Source of the DNA: Nitrospiria bacterium
GTDB lineage: Bacteria; Nitrospirota; UBA9217
Assembly (NCBI GenBank): GCA_919902495.1
Contig: CAKKRC010000045.1
Span: 3,162 to 67,161 of the forward strand
Reading direction: 5' to 3'
Length of the DNA: 64,000 bases
Within the stretch, counting starts at the first letter, position 1. Each line of letters opens with the position of its first letter. Position numbers and translations under genes: made by a program. Of the stretch, positions 1-64,000 are shown one piece after another. The notes beneath the pieces are model-generated. The model searched no databases, had not been told where the DNA came from, and worked only from the letters and a program-made list of their open reading frames with translations.

Positions 1-1
1 G

Positions 2-118
2 ACGGCGGAACAGATCCAGCGCATCGCGCAGCAGTTGTTCACGCGAGAGAGCCTTTCTCTCAGCATTTTAGGGCCGCTCAACAAGGCCGATGTGCCGGAT
101 GCGGTTCTGGAAATATAG
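2..118 (+). CDS. C-terminal fragment of a protein (possibly M16 peptidase-like), partial at window start
   Basis: Frame 2 reads ...ILGPLNKADVPDAVLEI then TAG stop at 116-118. The ending resembles the C-terminal pattern of the two M16 peptidase genes downstream. Confidence 0.3.
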   Translation, partial: TAEQIQRIAQQLFTRESLSLSILGPLNKADVPDAVLEI

Positions 119-120
119 GG

Positions 121-180
121 TTCAGGAGTCAGGAGACATGAGACAGGAGACATGAGACAGGAGACAGGAGGGGATTGCCC
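121..180. repeat. Tandem oligo repeat (gagacaggagacatgagacagga units) in intergenic spacer
   Basis: Directly visible imperfect tandem repetition of an ~11-nt unit at 125-170. Confidence 0.7.
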
Positions 181-240
181 TTAATAGAGCTGTTTTCTTC
201 TGGGTACTGGCTTCTTGCACCTGAATCCTGAGTTTAAACC

Positions 241-696
241 ATGTCTGAACACTTGATAGTCGAAATACTGCCGCTCGGTAATTCCTCCGGGATACCGGTC
301 CCCCATTACCAGACCGAGCATTCCGCCGGTGTCGATCTCTATGCCGCTGTGGACGGAGACCTGGTCATCGGACCGGGCCAGTGGAAGCTCGTGCCGACGG
401 GTATTGCCGTGGCGATCCCCGAGGGATACGAGGGACAGGTCCGGCCCCGAAGCGGTCTCTCGTTGAAACATGGCATCGGCATGCTGAATGGTCCAGGGAC
501 CATCGACGCCGACTACCGCGGAGAGATCGGCATCATCCTGTTCAACTTCAGCGATCGGCCGTTCCCGGTCCGCCGGGGCGATCGCATCGCCCAGCTTGTT
601 TTCGCGAAGCTTACGAAAGCTGAATTCAGGACCGTCGAATCGCTTTCTGAGACTCGACGCGGAAGCGGCGGTTTCGGCCACACGGGGGTCAAATAA
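241..696 (+). CDS. dut: dUTP diphosphatase (dUTPase)
   Basis: 151 aa. Motifs [20 protein letters not shown] and final FG..HTG are characteristic of trimeric dUTPase. Confidence 0.9.
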
Positions 697-741
697 TTGC
701 GGATTTCGGAATGCGGATTGCGGAATGAAAGAATGGAGCGA

Positions 742-2067
742 ATGGTCATGACAAGACTGAAAAAAATGATGGTAACGGTATTGCTGGTGCTTTCCGCATC
801 GGCCTCATTCGGCCAGGAGATGAAGGTCTCTGAGACGATACTTCCGAACGGGCTGAAGGTCCTGCTCAAGGAAGAGCACAAGTCGCCGGTGGTCACCTTC
901 CAGATCTGGTACCGCGTCGGGGCCAGGAACGAGCAGCTTGGCAAGACCGGCATGTCGCACCTGCTGGAGCACATGATGTTCAAGGGCTCGAAGAACTACG
1001 GTCCCAAACAGTTCTCGCAGGTCGTCCAGCGCAACGGCGGCAATGACAATGCGTTCACCAGCAAGGATTACACCGCCTATTTCGAGAACTTTGCCGCCGA
1101 CCGCCTCGAGATCGCCATGGAACTGGAAGCGGATCGTATGCAGAACCTCCTCCTGGAACCCAAAGCCTTTCTCTCCGAGCGCGACGTGGTGAAAGAAGAA
1201 CGCCGCATGCGCTACGAGGATGACCCGACCAACATGATGGTCGAGCAGATGATGGCCACGGCTTTTTCCGCTCATCCCTACCAGTGGCCGGTGATCGGCT
1301 GGATGGCGGACCTGGGGAACCTGACGCGTGATGATCTATATCAGCATTACCGGACCTACTATGCGCCGAACAACGCTACCATCGTGATCGTCGGGGACTT
1401 CGACGCGAAGAAGGTGCTGCCCCTCGTGAAGAAGCATTTCGGGAGCATTCCCCGGGGACCGGAGGTCCCGAAGGTCGGAGCGGAGGAGCCGAAGCAGCAG
1501 GGTGAAAAACGGGTGATCGTAAAGCAGGAAGCAGAACTGCCGGCGATCTTCGCGGGGTATAAAGTGCCGACCATCAAACATCCCGATGCCTATGCACTGA
1601 ACGTCCTGCAGGGCATACTTTCGTCCGGCAAGAGCTCCCGTCTCTATAAGAGCCTCATTTATGACAAGCAGATCGCGCTGTATGCGGGCGGCGACTACGA
1701 CGATGTGTCCGTTGATCCCCACCTGTTCTATGTCTATGCGGGCGTCATGCCGGGCAAGAGCACGGAGGAAGTGGAAAAGGCGATCTATGCAGAGATCGAA
1801 CGGCTCAAGAACGATCCGGTGACAGATGAAGAGCTGCAGAAGGCGAAGAACCAGGCCGAGGCAAGCTTTGTCATGAGCCAGGACTCGGTGTTCTACCAGG
1901 CCATGCTCCTGGGACAGTATGAGACCGTGGCGAACTGGAAGCTGTTCGGTCAGTATCTTGACGCTATCCGGGCCGTGAAGAAGGAAGACGTTCAGCGTGT
2001 CGCGAAGGCATACTTTACCGAGGATAATCGCACGGTGGGTATCCTGGTGCCGGTGAAAAAACAATGA
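742..2067 (+). CDS. M16 family zinc peptidase (insulinase-like), secreted, active subunit
   Basis: Signal peptide MVMTRLKKMMVTVLLVLSASASFG. HLLEHMMFKGS matches the inverted zincin HxxEH motif. The ORF start at 697 runs through an upstream repeat, so start was trimmed to the internal Met. Confidence 0.85.
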   Translation: MVMTRLKKMMVTVLLVLSASASFGQEMKVSETILPNGLKVLLKEEHKSPVVTFQIWYRVGARNEQLGKTGMSHLLEHMMFKGSKNYGPKQFSQVVQRNGGNDNAFTSKDYTAYFENFAADRLEIAMELEADRMQNLLLEPKAFLSERDVVKEERRMRYEDDPTNMMVEQMMATAFSAHPYQWPVIGWMADLGNLTRDDLYQHYRTYYAPNNATIVIVGDFDAKKVLPLVKKHFGSIPRGPEVPKVGAEEPKQQGEKRVIVKQEAELPAIFAGYKVPTIKHPDAYALNVLQGILSSGKSSRLYKSLIYDKQIALYAGGDYDDVSVDPHLFYVYAGVMPGKSTEEVEKAIYAEIERLKNDPVTDEELQKAKNQAEASFVMSQDSVFYQAMLLGQYETVANWKLFGQYLDAIRAVKKEDVQRVAKAYFTEDNRTVGILVPVKKQ

Positions 2068-2130
2068 CACGGGAACAAAAGAAGAGGCGACGCGGAGACA
2101 CGGAGACGCGGGGACACGGAGAGAAGACAA

Positions 2131-3480
2131 ATGCAGAATAAAAGGAAGTCCATCAAGCTATTGATCATTATCGTGATGGTTGCCATATTTGCGGCGCTGC
2201 CGGTCCAGGTGAATGCCATCGAGCCGCTAGGCAAGCGCATTGTGCTGAAGAACGGGATGGTACTTCTCCTTTCCGAAAAGCATGAGATCCCCATGGTGAC
2301 CGTGAGCATGGCCATCAAGGCAGGGAGTGTCGTGGAGCCCGGGGGCAAACCCGGCCTCGCGTCGCTCACGGCGTCGCTCCTCACCCAGGGGACGGCGAAG
2401 CGCACGGCGAGCCAGATCAGCAGGGAAATAGATTTCATCGGCGGTTCGCTCTCTGTCTCCGGAGGCGATGACTATGCTTCCGCGGGCCTTCGCGTTCTCA
2501 AGAAGGACATCAAGACCGGATTCGACCTGCTGTCCGACGTGCTGATGCATCCGGTCTTCGACCAGAAGGAGATCGACCGCAAGGTCAAGGAGACCCTGGC
2601 CGCGATCCAGCAGCAAAAGGAAGAGCCGGCGGTCATTGCCGGCGAGGCGTTCACCAAGGCGGTGTTCGGCAGTCATCCCTACGGTAAAACGAGTGATGAT
2701 GTTGCGGCATTCCTTCCGAAGCTTGTCCGGCAGGACGTGCTGGATTTCTACGCCCGGCGGTACGGCCCCAATGACGTAATCATCGCGGTGGTGGGGGACG
2801 TGACGGAGAAGGAGATCGTGTCCCTCCTGAAGGAACAGTTCAAGGGATGGAAGAACGCCGAGCGAACGGAAATGGAACGAACGAAACCGCCGGTGATCGG
2901 CTCGGTCATCGTCAAGAAGCTCGACAAGAACATCACCCAGGCGAACATCGCGATGGGCCATGTGGGCATCAGCCGGGAGAACCCGGATTACTATGCCGTG
3001 ATGATCATGAACTATATCCTGGGCGGGGGAGGGTTCTCGTCACGGCTCATGGACAACATCCGCGACAACCGCGGTCTTGCCTACGACGTGCACAGCTCGT
3101 TCTCGGCGCAGAAGGACCCCGGTCCCTTCCGGGCATGGATGCAGACCAAGAGCGAGTCGGCCAACGAGTCCATCGACGAGATCTTCAAGGAACTGAAGCG
3201 CATCCGCACCGAACCGGTATCGGAGAAGGAACTTGCCGATGCCAAGGCATATCTTACCGGGAGCTTCCCCCTGCGCATGGACACGTATGCGAAGATCGCA
3301 GGCATGTTGACTGCTATCGAAATATACAACCTCGGGATGGATTATCCCCAGAAGTATCCGGCGCTGATCAACGCGGTGACCCGCGAGGACATCCTCAGGG
3401 TCGCGAAGAAATATATCGATCCGGACCGCATGGTGATCGTGGTGCTGGGGAACCAGGAAAAGATAAAGCTGAAGTACTGA
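2131..3480 (+). CDS. M16 family peptidase, second (non-catalytic-type) subunit, secreted
   Basis: 449 aa with an N-terminal signal peptide. Homologous to the upstream M16 gene but lacks HxxEH. Paired M16 genes in tandem are typical. Confidence 0.8.
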   Translation: MQNKRKSIKLLIIIVMVAIFAALPVQVNAIEPLGKRIVLKNGMVLLLSEKHEIPMVTVSMAIKAGSVVEPGGKPGLASLTASLLTQGTAKRTASQISREIDFIGGSLSVSGGDDYASAGLRVLKKDIKTGFDLLSDVLMHPVFDQKEIDRKVKETLAAIQQQKEEPAVIAGEAFTKAVFGSHPYGKTSDDVAAFLPKLVRQDVLDFYARRYGPNDVIIAVVGDVTEKEIVSLLKEQFKGWKNAERTEMERTKPPVIGSVIVKKLDKNITQANIAMGHVGISRENPDYYAVMIMNYILGGGGFSSRLMDNIRDNRGLAYDVHSSFSAQKDPGPFRAWMQTKSESANESIDEIFKELKRIRTEPVSEKELADAKAYLTGSFPLRMDTYAKIAGMLTAIEIYNLGMDYPQKYPALINAVTREDILRVAKKYIDPDRMVIVVLGNQEKIKLKY

Positions 3481-3587
3481 CAGAAGACAGAGCACAGACG
3501 ACAGACAACAGACTGGAGCCTGAGCAATGGGGCTGCTGTTTGTCTGCCGTCTGAACGTCTGATGTCTGTTGTCTGAATTTTGATCCT
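3481..3587. repeat. Palindromic intergenic hairpin element (cagacaacagac family)
   Basis: Left arm cagacgacagacaacagac pairs with right arm gtctgatgtctgttgtctg. A homologous copy lies at 59773-59865. Confidence 0.7.
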
Positions 3588-5339
3588 ATGCCTTCCATCA
3601 AGATCCTTCCCGACAACCTCATCAACAAGATCGCCGCCGGCGAGGTGGTGGAGCGTCCCGCGTCCGTCGTGAAGGAGCTCATCGAGAACGCCATCGACGC
3701 GGGCGCATCCGAGATCGTTGTCAATATCGAGCAATCCGGCAAGCGGCAGATCCGTGTCGTGGACAATGGCAGCGGCATGTCCCGCGAGGACGCCCGGACG
3801 GCCTTCGAGCGCCATGCTACGAGCAAGATATCCTCGGAATCCGATCTTGAGATGATCCGGACGATGGGATTCCGCGGAGAGGCACTGTCCAGCATAGCGT
3901 CCGTGGCGCAGGTGACGATGGTCACGGCACAGAAGGGAGCGGGGTCCGGGACCATCGTTGAGATCGAAGGTGGAACGGTCAGGAATATCGCCGATGCAGC
4001 AGCACCGCAGGGGACCTCGCTTGAGGTGAACCACCTGTTCTATAATACGCCCGCCCGGCTCAAATTTCTGAAAAGCGCTTCGACCGAACTATCACATATT
4101 ATCGACGCAGTGTCCCATCAGGCCATGGCCCGTCCTGATGTCCGCTTCAAGCTTACCCACGGCAAGAACATCGTGCTTGACCTTCCTGGTTCCAGCAGCA
4201 TCCGTGAGCGGGCCTTCCAGATCAACGGAAGCGAATTGTCGGACGGTCTTCTGGAATTTACCGGCGGCAGGGACAATGTCCGGGTCTACGGGCTGGTCTC
4301 CAAGCCGAACCATGACCGCGGCGACCGGTCATACCAGGAGTTCTACGTCAACGGCAGGTACGTGAAGAATGCCTCGCTGTCCCACGCGTTGTACTCGGCG
4401 TTCGCCGATCTCATCATGCGCGACCGTCATCCCGCCGGGTTCGTCTTCATCGATCTGGACCCCGCGCTGGTCGACGTGAACGTTCACCCCGCAAAGGCAG
4501 AGGTACGGTTCCGGAACCAGTCCCAGATACACGACCTTGTCCGTGATGTTCTTCGTGAGGCGTTGGGTAGCCACGGGCGGCCGGTGGAAGGCGCTACGCG
4601 GCAGAACTTCACAGATCGTGTCAGAGAGATCGTCGTAGATTTCAATACACGGTCACCTGCGGATCAGAAGGCGTATGGGATCCGGAGCGGCTCATTGAAC
4701 TTTGACCAGACTGCAGCGACCGGCTACATTACGTCCCGCTCCGAACTCGATGTTCCGATCTCAGCCGTGCTCTATCCCCTGGCCCAGGTGCACGAATCCT
4801 TCATTGTCGCCCAGTCGAACGACGGCATGGCGCTCATCGACCAGCATGCGGCGCACGAGCGGGTGCTGTTCGAGAAGCTCCAGGACCAAGTGACGGCCGG
4901 GAACATGCCGGTCCAGGACCTGCTGATCCCGATACAGGTGGAACTCGGCCGTTCAGAGCAGGGATTACTGAAGGAACATCTTCCGGAACTCCAGATGCTC
5001 GGCTTTCTGGTCGAAGAGTTCGGCGGCGGGACCTTCGTCATCAAGGCGGTGCCGTCGCTCATGACCGGAGGGGACTACAAGCAGCTTTTGATCGACATCG
5101 TTGACGAGCTCAAGGTCCACGGGAAAAGCGGGAAGATGGACGCGCTCCGCAACGAGGTCCTGTCCGTCATGGCATGCCATCCGGCGATCAAGGTGCACCG
5201 CAAGTTGAGCATTCAGGAGATGGAAGGATTGATAAACGACCTCTTCTCCTGCCGCATGCCTCATTCCTGCCCTCACGGAAGGCCTACGGTCGTGCGGTTC
5301 TCGATGGATGAGATCAAGCGGATGTTCAAACGCTTGTAA
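3588..5339 (+). CDS. mutL: DNA mismatch repair protein MutL
   Basis: 583 aa. N-terminal GHKL ATPase motifs (IAAGEVVERPASVVKELIENAIDAG, DNGSGM) and C-terminal dimerisation/endonuclease region. Confidence 0.9.
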   Translation: MPSIKILPDNLINKIAAGEVVERPASVVKELIENAIDAGASEIVVNIEQSGKRQIRVVDNGSGMSREDARTAFERHATSKISSESDLEMIRTMGFRGEALSSIASVAQVTMVTAQKGAGSGTIVEIEGGTVRNIADAAAPQGTSLEVNHLFYNTPARLKFLKSASTELSHIIDAVSHQAMARPDVRFKLTHGKNIVLDLPGSSSIRERAFQINGSELSDGLLEFTGGRDNVRVYGLVSKPNHDRGDRSYQEFYVNGRYVKNASLSHALYSAFADLIMRDRHPAGFVFIDLDPALVDVNVHPAKAEVRFRNQSQIHDLVRDVLREALGSHGRPVEGATRQNFTDRVREIVVDFNTRSPADQKAYGIRSGSLNFDQTAATGYITSRSELDVPISAVLYPLAQVHESFIVAQSNDGMALIDQHAAHERVLFEKLQDQVTAGNMPVQDLLIPIQVELGRSEQGLLKEHLPELQMLGFLVEEFGGGTFVIKAVPSLMTGGDYKQLLIDIVDELKVHGKSGKMDALRNEVLSVMACHPAIKVHRKLSIQEMEGLINDLFSCRMPHSCPHGRPTVVRFSMDEIKRMFKRL

Positions 5340-5374
5340 GCAATAAAATACACTACCTGTAATGAGGACCCACT

Positions 5375-6118
5375 ATGGACTGGCTGACCAACCCTGAAGC
5401 GTGGATCGCGTTGCTTACCCTGACGGCTCTCGAGATCGTTCTCGGGATCGACAACATCATCTTCATCTCCATCCTCGTCGGCAGGCTGCCCGAGCATCAA
5501 CGTCATAAAGGTCGGACGCTTGGCCTCGGATTCGCCATGGTGACACGCATCCTCTTGCTGCTGTCCATCACCTGGGTGATGCGGCTGACGGAACCGCTGT
5601 TCGGGGTGATGGGCACGGAGGTCTCGGGACGTGACCTGATCCTGATCGGCGGCGGCCTCTTCCTGCTATGGAAGAGCACCATTGAGATCCATGAGAGCCT
5701 CGAGGGAGCAGGGGAAGAGCGGACAGCGAAGGCCCTGGCGGGATTCGCAGCTACCATCGCCCAGATCGCGGTCATCGATATCATCTTTTCGCTTGATTCG
5801 GTGATCACCGCGGTCGGTCTTGCCAACGACGTGGCGGTGATGATCATCGCGATCATGGCGGCGGTCGGGGTCATGATGTTCGCGTCGAAGGCCATCGGCG
5901 AGTTCGTGGACCGCCACCCGACGATCAAGGTCCTGGCGCTCAGCTTCCTTGTCGTGATCGGCGTCGCGCTCATCGCGGAAGGGTTCGACTGGCATGTACC
6001 GCGAGGCTATATCTACTTCGCCATGGCGTTCTCCACGGTGGTGGAGATGCTGAACATCCGGATGCGGAAAAAGGCGCGGCCGGTAAAGCTGCATAAACCT
6101 ATTGAAGAGAATAAATAG
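5375..6118 (+). CDS. TerC/Alx family integral membrane protein
   Basis: 247 aa, multiple TM helices. LEIVLGIDNIIFISILV and ITAVGLANDVAVMI motifs are typical of the TerC family. Confidence 0.75.
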   Translation: MDWLTNPEAWIALLTLTALEIVLGIDNIIFISILVGRLPEHQRHKGRTLGLGFAMVTRILLLLSITWVMRLTEPLFGVMGTEVSGRDLILIGGGLFLLWKSTIEIHESLEGAGEERTAKALAGFAATIAQIAVIDIIFSLDSVITAVGLANDVAVMIIAIMAAVGVMMFASKAIGEFVDRHPTIKVLALSFLVVIGVALIAEGFDWHVPRGYIYFAMAFSTVVEMLNIRMRKKARPVKLHKPIEENK

Positions 6119-6120
6119 TC

Positions 6121-6292
6121 ACCACAGAGACACAGAGAAGATCAAGGAAGGGCAGTTTTTATACACAAATACTGACGCCGGAAAGGACCTTTCTCCGGAT
6201 TGGCTTTCTGATCTTATGAATGAGACCTGGTTGTACTATTTGTCGTCGTTCTCTGTGCCTCTGTGTCTCTGTGGTAGATTTTTCACTTTCTC
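6121..6292. repeat. Intergenic inverted-repeat hairpin element (cacagagacacagag family)
   Basis: caccacagagacacagagaag near 6121 pairs with ctctgtgcctctgtgtctctgtgg near 6260. Confidence 0.7.
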
Positions 6293-7240
6293 ATGACCTC
6301 CCAAAAACCCATTCTCATCATTGCCGGTCCCACCGCGGTAGGCAAAACGGACGCATCCATCCTGCTTGCGCAGGAATGGGGGGCCGAGATCGTCAGCGCG
6401 GACTCCATGCAGGTCTACCGGGGCATGGACATCGGCACGGCCAAGCCCACGCCGGAGCAGCGCAAGCTCGTCTATCATCACCTGATCGATACCGCGGACC
6501 CGGCGCAGCCCTACAGCGTGGGTGACTACCTCAGGGACGCGCGTAACGCCATCGACGGGATACTGCAGAGCGGCGGCACACCCATCGTGGTCGGCGGCAC
6601 GGGGCTGTACATCAGGGCGCTCATGCGGGGGCTCTTCCACGGTCCGCCCGCGGATATGGACCTCCGGGAGCAGCTGTTGCGGAAGGAGACGGAGAGCGGG
6701 GAAGGGACGCTCTACGCGGACCTGGCCCGACTCGACGCCGAGTCGGCCGTCAAGATCCATCCCAACGACCTCAGGCGCACGGTCAGGGCGCTGGAGGTGT
6801 TCTATCTCAAGGACCGGAAGATGTCGGACCTCCAGAAAGAGCATGGTTTTAAGGACAAACCCCATGATTTCAGGCTTCTTTTTCTGGTGCGAAGCAGGTC
6901 CGAGCTCTATCCCCGCATCGAACGGCGCGTGGACCAGATGCTGGAGCAGGGGCTTGAGCATGAGGTGAAGATGCTGATGCTCAAGGGGTACACCCGTGAC
7001 CTGGTCTCCATGCAGGCCCTGGGCTACAGCCATTTTATCGATCACTTCAACAACAAGGCTTCGCTTGAGGAGACCATAGAGCTGCTGAAGCGCGACACGA
7101 AGCGGTTCGCGAAGCGCCAGTTCACCTGGTTCCGGCGGGAACCCGATGCACGATGGGTGGACATCACCGGCCTGGGAAAAGCAGGTGAAATTGTCGCGCA
7201 GATAAAGAAAACCATTGAAATTCCAGATACATTAGTATAA
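6293..7240 (+). CDS. miaA: tRNA dimethylallyltransferase
   Basis: 315 aa. P-loop GPTAVGKT and conserved MiaA region SADSMQVYRGMDIGTAKPT. Sits immediately upstream of hfq, the classic synteny. Confidence 0.9.
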   Translation: MTSQKPILIIAGPTAVGKTDASILLAQEWGAEIVSADSMQVYRGMDIGTAKPTPEQRKLVYHHLIDTADPAQPYSVGDYLRDARNAIDGILQSGGTPIVVGGTGLYIRALMRGLFHGPPADMDLREQLLRKETESGEGTLYADLARLDAESAVKIHPNDLRRTVRALEVFYLKDRKMSDLQKEHGFKDKPHDFRLLFLVRSRSELYPRIERRVDQMLEQGLEHEVKMLMLKGYTRDLVSMQALGYSHFIDHFNNKASLEETIELLKRDTKRFAKRQFTWFRREPDARWVDITGLGKAGEIVAQIKKTIEIPDTLV

Positions 7241-7302
7241 GATTGCAAAAATAATTGTGCAGTGCGGGATGCTCGTTTTGTACCCGCTCCACGGAGGGTT
7301 TG

Positions 7303-7572
7303 ATGGGCAAGTCGCAGGTAAATCTCCAGGACATCTTCCTGAACCAGATGCGCAAGGAAAAGATCCCGGTGACCATGTATCTGGTGAATGGGGCGCGGAT
7401 CTCGGGGACCATCAAGGGCTTCGACAACTTCGTGATACTCATGAAGCAGGAGAACCAGCAGCTGGTGTACAAGCATGCCATCTCCACGATCATTCCCGAA
7501 AAACCGGTAGAGCTCCTTGAAGGCATGGAGAGGAAAGAACCAGAGGTTGCCCAGGGTACAACGAAAGGGTAA
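7303..7572 (+). CDS. hfq: RNA chaperone Hfq
   Basis: Sm1/Sm2 motifs: [41 protein letters not shown]...YKHAIST. RBS GGAGGG upstream of ATG at 7303. The ORF-track start at 7255 is an N-terminal over-extension. Confidence 0.9.
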
Positions 7573-7677
7573 CAGCGATATACCGCGGAGAACGCGAACA
7601 GGGGCGGAGGGAAGGTGTGCATACCTCGTCCCCACCCTGTGTGCTCTGCGGTGAACCATTTTTAGGACCATCATTTC

Positions 7678-8568
7678 ATGGCAAAAAGAACCTCGAAAAC
7701 GGAAAAAATCATGATCGGCGTCATCGGCGGCAGCGGCCTCTACGAGATGGAAGGGCTCACGAACGTCAGGAAGGTCAGGGTCACGACGCCCTTCGGCAAA
7801 CCGTCGGACGACTATATCGTCGGGACGCTTCATGGCAAGCGGGTGGCGTTCCTTCCGCGCCATGGCAGGGGCCACCGCATCATGCCCACGGACATCAATT
7901 ACCGTGCGAACATCTTCGGTATGAAGAAACTGGGTGTCGAGCGGATCATATCCGTGAGCGCCGTCGGCAGCATGAAGGAAGAGATAAAGCCCGGGGACAT
8001 CGTGATCCCCGACCAGTTCTACGACCATACCAAGCACCGTCGGAGCACCTTCTTCGGGAACGGCGTGGTCGCCCACGTGGGAATGGCGGAACCGGTGTGT
8101 GCCGGGCTCAGCAGGACATTGATCGAGGCGGGCGAGCAGGTGGGCGCGACGGTGCACCGTGGCGGCGCCTACCTCTGCATGGAAGGGCCGCAATTCTCCA
8201 CGCGTGCCGAGTCCATGACCTACCGGACCTGGAACGTGGACGTCATCGGCATGACGAATGCCACCGAGGCAAAACTGGCGCGGGAGGCGGAGATCTGCTA
8301 CAGCACCATCGCCCTGGCAACGGACTATGACTGCTGGCACCACAGTGAAGAGGCCGTCACCGTGGAAGCGGTGCTGGCCGTCATGAAGCACAATATCGAA
8401 ACGTCCAAGAGCATGATCCGGCAGGCTGTCCAGATGCTCTCCGGGGCACGGACCTGCGGCTGCGGTGAGTCGCTCAGGAACACCATCATGACCCCGGAGA
8501 AGCTCATTCCGGCGAAGGTGAAGAAAGACCTCGCACCGATCATCGGAAGGTACCTGAAGAAAAAATAG
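7678..8568 (+). CDS. mtnP: S-methyl-5'-thioadenosine phosphorylase (PNP family)
   Basis: 296 aa. IGVIGGSGLY start, HGRGHRIMPTDINYRANI and the PNP/MTAP family core. Confidence 0.8.
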   Translation: MAKRTSKTEKIMIGVIGGSGLYEMEGLTNVRKVRVTTPFGKPSDDYIVGTLHGKRVAFLPRHGRGHRIMPTDINYRANIFGMKKLGVERIISVSAVGSMKEEIKPGDIVIPDQFYDHTKHRRSTFFGNGVVAHVGMAEPVCAGLSRTLIEAGEQVGATVHRGGAYLCMEGPQFSTRAESMTYRTWNVDVIGMTNATEAKLAREAEICYSTIALATDYDCWHHSEEAVTVEAVLAVMKHNIETSKSMIRQAVQMLSGARTCGCGESLRNTIMTPEKLIPAKVKKDLAPIIGRYLKKK

Positions 8569-8580
8569 AAATTTTGCACC

Positions 8581-8686
8581 GCAGAGATCACAGAGGACGC
8601 AGAGGGTACATTTATTATTGGGGCTCCTTTCTCCGCGGTCTCCGCGTGCTCTGCGGTGAAATGATGTATTATTTTGGAGGTTTTTT
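8581..8686. repeat. Intergenic hairpin element (caccgcagag...ctctgcggtg family)
   Basis: caccgcagagatcacagaggacgcagagg pairs with ctccgcggtctccgcgtgctctgcggtgaa. Confidence 0.7.
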
Positions 8687-9595
8687 TTGAGTCTTCTCGT
8701 TGTAGGCACGGTCGCCCTTGATTCCGTCAGGACCCCCTTCGGGAACGTGGACAACGCGCTGGGCGGGTCCGCCACCTATTTTTCCACATCGGCGAGCTAC
8801 TTCACGGACGTCCGGCTCGTTGCCGTCATCGGAGAGGATTTTCCGAAAGAGCACATCAATTTTCTGAAGAGCAAGAACATCGACGTCCGCGGCCTCGAGG
8901 TCCAGAAGGGAAAGACCTTCCACTGGAAAGGTGAGTACGGGTACGATCTGAACGAGGCCCGCACGCTTGCCACTGACCTGAACGTGCTCGCCACGTTCAA
9001 GCCCAGGATCATGGACGATCACAAGGACTCCGACGTGGTGTTCCTTGCGAACATCGACCCCGAGATCCAGCTGGATGTCCTCACCCAGGTGAAGCGTCCG
9101 AAGCTCGTGGCCTGCGATACGATGAACTACTGGATATCGAGCAAGCTTGATGCTCTCAAACGGACGCTCAAGGAAGTGGACCTCCTGACCATCAACGAAG
9201 CCGAGATCCGTCAGCTCGCAGGCGAGTCCAGTCTCGTCAAAGCGGCGAAGACCGTGCAGGCAATGGGGCCGAAGACGCTTGTCGTGAAACAGGGGAGCTA
9301 CGGCGCGGTCATGTTCCACGGACACAGTGTATTCAGCGCGCCCGCATATCCGCTTGAGTCGGTGTTCGATCCGACGGGCGCCGGAGACACCTTTGCAGGC
9401 GGCTTTATGGGCTATCTGGCGAATACCATGAATTTCTCCGAGGCCGGCATGCGCCAGGCCGTAATCTTCGGCAGCGTCATGGCGTCCCTGAACGTGGAAT
9501 CCTTCAGTCTTGACAGATTGCGCAGCCTGGACTATAAGGAAATAGAATCGCGTTACCGCGAGTTCAAGAAACTCACGCATTTCGAGGATATCTAG
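8687..9595 (+). CDS. PfkB family sugar/nucleoside kinase
   Basis: 302 aa. C-terminal DPTGAGDTFAGGF is the ribokinase/PfkB family signature. Confidence 0.75.
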   Translation: MSLLVVGTVALDSVRTPFGNVDNALGGSATYFSTSASYFTDVRLVAVIGEDFPKEHINFLKSKNIDVRGLEVQKGKTFHWKGEYGYDLNEARTLATDLNVLATFKPRIMDDHKDSDVVFLANIDPEIQLDVLTQVKRPKLVACDTMNYWISSKLDALKRTLKEVDLLTINEAEIRQLAGESSLVKAAKTVQAMGPKTLVVKQGSYGAVMFHGHSVFSAPAYPLESVFDPTGAGDTFAGGFMGYLANTMNFSEAGMRQAVIFGSVMASLNVESFSLDRLRSLDYKEIESRYREFKKLTHFEDI

Positions 9596-9645
9596 GCGCA
9601 TGACCGCAAAGAGCAGAGACGAACGCGAGACCGGCAACTAAAAAT

Positions 9646-10878
9646 ATGTTTACCATCTCACCCAGCTTAACGGACCTCAAGGTCAAGGAACGGAACATCT
9701 ATAAGATGCTCTACTCCATGAACAGTCCGCAGGTCGCCACGCCGGAGTTGAGCGTCGAAGAGGCGCGGTGCTACGTGTTGTTCTTCAGCGAAGGACCGAA
9801 CCTTTCCGCATACATCGGGCTCTACCTTCCCAGGATCGACCGGAAGATCTTCTATGCGTACACCTCCAACCCCTTTCCTTTTGAGGCGGCGCCTGATGTG
9901 GAATTCGAAGCAACAGGCTTTGCTGAAGATATGGGTTTCTTGCTCGACGAGATCAGCGTGAGCGGTATGCCGGCCGATGACCGGAACAGGTGGATCGAGG
10001 AACAGTATATCTTCGGCTACAAGAAACCTGACCTCTCAGATGACAACGTCACCATCACGAAAGCGGAAAACGTCAAATCCGCCCTGACCGAAAAAGAAGA
10101 GGCCCGTGAGGCACAGGCAAAAGCGGAGCAGGCGGTAAAGGCCGCCCCCGCAAAGCCTGTTGAACCGTCACCGGCGCCGATCGTGGAACCGGTGCCTCAC
10201 CTGGAAATGCCGGTGCTGCATCCGGAACCGGCTCAGCCTCAGCCTCCGGTCCAGCCACCACCTCAGGCACAGCCGCCGCAGCAGCAGCCCTATCCACTGT
10301 ACCAGCAGCCGGTTCCCCAGCAGGGCCAGCCCATGCAGCCGCCGTATCCGCCTCAGCAGCCTATGCAGCCGCAATATCCGCCGCAGCAGGTACCCCAGCA
10401 GGGCCAGCAGTACCCCCCGCAGCCATACGGCCAGCCGCCGCAACCGTATGGCCAGCCGCAACAGCCGTATGGACAACCGCCCTATGGGCAGCCACAGCAG
10501 TATCAACAACCGTATCCCCAGCAGGGCCAGCCGATGACACCTCAATATCCGATGGCTCCGCCCCAACCGCCGCCGGTCTTTGAGCAGCCCGCCGCACAAC
10601 CGAAAAAAGCGCAGCCGCCTCAGCAGGCCAAGGCGCCGCAGAAGAAAAAGGTGCAGAAGGCCCCGGAACCGGTGCCTGAAGAGTTGTTCGAGGAAACGGT
10701 TCCCGTCGAATTGGACGCGGCGCCTGTGCAGCAGCGGTCTGCCAATGTGTTCGAAGAGGCGCTGAGGGAAGGTGTGGTGAAACCGCCGAAGCCGAAGACC
10801 TCCAAGGCGGTCCGCCCCGCATCGGGCGTCGTACCACGGGACAAGGAAGCGCTCGCTCGACTGCTCGCGTCGTTCTGA
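9646..10878 (+). CDS. Hypothetical protein with globular N-domain and long P/Q/Y-rich low-complexity C-terminal region
   Basis: 410 aa. Residues ~190-330 are dominated by QPYGQP / PQQ / QQGQP repeats, ending in a K-rich tail. Confidence 0.6.
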   Translation: MFTISPSLTDLKVKERNIYKMLYSMNSPQVATPELSVEEARCYVLFFSEGPNLSAYIGLYLPRIDRKIFYAYTSNPFPFEAAPDVEFEATGFAEDMGFLLDEISVSGMPADDRNRWIEEQYIFGYKKPDLSDDNVTITKAENVKSALTEKEEAREAQAKAEQAVKAAPAKPVEPSPAPIVEPVPHLEMPVLHPEPAQPQPPVQPPPQAQPPQQQPYPLYQQPVPQQGQPMQPPYPPQQPMQPQYPPQQVPQQGQQYPPQPYGQPPQPYGQPQQPYGQPPYGQPQQYQQPYPQQGQPMTPQYPMAPPQPPPVFEQPAAQPKKAQPPQQAKAPQKKKVQKAPEPVPEELFEETVPVELDAAPVQQRSANVFEEALREGVVKPPKPKTSKAVRPASGVVPRDKEALARLLASF

Positions 10879-11011
10879 TCGAACAGTACTTTCTTTCGAT
10901 CCCGTATTGATTTAGTGCCCGGGTCAGAGCGGGCAGGGTAGCGATATGCTGCTGAAATGTACGCGGAATGGTCAACGTGATCATGGTTGCCGGGGAATTA
11001 AAGGAGACTTC

Positions 11012-11782
11012 ATGATGAGAACGATAGCTGTCATTCTGCTTCTGGTGCTTGCCGGTTGTGCGACCACCGGTACAAGCGATAACAGCAAGATGGCCGAAGG
11101 GTACTATAATCGCGGGATCAATCATCTCCAGACAAAGGATTTTGAAAAGGCCATGGTCGAGTTCCAGCGCTCGATCAACACCGATCCAAAGTACAAGATG
11201 TCCTATTATGCCATGGGCATGGTCTATGACATGATGGGGAAATTCAGCGATGCGGAAAAATACTATAAAGAAGCGATCGACATCGATGCCGAATTCTCCG
11301 ATGCGTACAATTCACTGGGCACCATCTATATGAAGCAGAAGAAATGGAAGGAGGCGTTGAAGGCCTTCCAGAAGACGCTCCAGAATAAAATGTATTCGAC
11401 CCCCAATATCACCTATGTGAACATAGGGGATGTGTACTTGAACCTCGAGGACTACCCAAAGGCAATAGAAGCTTACCGGGAGGCGAAGCGGTACGCGAAT
11501 CAGGATTATATCATTTACCGTCTCGGGATGGCCCTTTCCCGCGCAGGAAGAACGAAAGAGGCTATAACGGAACTGCAGGAGGGTGTTGCGCTGACCCCGA
11601 AAAATCCCGATATGCGTCTTGCGCTCGGACTTGCGCTTCTTAAGGACGGGAACAAGAGCGCGGCGAACTCCGAGTTCAAAAAGGTTGTGGAGTATGCTCC
11701 GCAGAGCGATGCGGCAAAGACCGCACGAGACTATATCCTCACCCTCGAAACCGATGCGGTGAGAAAGCAGAAGACCAGGTAG
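11012..11782 (+). CDS. TPR-repeat lipoprotein (PilF/PilW-like)
   Basis: RBS AAGGAG then MMRTIAVILLLVLAGC lipobox. Multiple TPR repeats (AMGMVYDMMGKFSDAEKYYKEAIDID...). Sits upstream of rodZ as in the pilW-rodZ-ispG synteny. Confidence 0.7.
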   Translation: MMRTIAVILLLVLAGCATTGTSDNSKMAEGYYNRGINHLQTKDFEKAMVEFQRSINTDPKYKMSYYAMGMVYDMMGKFSDAEKYYKEAIDIDAEFSDAYNSLGTIYMKQKKWKEALKAFQKTLQNKMYSTPNITYVNIGDVYLNLEDYPKAIEAYREAKRYANQDYIIYRLGMALSRAGRTKEAITELQEGVALTPKNPDMRLALGLALLKDGNKSAANSEFKKVVEYAPQSDAAKTARDYILTLETDAVRKQKTR

Positions 11783-11797
11783 AACGAAGGAAACGGA

Positions 11798-12736
11798 ATG
11801 GGCACATTAGGATCTTATTTTCGGAATGCTCGTGAGGCCAGGGGGCTTGACCTTAGGGATGCTGCGCAGCAGACCCGCATCAGCATCAACTACCTGAAGG
11901 CCATCGAGCAGGAGGATTTCTCCAAATTGCCTGGAGAGGTCTTCGTCAAGGGATTCCTTAAGAACTATGCGCGGTTCCTTCGTCTTCCGGAAGATGAGGT
12001 CGTGAAACGCTACGGGGAATGCATCAACCCCCCATCGGGTTCTGCACCGGCGGCTGTCCCGGCTGCTCCGAAAGCCGATGGTCAGAAGCACGGTGCCGTT
12101 GAGATGCGGGCGGAGCATGCTGAGGTGACGCAGCCGGGCGGACCGAGCCTGGAGCCTTTCCTGTGGGGCGGGATCATTCTCGTCGGTTTAGTCCTGTTCT
12201 TGCTTGTCGCATTGCCGGCGAGCAAGTCTGTTCATGAGCGCGGTAAAGTGGTGTCCTCCCGCCCCACGGCGACCGACAGCGTTTCTACGGTAACGACAAG
12301 CACTGCAGAAACCGAAAAACTCTACCTCGAGATCATTGCGCAGGAGGATGGGTGGGTGCTCGTGAGGACCGATGCAAGCCCTCAGAAGAAGGCGGTCCTG
12401 AAAAAAGGCGAGGGCATCACCTGGAGTGCCGATGAGCGTTTTTTGCTGAGCTATGCAAGCGTTGGATCGCTGAAGATCATTTTGAACGGGAATGAATTGA
12501 CAGTGAACGGACCGAAGAACGCAGTGGTGCGGGACCTGATCGTCACCGCGAAGGGTATCGCTTTTCAGAAGGTAGAAGCGGAGCAGCCGCCACGGCCGCG
12601 CAAACCGAAGCCGTTGACCCAGGCTACCTCCACGGCTCAGCCGCCTGTGCAAACGGCGCCGGCGCCTCCTGCGGCCACCATCATCCCGCCGCCAACTGTT
12701 CCTCCGGCGGAACCGACAGTTCCGCCGCGCGATTGA
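11798..12736 (+). CDS. rodZ: Cytoskeleton protein RodZ-like (HTH_XRE + TM + DUF4115)
   Basis: N-terminal HTH LGSYFRNAREARGLDLRDAAQQTRISINYLKAIEQEDF, a single TM segment GIILVGLVLFLLVAL, then a proline-rich tail. Confidence 0.7.
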   Translation: MGTLGSYFRNAREARGLDLRDAAQQTRISINYLKAIEQEDFSKLPGEVFVKGFLKNYARFLRLPEDEVVKRYGECINPPSGSAPAAVPAAPKADGQKHGAVEMRAEHAEVTQPGGPSLEPFLWGGIILVGLVLFLLVALPASKSVHERGKVVSSRPTATDSVSTVTTSTAETEKLYLEIIAQEDGWVLVRTDASPQKKAVLKKGEGITWSADERFLLSYASVGSLKIILNGNELTVNGPKNAVVRDLIVTAKGIAFQKVEAEQPPRPRKPKPLTQATSTAQPPVQTAPAPPAATIIPPPTVPPAEPTVPPRD

Positions 12737-12818
12737 TGGTGTCTCCCGGACTGTTGGCTTGACAATGCCGTGTCATCTGGTATCATACAACTACATTAAC
12801 TCAGAAAGGGGATTTCCT

Positions 12819-13367
12819 ATGAAAAAGGTATTCGTGCTCATGGTTCTTATGCTGACGCTTCTTGCTGCTCCGGCTATGGCAAAGGAAGGGTTCTTTATCG
12901 GTGCATCATTGATACCATCCGTTGACATCTCGGGTGACGCCGGGAATGGGCTCAATGACGGGTCCGGCTACGGGTTCCGGTTGGGACTCGGATTCAGTAA
13001 GTACTTTTCGATCGAGGGTGTCCTGGAGAGAACGAAGCTGGACTGGACCGGAGGCGGCAAGATGGATATGGACGGTGTTGCAGTGAATGCGAGGCTGAAC
13101 TTCCCGCTCACCACCCTTGACAGTGCCAAGGTCATGTCCTTTGAACCCTATGTCCTGGCGGGGTATGGCAGGTACGAGGTCACGTCGGGTGGGCAGTCGA
13201 ACGACGGTAGCGGATTCCGATTAGGAATCGGCATCGAGCAGTATCTGTTCAAGGAACTTTCGGTCAACGTCGGATATACGAGTACCAGCGTTACCTTTAA
13301 TACGAATCCCGAAATGGACGGGACCATCCGGGTCATCGATATCGGCCTGATCTATCACTTCCTGTAA
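12819..13367 (+). CDS. Outer-membrane beta-barrel protein (OmpA-like barrel domain), paralog 1
   Basis: Signal peptide MKKVFVLMVLMLTLLAAPAMA. Alternating hydrophobic beta-strands and C-terminal aromatic YHF. Confidence 0.6.
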   Translation: MKKVFVLMVLMLTLLAAPAMAKEGFFIGASLIPSVDISGDAGNGLNDGSGYGFRLGLGFSKYFSIEGVLERTKLDWTGGGKMDMDGVAVNARLNFPLTTLDSAKVMSFEPYVLAGYGRYEVTSGGQSNDGSGFRLGIGIEQYLFKELSVNVGYTSTSVTFNTNPEMDGTIRVIDIGLIYHFL

Positions 13368-13487
13368 AGCGGGGAATGAAGTATTACCAGCCGGTCCTCA
13401 GAGAGGGCCGGCTTTTTTATTCTCTTTCTGTTCGTGATGATAGTTCGATGCCGTGGAAAAAGCTGCATCGGGCGGAGGTCGAGAGCG

Positions 13488-14036
13488 ATGGGCAGAACTA
13501 AGACGCTGATGATCTCAATGGTAGCGCTGCTAGTGCTCAACGGAGCTCCTGCTGCGGCAAAAGACGGCTTCTACCTCGGGGTCAATGTGCTGTTCAACGA
13601 TATCAGTGGCGATCTTGATACTTCGGCGAATGTTGAGGCAGGCCATGGCATGGGGCTTCACGGAGGATTTGGACTGAACCGGTATCTTGCGATCGAAGCG
13701 GGATATTGGAAAACGAAGCATGCTAATAGATATAGTGGAAGTGCTGCGGACCTGGAAGCCGGGACGATAGATATCAAGATCAACTTCCCTCTCGTCGAAA
13801 GCCATATCGAACCCTATCTCCTGGTCGGCGCAGGGAGATACACAATAGAGCAGAATAGATTGTCCGAGGATGGGAAGGGCGGCAGGATCGGGATCGGAAT
13901 GGACATCTATCTGTTTCCGGATATATCCTGCAATGTCGGGTTTACCCGGAACAATGTAACGTTCACGCGAAATTCTGCCGACCTGGACGGAAGGATCACA
14001 ACGATGGATTTTGGTATTACCTACCACTTCATTTAA
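13488..14036 (+). CDS. Outer-membrane beta-barrel protein, paralog 2 (tandem duplicate of 12819-13367)
   Basis: Signal peptide MGRTKTLMISMVALLVLNGAPAAA. Collinear similarity with the upstream paralog (GFRLGLG / GGRIGIGMD, ...ITYHFI end). Confidence 0.6.
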   Translation: MGRTKTLMISMVALLVLNGAPAAAKDGFYLGVNVLFNDISGDLDTSANVEAGHGMGLHGGFGLNRYLAIEAGYWKTKHANRYSGSAADLEAGTIDIKINFPLVESHIEPYLLVGAGRYTIEQNRLSEDGKGGRIGIGMDIYLFPDISCNVGFTRNNVTFTRNSADLDGRITTMDFGITYHFI

Positions 14037-14083
14037 GGCGGCACGTTAACATTATGCCAGCCGGTACCTTCGGGAACCGGCTA

Positions 14084-14524
14084 TTATTTTGTCCTGCTGC
14101 CTCTCATGTTCCGCACATGGCTGCCCTTCCAGTAGACCTTTCCGCAGTGCCCACAGCGCCAAAACTCAGTTACTGTCGCAACAACATGATCGGGAACGAG
14201 GTCGCGGGCATCTTTCCTGTCCAGCACCGATAGCTGCTCATTGCAGATGGAACAGCGGGTCAGCTGCCCACCGTCAGGCGGCGGGAACGCCTTAAGGACC
14301 TGGTGCAGTTGCTCGTCGACCAGGTCGCTTCCTATCAGGATGTGGTTTATCGCGAGAGGACGTGAGGCAAGGGCGGTGTCACGCGTCAGAATGATGCGGC
14401 CCTGGTCAAGCGCGAGGCGCAGGACGTCGTTGTTCCTGTATGCGGGATCATAGAGAACATCGAATCCAAGCAGACGAAGTCGCTTCGCAAGGCTGCCCAG
14501 CATGACATCGGCGATGAACATCAT
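14084..14524 (-). CDS. Mut7-C RNAse domain protein (DUF82-like, PIN-like N-domain plus C-terminal zinc ribbon)
   Basis: 146 aa. C-terminal CSICNEQL...RCGHCGKVYWKGSH Cys4 ribbon. Confidence 0.55.
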   Translation of the reverse strand: MMFIADVMLGSLAKRLRLLGFDVLYDPAYRNNDVLRLALDQGRIILTRDTALASRPLAINHILIGSDLVDEQLHQVLKAFPPPDGGQLTRCSICNEQLSVLDRKDARDLVPDHVVATVTEFWRCGHCGKVYWKGSHVRNMRGSRTK

Positions 14525-14628
14525 AGGAGCAAGTAGACAGTAGACAGGAAACAGTAGACAGGAGTGCGTAAAGGAGGCGTTCGTATCTTCATCATTGCCC
14601 TGTATACTATGTACCGTCTACTGTATTC

Positions 14629-17070
<2,442 letters not shown>

Positions 17071-17195
17071 AAGGTTTATATTACCACAAAGTCAGTTGAG
17101 GGCAAAGAAGGGAAGAGGGGGGAGGTGTATAAATAGAACGAGATTTTATTGTGGGAACACCGAGTTGAGCCGTTTCAGCGGCTCGAACGATATGG

Positions 17196-17810
17196 TTAGA
17201 GGTTTAAGAACTGAGTCGTATCTTCATCGAGTTTGATACTGTAATACTTGAGCAGGTTGGTTGCATTGGATCTAAAATTTGCTGTATCAAGAACGGATTT
17301 GAGAACGTTCTTTGCCTTCTCAAAATCATGACTTTTATACTGTGATATCGCTAGGCCTAATACGCTCGCTGGGTAACTTTGTATATTAAATGATTCATAA
17401 AAGACTCCCTGGGCCTTATCATATGCCTTGATGCCAAGGTATGCAAAACCTAGATTATTCAATGTTACGGGCACATTATATTTAACTGTATCTTTGTGTG
17501 CAATAACTAAGGACTTTTCGAACCAGGAAACGGCTTGAGTGTAATTACTACCTCTCATATCTATAAGACCTAAGAGAGTACAGGCATCACTGCTCTCCGG
17601 GTTAATATCAAGCGCCACATTTGCCATTTTTCTTGCCACATCATAGTCATTATTTTCGAACCATCGCCAGGCAAAATCCATAGCTTCTTTATCATTATGA
17701 ACTACATAACCTGGCCCCGTATGGACTTTATGGCAACTAATCACAGCAGTAAGAGCTAGAATAGGCAATAAAAATCCGAGTGTCCATATTGTGCTCAAAG
17801 TTGTTTTCAT
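17196..17810 (-). CDS. Hypothetical TPR-like lipoprotein in AT-rich segment
   Basis: 204 aa. Signal peptide with lipobox ISC. The ~17.1-17.95 kb segment has markedly lower GC than its neighbours. Confidence 0.5.
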   Translation of the reverse strand: MKTTLSTIWTLGFLLPILALTAVISCHKVHTGPGYVVHNDKEAMDFAWRWFENNDYDVARKMANVALDINPESSDACTLLGLIDMRGSNYTQAVSWFEKSLVIAHKDTVKYNVPVTLNNLGFAYLGIKAYDKAQGVFYESFNIQSYPASVLGLAISQYKSHDFEKAKNVLKSVLDTANFRSNATNLLKYYSIKLDEDTTQFLNL

Positions 17811-17954
17811 GTTTTGAAACCTCTAACCAGTTGTTGTCTATCCGCAGCCAAGTCGTAAAGAATGGATTTCCGTTCTTTACCAGTTTAGCAGGAGCATTAC
17901 CAATTTTACTTCAATTGATATAGCCACATCAATAGATCGATGGCGAATATGTAC

Positions 17955-19046
17955 CTATTTTCGTTTATAGAAAGGGAGTTCAATGATCTTTGCCGCTATT
18001 TCCTTGTCCTTGACCTCGATCTCGATCTCCTGCCCCGGCTGGGCGTATCGTGTCAATACATAGCCGAGGCCGATATCCTTGCGGATATGGGGGGAGTGAT
18101 TGCCGCTGGTAGTTGAACCGATCTCGCGGTTCTCGGAGAAAATGGTACCGCCGAGCTTTGGTATACCCTTGTCGTACAGTTCAAATCCTACCAGTTTAGA
18201 AGGGATCGGTTCACCAGTACGCTTCATGATTGCGTCTTTTCCGAGGAATGATGTATGGAGGTCGACGACGTGCATGAGACCAGACTCGACCGGCGTACGG
18301 GTCTCATCGATGTCGATGCCGTACTGCACATATCCTGCTTCGAGTCTCAGGATGTCCCTGCTGGTCATTCCGCACGGCAGGAGACCGGAGCTGGTTCCGG
18401 CTTTTAGCAAGGCGTCCCAGAGAACGACGGCCTTGTCAGCGGGAACGAAAAGCTCGTATCCCCGTTCTCCCGTAAAGCTGGTCCGGGTCACCATAACGGG
18501 GACGTCAACCAGCGTTATCGTCTTCAGATGTTTCTGCTTGATCTTTTTAAAGTGCGCTCCGGATAGTGCTTCGAGGACCGATTCGGCATGCGGACCCTGC
18601 AGGGCGAACTGCGACACGGTCGCTGTAAGGTCGCTTATGACCGCATTCCCCGGGGCGTTCTTCTTGAGCCATGCCAGGACCATGTCCGTGCTGACGGCGT
18701 TGGTGGTGATGAGGAACCGCTTTCCCAGACCCTCGGGCGTCAATTTGAAAACGAGCACCGTGTCCAGAATGAAGCCGGACTCGTTGCAGAGGAGGCCGTA
18801 GAGAGCAGTGCCCTCGCTCATCTTGGATATGTTTCGGGTGAAGATCGACTGGAGAAGGGCTTCCGAGCCGGCGCCGGTTACCTCGATCCTGCCAAGGAAC
18901 CCGACATCGAATAATCCGGACGCGCCCCTGACCGCATGATATTCATCGGTGGGGTCTGAAAAATGGGCGGGCAGCTGCCATCCCTGGAATTCGGTCATTT
19001 TTGCGGCGGCCTGCGAGTGAACTGAGTTGAGCGCAGTCTGTTTCAT
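17955..19046 (-). CDS. Aminomethyltransferase (GcvT) family folate-binding protein
   Basis: 363 aa. GcvT-like N-terminal region (GLFDVGFLGRIEVTGAGSEALLQSIFTRNI) and C-terminal barrel. Confidence 0.6.
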   Translation of the reverse strand: MKQTALNSVHSQAAAKMTEFQGWQLPAHFSDPTDEYHAVRGASGLFDVGFLGRIEVTGAGSEALLQSIFTRNISKMSEGTALYGLLCNESGFILDTVLVFKLTPEGLGKRFLITTNAVSTDMVLAWLKKNAPGNAVISDLTATVSQFALQGPHAESVLEALSGAHFKKIKQKHLKTITLVDVPVMVTRTSFTGERGYELFVPADKAVVLWDALLKAGTSSGLLPCGMTSRDILRLEAGYVQYGIDIDETRTPVESGLMHVVDLHTSFLGKDAIMKRTGEPIPSKLVGFELYDKGIPKLGGTIFSENREIGSTTSGNHSPHIRKDIGLGYVLTRYAQPGQEIEIEVKDKEIAAKIIELPFYKRK

Positions 19047-19280
19047 CGGTCTCTCCGATCAGGGAACGCCGTGATGTCAGTATGGAGAACGAAACATTAG
19101 TGTGGTGCTTTGTTAAATACTACTGAAACTGAAATCACCCCACCTAACCTCCCCTTTGTAAGGGGAAGGACGTATTGCCCCTCCTTGCCAAGGAGGGGTT
19201 GGAGAGGTGGTTCGAACAAAGACAGCTATGGGACTTTTTCAGCTACCTGATGGGAAGAAGGTCTGCTACCTATCGCGGGA

Positions 19281-20345
19281 TCATTCTTTCACGCGGAACC
19301 GCTCCGGGTCGCGCTTGGGGTCGGATAGATGATGGAGGTCCTGGGGCTTGAAGGCGCCCTTCTCGGTGATGATGGCCGTGATGTAGCGGGCCGGGGTGAT
19401 GTCAAATGCCGGGTTCAGCACGGTCACGCCGTCCGGGGCGATCTGGGTCTTCCCGAGAACATGGGTCACCTCGCGGGGGTCGCGCTCCTCGATGGGGATA
19501 TCGAAGCCCGTCGCGGTGTTGTAGTCGATGGTAGAAAAGGGGGCGGCGACATAGAAGGGGATGCCGTGTTCCTTGCACAGTACCGCCAGGGGATAGGTAC
19601 CGATCTTGTTCGCCACATCGCCGTTCCGGGCAACGCGGTCCGCGCCGACGATGGCGACGTCTACCATATCGTGCTCCAGAAGATAGCCTGCCATGTTGTC
19701 CGTGACCAGCGTGCAGGGGATCTTCTCTTCCATAAGTTCCCACGCCGTAAGCCGCGCGCCCTGGAGCACCGGCCGGGTCTCGTCAACATACACATGTATC
19801 TTTTTGCCTTCCTCGACTGCCGCCCGCATCACCCCTTCGGCGGTCCCGTATCCGGCCGTGGCGATCGAACCGGCGTTGCAGTGCGTGATGATGTTGTCCT
19901 CGTCGGAGACAAAGGCCGCGCCGAAGGCCCCGATCCTCTTGTTGGTCGCGATGTCCTCGTCGATCATCTTTTGCGATTCCTTCACGAGGAGCTCGCGGAT
20001 GGCGTCGAGAGAAAAGTCCTTGTTCTTCTGCACGAACGATTTAATGCGGTCGATCGCCCAGAAAAGGTTCACCGCCGTGGGCCGCGTGGCGGCCATCTCG
20101 GCGCAGATCGCTTCGAACTTCGGCCAGAACTCGTCGAACGACGATGCCTCGACCTCACGGGCGCCGAGGGCAAGGCCCATAGCCGCCGAAACGCCGATGG
20201 CCGGTGCGCCGCGGACCCAGAGCTCCTTGATGCCCCGGGCGACGGTCTGGTAGTCCTTGCACTCCTGGTATACGGTCTCGAAGGGGAGTTTGGTCTGGTC
20301 GAGCATCATGACGATGCCGTTCTTCCACTCTACGGTGGGGATCAT
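19281..20345 (-). CDS. mtnA: S-methyl-5-thioribose-1-phosphate isomerase (eIF-2B alpha/beta/delta family)
   Basis: 354 aa. LWVRGAPAIGVSAAMGLALGA and GADRVARNGDVANKIGTY are typical of MtnA. Confidence 0.8.
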   Translation of the reverse strand: MIPTVEWKNGIVMMLDQTKLPFETVYQECKDYQTVARGIKELWVRGAPAIGVSAAMGLALGAREVEASSFDEFWPKFEAICAEMAATRPTAVNLFWAIDRIKSFVQKNKDFSLDAIRELLVKESQKMIDEDIATNKRIGAFGAAFVSDEDNIITHCNAGSIATAGYGTAEGVMRAAVEEGKKIHVYVDETRPVLQGARLTAWELMEEKIPCTLVTDNMAGYLLEHDMVDVAIVGADRVARNGDVANKIGTYPLAVLCKEHGIPFYVAAPFSTIDYNTATGFDIPIEERDPREVTHVLGKTQIAPDGVTVLNPAFDITPARYITAIITEKGAFKPQDLHHLSDPKRDPERFRVKE

Positions 20346-20460
20346 GAAAAGTCTCCTTTTAATAAAAAGCGCTATTTGTAGGTTGTACTATAAAGGATGG
20401 AGGCGAACTTGTCAAAAAAAATCTGGGAAAAAGGGCGATTAAACTTCGAAAGAAGGAGTA

Positions 20461-21369
20461 TCAGGAACAGGACTGGACCGCAAGCGTTCCGGAACGGCCG
20501 TCAACAAGCCCGGGGACCAGGTCGCATGAGGGAATGGAGGCCGGATCGTTCAGGAGGCCCGCGGCCAGGTCGCGCAGCAGCACGATGCGGACCGAACGGG
20601 ACCTTGTTCGCTCCAGGAACTGCCGGAACAGGGCGAGATACTTCATGCCTTCCAGTTCCGTGTGAATGGTGAGGACATTGGGAATGGAGGGTTTCAACAG
20701 GGAGAGATAATGATCAATAAGACGCTCCCCGGGATATTCCGGACGGCCGAGGAGTTCGTCCAGTGTAGGGAGTGTTGTCGGTATCTGGAGCGTCTTGAAC
20801 GTCCGTCCGCCTACTCTAGGGAAGAAAGGATGGGTACCGCGTGCATCGCTCGCATAGAGGAGACCTGCTTCGTCATACACCCCGAGGCTCAAGGCATTGG
20901 CCTGCCAACCCGCGGCGCCGGCCGTTCGCGCGGGCTCGCCGAATATGCGTTCGAACTCCATTCGGGCCTTGCCGAACTCCTCGCTGACCTCCGACGCGGT
21001 CATCGTCATCAGACCGTCCTGCCAGCGGATATGATCGTAGCAGTGAATGCCCGGCTCATGCCCTTTGTCCCGAACGAGACGTATCACGGTCTCGTTCCGC
21101 CGGCCCACGTGCGGCCCGGGGAGCAGCACGCCGTTCATCAGCGTCCTGATGCCGTAAGTGCTGACCACGCTGGTGCGGGAGACCTTGGAGAAGAAACCCG
21201 GACGGAAGATGCGTTTGATGGCGCGGCCGGTGTTGTCCGGTCCCAGGGAAAAGAGGAATGTCGCCTTGATGTCGAACTCGTCAAACAGGAACAGGAGGTT
21301 GGGGACGCCGATGCGCGTTCCGCGGTCCGTATCGATGTCGACCTTGATGGCGAGGATGGTCTCAGACAT
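20461..21369 (-). CDS. arnD: 4-deoxy-4-formamido-L-arabinose-phosphoundecaprenol deformylase (polysaccharide deacetylase family)
   Basis: 302 aa. N-terminus LAIKVDIDTDRGTRIGVPNLLFLFDEFDIKATFLFSLGPDNTGR matches the ArnD pattern. Last gene of a complete arn operon. Confidence 0.75.
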   Translation of the reverse strand: MSETILAIKVDIDTDRGTRIGVPNLLFLFDEFDIKATFLFSLGPDNTGRAIKRIFRPGFFSKVSRTSVVSTYGIRTLMNGVLLPGPHVGRRNETVIRLVRDKGHEPGIHCYDHIRWQDGLMTMTASEVSEEFGKARMEFERIFGEPARTAGAAGWQANALSLGVYDEAGLLYASDARGTHPFFPRVGGRTFKTLQIPTTLPTLDELLGRPEYPGERLIDHYLSLLKPSIPNVLTIHTELEGMKYLALFRQFLERTRSRSVRIVLLRDLAAGLLNDPASIPSCDLVPGLVDGRSGTLAVQSCS

Positions 21370-21389
21370 GGTATCCGGCTAACACAAGA

Positions 21390-22439
21390 TCAATCAAGAA
21401 GCTGCAGCGGCCGCGCAAGATGGTAGTCCAGGGTCCTCCGGAGGGCCGTCGTAAGGTCTGTGGCAGGTTTCCAGCCCAGGTACTGCTCCATGTTCTTGAT
21501 GGACGGGACGCGGGTCTGGATGTCCTGGTATCCTTTGCCGTAGTAGTCGCCTGAGCTTACGGTGACGATCTTCACCGCGTCGGCCATCTTCGCGTAGGCG
21601 GGATAGGTCCGGATGAGCTTGATGAGCGTCTCGGCAAGATCCTTGATGGACATGTCGTTATTCGGGTTGCCGATGTTGAAGATCCGTCCATCGGCCGCGC
21701 CGTCCTTGTTCTCGATGATCCGGATGAGTGCGTCGATGCCGTCGTCAATGTAGGTGAAGCTGCGGCGCTGGGTGCCGCCGTCCACGAGCTGGATGTCCTT
21801 GCCGCGCAGGATGTTCCCGATGAACTGGGTGAGCACGCGGGAGCTTCCTTCCTTCGGCTCAAGGATGTTGTCCAGCTTCGGGCCTATCCAGTTGAAGGGG
21901 CGAAAGAGCGTGTATCGGAGGTCATGCTTCATGCCGTACGCATGGATAACGCGGTCCATGAGCTGTTTGGAACAGGAGTAGATCCAGCGGGGTTTGTTGA
22001 TGGGGCCCAGCACGAGGTTCGAGGCTTCTTCATTGAACTCGGCGTCCGCGCACATCCCGTAGACCTCTGACGTGGAAGGGAAGACGACCCGTTTCCGGTA
22101 CTGGACGCACTTGCGAACGATATCCAGATTCGCTTCGAAGTCAAGCTCGAAGACCCGCAGAGGGTCCAGCACGTAGGTCGCGGGCGTCGCTATGGCAACA
22201 AGGGGAATGGCCACATCACATTTTTTAACGTGATACTCGATCCATTCCTTGTTGATGGTGATGTCGCCTTCGACGAAGCGGAAGCGCTCGTGGTCCAGGC
22301 ACTGGTCCAGCTTGTCGCTGGCCATGTCCATGCCGTAGACCTCCCAGTCCTTGTTCTTGAGGATGTGCTCCGTGAGGCTGTTCCCGATGAAACCGTTGAC
22401 GCCGAGGATAAGGACCTTTAAAGCCATGTTATGCTCCAT
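21390..22439 (-). CDS. arnA: UDP-glucuronic acid decarboxylase / NAD-dependent dehydratase (ArnA C-terminal-domain homolog, stand-alone gene)
   Basis: 349 aa. Rossmann motif [10 protein letters not shown], catalytic-region similarity to the ArnA decarboxylase domain. Separated from the formyltransferase gene by a repeat element. Confidence 0.75.
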
Positions 22440-22625
22440 TCTGGAAATGAACTACTAATATAAAAATACATCTCACCGCGAAGGCGCAAGGGTCGCGAGG
22501 AAAGCGAAAAACTATCTGTCATATTAATTTGCGTTTGCTTCGCTTCGCTCGCATAGACAGCCTGGACAGGGTGTCCTTGCGTCCTTCGCGCCTTCGCGGT
22601 TCACAGGTGTGTTCATTGAAATGGC
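22440..22625. repeat. Intergenic hairpin element between the two arnA halves (caccgcgaaggcgcaagg family)
   Basis: caccgcgaaggcgcaagggtcgcgagg pairs with ccttgcgtccttcgcgccttcgcggtt. Confidence 0.7.
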
Positions 22626-23549
22626 TCATCTGCCCAGCATGATCCCTGCCCGCAGGTCGTGGGTCACGTCGTCAGCGGCCTCTTCGTGGTCACCTTCCCA
22701 CTGGTAACTGGTGATCTCCAGGGACCCCGAGCCTGTTGCCACGCGCAGCGGATCGATGGACATGACCATGCCCGGCCTTCCTTCGCCCCGCCCCAGCGGC
22801 TTCGCCTGCCAGATGAACAGGCGCATTCCGTTCACCTCGGTGAACGCCCCCGGGTAGGGATGGGTCACTGCGCGGATGAGATTATAGATGCTTTCCGCGC
22901 TCTTTGTCCAGTCAATACGCCCGTCCTCGGGCTTCCGGCCGCCGAACGTGGTCGCTTGCGAATCATCCTGTTTGGTGCGCGGTGCCGTGCCTGCCTTGAT
23001 GGCGTCGATACTGCGCTCGAGCACTTTCCGGCCGGCCAGGGTAACCTTGTTGAAGACGTCCTGGGCCGTGTCTTCGGGACCGATGGACACGGCCTCCTGG
23101 TCCACGATGTCTCCCGCGTCGGCGCGTTTTACCATGTGGTGCAGCGTGACGCCTGACTCTTTCTCGCCATGCACGATAGCCCAGTTGATCGGCACACGTC
23201 CGCGATACTTCGGAAGGAGCGAGCCGTGCATATTGAAGGCGCCGAGCCGCGGGACGGCCAGGATCTCCTCGCTGATCATGTTCCGGTAGTAGAAGGAAAA
23301 GATGAGGTCCGGCGCCATTGTTCTGATCCGGGCCTTCCATACCGGGCTGTTCGGAGACTCCGGTGTGTACACGGGGATGCCATGCTGCCGGGCGAGCGCG
23401 GCCACGGACCTGAACCAGATCGTTTCTTTCTCGTCATCCACGTGTGAGAAAACACCAATGATTTTCTCTCCGGCCGTGATGAGGAAGTCGAGGCACTCAT
23501 AGCCCACATTATGGTAGGCAAAGACAAGGATGGCGGGCCGTTCACTCAT
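22626..23549 (-). CDS. arnA: UDP-4-amino-4-deoxy-L-arabinose formyltransferase (ArnA N-terminal-domain homolog, stand-alone gene)
   Basis: Formyl_trans_N motifs (HGSLLPKYRGRVPINWAI). The ORF-track N-terminus (to 23744) is an out-of-context extension. Start placed at MSERPAILVF, overlapping the arnC stop. Confidence 0.75.
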   Translation of the reverse strand: MSERPAILVFAYHNVGYECLDFLITAGEKIIGVFSHVDDEKETIWFRSVAALARQHGIPVYTPESPNSPVWKARIRTMAPDLIFSFYYRNMISEEILAVPRLGAFNMHGSLLPKYRGRVPINWAIVHGEKESGVTLHHMVKRADAGDIVDQEAVSIGPEDTAQDVFNKVTLAGRKVLERSIDAIKAGTAPRTKQDDSQATTFGGRKPEDGRIDWTKSAESIYNLIRAVTHPYPGAFTEVNGMRLFIWQAKPLGRGEGRPGMVMSIDPLRVATGSGSLEITSYQWEGDHEEAADDVTHDLRAGIMLGR

Positions 23550-24510
23550 CGAGGACCTCATGGACCGCGCGGACCACGAAACGGGGCCGGCGGCGGACTT
23601 CTTTGTAGATGCGGCCGATATATTCGCCGATGATGCCGAGGCCCATGATCGCGATGCCCACGAGGAAGTAAAGGATGGCGAAGAGGGTGAACACACCTTC
23701 GGCTTCCGGTCCGACGATGAGGCGCCGGACCAGAAGGAAGACAACGAAGAGCAGGCTGAGGACGGCGACCACGATGCCGAAGACGGTGAAGACCTGGAGC
23801 GGTACGACGGAAAACCCGGTCATGAGGTCGAAGTTGAGCCGCACAAGGTCATAGAGCCGGTACTTGGACTCGCCGGCAGAGCGAGCGGCGTGTTCGACCT
23901 CCACCTCGGCGGGATCGGCAGAATAGCTGTAGGCCAGCGCCGGGATGAACGTGGAGGTCTCGCCGCTTGCCACGATGGCCTCGACGATGCTCTTCCGGTA
24001 TGCCCGGAGCATGCAGCCCTGGTCGCGCATCTGGATCCTGGTGACCTTCGCGCGGATCCCGTTGATGATCCTCGAGGCGTATTTCCGGAAAAAGGTGTCC
24101 TGGCGGTTCTTGCGGTAACCGCCCACGGAATCGTGGCCGGCCTCGATGGCCGCCAGCAGCTTGGGGATCTCCTCGGGCGGGTTCTGGAGATCCGCGTCGA
24201 GCGTCACGATCACATCGCCCCGCACACGCTCGAAGGCCGCCATGATGGCCATGTGCTGGCCGAAATTGCCGTTGAAGTCGATGACCCGCACCTGCTTCGG
24301 CCGGCGTTTGTGGAATTCCTTGAGCATCTCTCCGGAGCGGTCGCGGCTGCCGTCGTTCGTGAACAGAACTTCCCAGGTTTTGCCCGTTCTATCCATGGCC
24401 GCTGTGAGGCGGGAGAACAGCGTCTCCAGATTGTCCTGCTCGTTGTACACCGGGATGACCACGCTGACGTAGGGTTTTGCCATTAATGATCTCCAGACCA
24501 AAAAGCTCAA
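23542..24510 (-). CDS. arnC: Undecaprenyl-phosphate 4-deoxy-4-formamido-L-arabinose transferase (GT2)
   Basis: 322 aa. GT2 N-domain VSVVIPVYNE...DGSRD...TLDADLQ and C-terminal TM helices. Confidence 0.8.
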   Translation of the reverse strand: MSFLVWRSLMAKPYVSVVIPVYNEQDNLETLFSRLTAAMDRTGKTWEVLFTNDGSRDRSGEMLKEFHKRRPKQVRVIDFNGNFGQHMAIMAAFERVRGDVIVTLDADLQNPPEEIPKLLAAIEAGHDSVGGYRKNRQDTFFRKYASRIINGIRAKVTRIQMRDQGCMLRAYRKSIVEAIVASGETSTFIPALAYSYSADPAEVEVEHAARSAGESKYRLYDLVRLNFDLMTGFSVVPLQVFTVFGIVVAVLSLLFVVFLLVRRLIVGPEAEGVFTLFAILYFLVGIAIMGLGIIGEYIGRIYKEVRRRPRFVVRAVHEVLDE

Positions 24511-24718
24511 AAATCAATGAATCAATTGGACGCGGATAAAATCTGATGTACGCGGATAAACCAAATAGAATCAATTCAGGAATTTATTAAAAGCATGTAT
24601 CGATCTGATGCTGCTCGCCTTTGGTCAGTGTTCATCAGTGTCAATCCGTGTCCCACGTGATGTTTGCAGTTGTTTTATCCGTGTGCATCCGCGAAAATCC
24701 GCGTCCAAAACAGTCCTT
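24511..24718. repeat. Intergenic hairpin element (ggataaaatctgatg / cgcggataaacc family)
   Basis: ggacgcggataaaatctgatgtacgcggataaacc pairs with ttttatccgtgtgcatccgcgaaaatccgcgtcc. Confidence 0.65.
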
Positions 24719-25894
24719 CTATCGCTTGAACAGATCATTCATCGCAGCGATGACCCGGTCCTGGTCCGCGTCGGTCATCAGCGGGAAGAGCGGAAGGCTT
24801 ACGATGCGGTCCGAGATGGTCTCGGCGACCGGGAAGTCGCCCCGCTTGAAACCAAAGGTCTCACGGTAGTAAGGGTAGAGGTGCACGGCGCGGTAATGCA
24901 GGCCCGTGCCGATGTTCCTGTCCTTCATGCCCTGCATGAACGCATCGCGGTCCATGCGCGTAACGTCGGGGTTGATGAGCGGCGTGTAGAGGTGCCAGGC
25001 GTGGAGATGTCCATAGGACGGTGTCCCGGTCAGGGTCCACTGGGGCCAATCCGCCATGATCTTGTGATAGCGGAGGGCCAATTCGGTGCGGCGCTTGATG
25101 AAACCGTCAAGCTGTTTGAGCTGGTGCAGGCCCAGGGCCGCCTGGATGTCCATCATGTTGTACTTGTATCCCGGCGCGATGATCTCGTAGTGCTGGGAGC
25201 CTTTCTTGCCGAAGCGGTTCCAGGCCTCGCGGTCCATGCCGTGGAACCGGAGGAGGGCGACGTCGCCGGCGAGCTTGTCGTCCCGGGTGGCGATGCAGCC
25301 TCCTTCGCCGGTGGTCATGTTCTTGTTGGGGTGGAAGCTGAACACCTGGGTGTCGCCGAAGCTGCCGATGCGTCTGCCTTTGTATTCCGTGCCGATGGCA
25401 TGGGCCGCATCCTCGATGACCCGGAGGCCATGCCGCTTCGCAATATCATACAGAGGATCAAGGTCGACAGGCAGGCCGGCGAAGTGCACCGGCATGATGG
25501 CGCGCGTGCGCTTCGTCACCGCCTTCTCGATCCTCGTCACGTCCATGTTGTAGGTCCCCGGCTCGACGTCCACCAGCACGGGCCTGCCGCCGGCCAGCAC
25601 GATGGTGTTCAGTGTCGCAGCGAAGGTCATGGGGGTGGTGATCACTTCATCGCCGGGCTGGAGCTTCAATGCGCTCAGAACGAGGTGGAGCCCCGCGGTA
25701 GCCGACGTGAGGGCGAGCACATGGGGGGCGGCCAGATAGGCCTTCAGGTCGTCTTCGAACTGCTTGACCCGCGGACCGGTCGTGATCCATCCTGACCTGA
25801 GGCAGGCGACAACCTCGTTGATGGCCTCTTCGGAGATCGACGGGCGCGAGAAAGGAAGGAACTCGTTCTGGTTAGAAGACATTGTGATCCTCAA
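24719..25894 (-). CDS. arnB: UDP-4-amino-4-deoxy-L-arabinose--oxoglutarate aminotransferase (DegT/DnrJ/EryC1 family)
   Basis: 391 aa. PLP-dependent DegT family. Confidence 0.8.
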   Translation of the reverse strand: MRITMSSNQNEFLPFSRPSISEEAINEVVACLRSGWITTGPRVKQFEDDLKAYLAAPHVLALTSATAGLHLVLSALKLQPGDEVITTPMTFAATLNTIVLAGGRPVLVDVEPGTYNMDVTRIEKAVTKRTRAIMPVHFAGLPVDLDPLYDIAKRHGLRVIEDAAHAIGTEYKGRRIGSFGDTQVFSFHPNKNMTTGEGGCIATRDDKLAGDVALLRFHGMDREAWNRFGKKGSQHYEIIAPGYKYNMMDIQAALGLHQLKQLDGFIKRRTELALRYHKIMADWPQWTLTGTPSYGHLHAWHLYTPLINPDVTRMDRDAFMQGMKDRNIGTGLHYRAVHLYPYYRETFGFKRGDFPVAETISDRIVSLPLFPLMTDADQDRVIAAMNDLFKR

Positions 25895-26015
25895 ATAAAC
25901 GGCACATCAAGGAATATATATTTACCGCAGAGAGCGCGGAGCGCGCTGAGAAGGCATTTCAACGAATGAACTCTGCGATCTCTGCGTCCTCTGCGGTGAA
26001 ATAAGACGTTTGCGC
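25895..26015. repeat. Intergenic hairpin element (ccgcagagagcgcggag / ctctgcggtgaaa)
   Basis: Inverted repeat around 25921-26010. Confidence 0.65.
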
Positions 26016-26381
26016 TCAGCTTCTCGTTACAAAGTACACGCCCACGCAGATGATCAGGATGCCGGTGATGCGCGTGATCGAAAGGTCCTCCTGGAAGAGG
26101 TAGTACCCCGCAACGGCGTTGACGATATAGCCCACGCTGAGCAGGGGATAGGCGAAGCTCACTTCGACCCGGGAGAGGACCAGCAGCCATACTCCCACGC
26201 TCACGACATAGCAGACCAGGCCGGCCAGGACGAACACGTTCAGGGAGACCTGGAGCGCGATGGGAACGAAGTTGGCCCAGACGAAATCGAAGTGGCCGAT
26301 GCGCCGCATGCCTTCCTTCAAAAAGAGCTGGGCCGCCGCGTTGAGCAGCACCCCGAGCATGATGAGCGGAAAATAGATCAC
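26016..26381 (-). CDS. SMR/EamA-like small membrane protein, ArnE/ArnF-type flippase subunit
   Basis: 121 aa, 4 TM. Sits between arnB and arnT with a 4-bp overlap to arnT. Confidence 0.6.
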   Translation of the reverse strand: MIYFPLIMLGVLLNAAAQLFLKEGMRRIGHFDFVWANFVPIALQVSLNVFVLAGLVCYVVSVGVWLLVLSRVEVSFAYPLLSVGYIVNAVAGYYLFQEDLSITRITGILIICVGVYFVTRS

Positions 26382-28033
26382 GGTTTGACCTCTTGATTAG
26401 ACAGTATAACGGTATTTTTGTTCTGCGCAATCAGAAAAAACGGCCTGTTCGGTACTTTTCGCATCGCATCGGCGTCCCTGATCCCGGAAAGCAGGAATAT
26501 CCTGTTTGGACCCCGCCATCGCTTCCAGAGCTCCTCTTCATCGATCATCCAGCCGCTCACGTCCTCGATCGTCATGCCGAAGTCCAGCTCTCCCTTCCAA
26601 TCCACCAGGGTCATGCGCCGTTCCAAATAGACGGGCAGGTCCTGGTAGTAGTTCCGGTAATGCGCGATCTCGTCGCCGGGACGCAGGAGGGGCTTCAGTA
26701 CCTGCGCGAAGGGTTTGAGGGAGCGCGTGTCGAATACCGGCGAGATGGCGCTTACCATAATAAAGAGCACGGAGATCGTAATGACTATCGCGGGAACGGT
26801 TCGTTTGACCGCATCCTTCTGCCTGCTCCAGTTGGTCAGCGCAGCGATACTTGCCATGACCAGCCATACAGCCATCGTGTACAGGATGAGCCTCAGACCC
26901 GGCGAGCCGGCTTCGGGCACGTACGAGGGAAGGGCCACAAGCCCGGCGCCCAGCATGGCGCAGATGATCGAGAACATAATTGTGCCGATCCTGAATCCTG
27001 CGGTATCGGTCTTGTCCCAGCTGTCGGCGAGATACTTCCCGACAAGCAGGGCGAGCGGCGGCAGGACCGGCAGAAGGTAGGGGATGAGCTTGGAGCTTGA
27101 GGCCGAGAAGAACAGGAGGATCAAACCTGCCCAGAGCAGCAGGAAGATCGATTCTTTGTGCTGATGACGTTCCTTCCACGATGACGGGAGGCTTTGCTTT
27201 ACTGCCTGCACAAGGAATGCGGACCAGGGGAACAGGCCGAGCAAAAGGACGGGGACGTAGAACCAGAACGGTTTGTAGTGGTGGTGGACCTTGGTAAGGT
27301 AACGCTGGAAGTGTTCGCGGATGAAATAGAAGTCGAAGAACTCCGGGTTGGCACGGTTGACCAGGATGTGCCAGGGTGCTGCGATGAGGGAAAAGAGTAC
27401 CAATCCCGAGAACAGGTGCATGGAGCGGAGGATGCGCCATTCATGCATGATGAGCATCCACGCGAAGATGATCATTCCTGGGAAAACGATGCCGATGAGG
27501 CCTTTGGTCATGGTAGCCAGGGCGGCACATGCATAGAAACCCCAGAAGAAGAGACGGCGGGTCGCGCCTTCAGGCTCCCGCGTACCGAGCAGGAACGACA
27601 GCAGGGAAGCGGTCAGGAGCACGGCGACCGGCATGTCCAGGGTGATCAGGCGGCTGAGAGCGTAATAGAGAACGCTTGTCGCCAACACGATCGCAGACAG
27701 GAGCCCGGTCCTGCGACCGAACATCCGTGAACCGGCATAATACACGGTGAAACACCCGAAGAGCGCGAAAAGCGCGGGCCCGAGCCGGACGGACCATTCG
27801 CTCAGACCGAGGAGCTTGACAAGAACGGCCTCGAACCAGTAGAAGAGTGGCGGTTTTTCGAAATATTTGACCCCGTTCAGGCGCGGAGTGAGGTAGTCGC
27901 CGGTGACGACCATTTCCCGGGGGATCTCGACATACCTTCCTTCGTCAGGCACGGAGAGGGGGCGGCTGCCGAGGAAGAGGCCGAAGAAGAGCGCAGTAAG
28001 AGCAATAAGTATAATGAGGTCGCGCAGGCGCAT
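26378..28033 (-). CDS. arnT: Undecaprenyl phosphate-alpha-4-amino-4-deoxy-L-arabinose arabinosyl transferase (GT39/GT83)
   Basis: 551 aa polytopic membrane protein. N-terminal PDEGRYVEIPREM...YFEKPPLFYW is typical of ArnT/PMT-like GT-C enzymes. Confidence 0.8.
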   Translation of the reverse strand: MRLRDLIILIALTALFFGLFLGSRPLSVPDEGRYVEIPREMVVTGDYLTPRLNGVKYFEKPPLFYWFEAVLVKLLGLSEWSVRLGPALFALFGCFTVYYAGSRMFGRRTGLLSAIVLATSVLYYALSRLITLDMPVAVLLTASLLSFLLGTREPEGATRRLFFWGFYACAALATMTKGLIGIVFPGMIIFAWMLIMHEWRILRSMHLFSGLVLFSLIAAPWHILVNRANPEFFDFYFIREHFQRYLTKVHHHYKPFWFYVPVLLLGLFPWSAFLVQAVKQSLPSSWKERHQHKESIFLLLWAGLILLFFSASSSKLIPYLLPVLPPLALLVGKYLADSWDKTDTAGFRIGTIMFSIICAMLGAGLVALPSYVPEAGSPGLRLILYTMAVWLVMASIAALTNWSRQKDAVKRTVPAIVITISVLFIMVSAISPVFDTRSLKPFAQVLKPLLRPGDEIAHYRNYYQDLPVYLERRMTLVDWKGELDFGMTIEDVSGWMIDEEELWKRWRGPNRIFLLSGIRDADAMRKVPNRPFFLIAQNKNTVILSNQEVKP

Positions 28034-28118
28034 GAGGTGGTCTTTCGTTCAACGCTGAGAAAAACCAATAATATCCCGCGCATGAAGGATTGTCAACCGG
28101 TTTCGCGGTTTTCAGGGA

Positions 28119-28799
28119 TCATTGTTTATCAGGCTCCCTCATCTCGCAGGCCATATGGCGAATGACCTTGCCCTTCACCATGTAGACCACCATCTCGGCG
28201 ATGTTCGTTGCATGGTCCCCGATCCGCTCAAGGTACTTGGCGACGTAGGTGAGGCGGACTGCGCGGGAGATGTTCCTGGGGTCCTGCAGCATGTACACGA
28301 GCAGCTCGTTGAATATCTGCTGGTTCAGATTGTCCACGAAGTCGTCGGCCTCGCATACCTTCATGGCGCTATCGGGGTCCCTTGAAACAAAGGCGTCAAG
28401 GCTGTTCTTCAGCATCTTCTGAGAGGCCTCCGCCATGCGCGGTATGTCGATGTAGGGCTTGAGCTGCGGTTCTTCCAGGAGTTCGATCGTGCGTTCGCAG
28501 ATGTCCACGGCCAGGTCGCCCATGCGCTCCAGGTCAGTGATGATCTTGATGGCCGTGGTGATAAAACGAAGGTTGCTGCCTGTCGGCTGCCAGATGGCCA
28601 GGAGCCGGATGCACTCCTCCTCGATCTCCACGTCATAGGTGTTGATCACGTGGTCCCCGTCGATAACGGAGAGGGCGAGGTCGCGGTCGCGCTCCACCAG
28701 GGCCTTGATGGATTTGCGGATGGCGTCCTCCACAAGGCTTCCCATCCTGAGGACCCGGTCCTTCAGATCTGTCAGGTCATGCTCTAATTTTCTTGTCAT
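28119..28799 (-). CDS. phoU: Phosphate signalling complex protein PhoU
   Basis: 226 aa, two PhoU repeats. Confidence 0.85.
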   Translation of the reverse strand: MTRKLEHDLTDLKDRVLRMGSLVEDAIRKSIKALVERDRDLALSVIDGDHVINTYDVEIEEECIRLLAIWQPTGSNLRFITTAIKIITDLERMGDLAVDICERTIELLEEPQLKPYIDIPRMAEASQKMLKNSLDAFVSRDPDSAMKVCEADDFVDNLNQQIFNELLVYMLQDPRNISRAVRLTYVAKYLERIGDHATNIAEMVVYMVKGKVIRHMACEMREPDKQ

Positions 28800-28933
28800 A
28801 AGGTTCTCCTTGAACTTCGTAAGGGGTCAGGGGTAAGGGGTTAGGGGTTAGGAGCAATGAGTAGGGACGCTTTTCGCAACAGACGCAGACGCTATACGCC
28901 TTACCCTTTACTCCTTACCCCTCACCGCAATTA
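28800..28933. repeat. Intergenic hairpin element (ggggtcaggggtaagggg / cccctcacc family)
   Basis: G-rich arm gtaaggggtcaggggtaaggggttagggg pairs with C-rich arm ccttaccctttactccttacccctcacc. Confidence 0.7.
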
Positions 28934-29698
28934 TCATCCAAACCTTCCTGTGATGTAATCGTCGGTCTGCTTCTTTTCGGGTGCCGTGAATATCTTTTCG
29001 GTGGTGTCGTATTCGATCAGTTCGCCCATGTACATGAATCCCGTCATGTCGGAGACCCGGGCGGCCTGCTGCATGTTGTGGGTCACAATGATGATGGTGA
29101 CGTACTTCTTGAGGGTCACGACGAGCTCCTCGATCTTGGCTGTTGAGATCGGGTCGAGCGCCGATGTGGGTTCGTCGAAGAGCAGAATGTCCGGCTCGAC
29201 GGCCAAAGCGCGGGCGATGACCAGCCGCTGCTGCTGGCCGCCGGAAAGTTCATACGCGCTGGCGTTCAGCTTGTCCCGCACCTCGTCCCAGAGGGCGGCG
29301 TGTTTGAGCGCCCGCTCGATGCGGTCCACGAGCTCGGACTTGCTCCTGATCCCTTTCAGCCTCAGACCGTAGGCGATGTTCTCGGCGATGGACATGGGGA
29401 AGGGTGTGGGCTTCTGGAACACCATGCCGATGCGGCTTCTGAGGTTGATGAGGTCCACCTTGTCGGCAAGGATGTTCCTGCCCTCGAAAATGATCTCACC
29501 GCCGTAGCGGTGATTGGGATAAAGGTCGTGCATGCGGTTGAAACAGCGAAGGAGCGTGGTCTTGCCGCACCCTGACGGTCCGATGAGAGCTGTCACGGCA
29601 TACTTCTGGATCGGAAGGGATATTCCCTTGAGCGCGTGGACGTTCCCGTTGTAGAAGAAATCGAGGTTTTTGACCTCCAGTTCGATCGCTGGTTTCAC
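28934..29698 (-). CDS. pstB: Phosphate ABC transporter ATP-binding protein
   Basis: Walker [13 protein letters not shown] signature LSGGQQQRL, Walker [13 protein letters not shown]. Confidence 0.9.
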
Positions 29699-30537
29699 TG
29701 CTTATACCTCCACCTGAGAAGCAATCTTCCCGAGATCGTCAGGACGAGAATGAACATCGTGATGACGAAGGCCGCGGCCCACGCCTGGGCGTGCCAGATA
29801 TCGTAGGGCCCCATGGCGTACTGAAAGATGCTTACGGTCAGGGACGAGATGGGTTCCTTCATGTTAACCGTAAAGTAGGCGTTGTTGAAGGACGTGAAGA
29901 GCAGGGGCGCTGTCTCTCCGGTCACCCGGGCGATGGACAGCAGGATGCCCGTGAGTATCCCGGTGGCCGCTCCGCGGTACACCACCTGGATGATCACCTT
30001 GTAGTACGGCGCGCCGAGGGCGAAGGCGGCCTCCCGCACGGTCCAGGGTACAAGAGAGAGCATGTTCTCCGTAGTTCTGAGCACCACGGGGACCATGATG
30101 ATGGCGAGGGCGACGGCGCCGGCCCAGCCGTTGAAATGCCCGACGGGTTTCACCAGGATGGCGTAGACAAACGTGCCGATAACGATCGAGGGCACGCTTA
30201 CCATGATGTCGGACAGCATGCTGATGATACGCGAGAGCGTTCTGCCCCTGCCGTATTCGGCAAGGTACGTGCCGCCGAGCACGCCGATGGGCACACCGAT
30301 CACCGTGGCCAGCAGGGTGATGAGGAACTGGCCTACGAAGGCGTTCCTGAGCCCGCCGCCCTCCACGCCGGGCGGCACCGGATCGTTGAAGAACAGGCTG
30401 AGCTTGAGAGCGCCGATACCGTTCATGACCACGTCGCCCAGTATGAAGACGAGCCAGAACAGCCCGATCAGCGCCGCAAGGGTGCTGAAGGTAAGGGCCA
30501 TGAGGCCGGAAATTTTTCGTTTTCGTTCGATGTTCAT
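29695..30537 (-). CDS. pstA: Phosphate ABC transporter permease PstA
   Basis: 280 aa, 6 TM, ABC permease EAA-like region. 4-bp overlap with pstB. Confidence 0.85.
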
Positions 30538-30741
30538 GAATTAACATCCACCACGGAGACACGGAGTCACGGAGAAAGCCAAAAGCTTTTGTAACCACAG
30601 ATGAACACAGATGGACACGGATAGAACATCAGAAAATACTTAATTGTCGTTGATTTTATCTGTGTTTATCTGTGTTAAAAGTATTTATTAAGCAGTTCTC
30701 CGTGCCTCCGTGCCTCCGTGTCTCCGTGGTGAAAAGGTCCG
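30538..30741. repeat. Intergenic nested hairpin element between pstA and pstC
   Basis: ccacggagacacggagtcacggag pairs with ctccgtgcctccgtgcctccgtgtctccgtgg. An inner pair cacagatgaacacagatggacacggat / atctgtgtttatctgtg is nested. Confidence 0.75.
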
Positions 30742-31695
30742 TCATCTCGGGTACTTCTTCTCCGCCCGCATCAGGATGACCTTCGATATCGCCAGGGTGG
30801 CGAAGCTCATGGCGAAGAGCACCAGCGCCAGGCCGAAGAGCGACGAGAGGTAGATGTCCTTGTCGGCTTCGGTGAACTCGTTGGCGAGCGTCACGGTGAT
30901 GGTCGAGGCCGCGTCGAAGAGCGACGTGGCGATCTTGTGGTTGTTGCCGAGCACGAAGGCAACGGCCATGGTCTCGCCGAGCGCCCGACCCAGGGAGAGC
31001 ACGATCCCGCCGAACACACCCAGCTTGGAATAGGGGACCACCACGTCTTTCACCACTTCCCATTGGGTGGCGCCGAGGGCATAGGCCGATTCCTTCACGA
31101 CTGCCGGTGTGAGGTTGAAAGAGTCACGCGCGATGCTCGCCGTGAACGGGATGATCATGATCGAGAGGATGACGCTTGCAGTCAGGATATCGATCCCCAG
31201 GGGCGTCCCCCGGAACAGGACCTCGATGACCGGTACTTTGCCGAGCGTGCTCTGGAGCGCCGGCTCGACGTATTTGCTCATGAGCGGGGCAAGGGTGAAG
31301 AGCCCCCACATGCCGTAGATGATGCTCGGTATGGCGGCCAGCAGTTCGATGGCAATACCGACAGGGCCTTTCAGAAAGTTCGGGGCGATCTCGGTTATGA
31401 AAATGGCGATGCCGATGGCAAGAGGGATCGCCAGGACCAGTGACAGCACGGTCGTGACCACGGTGCCGAAGATGGACGTTGCAGCGCCGAAGTTCTCCTT
31501 CACCGGATCCCAGCTGAGCGACGTGACGAAGTCAAATATCCCGAACTTCTGCAGGGCCGGCCAGGACCGCGTGGCCAGCACCCAGAGAATGCCGATGATG
31601 AAGACAATGACCGTCATCGACGCCAATGCGGTGATGGCGGAGAACAGAAGGTCCAGGGGGTTCTTTTTCGTCAAGATCGGCAAGAGTGACCTCAT
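30742..31695 (-). CDS. pstC: Phosphate ABC transporter permease PstC
   Basis: ABC permease. ORF-track start 31827 reads through the repeat element (LCLCVSV). Start placed at MRSLLPILTKK. Confidence 0.8.
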   Translation of the reverse strand: MRSLLPILTKKNPLDLLFSAITALASMTVIVFIIGILWVLATRSWPALQKFGIFDFVTSLSWDPVKENFGAATSIFGTVVTTVLSLVLAIPLAIGIAIFITEIAPNFLKGPVGIAIELLAAIPSIIYGMWGLFTLAPLMSKYVEPALQSTLGKVPVIEVLFRGTPLGIDILTASVILSIMIIPFTASIARDSFNLTPAVVKESAYALGATQWEVVKDVVVPYSKLGVFGGIVLSLGRALGETMAVAFVLGNNHKIATSLFDAASTITVTLANEFTEADKDIYLSSLFGLALVLFAMSFATLAISKVILMRAEKKYPR

Positions 31696-31959
31696 GCAAG
31701 AAACATCTGCCACAGAGACACAGAGGCACAGAGAATAGAACTGACAAGGCATTTCACCGCAGAGGACGCAGAGGAAAAGCAAGCGAGGAAGGCAAGTGTC
31801 TTTGAATTGGTTTTGAACCGGCCCCAAAAAAATGACTTGGGTTTAAAAACCCAAAGTGCCGCTTTTGACATTATCGTCCTCTGCGTCCTCTGCGTCCTCT
31901 GCGGTGAAAAAGACTTTGAACTTCTCCGTGTCTCTGTGCCTCCGTGGCAAAAGATTTTA
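31696..31959. repeat. Intergenic nested hairpin element between pstC and pstS
   Basis: Outer arms ccacagagacacagaggcacagag / ctccgtgtctctgtgcctccgtgg. Inner arms caccgcagaggacgcagagg / cctctgcgtcctctgcgtcctctgcggtg. Confidence 0.75.
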
Positions 31960-32970
31960 TTAAATCAGTCCCTTTTCCTTCCAGTACGCCTTCACCTTGG
32001 CCTTGAGCGCCGGGGGCAGGGGGACATAGACAAGTTCCTTCGCCTTGGCGTCACCGTTCGCGAAGGCCCAGTCGAAGAACTTCGTGATGGTGGCATTGGA
32101 TGCTATTTTGTCCTTTGCCAGCAGGATGAATGTGGCTCCGGAGATAGGCCAGGCGTTCTTTCCCGGGGCGTTGGTGAGCCAGAGGTAAAAATCCTTCTTC
32201 GGGTCGAAAGCGCCTGATTCGGCAGCCGCACTGAAGCTCTCGAAGGTCGGATCCACGAACGTGCCTGCCGGGTTCTTCAGTTTCGTCGTGGTAAGGTTGT
32301 TCTGCTTGGCATAGGCGAACTCCACATAGCCGATGGAGCCGGAACTGCGCTTCACATAGTTCGCCACGCCTTCATTGCCCTTGCCGCCGATGCCGACCGG
32401 CCAGTTCACCGATGTTCCCGCGCCGACCTTGTCCTTCCAATTCTTGCACGCGCCGCTCAGGTAGTCGGTGAAGATCGCCGTCGTGCCCGATCCATCGGAC
32501 CGGTGGACCACGGTGATGTCCTTTTTCGGTAGCGAAACACCCGGATTAATGCCCTTGATCATCCCGTCATCCCAGGACTTGATGTCGCCCAGGAATATTG
32601 CGCAGAGCGCCGCAGCGTCAAGCTTCAACGTTCCCGACGACAAGCCTTCCAGGTTCACCACCGGGACCACACCTCCGATGACCGCCGGGAACTGGATCAG
32701 GCTGTCCTTTGCCAGTTCCTCGGGTTTGAGCGGAGCGTCCGAGGCGCCGAAGTCCACGGTCCTGCTCGCGATCTGGCGTATGCCGCCGCCGGAGCCTATG
32801 GACTGATAGTTGATCTTGACTCCTGTCGTCTTGTTGTAGTCATAGGCCCATGCCGAATAGACCGGGTAGGGGAACGACGCGCCCGCTCCGTTCAAGGTGT
32901 CCGCCGCGCTGCTTGTTGACGCCGAAAAGAAAATAACCATTGCCAATGCTGCTATACTCATCTGTCTCAT
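31960..32970 (-). CDS. pstS: Phosphate ABC transporter substrate-binding protein PstS
   Basis: Signal peptide MRQMSIAALAMVIFFSASTSSAAD preceded by RBS AAGGAGAG. PBP fold motifs. Confidence 0.85.
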   Translation of the reverse strand: MRQMSIAALAMVIFFSASTSSAADTLNGAGASFPYPVYSAWAYDYNKTTGVKINYQSIGSGGGIRQIASRTVDFGASDAPLKPEELAKDSLIQFPAVIGGVVPVVNLEGLSSGTLKLDAAALCAIFLGDIKSWDDGMIKGINPGVSLPKKDITVVHRSDGSGTTAIFTDYLSGACKNWKDKVGAGTSVNWPVGIGGKGNEGVANYVKRSSGSIGYVEFAYAKQNNLTTTKLKNPAGTFVDPTFESFSAAAESGAFDPKKDFYLWLTNAPGKNAWPISGATFILLAKDKIASNATITKFFDWAFANGDAKAKELVYVPLPPALKAKVKAYWKEKGLI

Positions 32971-33022
32971 ATCGCTTCTCTCCTTTTTGAATTTTATCAT
33001 AGATTCTTTATACCGGTGGATT

Positions 33023-33042
33023 GTTACAGGAATATTACAGGG
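33023..33042 (-). promoter_or_regulatory. Putative Pho box (two CTGTAA(T/C) direct repeats with 11-bp periodicity) upstream of pstS
   Basis: On the minus strand: CTGTAATATTC CTGTAACAATC, 50-70 nt upstream of the pstS start. Matches the PhoB-box architecture (7-bp repeats plus 4-bp spacer). Confidence 0.5.
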
Positions 33043-33287
33043 AAAGAGAATTTTGTGACCTGACCTGGACAAACCAAACAAATGACCCAATGCATCTCAC
33101 GCACCCAAAAGCAGGCGCTACTAAGCGAGCCGCAAACGCCAAGAAGATCATGAATCGACAGCCCAAATGCTAGAGATGTTGGCTTTCCTTTGCGAGCTCA
33201 GCGACTTTGCGCGAAACGGCCATGTCCTCTTGAGAAGAACTTGATCTGTTATTGGGTAAAACGTGGGGGAAAGGATTGTAGAGGGCC

Positions 33288-34487
33288 ATGCTTTATGCTA
33301 TAGTTTTATCTCAAATAAAAAAAATGAAACAGGACAATGCGGACATATTCGTTCCCCGGGTAAGCCCCAAGCCAGGTCTCCTTCCGGCACCTGAGAAACT
33401 GAACGCCTTCCTCGACGGCATGAAAAAGGAAGGCTACCTCGTAACGCTGGTGAACGGCATCGGAAAGGTCCGGGAAATGCTGATCGACATCGACGTGTTC
33501 GAGCAGCGGCGAAAGCTGGAACCGGGCCTCCAGGACCTCCGTGAACGGATGGTGTTCGGCGTTCTCCGTCATTCGCGTTTCATCAACGAAGAGCTCCTGA
33601 CCGCTGCAGCCCAGTTCCAGTATCAGCTCAAGGCCCTCATCGAGTGCGACTTCGAAAGCCCCGCCGAATTCATCGCCAGCGCCGAGAAGACGATGAAGAA
33701 GCTGAAGCGGCACAAGATCGACGATATGGTCAGGATGGGGCGGTTGACGGAGATGGTCGAGGAACGCAGGAATATCCTTGTCGGGCTCGACGCCCGGTGG
33801 GCTGCCTTGACCGGTGAGCTTCGCGATATCGTGGACTTTGTCCGGGTGAATCTTCTCCGGATCGAGACGCTCTGCCATAAGTCCATCGTCGTGCTCGTCG
33901 AGATCGGCCTGGAGAAAAAGAAAGAGAACGACCTTATCGAAGAGATCCGTGAACAGTTCCTGCAGGAGCTCAAGAGCGCGACGGGGGTCCGCCAACTGAC
34001 CGATGGGGACCTGGAAAAAGCGAAGGAGATCTGCGACCGGCTCGCGAAGAAGCTGTCGGAAATGATACGGGACGACCAGTACTCCCTGTCATGGATTTAT
34101 GAGGTGGTGCACGATCGCGCGAAGGGCATCGTCGCGGAACTCGACGGCCTTTTGGACGACCTGGCCCGAATGAAGGCCGAGGAGCGGCGGGAAAGTCTGC
34201 TGTTGTACCAGAAGATCGGGCAGGTCCTCATTTCGCTTATTGTTGATTTTCCCGCCGGGCTGCGGCCCGGGAAGATCGATCTCGGCGCAACGCGAAATGC
34301 CCATCTCATGGAAAAGCGGCGCGATATGATCGACCACCTGCTCGACCAGGCCGGGCTGGAGCGCAGGGAGCGGTCGGACCGCAGGGCGCGGCAGGAACGT
34401 CGGAAGGCAAAGGACCCGAACTATTCGGGGCCGGAGCGGCGCATAAATACGGAACGGCGGACCAGGGCGGGAAGAAGGGTGGGGTAG
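33288..34487 (+). CDS. Hypothetical alpha-helical protein with highly basic R/E-rich C-terminal tail
   Basis: 399 aa ORF divergent from pstS. No recognisable motifs. C-terminus ERRERSDRRARQERRKAKDPNYSGPERRINTERRTRAGRR. Confidence 0.5.
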   Translation: MLYAIVLSQIKKMKQDNADIFVPRVSPKPGLLPAPEKLNAFLDGMKKEGYLVTLVNGIGKVREMLIDIDVFEQRRKLEPGLQDLRERMVFGVLRHSRFINEELLTAAAQFQYQLKALIECDFESPAEFIASAEKTMKKLKRHKIDDMVRMGRLTEMVEERRNILVGLDARWAALTGELRDIVDFVRVNLLRIETLCHKSIVVLVEIGLEKKKENDLIEEIREQFLQELKSATGVRQLTDGDLEKAKEICDRLAKKLSEMIRDDQYSLSWIYEVVHDRAKGIVAELDGLLDDLARMKAEERRESLLLYQKIGQVLISLIVDFPAGLRPGKIDLGATRNAHLMEKRRDMIDHLLDQAGLERRERSDRRARQERRKAKDPNYSGPERRINTERRTRAGRRVG

Positions 34488-34839
34488 AAGGGTTTATTCG
34501 TAATGAAGTTGAAAGACAACTACGAACTTCTGTCTCTCGCAAAGCCGCCAAGCACGCAAAGTGAAACAACGACAGAAGAAAGAATAAGGGCTCTGATCTT
34601 GATGCAATAATCTTAATCAAGTACGTATGTCCATCCTCTTATTGCAGCTTCCTGTTCTTGTGATGTTCATCCTTTCTTTGCGTCTGGTTTGTTTTAGTCA
34701 AGTATTTTTATAAAAGCATTGCTTTTAAGATGTCGTGGTCTTTGAGTGCGGCACCTTATCCAATTCTGGTTTAAAGGGTCTCGACAGAGCCCTGATCTTG
34801 CTTGATTGGAAATAAGGTGCAAGCGGGAAGTCATGTAAG

Positions 34840-36300
34840 CTTTGCGAGAAGGTCGGCTGGGCCGCCTTAAATGACGCAAACGATGATCTCCCCGCTCACA
34901 CGCAACGACCGTATCTGTTACGCCGCTTCTTGGAAAGTTGGTTTCGCGTAGTTCTCAACGTAAACGCTATGATCACGCACCAGAGCGAATATAAGCACCA
35001 GAAGTTTCCGGCTGACCGCCACGAGGGCTTTGGTCTTCTTCATGCCCCGGCTCAGCGCTCGCTGATACCACGCGTGCATCACACCGTCTTTTCGCACCGC
35101 GCTCAGTGCTGCAAGGTACAAAAGCTTGCGCATGAGTGGCCTGCCGCGCTTGGAAATTCGAAGCTTGCCCCGGTGTTTTCCCGAACTGACCTCATACAGA
35201 TCAAGCCCCGCGAGCTTCATTACCTCGGAGATGGTGCCAAATTTGGTGAAATCTCCAACTTCTCCGATCAGTCCCGCTGCGGTGACCGGGCCGATCCCTT
35301 TGAGCGACAGGATGACCCGGCTATAGGGGATCTGCTCCAACTGCCGGACCATCTCCGCCTCCGAATCTTCGATAAAGCAATCGTAGGAGACTATCGTTTC
35401 AAGGATCAGCCTGATCTCCAGAAGCATGCTGTCCCGGCCAGCCGTGATGCCGACCGATGCGCGGGAAGCCTCAAACAGCGCTCTGGCACGGTCTTCTCTG
35501 ATCTTCCCCCGGCTGACTTTTCGGAGCAAAGAGGCCAAGGCCGTTTCTCCGAGGTTTACAATATCCTGCGGCGTCGGGTGATGCTTCAGCAGGTGCTGGG
35601 CGCTCGCGGTTGTTATGTCATGCATCACCTGCAGGAACTCGGGAAAGAAACTCGCCAGAAGGCACTGCATCTGATTAAGCAGCCGGGTACGACTGGTAAT
35701 CGTTCGTTCTCTGCCCTGGGTAAGCCTTCGAAGCTCGGCCGCCGGTCCCTCGGGGATCACCACGGTCAGGGCATGGCCAAGCTCGATAATATCAGCTATG
35801 ACCTTCGGATCCTTCCGGTCGGTCTTGAGCGGCGAATTGCCCGAAAGCTCCTTCAGCCGCTTCGTATGCATCGGGTTGACCTGTACCAGCCGGACGCCTC
35901 TTCTGCTTTTCAGGAACTGCGCCAGGGGCTCCATATACGGCCCCGTGGACTCAAAACCGACGATTATTTCTTCAAGGCCATGCGCTCTCGCTGTCGACGT
36001 GATGCGCTCCAAGAACTCCTGGAAGCCACTGCCGTTGTTCTCAAAGGGCAGCGATTTGCCGTCGGTGCCGTCGGGACAACGAAAATATCCGTAATGCTTT
36101 TCTTTTCCTCCGTCAACCGTTGCGATGAGAACTTTTTTATTGACTGCATAAGGACGTTTTGGTTTAATCTTCTTCACGGCTATGCTCCTTTCTTCGGTTT
36201 GGATTTACCAACTCGCGATTGGTCCAAATCAAGAAAGAGTATAGCCGTTTTTGCTATGGCTTAGCTACTTTCTACAATATAGCAAGCTTTGCGAGAAAAT
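34840..36300. mobile_element. IS110-family insertion sequence (approximate boundaries)
   Basis: IS110-type transposase gene flanked by a repeated aagctttgcgagaa motif at ~34838-34852 and ~36283-36297. IS110 elements lack terminal IRs. Confidence 0.6.
34918..36177 (-). CDS. IS110 family transposase (DEDD_Tnp_IS110 N-domain plus Transposase_20 C-domain)
   Basis: 419 aa. Family hallmarks: IGPVTAAGLIGEVGDFTKF helix-hairpin-helix region and ALVAVSRKLL near the C-terminus. Confidence 0.85.
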   Translation of the reverse strand: MKKIKPKRPYAVNKKVLIATVDGGKEKHYGYFRCPDGTDGKSLPFENNGSGFQEFLERITSTARAHGLEEIIVGFESTGPYMEPLAQFLKSRRGVRLVQVNPMHTKRLKELSGNSPLKTDRKDPKVIADIIELGHALTVVIPEGPAAELRRLTQGRERTITSRTRLLNQMQCLLASFFPEFLQVMHDITTASAQHLLKHHPTPQDIVNLGETALASLLRKVSRGKIREDRARALFEASRASVGITAGRDSMLLEIRLILETIVSYDCFIEDSEAEMVRQLEQIPYSRVILSLKGIGPVTAAGLIGEVGDFTKFGTISEVMKLAGLDLYEVSSGKHRGKLRISKRGRPLMRKLLYLAALSAVRKDGVMHAWYQRALSRGMKKTKALVAVSRKLLVLIFALVRDHSVYVENYAKPTFQEAA

Positions 36301-36324
36301 AGATTTCATTCTTGAGGGGGATAC

Positions 36325-36843
36325 ATGGCAGACTTTCTGAAAGGCGATCTGGTCCGGCACGAGCGGTTCGGTATCGGCCGCATTGCGGAGACGGTAAAGG
36401 GCGGCAGCCTGGACTGCGAGGTCTTCTTCCCGCGGTTGGACAAACAGACCGTAGTGGACATCGATGACCTGCAAAAGCTGTCCGATGCAGAGGCTGCGTC
36501 CTACGAACTGCTCAAGCTGGTTGCCCGAGAGCTGCGCGAAGAAGATATGCCGGCCATCGAGCTGGGAATCCGATGGCAGGGTGGGGAGATGATCCTGAAA
36601 CCGGCGGATGCGTCACAGACGCCCAAGTCGGTTCCGATCGAGACGTTCTTCCATAAGATCGTGATGGTCCGCGACCGTCTCCGCGTCATGGAGGCCCAGA
36701 TCAACGGCCACAAGGTGCTGACCGACGCCGAGAAGGTCGAGATGCAGCAGTACATCACCCGCATCTATGGGTCTCTCACCACATTTAATATCCTGTTCAA
36801 GGACAAGAAGGACCATTTTGTGGGGCAGAAGGGGGAGGGATAA
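36325..36843 (+). CDS. Hypothetical protein
   Basis: 172 aa ORF immediately outside the IS. No recognisable motifs. Confidence 0.4.
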   Translation: MADFLKGDLVRHERFGIGRIAETVKGGSLDCEVFFPRLDKQTVVDIDDLQKLSDAEAASYELLKLVARELREEDMPAIELGIRWQGGEMILKPADASQTPKSVPIETFFHKIVMVRDRLRVMEAQINGHKVLTDAEKVEMQQYITRIYGSLTTFNILFKDKKDHFVGQKGEG

Positions 36844-36944
36844 AGAGCTGATCTCGTGCCACAGAAGTTGAGCATTATTATTGCAGGCTGGTAAAGAACG
36901 GAAATTCGTGTTTTACTAGCCAGAGACGGCTAGACAATCACTGG

Positions 36945-37136
36945 TTATAATTTTCTATCTTTTCTGGCAATCGCTCCGCGCAATTTGCGCCATGAAATTA
37001 CAAAGTGCTTCGTGACTATTTGCTTTTCCGTTTCGTGAGGTTCAACGTGGACGATCTCGATTCCGTGGGGTTCTTCGTAGTACCACGTTTGCGGGCCAAT
37101 GGTTTTTGGACTTCTCGATAAATGCTTATTTGCCAT
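36945..37136 (-). CDS. Small hypothetical protein (63 aa)
   Basis: ORF starts 9 nt downstream of a zinc-ribbon mini-gene. AT-rich context. Confidence 0.35.
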   Translation of the reverse strand: MANKHLSRSPKTIGPQTWYYEEPHGIEIVHVEPHETEKQIVTKHFVISWRKLRGAIARKDRKL

Positions 37137-37145
37137 ATTCGCTCC

Positions 37146-37259
37146 TCATTCAAAATCTTCAAATGCCGACCAATCGCAGTCATCACACCACGCTTGACTC
37201 CAATAATCTGTATCCGTTTCGTGTACGTTTTTGCTTCCGCATTTTGGACATTTAGCCAT
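37146..37259 (-). CDS. Zinc-ribbon mini-protein (37 aa, CPKCG...CDDC)
   Basis: Reverse-strand translation: MAKCPKCGSKNVHETDTDYWSQAWCDDCDWSAFEDFE. Four Cys in a CxxC...CxxC arrangement. Not in the ORF track because it is under 60 aa. Confidence 0.45.
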   Translation of the reverse strand: MAKCPKCGSKNVHETDTDYWSQAWCDDCDWSAFEDFE

Positions 37260-37317
37260 TGATAGTTACCTCGAAAATTATAACCAGCGGCGTCGTGAGG
37301 GACGCTTACGCGCCCCA

Positions 37318-37500
37318 CACGCGCACGTTATCCAATACCAATCCTCACCTTCGTCCCTTCCCCGCAGTGCTCTCTATCTTCATCTCCCATCCATGCGCCC
37401 TGACAAGATGCTTCACGATGGCGAGGCCCAAGCCCGTGCCGCGCATGGTGCGTGACCGGGCGGGGTCCACGCAGTAGAACCGCTCACCCAGGGTCGGTGG
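37318..37500 (-). pseudogene. 3'-terminal remnant of a phoR-like histidine kinase gene (last ~55 codons plus stop)
   Basis: About 88% DNA identity to the 3' end of phoR at 46552-46730, including an identical 44-nt run atcttcatctcccatccatgcgccctgacaagatgcttcacgat. Encodes ...[47 protein letters not shown]. No upstream kinase body. Confidence 0.8.
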
Positions 37501-37564
37501 TACTGTTTTGTTTCAAATATCAACTCTGAGGGAAGATTGTTCAGCAGGGATGGTTTGAGAAACG

Positions 37565-38002
37565 TTAGTCTTCGGGATTGAAGATCGGCAGGCCTTCCTG
37601 ATGTGCGATTAAACAGAGCTTTTGATCGGAACTGACGAAGGTAGGTTTTACGGAAAAATTATTCAGTGCAATAGCCACTTGAATCGCATCGACGGGTTTC
37701 ATGTATCGCGTCAGGATAAGCTCCTCCGCTTTTATGATGTCATCAGTCGTAACGTCAAGGATGGCTATCTCGAATCGCTCGATATCATTGTAAAAAAAGA
37801 GTCGTTGCTGGATAAAGTCTCGATTGCTTGTGAGGTGATCGATTTCGTGCAGTCTTTTTAAGTTGGAGATGACTTCGACAATGGTAAGCGAGGATATGAA
37901 GATATTTTCACTTGACTTCTCTATGAGGTCGGAGATTTTGTCGGTTCCCTTCTCCATCTGATAGCGCTTGAACAGCGCGCTGGTATCGATGAAGAAGGGC
38001 AT
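37565..38002 (-). CDS. vapC: PIN-domain ribonuclease toxin (VapC-like)
   Basis: 145 aa. N-terminal FIDTSALFKRY (conserved Asp) and PIN fold acidic residues. Confidence 0.75.
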   Translation of the reverse strand: MPFFIDTSALFKRYQMEKGTDKISDLIEKSSENIFISSLTIVEVISNLKRLHEIDHLTSNRDFIQQRLFFYNDIERFEIAILDVTTDDIIKAEELILTRYMKPVDAIQVAIALNNFSVKPTFVSSDQKLCLIAHQEGLPIFNPED

Positions 38003-38005
38003 GGT

Positions 38006-38182
38006 TTATCGTTTGTCCCGCGCTTCAGTTACTCTCTTGGATAGCGATATTCCGATATTGGAGAGTGTCACCTGGATATCATGCAGTGTGACTTTTGCTG
38101 CCGGTTGGTTCTTGGCGTAGTCGAGAAGCTTGCGACTGGCATGCGGTTTGAGCTTTGTTTTTATGCCGGTTTTAGTTACCAT
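38006..38182 (-). CDS. Ribbon-helix-helix small protein (VapB-type antitoxin candidate)
   Basis: 58 aa. Strong RBS GAAGGAGACC upstream of ATG. Beta-strand GIKTKL followed by two helices. Ends 3 nt before the PIN gene. Confidence 0.6.
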   Translation of the reverse strand: MVTKTGIKTKLKPHASRKLLDYAKNQPAAKVTLHDIQVTLSNIGISLSKRVTEARDKR

Positions 38183-38265
38183 GATAATGGTCTCCTTCGT
38201 AACTGAATGAATACTAACATATGGTGCTATCACCGTCAAACGAAAAGTAGTACGCGATGTTCCGA

Positions 38266-38556
38266 TCATCCTTTCTTTCGTTCTGTACGCAGATATTGCA
38301 TAGCAAGACCCTTCCGGTCTTTCGGACGCGGCAGCGTCCAGAAATCTGCAGGCAAGGATGATTTTCCGATGCGGACCAGTCCCGCGCGCTCCAGGATCAG
38401 CAGGTGTGGGGCGATCTCCATCTCGGCGCTCAGGATGGGTACGATCTTCGCGACCGGCTTACCCCGGTCGGTGACAATGACCTCTTCGCCGGCCTTGACC
38501 TTGGACAGATATTTGCTGAGCAACGCTTTGAGTTCCGAAACAGCGGCGGTCTTCAT
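38266..38556 (-). CDS. Phd/YefM-family antitoxin-like protein
   Basis: 96 aa. N-terminal MKTAAVSELKALLSKYLSKVKAGEEVIVTDRGKPVAKIVP matches the Phd/YefM fold. Confidence 0.65.
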   Translation of the reverse strand: MKTAAVSELKALLSKYLSKVKAGEEVIVTDRGKPVAKIVPILSAEMEIAPHLLILERAGLVRIGKSSLPADFWTLPRPKDRKGLAMQYLRTERKKG

Positions 38557-38733
38557 CCAATGACCTCCATGGATAATAAGATGTGACCAATATAGTCAAG
38601 TAATGGATGCCAGTCTATGGGAAAATGCTGAAGGTGACGCGAAAACGCTTCAATGAGCGGCTTCATGCAACGATGATCTTCACCTTCGTCCCTTTCTCCG
38701 GGACGCTCTCTATCCTTATTTTCCACCCATGCG

Positions 38734-41538
38734 CTAGCGACTATCGGCCAATAACGGAAGTGTGAACACAAAGTTCGATCCGTTCGGTTGATTGCTTTCA
38801 ACCCAGATGCGGCCGTTGTGGTTCTCGACAATTGTCTTGCAGATCGCAAGGCCCAGACCGGTGCCGTGCGGTTTGCTCTTCGAGGAATCATCGAGCTGAT
38901 GGAATCTCTCAAAGATGCGTTCACGTTCACTCGGCGCGATGCCGGGGCCGTTGTCCAGGACCTCGATCCGTGCCTTGTCATCAGCACAGGAAAGCCGTAT
39001 GTGCACTTTCCCTGTGTCCTGCGCGCAATATTTTATCGCGTTCGACAATAGATTGATGATCACCTGGACAAGCCTGTCCTTATCGCCGAAGACCAGGACA
39101 GGCCTCTGAGGCGACTCCCGCGTGATGCTTATATTCTTGTTCTGCGACAACTGGCTTGTTGCCGCAGCCGACTCCTGGACCACGCTTACCAAGTCAAGCT
39201 TCTCATGGGCCCATTGGTAAGACCCTGAATCTATCTTGGTGAAATCCAGCACCTGGTTGACAAGGCGCGTCAGGCGCTCTGTCTCCTTTACCACGATCCG
39301 CAGCAGTTGCTGGCGCTGCTGGGGGTCCATGTTGGCGTCGTCCTGCAGTATCTCGGAAAAGGCGCGGATCGATGTCAGGGGGGTGCGCAGTTCATGGCTG
39401 ACGGTAGAGACGAACTCGTCCTTCATGCGGTCGAGTTCCTTCAGGCGTTCGTTGGTGCGCTTGAGCTCACTCGTGGCGGCCTCCAGCTCGCGTGACTTCT
39501 GCTCGAGCCGGTGGCTGTACTCTATGACCTGAGATGTTTCATCGAGTACTTTCATAAGCCCTTCGATGCTCAGAGCCTCTCCTTCAATGATCGAGGACAC
39601 CATCACACGCGCCGATGCGGCCCCGACCGTGCCGGCAAGCTCACGCTCGGCGAAGGCGATGAGACTCTCGTCGGCTAATGAGTCGTCATGAAATACGAGG
39701 GAGTGACGTAAGGCATACGAGCGAAAAGCCGCGTCGGCCCTCTCGGCACCGATCATGCGCGTCACGAGCCCTTTCAGGTCGTTGACCTTCGTCTTGCCGT
39801 GCCAGAGAGGGGCATCAGCTCTGTCGATGACCCTTTTCTTGTAAACATCCACGAACATCGCGGCCTGCAACTGGTCGAGCGCCTCCTGGCGGCCGAACAA
39901 GGAGACCCCCACCATGAGGCCGACATTGAACAACATGCTCCAGAATACAGAATGGGTGATAGGGTCGAAGCCGGTCAGGTTAAAGAGATGATAGGGCCCG
40001 AGTTCAAAGATGCCGAAGAGCCCCGGCTCCACAAATGACGTCGGGATCCATCCGGAAATGGCAAAGGAAGGCAGCAGGAGCGTATAGGCCCAGACAGCAA
40101 AGCCTCCGGCAAGGCCTGCCAGTGCGCCGCGCCTGCTTACTCCCTTCCAGTATATCCCCAGCAAGATGGCGGGGGCAAACTGGGCGGCGGCGGTGAACGA
40201 GACCAGGCCTATGGTGACCAGGGCATAGGATTCGCCGATAAGGCGAAAATAGAGGTAGCCGAGAAGCAGGATCAGCAGGATACCGCCGCGCCGTATGATG
40301 AGCAGCGTTCTGCCCATGTCGTCCCGGCGCAGGAGCTTCAGTCTCAGGAGAACAGGCATCAGCAGATCGTTGCACAGCATGGTGGAAAGGGCTATGGTCT
40401 CGACAATGACCATGCCGGTGGCCGCGGAAAGCCCGCCGATGAACACGAAGAGGGCCAGGGCCTCATCCCCGGCTTTTAGGGGAAGCGTCAGGACGAACAT
40501 GTCTGCGTCCACCGAGCCTGCATGGAAAAACATAAGTCCCGCGAAGGCGATAGGCAGCACGAATATGTTTATGGCGAGCAGGTAGAGCGGGAAGAGCCAT
40601 GAGGCCGTGCGAACATGCTTCTCGTTGACGTTTTCCACGACGAGGACCTGGAACTGCCTCGGCAGGAACATGATGGCGGTCATGGATATGAAGGTCAAGG
40701 CGAGCCATGAGGCATAGCCTCCGGGCAGGGGTTCCATGGTCATCAATCTTGCTATTTCGGGCTCCAAAGCGGCCTGTCTGAAAAGGTCTTTGGGTCCGTC
40801 AAACATCATGTAGGTTACGTATATTCCGACTGCAGAGAAAGCCAGCAGCTTTACTATGGATTCAAAGGCTATGGCCGCCACCATGCCTTCATGACGCTCG
40901 GTAACGTCTATGTGGCGCGTGCCGAAGAGTATCGAGAATACGGCCAGTACCAGTGCTACGTACAGGGCTGTATCATGACCGGCTCCCAGTTCGCTCACGT
41001 TCTGGCTGTTATAGTGAAAGAGCACGTTGAAACTGGAAGATATGGACTTCAGTTGAAGCGCAATGTAGGGCATGATGCCCACTATGGAGATAACGGTCAC
41101 CAGACCGCCGATCACCGAGCTCTTCCCATACCTGGACGCGATGAAGTCCGCGATGCTTGTGATGTTGTTGACCTTGCTCAGGCGGATGATCTTGCGAAGT
41201 ACGAACCACCAGACGGTTGCGGCAAGGGTCGGGCCAAGATATATCGGCAGGAACCCGACGCCGGTCGAAGCCGCTCGGCCTACGCTGCCGTAAAAGGTCC
41301 ATCCGGTGCAGTACACCGCTATCGAAAACGTGTATATATAGGGGTTGCTGATTATCGATCTGCCGGCGTCCGCGCGTTTATCCCCGTAATACGCGATTGC
41401 GAACAGGATGCCCAGATAGCCGAAGGAGACCAGCAGTATGATCCATTGCTGAAGCATGTCAGCGGTCCTCATCTTTCCGGGTGTCGGCTTGATCCGATGA
41501 TCGACCTGGTCGGTCATGGAGGACAAATACCATCGCAC
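38734..41538 (-). CDS. Sensor histidine kinase with N-terminal sodium:solute symporter (SSF/SLC5) domain, CbrA-like
   Basis: About 13 TM helices of the SSF family, then HisKA (HELRTPLTSIRAFSEIL) and HATPase_c (DNGPGI...GTGLGL). Probable true start near 41472 (MRTADMLQQW). Confidence 0.8.
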   Translation of the reverse strand: MRWYLSSMTDQVDHRIKPTPGKMRTADMLQQWIILLVSFGYLGILFAIAYYGDKRADAGRSIISNPYIYTFSIAVYCTGWTFYGSVGRAASTGVGFLPIYLGPTLAATVWWFVLRKIIRLSKVNNITSIADFIASRYGKSSVIGGLVTVISIVGIMPYIALQLKSISSSFNVLFHYNSQNVSELGAGHDTALYVALVLAVFSILFGTRHIDVTERHEGMVAAIAFESIVKLLAFSAVGIYVTYMMFDGPKDLFRQAALEPEIARLMTMEPLPGGYASWLALTFISMTAIMFLPRQFQVLVVENVNEKHVRTASWLFPLYLLAINIFVLPIAFAGLMFFHAGSVDADMFVLTLPLKAGDEALALFVFIGGLSAATGMVIVETIALSTMLCNDLLMPVLLRLKLLRRDDMGRTLLIIRRGGILLILLLGYLYFRLIGESYALVTIGLVSFTAAAQFAPAILLGIYWKGVSRRGALAGLAGGFAVWAYTLLLPSFAISGWIPTSFVEPGLFGIFELGPYHLFNLTGFDPITHSVFWSMLFNVGLMVGVSLFGRQEALDQLQAAMFVDVYKKRVIDRADAPLWHGKTKVNDLKGLVTRMIGAERADAAFRSYALRHSLVFHDDSLADESLIAFAERELAGTVGAASARVMVSSIIEGEALSIEGLMKVLDETSQVIEYSHRLEQKSRELEAATSELKRTNERLKELDRMKDEFVSTVSHELRTPLTSIRAFSEILQDDANMDPQQRQQLLRIVVKETERLTRLVNQVLDFTKIDSGSYQWAHEKLDLVSVVQESAAATSQLSQNKNISITRESPQRPVLVFGDKDRLVQVIINLLSNAIKYCAQDTGKVHIRLSCADDKARIEVLDNGPGIAPSERERIFERFHQLDDSSKSKPHGTGLGLAICKTIVENHNGRIWVESNQPNGSNFVFTLPLLADSR

Positions 41539-41752
41539 CGATGATCAGCCCCCATATTAAAAAGAGGTATAAGAACAAGACAGGGAATCCCATGCACAGA
41601 TGCGTCTTGCTGAAAACTGACAACAGCGGGAAATTGAGCAGCATGGTCCCCACGATCAGGAGACTGATGAGCCTTTCCCCTTTGCGCTTCGGCCCAGGCG
41701 ACTGTCCTTCTTCATCATACGGTTGCACCTCTCTGTCATTTTGATCTGTCAT
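41459..41752 (-). CDS. Small two-TM membrane protein (DUF485/YjcH-CbrX-like) upstream of the SSF-kinase
   Basis: 97 aa, two hydrophobic helices. Positioned like yjcH before actP or cbrX before cbrA. 4-bp overlap with the upstream exonuclease-fusion gene. Confidence 0.55.
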   Translation of the reverse strand: MTDQNDREVQPYDEEGQSPGPKRKGERLISLLIVGTMLLNFPLLSVFSKTHLCMGFPVLFLYLFLIWGLIIGAMVFVLHDRPGRSSDQADTRKDEDR

Positions 41753-43815
41753 CGGCGCGATGCCTCCAGTACTCCGCCCAGCGTTGTGATCCCTTTATCT
41801 TTTAAGACTTGAAGGAATTTTATGAAAACCTGGGCAGTGATCAAGGAATCTCCAAGGGCAGTATGCCGGTCTTTAACCTCTACGCCGAGCCGCTTCGCGA
41901 TCGCGTCCAGGGAGTGCTCCGGCGTATGGTCATGCAGGTAGAGCGACAATGTCAGCGTGTCGAGCACCGGCCCCCTGAAGCGTACCCCGGCACGTTCCTC
42001 TTTCAATCGCATAAAGCGCATGTCGAATGCCGCGTTATGCCCGACCAGCAGAGAATTTCCGACAAACGAATGAAACGCCCCCAGCGCATTTTCTATAGGG
42101 GGCTGACCCCTGACCATCTCATCCGTGAGACCGTGAATACGGATCGAAGACTGAGGGATGCTCCTCTTCGGATCGATGAGCTTATTGAAGGTTTCACCGA
42201 TGATAATGCCCAAATTGACTATCTTCACCCCCGCCAGAGAAATGATCTCATCCCCTTCCAGGGGGGAGAGTCCTGTTGTCTCCGTATCGAACACCACGAA
42301 GGAAAGACGATCCAGCGGCAGGTCCTTCAGCCTGGCTGTCTCTTCAGCATCTTCGCATGCTGTGAAATCCGTATAGACGGGCCGCGCCGGCAGTATGTGG
42401 ACAGGCAGTTCCCACTGGCTGCTAGACAGAGGCAGGGGAAGGCATAACACCGCAAAACCGGGCGTGTTGTGCGGCCTGCTCCAGACTTCGCTGTCAAGGA
42501 TATCGAGCGTCTCCTCCACGGTGAGCGCAGCCGAGGGCTCGATCAAGCAGGAGGTCCATTCTCTGATCTCGCCCTGGGAGACCGGCACTCCTTCCCAGGT
42601 ATAGTTGAAGTAAACACGCCGGTCGCCGAGGAGCGTCTCAATTTCCATGGCGTCAACACCGCGATACTCGTGTATCTTCGCTGCAAAGAACTCGAGCAGC
42701 ATGAGCAGTGAATGGATGTCCGCCTTCACCCAGAGGGGATCGCCGATCATGGTGAGCCTGATCCCTTTTTTCTCGAGACGCTTGGCGACACAGATCGCAG
42801 CATCTTCGGCAAAAACATTGTTTATCAGGAAGCGCGGAGACTCTATGTCCTGCACCTCACGGGCGAGGGTCTCAAACTCATTCATGAGGCTGCGCGTTTC
42901 GTTCGCCATGGTGCGTTCCAGGGCGAGGCGGTTTGCAGGATCGAGGTCTGGGATCAGTTCAAGGCTCTCGACGTTGATGCCAATGCTCGTCAGGGAGCTG
43001 CGCATCTTCTTGACCGTTGTGCGCAGGATGTTCTCCCTGCGCCCCTCGGCATCGGCTTCACGGCTGATATCCTCGCACGTGAACACAAACGACCAGGAAA
43101 GCCCCGGGACCGCCGGAAGCAAGTGCATGCGACAGCTGATAATTGCGCCCTGCAGGGTGGAACAGACAAAGGAGATGTCGTTTTCCGTGTCTCGCTCATC
43201 AGCATGACGGACCCGCCTCTGTCGCAACACGGCGAGCGAGCTCTCAATGGGACCGGCCGCGCAGAGATTATAGAGAGAACGGCCGAGCCCCAGGGCAGCG
43301 TCGTTGTGAAATATCCTGCGGGAAGCAGTGTTATAGAACACGACACGCGCCCTGTCGTCGCAGACCAGTATGCCTTCCCTGAACGACATGAGGATGATCT
43401 CAAGGCTGGCCTTGCTGTTTTCCGCGTCGCTTGAGATCGCGGATGACGCCTCGAAGATCTCACGCCTCGCTTTCATGAACGACCCGCCGAGATCATTGAC
43501 AGCGTTCCGGACATCGCCGATGAGATTCCCAGGCGGCAGTTCGACAACATGGGCAGGATTGGCGCCGGTGATTATATGGATCTCCCGGACCAGCGTCTTG
43601 AGCGGTTGGAATAAGAACTTGTGCAGAGCAAAGAAAAGAGCGGACAGGAACAACACAGAGACAGCCGCGGTTATGCATAAGGCATCATTGATATGCGCCC
43701 GGACGGCGGGATCGTACGACCGGTGAACGACGAGCCGATATCCGCCGTAAAACAGCAGCGCATACAGAAATGCGCCTGCGACCAACAGAAGCATGAAGCG
43801 GCGATTATTGACCAC
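41749..43815 (-). CDS. Membrane-anchored HAMP/PAS pseudo-histidine-kinase fused to a DEDDh (DnaQ-like) 3'-5' exonuclease domain
   Basis: 688 aa with a GTG start. Two N-terminal TM helices, a PAS-like segment, and a DHp-like region TTVKKMRSSLTSI where the phospho-acceptor His of HELRTPLTSI is replaced by Lys. The CA-like region lacks G1/G2 boxes. C-terminus has Exo I FVVFDTETTGL, Exo II LLVGHNAAFDMRFM and Exo III RHTALGDSLITAQVF. Confidence 0.75.
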   Translation of the reverse strand: MVNNRRFMLLLVAGAFLYALLFYGGYRLVVHRSYDPAVRAHINDALCITAAVSVLFLSALFFALHKFLFQPLKTLVREIHIITGANPAHVVELPPGNLIGDVRNAVNDLGGSFMKARREIFEASSAISSDAENSKASLEIILMSFREGILVCDDRARVVFYNTASRRIFHNDAALGLGRSLYNLCAAGPIESSLAVLRQRRVRHADERDTENDISFVCSTLQGAIISCRMHLLPAVPGLSWSFVFTCEDISREADAEGRRENILRTTVKKMRSSLTSIGINVESLELIPDLDPANRLALERTMANETRSLMNEFETLAREVQDIESPRFLINNVFAEDAAICVAKRLEKKGIRLTMIGDPLWVKADIHSLLMLLEFFAAKIHEYRGVDAMEIETLLGDRRVYFNYTWEGVPVSQGEIREWTSCLIEPSAALTVEETLDILDSEVWSRPHNTPGFAVLCLPLPLSSSQWELPVHILPARPVYTDFTACEDAEETARLKDLPLDRLSFVVFDTETTGLSPLEGDEIISLAGVKIVNLGIIIGETFNKLIDPKRSIPQSSIRIHGLTDEMVRGQPPIENALGAFHSFVGNSLLVGHNAAFDMRFMRLKEERAGVRFRGPVLDTLTLSLYLHDHTPEHSLDAIAKRLGVEVKDRHTALGDSLITAQVFIKFLQVLKDKGITTLGGVLEASRR

Positions 43816-43849
43816 GCTTATATCTCCCGTCGATATCGAGAAGCACTTG

Positions 43850-44227
43850 TCAGCGGTCCGGCATTACCGTCAGCAGTTCCTTGACCTTCGAGACGACTTC
43901 ACGGGTCGAAAAAGGCTTCGTTATATATAAATCGACCCCGAGAGCCAGACCTTTTTCCTTCTCGACCTCGCGGCCTTTTGCCGTAAGCATGACGATGCGA
44001 ACGTTTTTCAGCGAGGCATCGGCGCGTATCCGCTGACACACCTCATAGCCGTCCATCTTCGGCATCATAATGTCAAGGAGCACCAGGTCCGGTTGGAACT
44101 CACCTAGGGCATGAAAGGCCTTCTCTCCGTCGTCCACGGCATGGACCTCAAAGCCTTCCTTCTTCATTAAAAGTTCAAGGGCCAGAACTATGTTAGGCTC
44201 GTCATCAACGATAAGAATACGATGCAT
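43850..44227 (-). CDS. Single-domain CheY-like response regulator (REC only)
   Basis: ILIVDDEP...DLVLLDIMMPKMDG...MLTAKG. No output domain. ORF-track N-terminal extension trimmed. Confidence 0.75.
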   Translation of the reverse strand: MHRILIVDDEPNIVLALELLMKKEGFEVHAVDDGEKAFHALGEFQPDLVLLDIMMPKMDGYEVCQRIRADASLKNVRIVMLTAKGREVEKEKGLALGVDLYITKPFSTREVVSKVKELLTVMPDR

Positions 44228-44414
44228 TGCCGATCCTCCCTCCCGAAATATACTCGCTGGTATTTTAACATACAACCACGATAATAACATGCAGATTTTT
44301 CGGTTAGCAGGGGGCAACCGAAGTCTGGACTTTTGTAGAGCATGTGCAGTATTATAATTATAGTATAAAGAGGGCGAACGTCCGTTTGACATACACTACC
44401 GAGGGTCTCAAACG

Positions 44415-46319
44415 ATGCCGGACAAAAGTGCGATCATTTTTTTGAAAAAACACCATCCGTTCAAACTGCTGGACGAACATGACCTCGCCAGGCTGGTCAG
44501 CTGTCTCACGATGGAACTCTATCCCGCCGGCGCGTACATATTGAGTCAGGGGGAGAAGCCGTCCGGGAGCCTGTATATCATTAAGGAGGGCAGCGTAACG
44601 ATATGCGCGCGGACCGCACCTGATCAGGAGAATGTGATCGATTTTCGCGGCGCAGGAGACACGTTCGGGTTTCTCTCGGTCGGAGAGGGCATGCGTCTGG
44701 ACGTATCGGTAAAGGCAGCGAGTGCCACGATCTGCTATGTGGCCGACAAGGACTGCGTCATGATGCTGCTGGATGACCATCCTGCGCTTCGAGACTACCT
44801 CTTGCCTTCCTATTTCCCAAAGCAGGAGGACAGCCAGGATTCATTGCCGCCCCCGTTGAATTTTTATCGTGAAGGTTCGGACAGGGTCCTCTTTACCACG
44901 CCGGTACGGGACCTCGTCGCCCGGGACATCGTTACGGCCCGAACCGACGTCTCGATCCTGGATGCTGCTGGATTGATGTCAGCGCACCGCGCAGGCGCGC
45001 TCGTGATCGTGGACGAGGCCGGCGGGCCGGTCGGCATTATCACCAATACCGACCTGCGGGACAAGGTGCTGGCATGCCGGAAGGACCCCTCGTCCCCGGC
45101 GACCGATGTCATGAGTGCGCCGCTCTATGGCGTGGAGGGCGGCGATTTCTGCTACGAAGCCGTCCTGAAAATGGTGAGCCGCAATGTTCACCACCTGGTG
45201 GTGACGGATGCCGGGAAACTGATCGGCATTATCAGCAGTCGCGATCTGATGGTCCTGCAGATCACCTCGCCCCTCATGATCGCAAGGGAGATCGAGAGCC
45301 AATCCTCGGTCGAGGGCCTCGCATCTGCATCGGCAAAGATCCTGAGGCTCATATCCCTGCTCCTCGGTGAAGGGGCCAGGGCCGAAAGCATCATCCGCAT
45401 TATTACCGAAGTGAACGACCGTATCGAACGCAAAGTGCTCGACTTCACGGTAAAGACCCTTGGCCCGCCTCCGCTGCCGTTCTGTTGGATCGTTTACGGC
45501 AGCGCCGGCAGAAAGGAGCAGACCTTCAGGACCGACCAGGACAATGCCATACTTTACGCGGACCCCCGAACCGAGGAAGAGGCGAGGCAGGCAGAAGAGT
45601 ATTTTCGACGATTCGCTGATTTCGCGGTCAATGCCCTTCTGCGCTGCGGATTTACGCTCTGCCCGGGCGATTTTATGGCGACCAACCAGCAGTGGAGACA
45701 ACCCCTGTCTGTCTGGAAGAAGTACTTCAGCAGCTGGCTGCATACGCCGACGGACAAAGCGATCCACAATTCTGCCAACCTGTTCGATTTCAGAGGACTG
45801 TACGGCGATGTGCAGCTGGCCGAGGACCTGAAAAAACATCTTATGAAATCGCTGGTGGACAAAAAGATCTTTCTTAAGGCCATGGCGAACCTGGTGACGG
45901 ACTACCGTCCGCCCATCGGACTGTTCGGCTGGTTCATCGTCGAGAAAAGCGGCGAACACGCGAACCGGATAGACCTTAAGAAAAGCTGTCTCACCCCTAT
46001 CATCAATATCATCCGTCTCTTGGCATTCGAGTGCAATATTCCCGAGACTAGCACCTTCGAGAGGCTCTTGGTCCTCAAGATCGCGCATCCGACCATCAGA
46101 GCCGTCGGCGACGACCTTGCGCATGCACTGGAGTTCGTATCGCTCCTCAGGATACGCCGCCAGGTGGAGCAGGTCTCGATGGGCGCCGCTCCCGACAACT
46201 TCATCAATCCAAAGAAACTTCGCTCTCTAGAGCAGAGAAACCTCAAGGAGATCTGCAAGCTGCTCGCTCGCATACTCGACGACATCGCAGTACAATACGA
46301 AGTGGGAACGCGGCTCTGA
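44415..46319 (+). CDS. cNMP-binding + tandem CBS + DUF294 putative nucleotidyltransferase protein
   Basis: 634 aa. N-terminal cyclic-nucleotide-binding fold (FRGAGDTFGFLS), CBS pair (GALVIVDEAGGPVGIITNTDL, HHLVVTDAGKLIGIISSRDL), pol-beta-type NTase motif GSAGRKEQTFRTDQDNAIL. Divergently transcribed from the REC-exonuclease operon. Confidence 0.75.
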   Translation: MPDKSAIIFLKKHHPFKLLDEHDLARLVSCLTMELYPAGAYILSQGEKPSGSLYIIKEGSVTICARTAPDQENVIDFRGAGDTFGFLSVGEGMRLDVSVKAASATICYVADKDCVMMLLDDHPALRDYLLPSYFPKQEDSQDSLPPPLNFYREGSDRVLFTTPVRDLVARDIVTARTDVSILDAAGLMSAHRAGALVIVDEAGGPVGIITNTDLRDKVLACRKDPSSPATDVMSAPLYGVEGGDFCYEAVLKMVSRNVHHLVVTDAGKLIGIISSRDLMVLQITSPLMIAREIESQSSVEGLASASAKILRLISLLLGEGARAESIIRIITEVNDRIERKVLDFTVKTLGPPPLPFCWIVYGSAGRKEQTFRTDQDNAILYADPRTEEEARQAEEYFRRFADFAVNALLRCGFTLCPGDFMATNQQWRQPLSVWKKYFSSWLHTPTDKAIHNSANLFDFRGLYGDVQLAEDLKKHLMKSLVDKKIFLKAMANLVTDYRPPIGLFGWFIVEKSGEHANRIDLKKSCLTPIINIIRLLAFECNIPETSTFERLLVLKIAHPTIRAVGDDLAHALEFVSLLRIRRQVEQVSMGAAPDNFINPKKLRSLEQRNLKEICKLLARILDDIAVQYEVGTRL

Positions 46320-46551
46320 TATACTTGCAAGGAGTATTTAGCAGCAGACAACATAGGATCGATCAAACCTGGCCCTAAGTATGTCGTCGATAGCGTTCGT
46401 GAGCGGCCCGGCAGGTTTGGGTGCAGTCGGTAGGGTTTTGAAGTGCAGGGTGAAACGTAAGGCTGGTTCAGAGAGGTGGATCATTGCTGAACTGATCCTG
46501 ACCATCCCTGTTGTCGCGATGCTCGTTCTTGCCTGAGGTTTTGTTTCTTTT

Positions 46552-48297
46552 TTAGGCGAGCAGTATTATCACCTTTGTCCCTTTTCCCGCCGTGCTTTCG
46601 ATCTTCATCTCCCATCCATGCGCCCTGACAAGATGCTTCACGATAGCGAGGCCGAGGCCGGTGCCGCCCATCTTGCGTGACCGGGCGGGGTCCACTCGGT
46701 AGAACCGTTCACCCAGGCGGCTGAGATGTTTTTCCGGCACGCCGATCCCTGTGTCCTCCACAAACAGCTCTATTCTGCCGCTTTCCTCCTTCATCCCGAT
46801 GGTGATGCCGCCCTTGTCGGTGAACTTGATGGCGTTCCCTACGAGGTTGGTCAGGATCTGCACGAGACGGTCCCTGTCCGCGTTGAGGGTCTGGAGGTTA
46901 AGCGGTATCGACACGGTCATTGAAAGGTTCTTCTCCTTCGCCTGCTCTTCCAGCATGGCCATGACCGAACTCACGACCTCGTTTACCTCCACGGGCCGCC
47001 TGGTTATCTTGATGACGCCCATTTCTATCTTCGAGATGGTCATGAGGTCGTCCACAAGGATGTTGATCCTCTCGCTGTTGGCCCGGATGGTCTCGAGGAA
47101 CTTGAGGGCGTGCTCCCTGTCGTCCAGCGCCCCTTCGAGCAGGGTTTCGGAGAATCCCAGGATGGCGGTGATGGGGGTCTTGATCTCGTGGGAGATGTTG
47201 GCCACGAAGTCCTTGCGAACCTGCTCCAGTTTCTTGAGCTGCGTGATGTCGTGGAAGATGGCGACCAGTCCTGACAGTTCGTTCTTCTGATAGAAGAGGG
47301 GAGAGACGTGTACGACGAAATGGCGCTCGGCGGGATATTCGAGATAGAGCTCGGCGATCCCCGGGGCGAGAGTGGAACGCACGTTGTCGACGATGGTCAA
47401 AAACTCATGGTTCCGGACCACTTCGATCAACGGACGGCCAACGAGCGGCGCGTCGCCGAAGGATTTGCGCGTTGCGGCGCTGGCGATCTGGATGGCCCCG
47501 CGGGCGTCGATGATGAGCAGGGCGTCGGGAATGCTCCGGAGGATCACGTTGAGCCTCTTTTTCTCATCCTCGCTCTCCGCGATGACCTTTTTCAGCTCTT
47601 CGGACATGGTGTTGAGGCTTTCGGCGATCTCGTCGAACTCTCCAGGCGCGTCGAGGAACAGCCGTTTCCCAATTTCGCCGCGGGCAAGCGCCTGGGAAAA
47701 GTCCCGGATCCGGCGTGTCAGACCGCGCAGCAGGCCGATCTGCCAAAGGGAGAATATGCCCGTTGCCAGCAGGCTCAGTCCCATGACAACGGACATCTTG
47801 ATACGGAGCTGATTGATCTCTGCATCGACGCTCTTGAGGGGAATGCTGAGACGAACGAAGCCGGCCGGTTTGCCGTCATTTGTCACGTTCAGGGCTACAT
47901 AGAGAAAATCGTAGTGCAGCGTTTCGCTCATGCGTATGGCCATGCCGGTGCCGTTCGTACGCGCATGTCTGATCTCGGGCCGGTCAGCGTGATTGTCCAG
48001 GAGCGGGGAGTGCCTGTCGGAATCGCCCCGGACCGTGCCGTCGGGGGCAATGATCGTAACGCGCGCCCCGGTCACCACCTTCAAATGTTTGCAGAGATCG
48101 TCCAGGCGGGCGGGGGATGCGAAGGGGACCTCTTCGGAGATGAGGCGTGCCTGGATTACAAGGCTTGCCTCGTGCGTGGAGATGTAGTTCCCCCGGACAG
48201 CGGCAGTGATATACACTTCCAGGATGATCGCCGCCAGGACGATGATGAACGCGTAGAGGATAAAAATGCGCGTGAAGATGTTCCTTTTTCCGGTCAC
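46552..48297 (-). CDS. phoR: Phosphate regulon sensor histidine kinase PhoR
   Basis: 581 aa. TM-HAMP-PAS, HisKA SHEIKTPITAILGFSETL, HATPase_c. 4-bp overlap with phoB. Confidence 0.8.
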   Translation of the reverse strand: MTGKRNIFTRIFILYAFIIVLAAIILEVYITAAVRGNYISTHEASLVIQARLISEEVPFASPARLDDLCKHLKVVTGARVTIIAPDGTVRGDSDRHSPLLDNHADRPEIRHARTNGTGMAIRMSETLHYDFLYVALNVTNDGKPAGFVRLSIPLKSVDAEINQLRIKMSVVMGLSLLATGIFSLWQIGLLRGLTRRIRDFSQALARGEIGKRLFLDAPGEFDEIAESLNTMSEELKKVIAESEDEKKRLNVILRSIPDALLIIDARGAIQIASAATRKSFGDAPLVGRPLIEVVRNHEFLTIVDNVRSTLAPGIAELYLEYPAERHFVVHVSPLFYQKNELSGLVAIFHDITQLKKLEQVRKDFVANISHEIKTPITAILGFSETLLEGALDDREHALKFLETIRANSERINILVDDLMTISKIEMGVIKITRRPVEVNEVVSSVMAMLEEQAKEKNLSMTVSIPLNLQTLNADRDRLVQILTNLVGNAIKFTDKGGITIGMKEESGRIELFVEDTGIGVPEKHLSRLGERFYRVDPARSRKMGGTGLGLAIVKHLVRAHGWEMKIESTAGKGTKVIILLA

Positions 48298-48986
48298 CGG
48301 TTCTCCTCGCAGTAGTAGCCAATGCCCCGTTTGGTCTTGATGATGTCCGGCTCGGAGGGATCATCCTCGATCTGAGACCGGAGCCGCCGGATGTGGACAT
48401 CGACGGTTCTCGGCTCGACGAAGGTCTCATCCTTCCATACCGATCCCAGCAGCTGCTCGCGGCTGAATATCCGGCCTTTCCGCTCCGCGAGATGGAGCAG
48501 GAGCCTGAACTCCGTCGCGCTCAGCTCAATACGCTTGTTGTTTTTGGAGACCGAAAAGGTGTCCTTGTTTATCATCAGGCTGCCGATGCGGACGACCTCG
48601 TCCTGCTTCCGGTTGTCTCCCGATCTCCGGAGGACCGCCTTTACGCGGGCGATCAACTCCCTCGGGCTGAAGGGCTTGGTCATGTAGTCGTCAGCGCCGG
48701 TCTCGAGGCCCCGAACCCGGTCGGCCTCGTCGCCTTTGGCGGTCAGCATGATGATCGGGATGTTCTTCGTCTTCGGGCCGGCGCGCAGGATCCGGCAGAC
48801 CTCCATGCCGTGGATGCCCGGCAGCATGAGGTCGAGCAGGATCAGGTCGAACTCCTTTTTTTTGACCGCATCGAGCGCCTCGCCGCCTTCATGGACAGTC
48901 GTGACGGCAAAGCCTTCCTTCTTGAGATTGTACGAGACGAGTGAAGCAATATCTGGCTCGTCTTCAACTACCAGGATCCTCTTCAT
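48294..48986 (-). CDS. phoB: Phosphate regulon response regulator PhoB (OmpR family)
   Basis: 230 aa. REC domain plus winged-helix. Very similar to canonical PhoB and adjacent to phoR. Confidence 0.85.
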   Translation of the reverse strand: MKRILVVEDEPDIASLVSYNLKKEGFAVTTVHEGGEALDAVKKKEFDLILLDLMLPGIHGMEVCRILRAGPKTKNIPIIMLTAKGDEADRVRGLETGADDYMTKPFSPRELIARVKAVLRRSGDNRKQDEVVRIGSLMINKDTFSVSKNNKRIELSATEFRLLLHLAERKGRIFSREQLLGSVWKDETFVEPRTVDVHIRRLRSQIEDDPSEPDIIKTKRGIGYYCEENR

Positions 48987-49019
48987 ACCGTAACGTTAAT
49001 GAATCGGACGGATAAAGTC

Positions 49020-49150
49020 AAGGAACAAGAATAGTACAAAAATACATTGCGCCACGAAGGCACCAAGACACTAAGAAGATCTTGAAAAGTTAACGCATTG
49101 ATCAAATACAGAAGCCGCTCATGCATTTTTTTCGTGTCTTCGTGGCAAAT
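49020..49150. repeat. Intergenic hairpin element (ccacgaaggcaccaagacac / gtgtcttcgtgg)
   Basis: Inverted arms visible in the phoB-metK spacer. Confidence 0.65.
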
Positions 49151-49250
49151 TTGTCTCAGTATTGTCAGGATTATACTAAAGGGTCCATCGGGAACCTATC
49201 TCTATGGTTAATTCTTATTGCACTACAATATTCTATGGTACACTATCACT

Positions 49251-50453
49251 ATGATCGTCATCGAACCGTATAAAGGGAAACCCGTCACGGACCAGCGCGT
49301 GGAGATCGTCGAGCGGAAGGGTAGAGGCCATCCCGACTATCTCTGCGATTCCATGATGGAGGCGGTCTCCATTGCCCTGTCCCGGGAATATATGAAGAAG
49401 TTCGGGGCCATCCTGCACCACAATATCGATAAAGGGCTCCTGGCCGCCGGCAGGGTTGAGAAACTGTTCGGGGGAGGGAGCGTGATCGCGCCCATGGAAC
49501 TGATCATCGGCGACCGTGCGACCTTCGAGGCGGGCGGCAAGAAGGTCCGTGTCGCCGACATCGCCATTGACGCGGTGAAGGCCTGGCTCAGGAAGAACAT
49601 GCGATTCGTCGACCCGGAGAGGCATCTTAACTACCGCGTGGTGCTGGCGCAGGGGTCCGAGGAACTGACGGACATCTTCGCCCGTTCCGGCAAAGTATTG
49701 GGCGCGAACGATACCTCGGCGGCGGTGGGGTATTATCCCCTGAGCCCCACGGAGCAGGTCGTGCTGTCGCTGGAGCGGCATCTGAACGGCGTGGCGTTCA
49801 AGAGGCGCTATCCCGAGACCGGCGAGGACATCAAGGTGATGGGCCTGAGGACGGGAAATGACCTGGACCTCACCGTTGCCATGCCGCTCATCTCGCGGTT
49901 CGTCTGGAACGAGAAGAACTACTTCGAACGGAAGGCAGTGCTCCAGAAAGAGATGGAAAAGCACGCGCGGAAGTTCGATGCGTTCCGAAGGGTGCAGGTC
50001 CATTTCAATACGCTCGATGAGCCGGGGCGTGGCCTGAACGGCGTGTATTTGAGCCTTCTCGGCACGTCTGCCGAGGACGCGGACTCGGGACAGGTGGGCA
50101 GGGGCAACCGCGTGAACGGTCTCATTTCCCTGAACCGGCCGATGGGCACCGAGGCGGCGGCGGGCAAGAACCCGGTCAGCCATGTGGGCAAGATCTACAA
50201 TGTGCTGGCGCACCGGATCGCGAAAAAGCTGTTTGAGAACATCGACGGTGCGCGGGAGGTGTACGTGCTGCTGCTCTCCCGGATCGGCACGCCGATCAAC
50301 GAACCGCAGGTCGCCACGGCGCAGGTCCTGCTGGAGCGGGGGAGAGGGGTCGGACATATTTCCCGCAAGGCAGAAGAGATCGTCGGGAAGGAACTTGCCG
50401 CCATCAACAGGTTCTGTACAGAATTGAGTAAAGGAAAGTATCCGATATGCTGA
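49251..50453 (+). CDS. Archaeal-type S-adenosylmethionine synthetase (MAT, PF01941 family)
   Basis: About 400 aa. N-terminal IVERKGRGHPDYLCDSMMEAVS matches archaeal-type MAT rather than bacterial MetK. Confidence 0.7.
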   Translation: MIVIEPYKGKPVTDQRVEIVERKGRGHPDYLCDSMMEAVSIALSREYMKKFGAILHHNIDKGLLAAGRVEKLFGGGSVIAPMELIIGDRATFEAGGKKVRVADIAIDAVKAWLRKNMRFVDPERHLNYRVVLAQGSEELTDIFARSGKVLGANDTSAAVGYYPLSPTEQVVLSLERHLNGVAFKRRYPETGEDIKVMGLRTGNDLDLTVAMPLISRFVWNEKNYFERKAVLQKEMEKHARKFDAFRRVQVHFNTLDEPGRGLNGVYLSLLGTSAEDADSGQVGRGNRVNGLISLNRPMGTEAAAGKNPVSHVGKIYNVLAHRIAKKLFENIDGAREVYVLLLSRIGTPINEPQVATAQVLLERGRGVGHISRKAEEIVGKELAAINRFCTELSKGKYPIC

Positions 50454-50503
50454 TAGAACAGGGGTCAGGGGTCAGGAGTCAAATAAACTACTAACAGCTG
50501 ACA

Positions 50504-50953
50504 TTGGAAAGGAGTGCGGGCGTGCTCGATAAAGAGCTCATTGTGTATTTCAAAGCAGCACACGGATTCTTCAACTTGTGCATGATGGCGCTGTTCTGCT
50601 ACCAGGGATGGATGGGCTATTTGATCAGGCAGGCGAGGACATCGGGAGTGCCGGTCCCGCTTGACACGGTCAGGCGGCATCGTAAGGCCGGTCCGGTGTT
50701 CGCGCTGTGGGGCGTATTGGGATTTATTGCGGGAGTCATCGTGATCATGCTCGACAAGGGCAGGGTCTTCGAATATCCTCTGCATTTTCTGTCAGGATCG
50801 CTGATCGCGGTCATCATCGTGTCACTCTACTCGGTTTCGAGAAGGATCGCCGGGCCGGAGCCGCATTACCGGAACATCCACTTCGGCCTTGGGATGTGCC
50901 TGCTCGCACTCTATGTCATCCAGGTCCTGCTGGGGCTCGGCATCCTGCTGTAA
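50504..50953 (+). CDS. Hypothetical integral membrane protein (4 TM)
   Basis: 149 aa ORF with four hydrophobic helices. Confidence 0.4.
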   Translation: MERSAGVLDKELIVYFKAAHGFFNLCMMALFCYQGWMGYLIRQARTSGVPVPLDTVRRHRKAGPVFALWGVLGFIAGVIVIMLDKGRVFEYPLHFLSGSLIAVIIVSLYSVSRRIAGPEPHYRNIHFGLGMCLLALYVIQVLLGLGILL

Positions 50954-51180
50954 GTGCAATTCCCTGGAGTCGCCTTGCAGGTTCCTCCCCAAAGATAAGC
51001 CCCCTCTCCCTTTTTCCCTCTCCCACTGGGGGAGAGGGGCAGGGGTGAGGGGAGTTGTTTTGGGTTAGGTGGGGGTGATGAGCACGAACGCCGAATACTT
51101 CACCCTCCCCTTAATCCCCTCCCATCGAAGGGAGGGGAGAGTTAAAAGCCACGATACTTCGTAGTTTGCTACGGGGAGGA
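50954..51180. repeat. Intergenic hairpin element (cccctctccc...ggggagaggggcagggg family)
   Basis: C-rich and G-rich complementary arms. Related copies at 60650-60750 and 62080-62170. Confidence 0.65.
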
Positions 51181-53448
51181 TCATTCCTGCCTGTCCAGCA
51201 CCTCCCTGACCTTCCGCAGGAGCTCTGAGGGAGAGACGGGTTTGGAGACGAAGCTCAATCCTTTTTCCAGTATCCCTTCCTTGCTGATCATGTCCGCGCT
51301 GTAGCCGCTGATGAACAATACCTTGATGTCGGGTTTGATCGTTCGTATCTCTTCGTAGGCGTCCTTCCCGCTCTTCCGGGGCATAATGACGTCGAACAGC
51401 AGCAAGCCGATCCGGTCCCGGTTCTCCTGGAAAACGCTTACGGCATCGTTCCCATCCTTCGCGACGATCACGGTGTAACCGAATTCCCTGAGGATGGAAC
51501 TGGTAAGGTTACGGATGATCTCGTCATCCTCCGCTACCAGGAGCGTCTCCGTTCCTCCCTTCAAGATCTCTTCGGCAGGAACTTCCTCCTTCGCTGTACC
51601 GTGCTTGAGCGCGGGGAAATAGACATGGAACGATGTTCCCCGTCCCTGCTCGCTCTCCACATCGATGAAGCCCTGATGCTGTTTGATGAGCCCATAGACC
51701 GAAGCGAGGCCGAGACCGGTGCCTTTTCCCATCTCCTTGGTGGTGAAGAAAGGCTCAAAGATCCGCTTGCGGGTCTGCTCGTCCATGCCCGCGCCGGTGT
51801 CGGATATCGAGAGCCTGACATACATGCCGGGTTTCCCGTAGCCGTGGCTCGCGATAGAGTCCTCATTCAGCTCGACGATCGCGGTGCTGATGGTGAGGGT
51901 CCCGCCGCGCGGCATGGAGTCCCGGGCGTTCGTCACGAGGTTCATGAGCACCTGTTCGACCTGGACACTGTCGGCCATAACGGTCATGTCGGCAGGCACA
52001 AGGCGGGTAATGAGCTCGATGTCCTCACGAATGAGACGCTTCAACAGCTTCTCTACCCGCAGGATGATGCTGTTGAGCTCGATGGGGACGGGATTGATGA
52101 TCTGCTTCCGGCTGAATGTCAGGAGGCTTTGGGTCAGTTGGGCCGCCCGCTGGGCGGTGGTCATGATGTTCTCCGCATAGGACCTGAGCGGATCGGTCTT
52201 CTCCATCTTCATTTGGAGGAGGTTCCCGTACCCGATGATCGCGGTGAGAACATTATTGAAGTCATGGGCGACGCCGCCGGCCAGGAGACCGACGGACTCC
52301 ATCTTTTGGGCCTGCCGGAGCTGTTCCTCGAGCTTCATACTGTTCGTCACGTCGTTTACCAGGACGATCTCGCCGCGCCTGCCGCCGAAGTCCACCACAT
52401 GGGACGTGATCTCCACATGAATGAGCGTCCCATCCTTCTTCCGGTGCCGCCAGACGCCGGCCTTGTCGATGCCCGTCGTTATGCGGGATACATTCTCCAG
52501 GAGCGGCGAGATGTCCTCGGCGGGCCGGATGTCCTTGATGGTCATGGCGAGGAACTCGTCTTTGGAATAACCGTAATGCTCCACCGCGGCATCGTTCACG
52601 GTAAGGAATCTGAGCGTTTCGAGGTCATAGACCCACATGGGATGGGGATTGCTCTCGAACAGAACACGGTACTTCTCTTCGCTCTCGATGAGCTGACGCT
52701 GCTGCCGCTGGATGTTCCGGGAGAACAGCATGATGCCGCCGGTGCCGATGAACCAGAGGAACACATGGCTCAGCAGGAGCGCTTTCTGCTCCCTGGCCTC
52801 CGCCTCAAAGTGCGGCCGGAGCGGGACGGAAATGCTTATGCCGCCGCGGACGTCGCCGACCTTGTAGCCCTGGTGTCCGTGGCACTTAAGGCATGCCTGT
52901 TCGGTCTTGAACGGCCGCATGAGCCGCATGTAGGGTTCGTCATGAATGACGGTCTCGCTGCTCTGCTCCTTTAGGCCCCGCTCGAATTCCTTGAGCGTCT
53001 TCTCTTCCCATGCGTCGGGCAGGTTGACCGGATTGATGTACTTGAGGCTGGTCAGGTGGCTGATGATGGGCAGGGAGGAGTGCTTGCCGATAAGCTCGAA
53101 GACCTGGCGTGTCATCCAGGCGGGATTTATGAGCGTGAGCTTTTTTCCAGTCGTGGTGGTGATGTCGCGCTCCGCCACGGTCAGATAGGGATTGGGCTGC
53201 ATGGTATCGGTCACCGGCACATATACGCCGCCGTGGAGAGATCCCCAGCGCCGGAACTCGATGGTCAGGTCGTAGAACGAACGGGCGACGATGCGCGCCT
53301 TTTCAATGTTGTTCAGACGGGTGACATGGTAATTCCAGGAGAGGGAGACGATGACGAGAACGGACCAGCCGAGGATGAGCAGCAGGATATACTTCTCCAT
53401 GCGGAGCTTCCAGCGTTGTCTCGAGAGCTTGAACATACGTGAACACAT
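51181..53448 (-). CDS. Hybrid sensor histidine kinase with periplasmic CxxCH (heme c) DUF3365-like sensor domain, PAS, HisKA, HATPase and C-terminal REC
   Basis: 755 aa. N-terminal [11 protein letters not shown] heme-binding motif, PAS, H-box, GxGxG ATPase boxes, C-terminal receiver [13 protein letters not shown]...DVIMP. Confidence 0.75.
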
Positions 53449-53612
53449 TGTAGCACATCGGCCGGTCCTCTGCTATCGGCATTCAGGCATTCCGGACCGT
53501 TCAACCTTTTCCGCGGTTGAATGCCATCGGCAGTACCGGGCAGCCGCATCGGTATCTGACGCCTGCCGGGTCCGAATACTGCGATATACCGGAGCGCATG
53601 CACGGTGTCAGA

Positions 53613-55067
53613 TCACCGGGCATCAATGGCGCGGGTCATTCGGTGCAGCTCCTTCCATCGCCCATAGCGGTGAAGGACGCCGGGGTTGGTCCTGCCTTCG
53701 GCCGGCTCTCCTGTCCCGGCCATTTTTTTGATATCGCGCGTGGTCCACGTCCCGTGCTGGATCCCGGCGAGAAAGGCGGCGCCCCGGGCCGAGACCTCCT
53801 TTTCCTCGTTCACCGTGATCCCCATGCCGAGCAGGTCCGCCTGGACCTGGACGAGGTAACTGAGCGAGGACAAGCCGCCGGCTGTCGCGAAGGCCGAGGG
53901 CTGAATGCCGGCCGCCCGGACCGTATCGGCGATGTCCCGCATGAAGAACGCTATGTTTTCCACTGCAGCCCGAACGATATCGGCTGTCGTGCTGTCGGCC
54001 GTCAGCCCGTGGATCGAGCTCGAGATGCCGGTTTCCCAGTGGGGCGCGCCGGTCCCGTTGATCCCGATGAAGGCGACAACATCGGTCAACGCCTTCCAGC
54101 AGAGGTCGTCCACCTCGTCGAATTCCCGGAACAGACCGATGCGGACCCTGAGCCATTCGAGGGCGTCGCCAACAGCGTTAACGCTCCCTTCGAGCAGGTA
54201 ATGGTTCCCGCTGTTCGATGAATAATGGACTGACGCCATTAATCCCGGAGCCGGTACCAGGGTCTCCCCCGTGTTGACCATGAGGAAACCGCCGGTCCCG
54301 TAATTGATGCCGCCCTCGCCTTTATTCGTCACGCCGAGCCCGAGCATGGCAGCCTGCTGGTCGCCGATGCTGGCGAGCAGGGGAACGTCTTCCGACGATG
54401 TGCCGATACGGCCGAAATCATGGGCTGTCGGCTTGATGACGGGAAGGTGTATCTCCGAAAGGCCGAAGAGGTCAAGGAGACCCGGGTCCCAGGCAAGGGA
54501 ACGGATGTCCATGAGCTGGGTGCGGGCCGCGTTCGTGTGGTCGATGATCGGCCTGGCGCCGTTCGTCAGCTGCTGCACCAGGTAACTGCTGAGCGTGCCG
54601 TACACCGTTGTTTTTTTCCGGGCCGCAGGAAGGCTGTCCCTGAGCCAGCGGAACTTGGAGGCGGAGTAGTAGGGGGTGAGGGGAAGACCGGTAGCGGTGA
54701 AGACCCGTTCTTTCTGGCCAGCCATCCTGTCGATGAGGCCGGTCCCGCGCGTATCCCGCCAACTGATGACCGGGCTGAGCGTTTCGCCGGTCTCCACGTT
54801 CCAGATGAGGCAGGAGGAGCGCTGGCAGGAAAGGCCGGCGCCCAGCACGGTGAGACCCGCTGAATCCGCGTGGCGCATCGAATCTTCCAGGACCTCACGG
54901 ACGGACCCCAGGACCTCTATCGGGTCCTGCTCGACGCGCAGCCCCTCCCGGAAGGGCCGCGTCAGTTCCCGTTTTGTCCGGAACAGGACCTCTCCCGAGA
55001 CGCCGATGACCAGCGCCTTCGTCGAACTGCTCCCCTGGTCGATCCCGATAAAGCATTCCTGGTTCAT
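53613..55067 (-). CDS. FGGY family carbohydrate kinase (glycerol kinase/xylulokinase-like)
   Basis: N-terminal FIGIDQGSSSTKALV actin-fold ATPase motif. Start trimmed to MNQECF. Confidence 0.65.
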   Translation of the reverse strand: MNQECFIGIDQGSSSTKALVIGVSGEVLFRTKRELTRPFREGLRVEQDPIEVLGSVREVLEDSMRHADSAGLTVLGAGLSCQRSSCLIWNVETGETLSPVISWRDTRGTGLIDRMAGQKERVFTATGLPLTPYYSASKFRWLRDSLPAARKKTTVYGTLSSYLVQQLTNGARPIIDHTNAARTQLMDIRSLAWDPGLLDLFGLSEIHLPVIKPTAHDFGRIGTSSEDVPLLASIGDQQAAMLGLGVTNKGEGGINYGTGGFLMVNTGETLVPAPGLMASVHYSSNSGNHYLLEGSVNAVGDALEWLRVRIGLFREFDEVDDLCWKALTDVVAFIGINGTGAPHWETGISSSIHGLTADSTTADIVRAAVENIAFFMRDIADTVRAAGIQPSAFATAGGLSSLSYLVQVQADLLGMGITVNEEKEVSARGAAFLAGIQHGTWTTRDIKKMAGTGEPAEGRTNPGVLHRYGRWKELHRMTRAIDAR

Positions 55068-55461
55068 GTCTCTTCTCCCGTGACGTATTTCCATTCCAGA
55101 CAAGCCGGAACCAAATGTTGCCACAAAGACGCGAAGGCACGAAGAAAATCAGTAGTGGCCGATGGATTTGCTCACTTCTTTAATTTCATTCTTTGTGTCT
55201 TAGAGCCTTCGTGGCTGAAGTTTGTTTCATTTTGGCAAGAATATAATTCGTAACTACGTAACAGTGTACCCGTACTTTAATGCAAGGTCAATCGGCGCCG
55301 TTATACAACGCGAAACAATGCGTTCCTGTATAGGTTTTGTTCAGGTGACGCGAAATACATCTTGTCTTACATATGCAGCAGGCGTCGTTCGTCGTCTATA
55401 CCGGAAGGAAATAGACAATGGAATCAGCAAAATAGGCAATTATTCGCAGGAGGTGAAAAAA

Positions 55462-55477
55462 TGGCACGGCCATTGCT
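55462..55477 (+). promoter_or_regulatory. Sigma-54 (-24/-12) promoter upstream of nifH
   Basis: TGGCACGGCCATTGCT: GG and GC elements 12 nt apart (TGGCAC-N5-TTGC), about 40 nt upstream of the nifH ATG. Confidence 0.7.
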
Positions 55478-55497
55478 ATTACCAAAGCAAATCCTAA

Positions 55498-56358
<861 letters not shown>

Positions 56359-56546
56359 TCCGATTGCGGATTGCGGATTGCGGAATAAAAACAACGGCAA
56401 GAATCGAACCTTTTCACCGCGAGGGCGCGAGGAGCGCGAGGAAATCATAAACAAGAATTAAAGAAAATGAATTCTGCCGTCCTCGCGACCTTTGCGCCCT
56501 CGCGGTGAAAGGTTTTATATCCGGCCTTTGACGTTAGGAGAAAATT
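56359..56546. repeat. Intergenic elements between nifH and nifD: gcggattgcggaat tandem motif plus hairpin (caccgcgagggcgcgagg / cgccctcgcggtgaaa)
   Basis: attgcggattgcggattgcggaat at 56361-56386, also found after dut at 697-726. Inverted arms at 56405-56425 and 56490-56515. Confidence 0.7.
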
Positions 56547-57986
56547 ATGACAACAAAGATCAAAGACACCCAGAAGATGATCGAAGATGTCCTCTCGGTC
56601 TATCCCGAGAAGTCAAAAAAAGAGCGTGCCAAGCACCTGGCCGCCAACGACCCGACAGGACAATGCAGCACCTGCCAGGTGAAGGCGAACGTCAAGTCCC
56701 GGCCCGGCGTTATGACCGTGCGCGGTTGCGCTTACGCCGGCGCCAAGGGTGTGGTCTGGGGCCCGGTGAAGGACCAGATCACGATCAGCCACGGTCCCAT
56801 CGGTTGCGGGCAGTACTCCTGGTGGTCGCGCAGGAACTACTACAACGGCCAGACCGGGATCGACGCTTTCGGCACCATGCACATAACGACGGATTTTCAG
56901 GAAAAGAACATCGTCTATGGCGGCGACAAGGGTCTCGATCTGGCGATCAAGGAGCTGCACGGGCTGTTCCCGCTGGGTCGCGGCATCGGCATCCTGTCCG
57001 AATGCCCGGTGGGGCTCATCGGCGACGATATCGAAGCGGTCTCGAAGCGCGTGGCAAAGGAGATTAACATCCCGATCGTGCCGGTGCGGTGTGAGGGCTT
57101 CCGCGGGGTTTCTCAGTCCCTGGGCCACCACATCGCGAACGATACGATCAAGGATTATGTGCTCGGCAAAGGCACGCTTGAAAAGACTACACCCTACGAC
57201 GTGAATCTGATCGGCGACTACAATATCGGCGGCGATGCCTGGGCATCGCGCAAAATACTCGAGGAGATGGGCCTCCGCGTCATTGCCCAGTACACGGGTG
57301 ACTCAACGATCAACGAGCTCGGCATTGCAAGCAAGGCCAAACTGAACCTGATCCACTGTTATCGGTCTATGAACTACATCTGCCGGACCATGGAAGAGAA
57401 CTACGGCATTCCCTGGATGGAATTCAATTTCTTCGGACCCACCAAGACCTTTGACAGCATCAGGAAGATCGCCGCCAAGTTCGACGAAAAGATCCGGAAG
57501 AACTCCGAGGCTGTGATCGCCAAGTACACGCCGCTCATGGAAAAGGTGGTGGCGCAGTACCGGTCGAAGCTGGAAGGCAAGAAAGTAATGCTCTACGTCG
57601 GGGGCCTCCGTCCGCGCCACACCATCGGCGCCTACGAGGACCTGGGCATGGAAGTGGTTGCTTCCGGTTATGAGTTCGGCCACGCTGACGATTACAAGCG
57701 CACCTATCCCGAGCTGAAAGAAGGCGCGGTGATCATGGATGACGCGACCTTGTATGAATTGGAAGAGTTCACCCGCAGGCTGAAACCGGATATGGTCGGA
57801 TCGGGCATCAAGGAGAAATACTCCTACCATAAGCTCGGCGTGCCGTTCCGGCAGATGCATTCCTGGGACTACTCGGGACCCTATCACGGGTTCGACGGGT
57901 TCCCGGTCTTCGCAAGGGACATGGACATGACGGTGAACAGCCCGACGTGGGATTTGATCAGAAGAAAAAATGAAAAAAATCTTTGA
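56547..57986 (+). CDS. nifD: Nitrogenase molybdenum-iron protein alpha chain
   Basis: 479 aa. NifD N-terminal region and Cys/His cofactor ligands. RBS AGGAG. Confidence 0.9.
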
Positions 57987-58266
57987 CACGGATTTACACA
58001 GATAACAGCTATGAAGGGGCATGATAAGGCAGGATGTATCCATGAAAACCATAGCCTTTATCCGCCTCTTCCGTGTCAAAGGTGTAGCCTTTTGATCGTC
58101 GTATACAGGAAAAGTAAATTCTTTGACACGGATTTCCACAGACAAAAGCTATGAAGGGGCACGATAAGGCGAAGGATGTATCCGTGAAAATCATAGCCGT
58201 TATCCGCCGCTTCAGTGTCTAAGGCATGTTTTGTTTATGGGTTAATAAAGTTTGGAGGGGATCATC
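57987..58266. repeat. Two tandem copies of a ~100-bp hairpin element between nifD and nifK
   Basis: ctttgacacggatttacacagataacagctatgaaggggcatgataaggc...tccgtgtcaaagg and a second ~90%-identical copy. Each copy is itself an inverted repeat (gacacgga / tccgtgtc). Confidence 0.8.
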
Positions 58267-59772
58267 ATGAAGATCAGAGACCATAGCGAGCTGTTCAAGC
58301 AGCAGGACTACCAGGAGCAGTTCGAGCGCAAGAAGGAATTCGAGAATCCCTGGCCCGCCGAGAAGGTGAAGGAGATCTCGGACTGGACCAGGACCGAGGA
58401 GTATAAAGAGCTCAATTTCAAACGGGAGAACATCAAGATCAATCCCGCGAAGGCGTGCCAGCCTCTGGGCGCGGTGTTCTGCGCCTCGGGGTTCGAAGGC
58501 ACCATGCCCTTTGTTCAGGGAGCCCAGGGCTGCGTGGCATACTTCCGAAGCCACCTGAGCCGGCACTTCAAGGAACCCTTTGCCGCGATCTCCACGTCCA
58601 TGACCGAGGACGCGGCGGTGTTCGGCGGCCTGAACAACATGCTCGAAGGCCTGGAGAACACCCATGCCCTGTACAAGCCCAAAATGATCGCGGTCTCGAC
58701 GACCTGCATGGCAGAGGTGATCGGCGACGACCTGAACTCCTACATCAAGACGGCGAAGGAGAAGGGCGTCGTTCCCCAGGACCTGCTCATCCCGTTCGCG
58801 AACACCCCGAGCTTTGTGGGTTCCCATATCGTGGGTTATGACAACATGATGAAGGGGATCCTGAAAGCGCTTTGGGCAGGAAAGAAAGGCGAACCGAACG
58901 GGAAGATCAACATCATTCCGGGCTTCGATACCTACACCGGCAACTACCACGAGATCAAGCGGCTGATGAGCTTGATGGGCATCGAGGCGACAGTGCTTGC
59001 TGACGTGAGCGATACCTTTGATTCTCCAAATACAGGAGAGTACAAGCTCTATCCCGGCGGCACGCCGCTCCACGACGCGCAGGACGCGGTGAACGCGATC
59101 GGGACGGTGGCGCTCCAAAAATATTCTACCGTAAAGACCATGGATCACATCCAAAAGGAGTCGGGACAGAGGACGCTCACGCTTTCGCCGATCGGCATCA
59201 AGAACACCGACGCGTTCTTTGCCGAGCTCTCCAAGCTCACCGGCAAGCCTGTCCCGGCGGCGATCGAAGCAGAACGTGGAAGGGTCGTGGACGCCATGGT
59301 CGATTCGCACCCTTATGTTCACGGCAAGCGGTTCGCCCTGGTCGGCGACCCGGACATCCTGCTCGGCATGATGAGCCTCATCATGGAGATGGGTGGAGAG
59401 CCGGTCCACATCGTCTGTACCAACGGCGACAAGCACTTCGAGGCGGAGGCGAACGAACTGCTCGCGTCGAGCCCCTTCGGCGCGAATGGAAAGGTCTATA
59501 TCGGCAAGGACATGTGGCATTTGCGGTCGCTCCTGTTCACCGATCCCGTCGACATCCTGATCGGCAACTCCTACGCAAAGTTCCTGACCCAGGACACGGG
59601 AACGCCGCTGGTGCGCATCGGGTTCCCGCTCTTCGACCGGCATCATCTCCACCGCCAGCCTATCATCGGTTACCAGGGCGCATTGAACCTCGTGACCATG
59701 CTGGTGAATACAACACTTGACGAGCTGGACAGGAAGACCGAGGGTTCGGCCAGCTTTGATGTAATTAGATAA
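58267..59772 (+). CDS. nifK: Nitrogenase molybdenum-iron protein beta chain
   Basis: 501 aa. PLGAVFCASGFEGTMPFVQGAQGCVAY P-cluster Cys ligands. RBS GGAGGGG before ATG at 58267. Confidence 0.9.
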   Translation: MKIRDHSELFKQQDYQEQFERKKEFENPWPAEKVKEISDWTRTEEYKELNFKRENIKINPAKACQPLGAVFCASGFEGTMPFVQGAQGCVAYFRSHLSRHFKEPFAAISTSMTEDAAVFGGLNNMLEGLENTHALYKPKMIAVSTTCMAEVIGDDLNSYIKTAKEKGVVPQDLLIPFANTPSFVGSHIVGYDNMMKGILKALWAGKKGEPNGKINIIPGFDTYTGNYHEIKRLMSLMGIEATVLADVSDTFDSPNTGEYKLYPGGTPLHDAQDAVNAIGTVALQKYSTVKTMDHIQKESGQRTLTLSPIGIKNTDAFFAELSKLTGKPVPAAIEAERGRVVDAMVDSHPYVHGKRFALVGDPDILLGMMSLIMEMGGEPVHIVCTNGDKHFEAEANELLASSPFGANGKVYIGKDMWHLRSLLFTDPVDILIGNSYAKFLTQDTGTPLVRIGFPLFDRHHLHRQPIIGYQGALNLVTMLVNTTLDELDRKTEGSASFDVIR

Positions 59773-59865
59773 CAGACGGCAGAACACAGATGACAGACAA
59801 CAGACTAGAGCTTTTGAATCTGTCTGTTATCTGGCAGTCTGACATCTGATGTCTGGGAGTTACCC
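59773..59865. repeat. Palindromic intergenic hairpin (cagacaacagac family), homolog of 3481-3587
   Basis: acagacaacagactagagc...gtctgttatctg. Shares the acagacaacagact[g/a]gagc core with the element after the second M16 gene. Confidence 0.7.
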
Positions 59866-60606
59866 ATGCACGACATCGCACTAAGCGGCATATACTTCTT
59901 TTCCATCGCCCTTCTGTATTCCACGGTCGGTCACGCGGGGGCATCGGGCTACCTGGCGACGATGGCGCTTCTTTCGTTCACGCCGGAGGTCATGAAACCG
60001 ACCGCATTGGCGCTCAATATCATCGTTGCCCTGGTCACGACCGTCCGGTTCGCGATGGCCGGTCATTTTTTCTGGCGGTTGTTCTGGCCCTTTGCTTGTG
60101 CGGCGGCACCAATGGCGTACATCGGCGGTGGCATGTCGATGGATGCCGCGCTTTACAAAATACTCGTAGGCATCGCGTTGGTGTTCGCCGCGCTCCATCT
60201 CATGCTCAGGATCAATGCAGCAACAGATGATACTGAAGGAGCACCTCATCCGGGGATAGCTGCATCGCTGGCAGTGGGGGGAGGCATCGGGTTCCTTTCC
60301 GGTCTCACCGGAGTCGGCGGCGGCATTTTTCTCAGCCCGGTCCTGATCTCTCTTCATTGGGCGGGATTCCGGAGAACGGCCGCAGTGGCTGCGGCATTCA
60401 TTCTTTTGAACTCGATCACCGGTTTGGCGGGATATCTTCAAACGGGCGGCGTATTTCCGGATCACATCGCCTTCTGGTCCGTTGCGGTCCTTTCCGGCGG
60501 ATTCATCGGATCTACGTTAGGAGCAACGAGATTTAACAGCCCCGCGCTGAGGGTATTGCTCGGGGTCATGCTGGTCATGGCAGGGGTGAAGATGGTCGTC
60601 ATCTGA
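59866..60606 (+). CDS. TauE/SafE (DUF81) family membrane permease embedded in the nif cluster
   Basis: 246 aa, 7-8 TM. Internal duplication with glycine-rich motifs (GGGIGFLSGLTGVGGGIFL). Confidence 0.6.
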   Translation: MHDIALSGIYFFSIALLYSTVGHAGASGYLATMALLSFTPEVMKPTALALNIIVALVTTVRFAMAGHFFWRLFWPFACAAAPMAYIGGGMSMDAALYKILVGIALVFAALHLMLRINAATDDTEGAPHPGIAASLAVGGGIGFLSGLTGVGGGIFLSPVLISLHWAGFRRTAAVAAAFILLNSITGLAGYLQTGGVFPDHIAFWSVAVLSGGFIGSTLGATRFNSPALRVLLGVMLVMAGVKMVVI

Positions 60607-60759
60607 GGACAGGGTTCAGCGTTCATAGTGAAGACCGAGGATCGGCGAGTTTTGATGTAATACGGCTGCGATAACCCCTCACCCCAACCCTCTCCCCGCA
60701 GGGGCGAGGGAGTATGAAGTTCATTCTCTCCCCAGGGGGAGAGGACCAAGGTGAGGGGG

Positions 60760-63465
60760 ATGGGCATGACTATGACAACGACGCTCGACAAATTAACGGC
60801 AGACGGCTGTTCCACGGACGACAAACACAAGGTCTGCCGCTCGCGGGGCGGCGAGTCCTGCGCCTTCGACGGGGCCATGATCGTGCTCCAGCCCATCGCG
60901 GACACGGCCCATATCGTCCACGGCCCGATCGCCTGCTGCGGGAACTCCTGGGAAGGGCGGGGGACCCTGTCGGCCCAGGGGGGGCTGCACCGGATGGGCT
61001 TCACCACGGACCTGGGCGAGATCGATATCGTCTACGGCGCAGGCAAGAAGCTCCATGATGCCATTGTAAGGACGCACCAAGCGGTCCAGCCGAAGGCCAT
61101 CTTCGTCCATGCGACCTGCGTGAGCGGCCTCATCGGCGAGGACATCGAGGCGGTGTGCAGAGAGGCCGAAGCGGAGCTGGGGATCAGGGTCATCGCGGTG
61201 AGCGCGCCGGGATTCACAGGACCCAAGAACCTGGGAAACCGCATCGCCGGGGAGGTGCTGCTCGATCAGGTCATCGGTACCGGCGAGCCCTCTGTCACGA
61301 CGCACTGCGATATCAACCTCATCGGCGAATACAATATCGCCGGCGACCTGTGGCTCGTGGAGCCGCTTCTGGAGCGTGCGGGCATCCGCGTCCTGTCCCG
61401 GATCACGGGGAACGCGACCTTCGACGAGATCACCCATGCCCACCGGGCGAAACTGAACGTCGTGGTCTGCGGCCGCGCTCTGATCAATGTCGCCGCGGGC
61501 ATGGAGCGGAAGTACGGGATCCCCTTCGTTGAGGCATCGTTCTACGGAAGGACCGAGACATCAAAGGCGCTGCGGTCCATTGCGGAGCAGCTCCAGGAGT
61601 CAAAGGACAAGAGCCGGAGGTCGGGAGACCCCCACATACGGGGAGCCGTCGAAGCGCTCATCAAGGGCGAAGAAAAAAAGCTTCAGGAGGCGCTCAAGCC
61701 GTACAAGCACCTGCGGGGGAAAAAGGCGGTCCTCTATACGGGAGGCGTGAAGAGCTGGTCCTTCATCTCCGCCCTGCACGACCTCGGGATCGAGGTCGTG
61801 GCGGTAGGAACGAAAAAGAGCACGGTAGAGGATGAGGAAAAGATGAAGAAGATCCTCGGTCCCGGAGCACCGCTCATCGAGGACGTGACGCCGAAGAACC
61901 TTGTGAAGCTCCTTAAGGAAAGGCATGCCGACATTCTCGTGGCCGGAGGCAGGAACCAGTACCTGGCGATCAAGGAGGGCTACCCCTTCGTCGACGTGAA
62001 CCAGGAACGCCACAGTGCTTATGCCGGGTATCAGGGGCTGGTGAATTTGGCGGAAGATATAAGCAATAGCATAAGATTCTACCGGGGGAGTTCAGAGTGC
62101 GGAGTGCGGAGTGCGGATTTCCCCCTCACCCCAGCCCTCTCCCCGGACGGGAGAGGGAGAAAACAATCTGACATCGCGTATCCGAAATCAGCAATCCTCA
62201 TCGATCCGTTGAAGCATTCTCCCGCCATCGGCGCCGCCATTGCGTTCCAGGGCGTCCACCGGGCATTGCCGGTCATCCACGGGGCACAGGGCTGCGGCTT
62301 TCTCGGCAAGGTGCTGCTCACCAAGCACTTCCGGGAGCCGATGGCCCTCGCAACCACCAAGCTCTTCGTGGAGAACGTGGTGCTGGGTAGCGAGGAGATC
62401 CTGGAACGGGCCATAGAGGGTTTTATTGAAAAAAACACCCCCGATGTCATCGGGGTCCTGACGTCGGGACTGTGCGAGGTTAAGGGGGATGACGTTAAAG
62501 CAGTAGTCAGGAGACAGGAGACCGGAGTCAGGAGTAACGGCGCAAAGACGAAGATCATCCATGTTGCGACGCCCGATTATGACGGTGGGCTGGAACAAGG
62601 TTATGCGAGGGCGGTGGAGGCGATCCTTGAAAGTGCGGAGTTACCGATCGGATCGGGACAGGTCTCCATGCGGCGTGCGGATGAAAAACAAGTTAACATC
62701 CTGGCGGGATCGCACCTGACACCTGCCGACGTTCAGGAACTGCGGGAGATCGTTGAGTCATTCGGTCTGCAGCCGATAATCCTGCCCGACCTGTCCGCTC
62801 TCGATGGAAGCAGAAGGAACTTTTCCCCGCTCGCAGACGGGGGCACGACGGTTGAAGATATGAAGGCGATGGCGGGATCCGTCTTGACCCTTGCGGTTGG
62901 GAGAAGCATGGAGCCGGCGGCGAAGATGTTGAAAGAGGCCAGCGGCATGGAGTACCGTGTCATCGAGGGTCTTTGCGGGTTGCTGGACACCGACCGGTTG
63001 ATGGCGATACTTTCGGAAGTCAGCGGCAGAACAATGCACAAGCGGTATGACCGGCAGAGGAGAAGCCTGATCGACGGGATGCGGGACGCGCATTTCTTCT
63101 ATGGCAGGAAAAATGTCTGCATCGCCCTGGAACCTGACCTGGCACTGCAGGCGTCGCGTTGGCTGGATGAGATGGGCGCCCGCGTGGAACTCGCTGTGAT
63201 CCCGACGCTGTCGGCATCGGCCGACCATATCCTTGCGCGGAGGGTGGAACTCGGCGACCTTTTCTCGATCCGCGGCCGATTTGATCTCCTTATCTCGAAT
63301 TCCCATGGGACGGAAACGGCACAGCGTCTCAAGGCGCCGCTGTACCAGACCGGCTTCCCGGTCTACAAGGTCCTGGGCGCCGCCTCGCGGGTAACGATCG
63401 GATACCGGGGAACGCTGGCGATGATCAACGAGGTGGGGAATCTGATGATGCATCATCCTGCATGA
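60760..63465 (+). CDS. nifEN: Nitrogenase FeMo-cofactor scaffold NifE-NifN fusion protein
   Basis: N-terminal ~440 aa are NifE-like. From ~62190 the sequence is NifN-like (IDPLKHSPAIGAAIAFQGVHRALPVIHGAQGCGF). One continuous reading frame with no internal stop. A ~30-aa linker (SSECGVRSADFPLTPALSPDGRGRKQSD) is encoded by a repeat element. Confidence 0.8.
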   Translation: MGMTMTTTLDKLTADGCSTDDKHKVCRSRGGESCAFDGAMIVLQPIADTAHIVHGPIACCGNSWEGRGTLSAQGGLHRMGFTTDLGEIDIVYGAGKKLHDAIVRTHQAVQPKAIFVHATCVSGLIGEDIEAVCREAEAELGIRVIAVSAPGFTGPKNLGNRIAGEVLLDQVIGTGEPSVTTHCDINLIGEYNIAGDLWLVEPLLERAGIRVLSRITGNATFDEITHAHRAKLNVVVCGRALINVAAGMERKYGIPFVEASFYGRTETSKALRSIAEQLQESKDKSRRSGDPHIRGAVEALIKGEEKKLQEALKPYKHLRGKKAVLYTGGVKSWSFISALHDLGIEVVAVGTKKSTVEDEEKMKKILGPGAPLIEDVTPKNLVKLLKERHADILVAGGRNQYLAIKEGYPFVDVNQERHSAYAGYQGLVNLAEDISNSIRFYRGSSECGVRSADFPLTPALSPDGRGRKQSDIAYPKSAILIDPLKHSPAIGAAIAFQGVHRALPVIHGAQGCGFLGKVLLTKHFREPMALATTKLFVENVVLGSEEILERAIEGFIEKNTPDVIGVLTSGLCEVKGDDVKAVVRRQETGVRSNGAKTKIIHVATPDYDGGLEQGYARAVEAILESAELPIGSGQVSMRRADEKQVNILAGSHLTPADVQELREIVESFGLQPIILPDLSALDGSRRNFSPLADGGTTVEDMKAMAGSVLTLAVGRSMEPAAKMLKEASGMEYRVIEGLCGLLDTDRLMAILSEVSGRTMHKRYDRQRRSLIDGMRDAHFFYGRKNVCIALEPDLALQASRWLDEMGARVELAVIPTLSASADHILARRVELGDLFSIRGRFDLLISNSHGTETAQRLKAPLYQTGFPVYKVLGAASRVTIGYRGTLAMINEVGNLMMHHPA
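62080..62170. repeat. Hairpin repeat element embedded in-frame between the NifE and NifN moieties
   Basis: ggagtgcggagtgcggagtgcggatttccccctcaccccagccctctccccggacgggagagggag, same family as the intergenic element at 60650-60750. Confidence 0.7.
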
Positions 63466-63488
63466 AGCTGGATCACCGGAGGTGAACT

Positions 63489-63884
63489 ATGAAGGTCGCA
63501 TTTGCCACATCGGACGGGATCAACGTGGATGAACATTTCGGCAGGGCGGGGAGCTTCGCGATCTACGACCTGTCGCGCACAGGATATCGGTTCGCCGAAC
63601 TGCGGAAATTCGCCGACGGTATTGACCAGGCGGTCGTCGGCACGAGGGACCAGGGCTCCCTCCATGACGAAGCGGTCCAGGACAAGGTGGACCGGCTCGC
63701 GGACTGCAAGATCGTTTTTATGACCGAGATCGGCGGACCATCGGCTGCGCGTCTCGTGAAAAAAGGGATCATGCCCATGAAGGTGAAGGCGGTCATATCT
63801 ATCGAGGATTCGATCAAGCAGCTTCACGAGACGATCGTCAAATCCCCGCCGCCGTGGCTCAGGAAAGCAATGGAGACTTTGTAG
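63489..63884 (+). CDS. nifX: NifX/NafY-type FeMo-cofactor carrier (dinitrogenase iron-molybdenum cofactor family)
   Basis: 131 aa. MKVAFATSDGINVDEHFGRAGSFAIYDL matches the NifX/NifB C-terminal-domain family. Immediately downstream of nifEN. Confidence 0.75.
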   Translation: MKVAFATSDGINVDEHFGRAGSFAIYDLSRTGYRFAELRKFADGIDQAVVGTRDQGSLHDEAVQDKVDRLADCKIVFMTEIGGPSAARLVKKGIMPMKVKAVISIEDSIKQLHETIVKSPPPWLRKAMETL

Positions 63885-63959
63885 CCGCACCCTTCAGGGT
63901 GCGCATAAGATCGCAGGCTGAAGCCTGCGGCTACCAGAGACAAAAAAGGAGGAGCGAAA

Positions 63960-64000
63960 ATGAAGATGATACGTGCTTTTATCAGACCGGAGCGGGAACA
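63960..64000 (+). CDS. Start of a gene (possibly PII/GlnB-like NifI), partial at window end
   Basis: RBS AAAGGAGG then MKMIRAFIRPERE, which resembles the MKKIEAIIKP start of PII proteins. Only 13 codons visible. Confidence 0.25.
   Translation, partial: MKMIRAFIRPERE

Follow-up and report, generated by a model that had tools for sequence, protein, structure and literature searches.

Paired short-tandem-repeat palindromes in the spacers of an uncultured Nitrospirota contig

Genes and repeat elements of the window

The DNA analyzed here (the window) is 64 kb of a contig of an uncultured member of the Nitrospirota from Hainich groundwater. Pfam identified a pst locus (pstSCAB-phoU), an arn locus (arnT/EamA/arnB/arnC/formyltransferase/epimerase/arnD) and a nif locus (nifH-D-K-(TauE)-EN-X), in agreement with the gene names given in a first-pass annotation made from the sequence by eye. 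That annotation had also described a pervasive, non-random set of intergenic hairpins, and this was borne out by Tandem Repeats Finder, an inverted-repeat search and folding of shuffled spacers. The window contains 18 hairpins with arms consisting of tandem units of 7-10 nt, a further two in a duplicated element between nifD and nifK, and six one-armed arrays (Table 1). All of these together make up 32% of the intergenic DNA, itself 11.6% of the window.

The units, of which there are at least 10 different sequences, had been called 3-nt periodic. This was wrong: the periods found by Tandem Repeats Finder were 7, 8, 9 or 10 nt, with doubles of 14 and 16. When the window was compared with its own reverse complement by BLAST, 9 of the 10 best local inverted repeats were these elements, all 9 of them intergenic. 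Among the arrays paired by the inverted-repeat search were 31752-31775 with 31886-31909 (24 nt, 100% complementary) and 56392-56442 with 56480-56530; two pairs of arms quoted previously, caccgcagaggacgcagagg/cctctgcgtcctctgcggtg (at 31755 and 31886) and caccgcgagggcgcgagg/cgccctcgcggtgaaa (at 56413 and 56495), were present as written. Folded against dinucleotide shuffles, 13 spacers had z <= -3.3, and the pstS/pstC spacer (-127.5 kcal/mol) had z = -10.05 as RNA and -8.5 as DNA.

Among spacers of at least 30 nt, hairpins occupied 15 of the 35 between co-oriented genes, 2 of the 5 that are divergent and none of the 5 that are convergent, while 3 further co-oriented spacers held one-armed arrays without a hairpin. 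The difference between co-oriented and convergent occupancy was not significant (Fisher p = 0.28). As had been pointed out, mechanically called open reading frames run through the elements, e.g., 697..2067, 60751..63465 and 30742..31827 (pstC as called is 30742..31695).

Table 1. Repeat elements of the window (e, hairpins; a, arrays; z, spacer fold against dinucleotide shuffles)
Element	Position	Strand	Setting	Units and remarks
e1	121..232		upstream of dut	5' arm (CAGGAGA/CATGAGA) x7; 3' arm degenerate, CTG every 7 nt
a1, one-armed	698..727	+	dut / first M16 peptidase gene	(TGCGGAW) x4
a2, one-armed	2089..2122	+	ends at GGAG just 5' of second M16 peptidase start codon	(GACACGGA) x4
e2	3479..3578		M16 peptidase gene / mutL	(GACAGAC) x5 / (TGTCTGA) x5; z = -5.2
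e3	6119..6279		terC / miaA	TCACC-(ACAGAGAC)n ... (CTCTGTGY)n-GGTAGA; loop 107 nt; inverted repeat 17 nt at 100%; z = -5.1
e4	7584..7656		hfq / PNP_UDP gene	ACCGCGGAGAACGCG ... CTCTGCGGTGAAC
e5	8574..8661		PNP_UDP gene / pfkB	CRCAGAGRA units; ends TTGCACC ... GGTGAAA; from repeat and inverted-repeat searches
e6	14531..14630		HMA-ATPase gene / Mut7-C gene	(CAGTAGA)n; fills spacer, overlaps ATPase stop codon; z = -3.9
e7	22471..22604		formyltransferase / epimerase genes (arnA halves)	CGCGAAGG units; z = -5.6
e8	24526..24708		arnB / arnC	TTGGACGCGGATAAA ... ATCCGCGTCCAA; inner (TCAGTGTCAA) array
e9	25920..26001		EamA gene / arnB	CGCAGAGRG units; ends TTTACC ... GGTGAAA; z = -3.3
e10	28819..28926		pstB / phoU	(GGGGTNA) x4.4 / (TNACCCY) x4.6; z = -3.4
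e11, outer	30546..30734		pstC / pstA; encloses e12	CACC-(ACGGAGNC)n ... (CTCCGTGN)n-GGTGAAA; inverted repeat 25 nt at 92%; z = -7.4
e12, inner	30596..30676		nested in e11	(CACAGATGAA) x3.6 / (TTTATCTGTG) x2.2
e13, outer	31705..31952		pstS / pstC; encloses e14	GCC-(ACAGAGRC)n ... (CTCYGTGY)n-GGCAAAA; z = -10.05
e14, inner	31752..31909		inside e13	TTTCACC-(GCAGAGGAC)n ... (GTCCTCTGC)n-GGTGAAA; inverted repeat 24 nt at 100%
Degenerate element	34534..34852		IS110-family insertion sequence abuts the complement at 34839	CGCAAAG units; 5' end TCTCGCAAAGC at 34534, complement GCTTTGCGAGA at 34839
e15	49047..49150		divergent, response-regulator gene / SAM-synthase gene	GCC-(ACGAAGGC/ACCAAGAC) ... CTTCGTGGCAAA
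a3, one-armed	50459..50481	+	after SAM-synthase gene	(CAGGGGT) x3.3
e16	55116..55219		divergent, FGGY / nifH; FGGY start 48 nt away	GCC-(ACAAAGAC/GCGAAGGC/ACGAAGA) ... CCTTCGTGGCTGA
a4, one-armed	56362..56384	+	immediately past nifH stop codon	(GATTGCG) x3.3
e17	56392..56530		nifH / nifD	AACCTTTTCACC-(GCGAGGRN)n ... CCCTCGCGGTGAAAGGTT; z = -7.45
Duplicated hairpin	57976..58224		fills nifD / nifK spacer	2 tandem copies, period ~140 nt, 88-91% identical; ends CTTTGACACGGAT ... CCGTGTCAAAGG
e18	59773..59860		nifK / TauE gene	(ACAGACR)n units; z = -4.3
a5, one-armed	62087..62117	+	nifE-nifN junction, within continuous nifEN reading frame	(GGAGTGC) x4.4
a6	62501..62535	+	inside NifN coding part	(CAGGAGN) x5; encodes loop RRQETGVRSNG

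Anatomy and turnover of the elements

Two arrays of 7-10-nt units in inverted orientation make up each element, with the purine-rich arm at the 5' side in 18/18 elements of the window and 11/11 at other loci, followed by its pyrimidine-rich complement. The pooled 5' arms are T-poor (35% A, 33% G, 22% C, 10% T). The loop between the arms, 13-185 nt long and unique in sequence to each copy, contains in some cases another such element, so that elements are nested, or an older terminator-like hairpin. A large subfamily has conserved ends (TTTCACC ... GGTGAAA) and CRCRGAG-type units, a second has CAGNNNN units, and a third has CTTTGAC ... GTCAAAG ends and CGGAT-type units. The G-rich arm of e10 could also form a G-quadruplex. 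Most elements lie within operons and nearly fill their spacer: relative to the upstream stop codon, the 5' arm begins at -2 to +21 nt (48 nt at nifH/nifD, where the gap is taken up by a one-armed array), and 5-44 nt separate the end of the 3' arm from the next start codon.

Related species differ through gain and loss of elements and through their re-making, at a given site, from other units. In relatives L009 and L008, a hairpin is kept with changed units upstream of dut (CAGGAGT in L009, CAGTAGA in L008) and in the M16/mutL, terC/miaA and PNP/pfkB spacers; in L009, M16/mutL has (CCAGGAG) x4.6 and PNP/pfkB has CACGAAGG units, while at terC/miaA both sides of the stem have changed, the arms themselves being kept, and the loops do not align. 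Hairpin presence differs among the window, L009 and L008 in the mutL/terC and hfq/PNP spacers, e4 being absent from the orthologous spacer of L009. At the site of a1, the units are AATGCGG in L008 and GTTCAAA in L009. The window and L009 are just 50.5% identical at fourfold-degenerate sites; the arms, at 51-77% identity between species as against 50% at neutral sites, are conserved only a little better than these, and the arm figure is inflated because repeats align easily.

Most relatives have a pstC/pstA spacer of 32 nt; in L090, L097, L098, L115 and L118 it is expanded, with hairpins of differing unit families. The ends of the nifD/nifK element also flank the pstC/pstA elements of the first three. 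In the closest relative, L088, this spacer has no hairpin, and the element is therefore dispensable there. Contigs from other Hainich sequencing runs (up to four) showed no variation in array copy number, so that fast slippage is not seen at population scale.

Complementarity of the arms and a possible role in operon mRNAs

Fifteen class-2-like copies (see below) were anchored at their ends and examined for co-variation. Pairing was found in 81.7% of cells, compared with 67.6% in shuffles (0/500), and the covariation score was 0.524, compared with 0.273 in shuffles (0/500) and 0.11-0.27 for slid registers. Changes on both sides had occurred in 20 of 24 stem pairs, upholding the copy-specific complementarity that the first-pass annotation had reported; the case for selection on RNA or DNA secondary structure that it had drawn from this is less secure. 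The co-variation shows each copy to be a palindrome in its sequence; because the copies are paralogues, selected partly for complementarity, it does not show that a homologous structure is kept by selection on an RNA fold. The same picture would result from templated correction inside the hairpin or from the mode of element formation. We also compared sense-strand G·U wobbles with A·C mismatches, read as sense versus antisense folding energy. There was no consistent signal: sense folds had the lower energy in 13 of the 20 spacers compared in the window and its relatives, and in 32 of 72 pst-operon spacers of relatives (15 of the 45 that fold strongly). Sense folds were not consistently the more stable, and nothing here is therefore specific to RNA over DNA.

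The arrays cannot be accounted for by a site for one protein, the window having so many different units and yet arms that match within each element. Target-site duplications and a conserved interior, as in transposon remnants, are absent from the elements; of an outcome that had been named as contradicting the first reading, a known repeat family with such duplications, half was found, the family being a known one (see below) but lacking the duplications.

The most likely role is that of REP-like stem-loops between the cistrons of operon mRNAs, and the REP likeness suggested earlier is an apt comparison. We suppose that replication slippage would lengthen the arrays and make them uniform, and that either templated correction inside the hairpin or selection for pairing, or the two together, would keep the arms complementary. 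Spacers and loops already present would be the preferred places for new elements to arise or insert. A tight operon spacer would tolerate an insertion because folding would return the stop codon and the next start codon to within a few tens of nucleotides. The whole element would be transcribed with the polycistronic mRNA and form a stem of 20-60 bp acting in the manner of REP or STRR stem-loops: it may block 3'-exonucleases or provide an RNase III site, and upstream cistrons, e.g., pstS and nifH, might then outlast or out-express those downstream. A structural role is plausible for the site after pstS, because in more distant relatives a simple, perfect stem-loop (GGGTCAGGT ... ACCTGACCC) occupies this site and the window has a terminator-like stem in the 98-nt loop of e14, with a run of T after it on the sense (-) strand (31855-31836). 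Slippage and a REP-like role leave two features unexplained, namely the strict order of purine-rich before pyrimidine-rich arm and the conserved ends. It also counts against such a role that the five convergent spacers, where 3'-end stabilizers would be expected, contain no element, and that two elements are in divergent spacers.

Relation to known repeat families

Judged by its units and layout, the repeat family is a previously described one rather than a new kind. Geobacter metallireducens has paired tandem-repeat sites (Aklujkar 2009; PMC2700814), of which class 2 (TCTCCGTS[Y] x3) and class 3 (MTYCTGA x5) are "paired on opposite strands at variable distance". The window subfamily with TTTCACC ... 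GGTGAAA ends matches class 2 in units and layout, and the CAGNNNN subfamily matches class 3. The 3' arm of e1 matches class 3 at 20/23 positions, and Gmet_I302A is matched at 29/32 by the L009 3' arm. Other phyla also have these elements, as do predicted viral contigs; in the viral contigs, 57 exact CACGGAG x3 arrays had a complementary partner downstream in 30 cases and upstream in none. We give about an even chance (0.5) to the combined explanation, i.e., that the elements belong to a widespread, barely studied superfamily of intergenic "short-tandem-repeat palindromes" and act as REP-like stem-loops. To the Geobacter description, the present analysis adds the purine-first polarity, the conserved TTTCACC...GGTGAAA ends, the nesting, the quick turnover and the occurrence in other phyla and viral contigs.

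The elements also resemble the cyanobacterial STRR hairpins between hupS and hupL, for which roles in transcript stability or translational coupling have been proposed (PMC2670836), and the heptamer repeats of Xanthomonas and Nostoc; those of Xanthomonas lie near the upstream open reading frame between co-oriented genes, some in inverted pairs (PMC4692102). In Clostridium, operon stoichiometry is reported to be set by stem-loops (PMC4423207).

Intergenic hairpins built from short tandem units

The window lies within a 585-kb contig of a Hainich groundwater metagenome (ENA ERZ1292624). Its gene map was drawn from called genes and Pfam matches, which bore out the gene names of the first-pass annotation. 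That annotation had described more than 20 covarying intergenic hairpins, built from 3-nt periodic units and kept by selection on RNA or DNA structure. The hairpins themselves are real: Tandem Repeats Finder (TRF) located arrays in the spacers, an inverted-repeat search paired them, and both pairs of arms that had been quoted as examples were found in the window as written. The periodicity had been misjudged, the arrays having periods of 7, 8, 9 and 10. When the window was compared with its own reverse complement by BLAST, ten local inverted repeats scored at least 26 bits; nine of the ten were hairpin elements, and all nine were intergenic, although spacers make up only 11.6% of the window. 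The complete catalogue holds 18 hairpins (two nested pairs among them) and six one-armed arrays, together with a duplicated hairpin element in the nifD/nifK spacer and one degenerate copy beside an insertion sequence. Catalogued elements account for 32% of the intergenic bases. The predicted folding energy of the pstS/pstC spacer was -127.5 kcal/mol, with z scores against dinucleotide shuffles of -10.05 as RNA and -8.5 as DNA; the nifH/nifD spacer had z = -7.45, and z was -3.3 or lower in 13 spacers, although the shuffles retain the complementary composition of the arms.

The 5' arm was purine-rich in all 18 window elements and in 11/11 elements at other loci (29/29 together). Pooled 5' arms contained 35% A, 33% G, 22% C and 10% T, and the 3' arms mirrored this. 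Three subfamilies could be recognized by their ends and units: TTTCACC-(CRCRGAG-type units) ... GGTGAAA, (CAGNNNN)n ... (NNNNCTG)n and CTTTGAC-(CGGAT-type units) ... GTCAAAG. At least ten unit families occur in the 64-kb window, each in one to a few copies. Array copies were also found in frame within nifEN, and the heptamer hairpins of operon spacers are catalogue elements e1, e2, e6, e10 and e18. Loops of the 18 inverted pairs were 13-185 nt long; BLAST of the loops against each other and against the window returned only self matches and matches to arm repeats, so that the loops of the 18 copies are unrelated. Inspection of the flanks of all 18 copies for target-site duplications revealed no consistent direct repeats, and no two dispersed copies in the window were the same element. 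One element lay inside the loop of another in two spacers, pstC/pstA and pstS/pstC. Adjoining copies are also found in the nifD/nifK spacer, where a whole hairpin element, loop included, is tandemly duplicated with a period of about 140 nt (88-91% identity); the first copy starts within the last codons of nifD.

Most copies lie within operons, in spacers running from stop to start codon, and not at promoters; two are in divergent, promoter-containing spacers. In co-oriented spacers, the distance between the upstream stop codon and the start of the 5' arm is -2 to +21 nt, except at nifH/nifD, where it is 48 nt and a one-armed array occupies the gap. Between the end of the 3' arm and the next start codon there are 5-44 nt. 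Enrichment of hairpins in co-oriented over other spacers of the window was not significant (p = 0.28). The orientation of the one-armed arrays was dropped as evidence: all six are purine-rich on the sense strand, yet all six are in regions of plus-strand genes. Pyrimidine-rich exceptions among one-armed arrays occur in relatives, with TGCATCA units at locus L100 and TATTTGA units at L118. The called start of pstA probably makes the protein too short; the longer reading in the table is favored because its N-terminus aligns with relatives such as L088 (MTREQRRKLSGLIA), the closest pst relative, and it leaves only ~8 nt between the 3' arm of the hairpin and the pstA start.

Several other features of the window were noted. 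Pyrimidine-first palindromes on CCCTC/GGGAG, e.g., CCCTCTCCC ... GGGAGAGGG, are a second, unrelated type of repeat, which occupies one convergent and two co-oriented spacers and also occurs within nifEN. The nifE and nifN genes form one uninterrupted frame of 899 codons. At their junction a GGAGTGC heptamer array is followed by a CCCTC-type palindrome, translated as ...RGSSECGVRSADFPLTPALSPDGRGRK..., and neither a stop codon nor an obvious nifN start codon was found there; this could be either a true fusion via a repeat-derived linker or annotation reading through a former spacer. Another short dispersed repeat, CTGGTAAAGAACGGAAAT ... then TAGACAA..ACTGG, occurs in the TPR/gcvT spacer (minus-strand reading) and downstream of a 172-aa ORF. 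The array GGGGTCAGGGGTAAGGGGTTAGGGGTTAGG in the pstB/phoU spacer has four G4 tracts with 3-nt loops, i.e., the canonical G-quadruplex motif, and resembles the Nostoc GGGGAYT repeats (Rehm 2015). An IS110-family insertion sequence with a DEDD transposase gene is flanked by a 14-nt direct repeat, AAGCTTTGCGAGAA. These 14 nt also form the 3' end of an element of tandem CGCAAAG units; the 5' end of this element is TCTCGCAAAGC. The strong hairpin upstream of the transposase gene may be part of a non-coding guide (bridge) RNA region. A terminator-like hairpin, TTTGGGTTTTTAAACCCAAG then TCATTTTTTT, with a T run on the sense strand, lies in the loop of the nested pstS/pstC element; transcripts ending there would carry 5' arms only, and those reading through would form the full stem. 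A scan of 28000-33400 for intrinsic terminators, whose hallmarks are a short GC-rich stem, a loop of 3-8 nt and a U tract, called none of the tandem-repeat stems, and only a small hairpin in the loop of that nested element (e14).

Positions of genes, repeats and other features (window coordinates unless another record is named)
Feature	Position	Strand	Basis or detail
dut, two M16 peptidase genes, mutL, terC, miaA, hfq and onward		plus	Pfam
arn-like lipid A modification cluster and pstSCAB-phoU		minus	Pfam
nifH-D-K, TauE gene, fused nifEN, nifX		plus	Pfam
CRCRGAG-type arrays	2091, 6123, 30552, 31711 and elsewhere
CAGRAK arrays	123, 158, 62508
CCCTC/GGGAG palindromes	19136-19211, 50997-51054, 51100-51143, 60674-60758, 62118-62159
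CTGGTAAAGAACGGAAAT repeats	17870-17930, 36885-36940
GGGGTCAGGGGTAAGGGGTTAGGGGTTAGG array	28819-28852	antisense to pstB/phoU
pstA start, called	30501		268 aa
pstA start, probable	30537		ATG, 280 aa
Ends of short-read assemblies inside arms	31904, 30593, 30691, 30706		L216-L219
CACAGAG/CACGGAG arms around another hairpin	31696-31959		compared with L088
Terminator-like hairpin	31836-31855	minus
CGCAAAG-unit element, 5' end	34534
IS110-family insertion sequence	34837-36297
AAGCTTTGCGAGAA direct repeat	34837, 36284
DEDD transposase gene	34918-36177	minus
Hairpin upstream of transposase gene	36178-36245
Duplicated element, nifD/nifK spacer	57976-58224
nifE-nifN ORF	60766-63465
nifE-nifN junction	62070-62200
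Two pstS/pstC hairpins in L088	820-1125 of L088
Octamer array in B. stagnalis (L214)	2486945-2487676 of NZ_CP156686.1

Turnover between relatives and occurrence in other phyla

These elements are gained, lost and remodeled quickly between relatives. The nearest genomes by MutL (65-67% identity) were those of two uncultured Nitrospirota, L008 and L009. L009 is fully syntenic with the first stretch of the window (1-9.6 kb), with ~80% protein identity, and only 50.5% of fourfold-degenerate sites are identical between the two. A hairpin is kept in both the window and L009 in the spacers upstream of dut and at M16/mutL, terC/miaA and PNP/pfkB. Units differ by genome (CAGGAGA in the window, CAGGAGT in L009, CAGTAGA in L008), but the orthologous arms align unit by unit, with CAG or CTG invariant every 7 nt and the variable positions uniform within each species. 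The loops of these orthologous hairpins are unalignable. Identity of the arms between species is only modestly above the 50% of fourfold sites, and is inflated by the alignment of repeats. The mutL/terC spacer carries an element in L009 and is 35 nt long in the window, whereas the hfq/PNP_UDP spacer carries one in the window and none in L009.

A metagenome scan with PstC yielded 80 pst operons, in most of which the pstC/pstA spacer is 32 nt. It is 57 nt, with no element, in L088 (88% identity). Some ten relatives have it enlarged to 84-260 nt, and in five or more of them (L090, L097, L098, L115 and L118) it holds hairpins with different units (ACAGGAT, CGGATAA, AGGAAGT, CCAAAT). Downstream of pstS, more distant relatives have an ordinary perfect stem-loop, and a stem seems to be a persistent feature of this site. 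The two pstS/pstC hairpins of L088, one of CGCAAAG and one of CACGGAG type, are neighbors; in the window, the other hairpin lies between CACAGAG/CACGGAG arms, of which the 3' outer one appears to be orthologous. At pstS/pstC, one arm seems to have been re-created beyond the neighboring hairpin, which no current model accounts for. Contigs from other Hainich sequencing runs showed no variation in copy number or sequence, being identical to the window. Short-read (Logan) assemblies of the same population end inside hairpin arms, which shows that the repeats fragment assemblies.

The repeat architecture was found in Nitrospirota and at least four other phyla (at least five to six phyla altogether). 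Among the 80 MutL loci from other phyla, a Desulfobacterales MAG had a CACCACGAAAG ... CTTTCGTGGTT element, and the same architecture was present in the Olavius Delta 1 symbiont, in Candidatus Methanoperedens (with CACGGAT units), in Anaerolineae and in Ardenticatenaceae. In plasmid records searched by BLAST, Bacteroides finegoldii had a TTTCACC ... GGTGAAA element separating pheS from an MFS transporter gene, several copies were present in Gemmatirosa kalamazoonensis, and Burkholderia stagnalis had very long one-armed arrays of the window octamer. One of the latter (L214) has more than 35 head-to-tail octamer copies with units of the window family (GACGCGGA, GGCACGGA, GACACGCA and GACACGGA), and the same record has 13 such octamer-array places; the window octamer is thus also the unit of a long VNTR-like array in Betaproteobacteria.

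The conserved ends are shared by Nitrospirota, Desulfobacterota, Gemmatimonadota and Bacteroidota, and by 44 predicted viral stretches, which were retrieved by an exact search of IMG/VR for CACGGAGNCACGGAGNCACGGAG; by a rough estimate, fewer than one match to its 21 fixed bases would be expected by chance. Among 57 strand-resolved arrays on the viral contigs, the complementary partner was downstream in 30 and upstream in 0. Most IMG/VR arrays have TCAC or AAC then C in front, and several enclose another hairpin within their own. The CACGGAG arm was not matched in GenBank phage genomes, and the IMG/VR matches may be host fragments or prophage flanks.

Origin and function of the hairpins

The first-pass annotation had read compensatory changes between arms as a sign of selection. 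We counted pairs on the end-anchored arms of 15 copies resembling class 2 repeat sites of Geobacter metallireducens, and did not build a covariance model, because a single model would be meaningless with such variable loops and changing units. Standard pairs formed in 81.7% of cells, compared with 67.6% in shuffles (0/500 reached the observed value), both-side changes occurred in 20 of the 24 stem pairs, and the covariation score was 0.524, compared with 0.273 in shuffles and 0.11-0.27 in slid registers. Arms do match within a copy while copies differ. However, these counts demonstrate palindromy only, and not selection on a homologous RNA fold, because the copies are paralogous and were picked partly for complementarity.

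We also compared folding energies of the sense and antisense strands, since G·U wobbles help only the transcribed strand. The sense strand was more stable in 13/20 spacers from the window, L008 and L009, which is not a consistent bias. Among the pst spacers of relatives (72-74 compared) it was more stable in 32/72, and in 15/45 of those folding strongly. The asymmetry between G·U and A·C cannot decide between RNA and DNA, because transcription-linked deamination could mimic a bias. Rfam 15 gave no matches (0 at gathering score) to either strand of the window. That the elements form one conserved, structured non-coding RNA family with its fold under selection, as the covariation claim implied, is hardly credible: copy-specific pairing is strong, with many both-side changes in stem pairs, and the predicted folds are very stable, but the family has no Rfam match, its loops are unrelated, its members read alike on both strands with no sense-strand excess of G·U, and the copies are paralogous, have different units, and are gained or lost between close relatives.

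The anatomy, polarity, positions, turnover and family identity of the elements are observed; their most likely function, in the transcript, is inferred. Because they are placed between stop and start codons of co-oriented genes, they would be transcribed within operon mRNAs, where they are predicted to fold into long stems. By analogy with REP and STRR sequences, such stems may act as barriers or processing sites that favor upstream cistrons, e.g., pstS and nifH. As the stem closes no more than a few nucleotides from both the upstream stop codon and the downstream start codon, the spacer would be effectively short once folded, which would explain how insertions of 100-250 nt are tolerated in operons whose junctions are otherwise 32 nt or overlapping. 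Slippage would make the units uniform, and complementarity of the arms could be kept by templated correction, by selection, or by both. CRISPR arrays, attC sites, terminators and Hfq (A-R-N) sites were ruled out on anatomy.

Among the alternatives, the elements might be non-autonomous mobile DNA of a MITE- or REPIN-like kind, with ends that a transposase, whose gene lies elsewhere, would recognize, probably in folded single-stranded form; spacers and the loops of other copies would be the insertion sites, and spread from phylum to phylum might involve phages. We regard this as unlikely, even though presence or absence differs at identical spacers between relatives, nesting is seen in the window and on viral contigs, the ends TTTCACC ... 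GGTGAAA and CTTTGAC ... GTCAAAG are conserved across phyla and in predicted viral stretches, and one whole element is tandemly duplicated between nifD and nifK. One element also has an IS110-family insertion sequence directly at its end, an arrangement known for IS110 relatives at REPs, and ISGme8/9 are beside Geobacter class 1 sites. Against mobility, target-site duplications are lacking, the 18 loops are dissimilar and no dispersed copies are identical; ten or more unit families with few copies each do not resemble the burst of a single MITE; the window has no RAYT-like gene, and none of the copies adjoins a candidate transposase; the unit-by-unit alignment of orthologous elements points to descent in place and not re-insertion; and the viral matches may come from hosts or prophage flanks. 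A classical MITE was rejected on target-site duplications and loop conservation, whereas mobilization through recognition of a hairpin would be compatible with the conserved ends, the nesting, the cross-phylum spread and the nearby IS110-family element. It also seems improbable, to a similar degree, that the elements are a functionless by-product of mutation, in which slippage makes arrays of 7-10-nt units, strand-internal template switching (quasi-palindrome correction) copies the inverted partner, and arrays survive only where they are harmless, i.e., in spacers. This would account for units that are uniform within an array and different between species at the same site, for copy-specific complementarity, which needs no selection, for elements being dispensable in close relatives, and for one-armed arrays, including the very long octamer arrays of Burkholderia. 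Slippage favored by a 7-nt polymerase contact was proposed by Mrazek (2007), as summarized in PMC4679880, and the tandem repeats of Borgs have a similar bias. Left unexplained are the recurrence of the same units and ends across phyla, the purine-first polarity (29/29 locally, 30:0 on viral contigs) and the start of elements within a few nucleotides of stop codons, and no copy-number variation was seen among samples. A purely neutral origin suffices for the turnover and leaves the polarity and the shared ends unaccounted for.

Arrays acting as double-stranded binding sites for a nucleoid protein or global regulator, with paired inverted arrays binding a multimer that bends or loops DNA, would suit the paired layout at variable distance (PMC2700814), the lack of sense-strand G·U bias (compatible with a role at the DNA level), the two copies in divergent, promoter-containing spacers, and the fixed head-to-head orientation, which a symmetric multimer could read. 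We nevertheless consider such a role very improbable. No single protein can recognize ten or more unrelated units, yet the arms of each element match, and matching arms with such diverse units are the signature of within-strand pairing and not of site recognition; most copies, moreover, are between stop and start codons inside operons and not at promoters. Binding of IHF or HU in particular, which was a hypothesis of the authors of the Geobacter paper, is unlikely. An active cross-phylum system, as distinct from passive repeats, is doubtful but somewhat easier to entertain than protein-binding arrays; it could be a new class of hairpin-targeting mobile or self-templating DNA, or a general RNA device that insulates operon spacers. 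Conserved ends (TTTSAC ... GTSAAA), strict polarity and systematic nesting, with units shared by Nitrospirota, Bacteroides and predicted phage contigs, are features of which we know of no earlier description, and they are hard to obtain from slippage alone. If, for example, a single short template served for array synthesis at each 3' end of a break, a purine-first palindrome would arise automatically. For RNA insulation, having the purine-rich arm first would mean that no C-rich single strand is exposed to Rho before the stem closes.

The elements represent about one third of intergenic DNA in this genome and are placed where operon stoichiometry is set, i.e., after pstS, after nifH and between arn genes. 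If they do act as RNA stem-loops, post-transcriptional control in Nitrospirota, Geobacter and other bacteria of the environment would include a major layer that is missing from annotations. They matter for annotation and assembly as well: called ORFs run on through them, with which genes can become fused (e.g., nifE-nifN), and short-read assemblies break within them. Cultured carriers are G. metallireducens, Gemmatirosa, Bacteroides finegoldii and Burkholderia.

Comparison with known repeat systems

REP, BIME and REPIN sequences, like the window elements, are extragenic, occur within transcription units and form hairpins, a REPIN being two inverted REPs around a short spacer. REPs stabilize upstream segments of mRNA and are targets of IS110-family insertions. 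However, a REP is a single imperfect palindrome of 20-40 nt, with one conserved sequence per family and a link to a RAYT (Y1) transposase. No shared palindrome of the REP type was found in the window, where the arms are tandem, not self-complementary, of at least ten unit types and variable between copies, and no RAYT gene appears in the Pfam lists of its called genes. The STRR heptamers of filamentous cyanobacteria (CCCCAGT, TTGGTCA and CAACAGT) are mostly described as direct arrays. They resemble the window elements in having tandem 7-nt units in operon spacers and in being capable of forming hairpins, but the TRF consensus units of the window differ from all three sequences. Between hupS and hupL, STRR heptamers can form hairpins, which have been suggested to serve transcript stability or translational coupling (PMC2670836).

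Heptamers are the commonest category of long simple sequence repeats in most genomes, according to Mrazek (2007) as summarized in PMC4679880. The GGGAATC repeats of Xanthomonas and GGGGAYT repeats of Nostoc are intergenic, nearer to the upstream ORF, mostly between co-oriented genes and in some cases inverted pairs (Rehm 2015; PMC4692102), and Beggiatoaceae have the heptamer TAACTGA (PMC4679880). Such heptamer and octamer repeats share with the window units of 7-8 nt, a largely intergenic location (89-93% of copies) and G-rich arrays capable of forming G-quadruplexes (in the window, at pstB/phoU), and the long Burkholderia arrays share the window octamer. The Xanthomonas, Nostoc and Beggiatoaceae cases have one dominant unit per genome, mostly in single direct arrays, whereas the window has many units, mostly in inverted pairs with conserved ends. 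Similar composition bias is found in the tandem repeats of Borgs, which are A-rich, T-poor and fast-evolving (PMC9879509).

The closest match is provided by repeat sites of G. metallireducens, published as 'putative global regulator binding sites' (classes 1-3), among which class 2 is TCTCCGTS[Y] x3 and class 3 is MTYCTGA x5; these occur as opposite-strand pairs at variable spacing, i.e., as inverted repeats, and are intergenic and multicopy (e.g., proB/proA), with insertion sequences adjoining some sites, including ISGme8/9 at class 1 (PMC2700814). Aklujkar et al. (2009; PMC2700814) thought the sites unique to G. metallireducens and suggested binding of IHF or HU. Multicopy sequences in pst spacers are also described in the G. 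bemidjiensis paper. Class 2 is the reverse complement of the window CACGGAGA unit, and class 3 that of TCAGRAK, the window unit being TCAGGAG; in both Geobacter and the window there are tandem 7-9-nt units, three to five per site. In alignments to the published Gmet_I30x sequences, an arm of L009 is identical to Gmet_I302A at 29/32 positions, and element e1, upstream of dut in the window, matches at 20/23. The window elements thus have the features of classes 2 and 3: matching units, opposite-strand pairing, and multiple intergenic copies with occasional genic ones. A pattern search of the window found no class 1 sites (GTTGCTYN), and class 4 (CCYTC) corresponds to the CCCTC-type palindromes. 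The insertion of an IS110-family sequence at an element end parallels both the targeting of REPs by IS110 relatives and the presence of ISGme8/9 at class 1 sites.

The window family differs from the Geobacter sites in its occurrence in other phyla, its larger number of unit variants, its frequent nesting and its reading as hairpins. The repeat family was already known at the descriptive level, and the window adds a member. What is added here is the purine-first rule, the conserved ends, the regular nesting, the rapid orthologous turnover and the cross-phylum occurrence; the last of these, with the polarity rule, turns a curiosity from a supplementary figure of 2009 into a definable and searchable family.

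Follow-up and report, generated by a model that had tools for sequence, protein, structure and literature searches.

The window, a 64,000-nucleotide stretch of a Nitrospiria contig, holds nifE and nifN in one reading frame, joined by DNA that looks like an intergenic hairpin repeat. This raises the question of whether the repeat created the fusion or entered a gene that was already fused. An initial annotation, made from the letters alone, favoured the first course and kept an assembly or frameshift error as the alternative. On the evidence below we consider it highly probable that the fusion is ancestral and that the tether between the halves took up an in-frame BoxC/TMECO repeat as a tolerated insertion, in the manner of the Rickettsia palindromic elements (RPEs).

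nifE and nifN occupy a single reading frame

ORF calling and translation revealed one stop-free ORF (60751..63465, forward strand) that carries nifE and nifN fused. The mechanical ORF start is a GTG at 60751; ATG codons at 60760, 60766 and 60772 are the other candidates, and the stop codon lies at 63463-63465. The translation contains SIRFYRGSSECGVRSADFPLTPALSPDGRGRKQSDIAYPKSAILIDPLKHS, exactly as quoted in the initial annotation, whose statement that no stop separates the halves is borne out. The product matches the nifE model TIGR01283 with 580.2 bits (cutoff 505.1) and the nifN model TIGR01285 with 445.8 bits (cutoff 326.8), and Pfam PF00148 is matched in two stretches. Alignment to NifE and NifN, a check that the initial annotation had proposed, ends NifE homology at aa 441 and begins NifN homology at aa 477, so that in one polypeptide the N-terminal half is of the NifE type and the C-terminal half of the NifN type. 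The NCBIfam model NF011047, 'bifunctional NifEN', spans aa 13-902 (model positions 5-907 of 917) with a score of 1000.8 bits, which is below its curated equivalog cutoff of 1229 bits; the window protein has the NF011047 architecture but belongs to a diverged clade. Its conserved cysteines align with the corresponding residues of A. vinelandii NifE (3PDI), and all of 38 sequences retain C37, C62/C63, C123, C240 and NifN C515; we take these to be the cluster-ligand cysteines of NifE and NifN. The gene sits in a nif neighbourhood. Upstream are two PF00148 genes, the second of which also matches DUF3364, read here as nifD and nifK, followed by TauE; downstream are a NifX-type gene (PF02579), two P-II genes, a ferredoxin gene and a radical-SAM gene. 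Feature coordinates are collected in Table 1.

Table 1. Features of the nifEN locus and related repeat copies in the window
Feature	Position	Strand	Remarks
Third hairpin-family copy, intergenic	51000..51055	-	related copy
Palindromic double BoxC/TMECO-type element, intergenic, abutting the nifEN start	60672..60760	+	closest relative of the linker copy in the window
nifEN fused ORF	60766..63465	+	annotated homolog P0001 begins at ATG 60766
NifE-homologous part	60790..62073	+	TIGR01283, aa 14-441 (904-aa numbering); 3PDI_A and 9i0g alignments
NifE surface loop QESKDKSRRSGDPH	61594..61635	+	degenerate CAGGAGT-like heptamers; AF2 pLDDT<50 at 281-287
5' heptamer tandem array	62087..62117	+	GGAGTGC x ~4.4 (TRF), translated SSECGVRSA
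Match to the BoxC/PIT/TMECO intrastrand-triplex motif	62123..62157	+	CCCTCACCC-CAG-CCCTCTCCC-CGGAC-GGGAGAGGG, translated within FPLTPALSPDGRGR
Degenerate inverse heptamer array	62176..62202	+	GCGTATC CGAAATC AGCAATC CTCATC
NifN-homologous part	62179..63450	+	TIGR01285, aa 477-900; 3PDI_B
CAGGAGT-type heptamer array inside NifN	62501..62535	+	translated RRQETGVRSNG
Second repeat cassette, in a NifN loop (ELPIGSGQVSMRRADE)	62633..62690	+	flanked by GTGCGGA heptamers; AF2 pLDDT<50 at 628-638

It had also been claimed that no start codon precedes NifN. Taken literally this does not hold, as a GTG at 62104, within the array, and a TTG at 62209, the Leu of PLKHS, are in frame; neither follows a stop, however, and to that extent the claim stands. 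Every relative reads through these start-like codons. No start or SD usable by a separate nifN was found in the linker.

Could two separate genes have been joined falsely, by a frameshift or a collapsed repeat in 62050-62200 arising in assembly, binning or sequencing? Assemblers and polymerases are apt to make errors at short tandem heptamers and GC-rich hairpins, and the source is a metagenome-assembled genome (MAG). Yet 6 contigs carry the exact 899-aa product, among them one of 585 kb with the label cov_35, and independent MAGs from other sites have the same in-frame architecture. These identical proteins, along with the lack of a usable nifN start or SD, make the artefact offered as an alternative extremely unlikely.

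The linker is composed of repeat DNA

The linker of about 35 aa consists of the GGAGTGC heptamer array, then the GC-rich hairpin, which is carried on an in-frame insert spanning about 62121-62159, and finally the degenerate inverse array, which encodes the linker end and the first NifN residues (AYPKSAILI). Clear inverse arrays corresponding to the last are present in the related loci L001, L003, L009 and L010. The hairpin unit has no stop in five of its six frames and, compared over 38 nt, shares 89.5% identity with the intergenic copy at 60675-60712. Its 23-nt core has 2 matches in the window and the published 35-nt consensus has 2 exact matches (62123-62157 and 60676-60710), against 0.00 expected by shuffling in each case; the likeness is therefore not due to chance. 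That consensus, 5'-CCCTCNCCC N3-6 GGGNGAGGG N3 GGGNGAGGG-3' on either strand, is the one given for TMECO (PMC4666352). Judged by its sequence, the linker copy is a BoxC/PIT/TMECO element, and the family is multi-copy, with three copies in the window, and resembles the E. coli elements. The 93-nt element upstream of nifEN matches 5352 of 5426 E. coli genomes, at a median of 13 places, and aligns with E. coli copies over 88 nt at 75% identity. The earlier proposal that the linker was built from intergenic repeat families is thus supported, by the exact BoxC/TMECO match and by heptamer arrays such as occur in intergenic regions.

Whereas all 23 copies in E. coli K-12 are reported to be intergenic (PMC4666352), the linker copy is translated in frame; the other two copies in the window are intergenic. 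The family is mostly intergenic: of the 47 hairpin cores counted in 1.03 Mb of sequence from related loci, 29 lie in no long ORF and 11 lie deep in a nifEN ORF, while the remaining 7 fall inside another ORF of at least 150 codons (putative genes). No Rfam family was detected at gathering thresholds anywhere in the window, and RNAfold predicted only a 9-bp hairpin at the linker element.

Relatives are fused with and without the hairpin

All 80 related loci carry nifEN as a single stop-free ORF of 860-967 codons, and the 120 closest database proteins are likewise all fused (822-929 aa). At some loci the matches extend over ~4 kb, probably because tblastn joined an upstream paralogous HSP; the nifEN ORFs there are also 860-967 codons. 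No unfused relative was found among these loci and proteins. One candidate, P0128 (440 aa, NifN only, 61% identity), was set aside as a contig-edge fragment without a start Met. Fused representatives at 65, 50, 47, 46, 33 and 32% identity have non-repeat linkers, and a fused NifEN of 919 aa has a solved structure (PDB 9i0g), which together with the bifunctional NifEN model agrees with the earlier remark that such fusions are known in some lineages.

Whether relatives share the window linker, as had also been asked, has a divided answer. Some carry the hairpin insert. L001 (84% aa identity) has the same insert with the same junctions, and the junctions GCGGATnn / CCCTCACCCC...GGGAGAGGnAG / AAAA are common to L001, L007, L006 and the window. 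L010 and L002, in contrast, have no hairpin element at the linker junction. The same flanking arrays occur without the hairpin in L010/P0069, P0088, P0065 and P0081, and P0004 differs from P0088 solely by 'PLTPALSPNGRGR' (13 aa); DNA comparison of L001 with L010 likewise gives an insert of ~39 nt, or 13 codons. From these empty sites between the same arrays it follows that the hairpin is a short in-frame insert in a pre-existing linker. Within the clade the linker is hypervariable (27-72 aa, no conserved sequence), and linker types are patchily spread on a neighbour-joining (NJ) tree of NifEN. Hairpin-bearing linkers in relatives at 69-84% identity have position and frame in common, which may point to an old insert with repeated losses instead of a recent gain, two scenarios that the NJ tree does not separate.

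These comparisons bear directly on the idea that nifE and nifN were separate until the arrival of a hairpin repeat removed the nifE stop and the nifN start along with the spacer between them. The linker does consist of intergenic-type repeat DNA and its hairpin is almost free of stops, and repeat-like linkers (arrays, hairpins, other cassettes) extend across much of the Nitrospirota clade, so that in the ancestor of the clade a stop-free intergenic element could have been read through long ago. For the window copy, however, this origin is already contradicted: the 80 loci and 120 proteins compared are all fused, the more distant relatives (32-65% identity) and 9i0g have ordinary linkers, and the empty-site relatives mark the hairpin as the later arrival. 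Moreover, the same elements are found within NifE and NifN, in internal loops that have no intergenic past, so their presence in the linker requires no intergenic origin. We regard a repeat-made fusion as improbable.

Cassettes occupy several NifEN loops predicted to be flexible

The linker is not the only site of this kind. Copies of the hairpin are found at the linker or in other NifEN loops, in various frames and both orientations, and the same cassettes occupy those loops at sites that differ between lineages. In the window, the NifE surface loop represents an insertion of 10 aa when compared with A. vinelandii NifE. The cassette in the NifN loop is 98% identical in nucleotides to that of L005, and its core also occurs in the L019 linker. 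An AF2 model, moderately confident only (mean pLDDT 73), gives residues 442-479 as coil with pLDDT<50, and the two other cassette loops likewise; the linker is thus predicted to be disordered. No convincing target-site duplication or terminal inverted repeat was seen by eye at the insert junctions (GGATTT/.../AAAA); the hairpin element is itself palindromic, and the arrays on its two sides, although inverted, are degenerate in the window. By the comparison with empty-site relatives, the lack of stops in five of six frames and the modelled coil, the element qualifies as an RPE-like in-frame, stop-free insertion in a permissive region of a functional gene.

A different reading is that the hairpin, the triplex motif or the inverted arrays are a selected cis-element, possibly acting as a translational pause between NifE and NifN, in mRNA stability or processing, or as a DNA-level regulatory or instability switch, including phase variation by heptamer slippage. 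Some cassettes are far more conserved in nucleotides than the gene around them: the proteins of the window and L005 are only 71% identical, against 98% for the NifN-loop cassette and 96-98% for the upstream double element. Such near-identity between distant backbones could reflect nucleotide-level constraint, and hence function. The 5' and 3' arrays also co-vary by lineage (ECGVRSAE with RTPHSALR, SEQGVRSSE with NSELR, IADCGLRIAD with QSAIANPKSAIL), TMECO oligonucleotides form triplexes in vitro (PMC4666352), and a few linkers are very stably folded (L003, z=-3.5; L018, -2.8; L030, -3.5). Most, however, are less structured than the rest of their ORF. When the MFE of 67 linkers (66 loci plus the window) was compared with windows of the same length from the same ORF, the median z was +0.8 and the window linker gave 0.01; a dinucleotide-shuffle test gave z = -0.37, and a selected RNA structure was rejected as a general property of these linkers. 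Relatives differ in whether a cassette is present and in its orientation, frame and family, and many have none. PIT elements had neither promoter nor terminator activity and no in vivo effect on replication in earlier work cited in PMC4666352, and the in vivo DMS footprinting of that paper itself did not support stable triplex formation. As for slippage as a fused/split switch, it is unlikely, since no suitable in-frame NifN start or SD lies downstream of the array from which a split NifN could be made. Overall, we doubt that a selected cis-element explains the linker, and hold this to be no more probable than a fusion made by the repeat.

Discussion

We therefore favour an ancestral fusion with a tolerated insertion. 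The gene would be an ordinary member of a Nitrospirota/Thermodesulfovibrionia-type MAG clade in which the nifE-nifN fusion is long-standing. The tether between the halves, presumably disordered and free of structural constraint, would have had its DNA colonised by small non-coding repeats of the genome, giving, from 5' to 3', a heptamer array, one BoxC/PIT/TMECO unit of ~13 codons and a decayed inverse array. Since the hairpin is stop-free in five of six frames and the frame is kept, the ribosome reads through, and translation would yield a spacer rich in Pro, Gly, Arg and Ser (FPLTPALSPDGRGR). The insertions may be near-neutral passengers, an RPE-like case of selfish DNA carried within a coding gene. 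Turnover of the cassettes probably proceeds by recombination or template switching between arrays, or by the reported instability of triplex motifs, with no dedicated function in NifEN; we found no transposase linked to BoxC in the literature.

More tentatively, and with less likelihood than not, the Nitrospirota heptamer arrays might serve as landing pads or homology arms for small cassettes that are still active, so that both the linker and the loops of NifEN, an essential protein of nitrogenase assembly, are continuously rewritten. Such cassettes would include the BoxC/TMECO triplex motif, a 'PIGSGQVSM' element and a 'PPIKAFEGRLH' element, moving by hopping or gene conversion among at least four permissive NifEN loops and sites in intergenic DNA. 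If true, this would be RPE-like behaviour in a repeat family hitherto reported only from intergenic DNA.

A fusion made by a repeat would have been a case of selfish DNA creating a multidomain protein; the evidence points the opposite way. What the locus offers instead under the tolerated-insertion reading is a repeat, described as strictly intergenic in E. coli, that is recurrently translated in a nif gene, in several loops, frames and orientations and throughout a clade. The variants provide a natural record of the amount of arbitrary sequence that can be accommodated by the NifE-NifN tether and the NifEN surface loops, which is relevant to engineered Nif polyproteins; our literature search on NifEN fusion linkers returned engineered fusions and polyproteins and nothing on repeat-derived linkers. 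These MAGs are also a place to study how such orphan repeats move.

Among known systems, the window gene resembles NF011047/PRK14477 and 9i0g in that a NifE half is followed by a NifN half, aligned end to end (aa 32-900 against 9i0g, E=8e-219), and resembles bifunctional NifEN in its nif cluster setting, with nifK upstream and nifX downstream. It differs from 9i0g in its linker, which is unrelated in sequence, repeat-encoded and hypervariable in the clade. The hairpin corresponds to the BoxC/PIT/TMECO intrastrand-triplex repeats (Holder et al. 2015, PMC4666352), which were known first from E. coli: it fits CCCTCNCCC-N3-CCCTCNCCC-N3-6-GGGNGAGGG exactly, is multi-copy in the genome, often forms palindromic doubles, of which the element preceding nifEN is one, and is accompanied by local variability of the sequence. 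Unlike E. coli BoxC, it occurs in a Nitrospirota MAG, between heptamer arrays in the window linker, and contributes, here and in several relatives, in-frame translated sequence to an essential nif gene.

RPEs, and MITE, ERIC and BOX elements, are also known as in-frame insertions in genes (Ogata et al. 2000, 2002; summary in PMC10969869). Going by that summary, they share with the NifEN cassettes a small, palindromic, mostly non-coding nature and in-frame, stop-free placement in surface or permissive regions of essential or unrelated proteins without destruction of the protein. The window element is of another family and shorter (~39 nt against ~150 nt), and the NifEN cassettes appear to be exchanged between heptamer-array sites, with no TIR or TSD seen. 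The NifEN repeats are read in several frames and in both orientations and therefore encode no conserved peptide, unlike RPEs as summarised there. For the arrays, the closest comparison is Geobacter metallireducens, in which paired tandem hepta- and octanucleotide arrays of 4-5 units of 7-8 nt were proposed as regulator binding sites (Aklujkar et al. 2009, PMC2700814). There, too, some arrays are drawn as paired, strand-switching and intergenic, and one heptamer family lies 'within genes … as well as between genes' (PMC2700814). Those arrays have other unit sequences and belong to another phylum, whereas the arrays of the window flank cassettes in a coding linker.

The nifEN gene and its linker

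NifE and NifN are encoded, as the initial annotation had proposed, by one open reading frame without a stop, in which the NCBIfam models for nifE (TIGR01283) and nifN (TIGR01285) both match above cutoff. Pfam PF00148 matches two stretches of the product, and the bifunctional NifEN model NF011047 aligns to aa 13-902 with 1000.8 bits, below its cutoff of 1229. The gene belongs to the known fused NifEN kind. Its two parts are joined by a linker of about 35 residues, SSECGVRSADFPLTPALSPDGRGRKQSDIAYPK, identical to the translation quoted in that annotation. An artefact, its stated alternative, is unlikely: gene calling on six contigs gives an identical 899-aa protein, and one of these contigs, 585 kb long and labelled cov_35, comes from Hainich groundwater well H41; the same in-frame architecture also occurs in MAGs of other studies. 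A TauE/SafE-family membrane protein gene (246 aa, PF01925) sits between nifK and nifEN, and a NifX-type gene, two P-II genes, a ferredoxin, an acetyltransferase and a radical-SAM gene lie 3′ of nifEN (gene table of locus L081).

The linker DNA consists of a heptamer array, a GC-rich hairpin and a decayed inverse array. The proposed kinship of the hairpin with repeats outside nifEN held: the window has two relatives, the one at 60675-60712 with 89.5% identity to the linker copy over 38 nt, against a chance expectation of 0.00. The linker is repeat-derived.

Features of the window and of cassette-bearing related loci (window positions unless a locus is named)
Feature	Position	Remark
nifEN frame	60751-63465	GTG start; ATGs at 60760, 60766, 60772
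TIGR01283 (nifE)	aa 14-441	
TIGR01285 (nifN)	aa 477-900	
GGAGTGC heptamer array	62087-62117	5′ linker part
Hairpin	62123-62157	middle linker part; CCCTCACCC-CAG-CCCTCTCCC-CGGAC-GGGAGAGGG
Decayed inverse heptamer array	62176-62202	3′ linker part; first NifN residues already encoded here
Hairpin relative	60675-60712	
Hairpin relative	51000-51055	minus strand
Double BoxC/TMECO element	60672-60772	adjoins nifEN start
TauE/SafE-family gene	59866-60606	
NifN loop cassette	62633-62690	ELPIGSGQVSMRRADE
'PIGSGQVSM'/'PPIKAFEGRLH' cassettes	window 62633-62690; L005 7954-8008; L019 7322-7343; L004 7349-7393; L010 7856-7895	
Inverted array pairs	3479-3577, 6123-6273, 8580-8657, 14532-14612, 28819-28926, 30551-30728, 31709-31946, 56418-56510, 59767-59860	
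Tandem repeats	10228-10487	inside ORF 9646-10878

Identity of the repeats

On the reverse strand, the linker hairpin exactly matches the consensus 5′-CCCTCNCCC N3-6 GGGNGAGGG N3 GGGNGAGGG-3′, which is the BoxC/PIT/'TMECO' potential intrastrand-triplex motif (Holder et al. 2015, PMC4666352). The element directly 5′ of nifEN is a 93-nt palindromic double of this motif; 5352 of 5426 complete E. coli genomes carry matching sequence (median 13 places per genome), and the element aligns along its length with an intergenic copy of E. coli, wcaA-wzc. All 23 TMECO copies of E. coli K-12 are intergenic, no mobility genes are associated with the motifs, and the regions they mark show elevated sequence variability (PMC4666352); the same paper cites earlier work as finding no promoter or terminator activity. 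The 3′ arm of the upstream element (GGTGAGGGGG) is the sole Shine-Dalgarno-like purine run before the ATGs of nifEN. In the related loci L001 and L005 this element holds the same position with 96-98% nucleotide identity, while the NifEN proteins are only 84% and 71% identical.

The heptamer arrays are a second repeat class, in which tandem arrays of 7-9-nt units stand as inverted pairs; these fill intergenic regions of this genome. Such pairs, sometimes nested, occur in many intergenic regions and would form long hairpins with tandem-repeat stems; their unit sequences vary between sites, and the class resembles that of Geobacter metallireducens, where one heptamer family of similar tandem arrays lies within genes (PMC2700814). 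Rfam, searched over the whole window at gathering thresholds, gave no family for hairpin or arrays. Unrelated to the nif repeats are overlapping tandem repeats with 15-30-nt periods inside ORF 9646-10878; CAG and CCG codons abound in their consensus units, which suggests a Pro/Gln-rich low-complexity segment.

The fusion and the repeat

That a repeat insertion made the fusion, as first proposed, finds no support: the close relatives are all fused, some of them without the hairpin. All of the best 120 database homologs (66-100% identity, 822-929 aa) are fused, and a locus scan with one genome per species, labelled mostly as Nitrospirota, Nitrospiraceae or Thermodesulfovibrionales MAGs, returned 80 loci, every one with NifE and NifN in a single stop-free frame of 860-967 codons. 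When 1.8 billion cluster representatives were searched without filters, fused NifENs at 65, 50, 47, 46, 33 and 32% identity proved to have ordinary non-repeat linkers, and the linker of a 919-aa fused NifEN with a solved structure (9i0g) is unrelated to ours. Unfused homologs are confined to lower identity (NifE up to 50%, NifN up to 42%). The single apparent 'NifN-only' match at 61% was rejected as an unfused relative, being a contig-edge fragment.

Orthologous fusions share the linker only in part: the hairpin is present in the window and in L001/P0004 and absent from L010/P0069, P0088, P0065 and P0081, which have the flanking arrays in common with the hairpin-bearing relatives. Comparison with these places the hairpin between GGATTT and AAAA as a short in-frame insertion, of about 39 nt (L001 versus L010 DNA) or exactly 13 residues (P0004 versus P0088); the repeat therefore entered a pre-existing linker. 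As far as these sequences indicate, no evidence supports the repeat having created the nifE-nifN fusion. Four loci with fused nifEN of Nitrospirota type (61-67% identity) carry other MAG labels (L017, L035, L052 and L073; Betaproteobacteria, Actinomycetes, Candidatus Aquicultor and Chloroflexota); either the contigs were mis-binned or the nif cluster was transferred horizontally.

Cassette variation across relatives

Linker length in the clade varies from 27 to 72 aa, and the linkers have no conserved sequence in common. Many are laid out as a 5′ array, an optional core cassette and a 3′ inverse array, and the unit types of the two arrays co-vary (ECGVRSAE with RTPHSALR, SEQGVRSSE with NSELR, IADCGLRIAD with QSAIANPKSAIL). 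The core is a single TMECO in the window, L001, L006 and L007, a full double in L018 and a reverse-orientation copy in L078; further cassettes vary by lineage. On a NifEN tree built after removing variable columns, linker types have a patchy distribution, and one cassette can recur on distant backbones. Six distant relatives (L023, L032, L045, L046, L050, L058) have linkers such as 'KHRSYMSNKTYT', 'ENRSYKSYKTY' and 'DKSYMNDKTS', which may also be palindromic or tandem in DNA; this suggests that the linker is a repeat sink there too, with other elements.

Other loops also carry cassettes. The NifN loop cassette of the window shares 98% nucleotide identity with L005, the protein only 71%; its core is found in the L019 linker, and the L004 linker core in the L010 NifN loop. 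TMECOs occur in other NifE or NifN loops of L016, L021 (two copies) and L048. The 'PIGSGQVSM' and 'PPIKAFEGRLH' cassettes have GCGGA-type heptamers on their flanks and occupy, depending on the lineage, the NifN loop or the NifE-NifN linker; across distant backbones they are near-identical in nucleotides, as if moving between heptamer-array sites. The loci and the window, 1.03 Mb together, contain 47 hairpin cores: 11 within nifEN frames, 29 in no long ORF and 7 in other ORFs (putative genes) of 150 codons or more. Outside nifEN the copies are typically palindromic doubles, often adjoining gene ends.

Function or passenger

The hairpin unit is free of stops in five of six frames, and the frame and orientation in which it is read differ by lineage; therefore no specific peptide is under selection. 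From a 99-sequence alignment, AlphaFold2 gave a model of mean pLDDT 73 in which residues 442-479, the whole linker, are predicted as coil with pLDDT<50, as are NifE loop 281-287 and NifN loop 628-638, the sites of other cassettes. Linker RNA showed no extra stability over same-length windows of the same ORF (median z +0.8 for 67 sequences; 0.01 for the window's own linker), with z < -2 in only 5 of the 67 (e.g. L003, L018, L030), nor did a dinucleotide-shuffle test reveal any (z=-0.37). Such a pattern is what palindromic insertions of recent date would leave as they decay in a tether free of constraint; it does not fit a maintained structural element. Pure neutrality leaves unexplained the co-variation of flanking arrays and the very high identity, in nucleotides, that some cassettes show on distant backbones, which makes a functional or actively mobile reading possible. 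Inspection by eye revealed no obvious TIR or TSD at the hairpin insert junctions. Cassettes may be actively exchanged where heptamer arrays serve as landing pads, so that loops of an essential nif protein are rewritten; we regard this as less likely than not. A known phenomenon, palindromic repeats in frame inside genes, gains a new case in the translated BoxC/TMECO and heptamer arrays. The closest analogy, as described in PMC10969869, is with the Rickettsia palindromic elements and other intragenic MITE/ERIC/BOX elements, which are likewise in frame; compared with the Rickettsia elements, those described here are much shorter.
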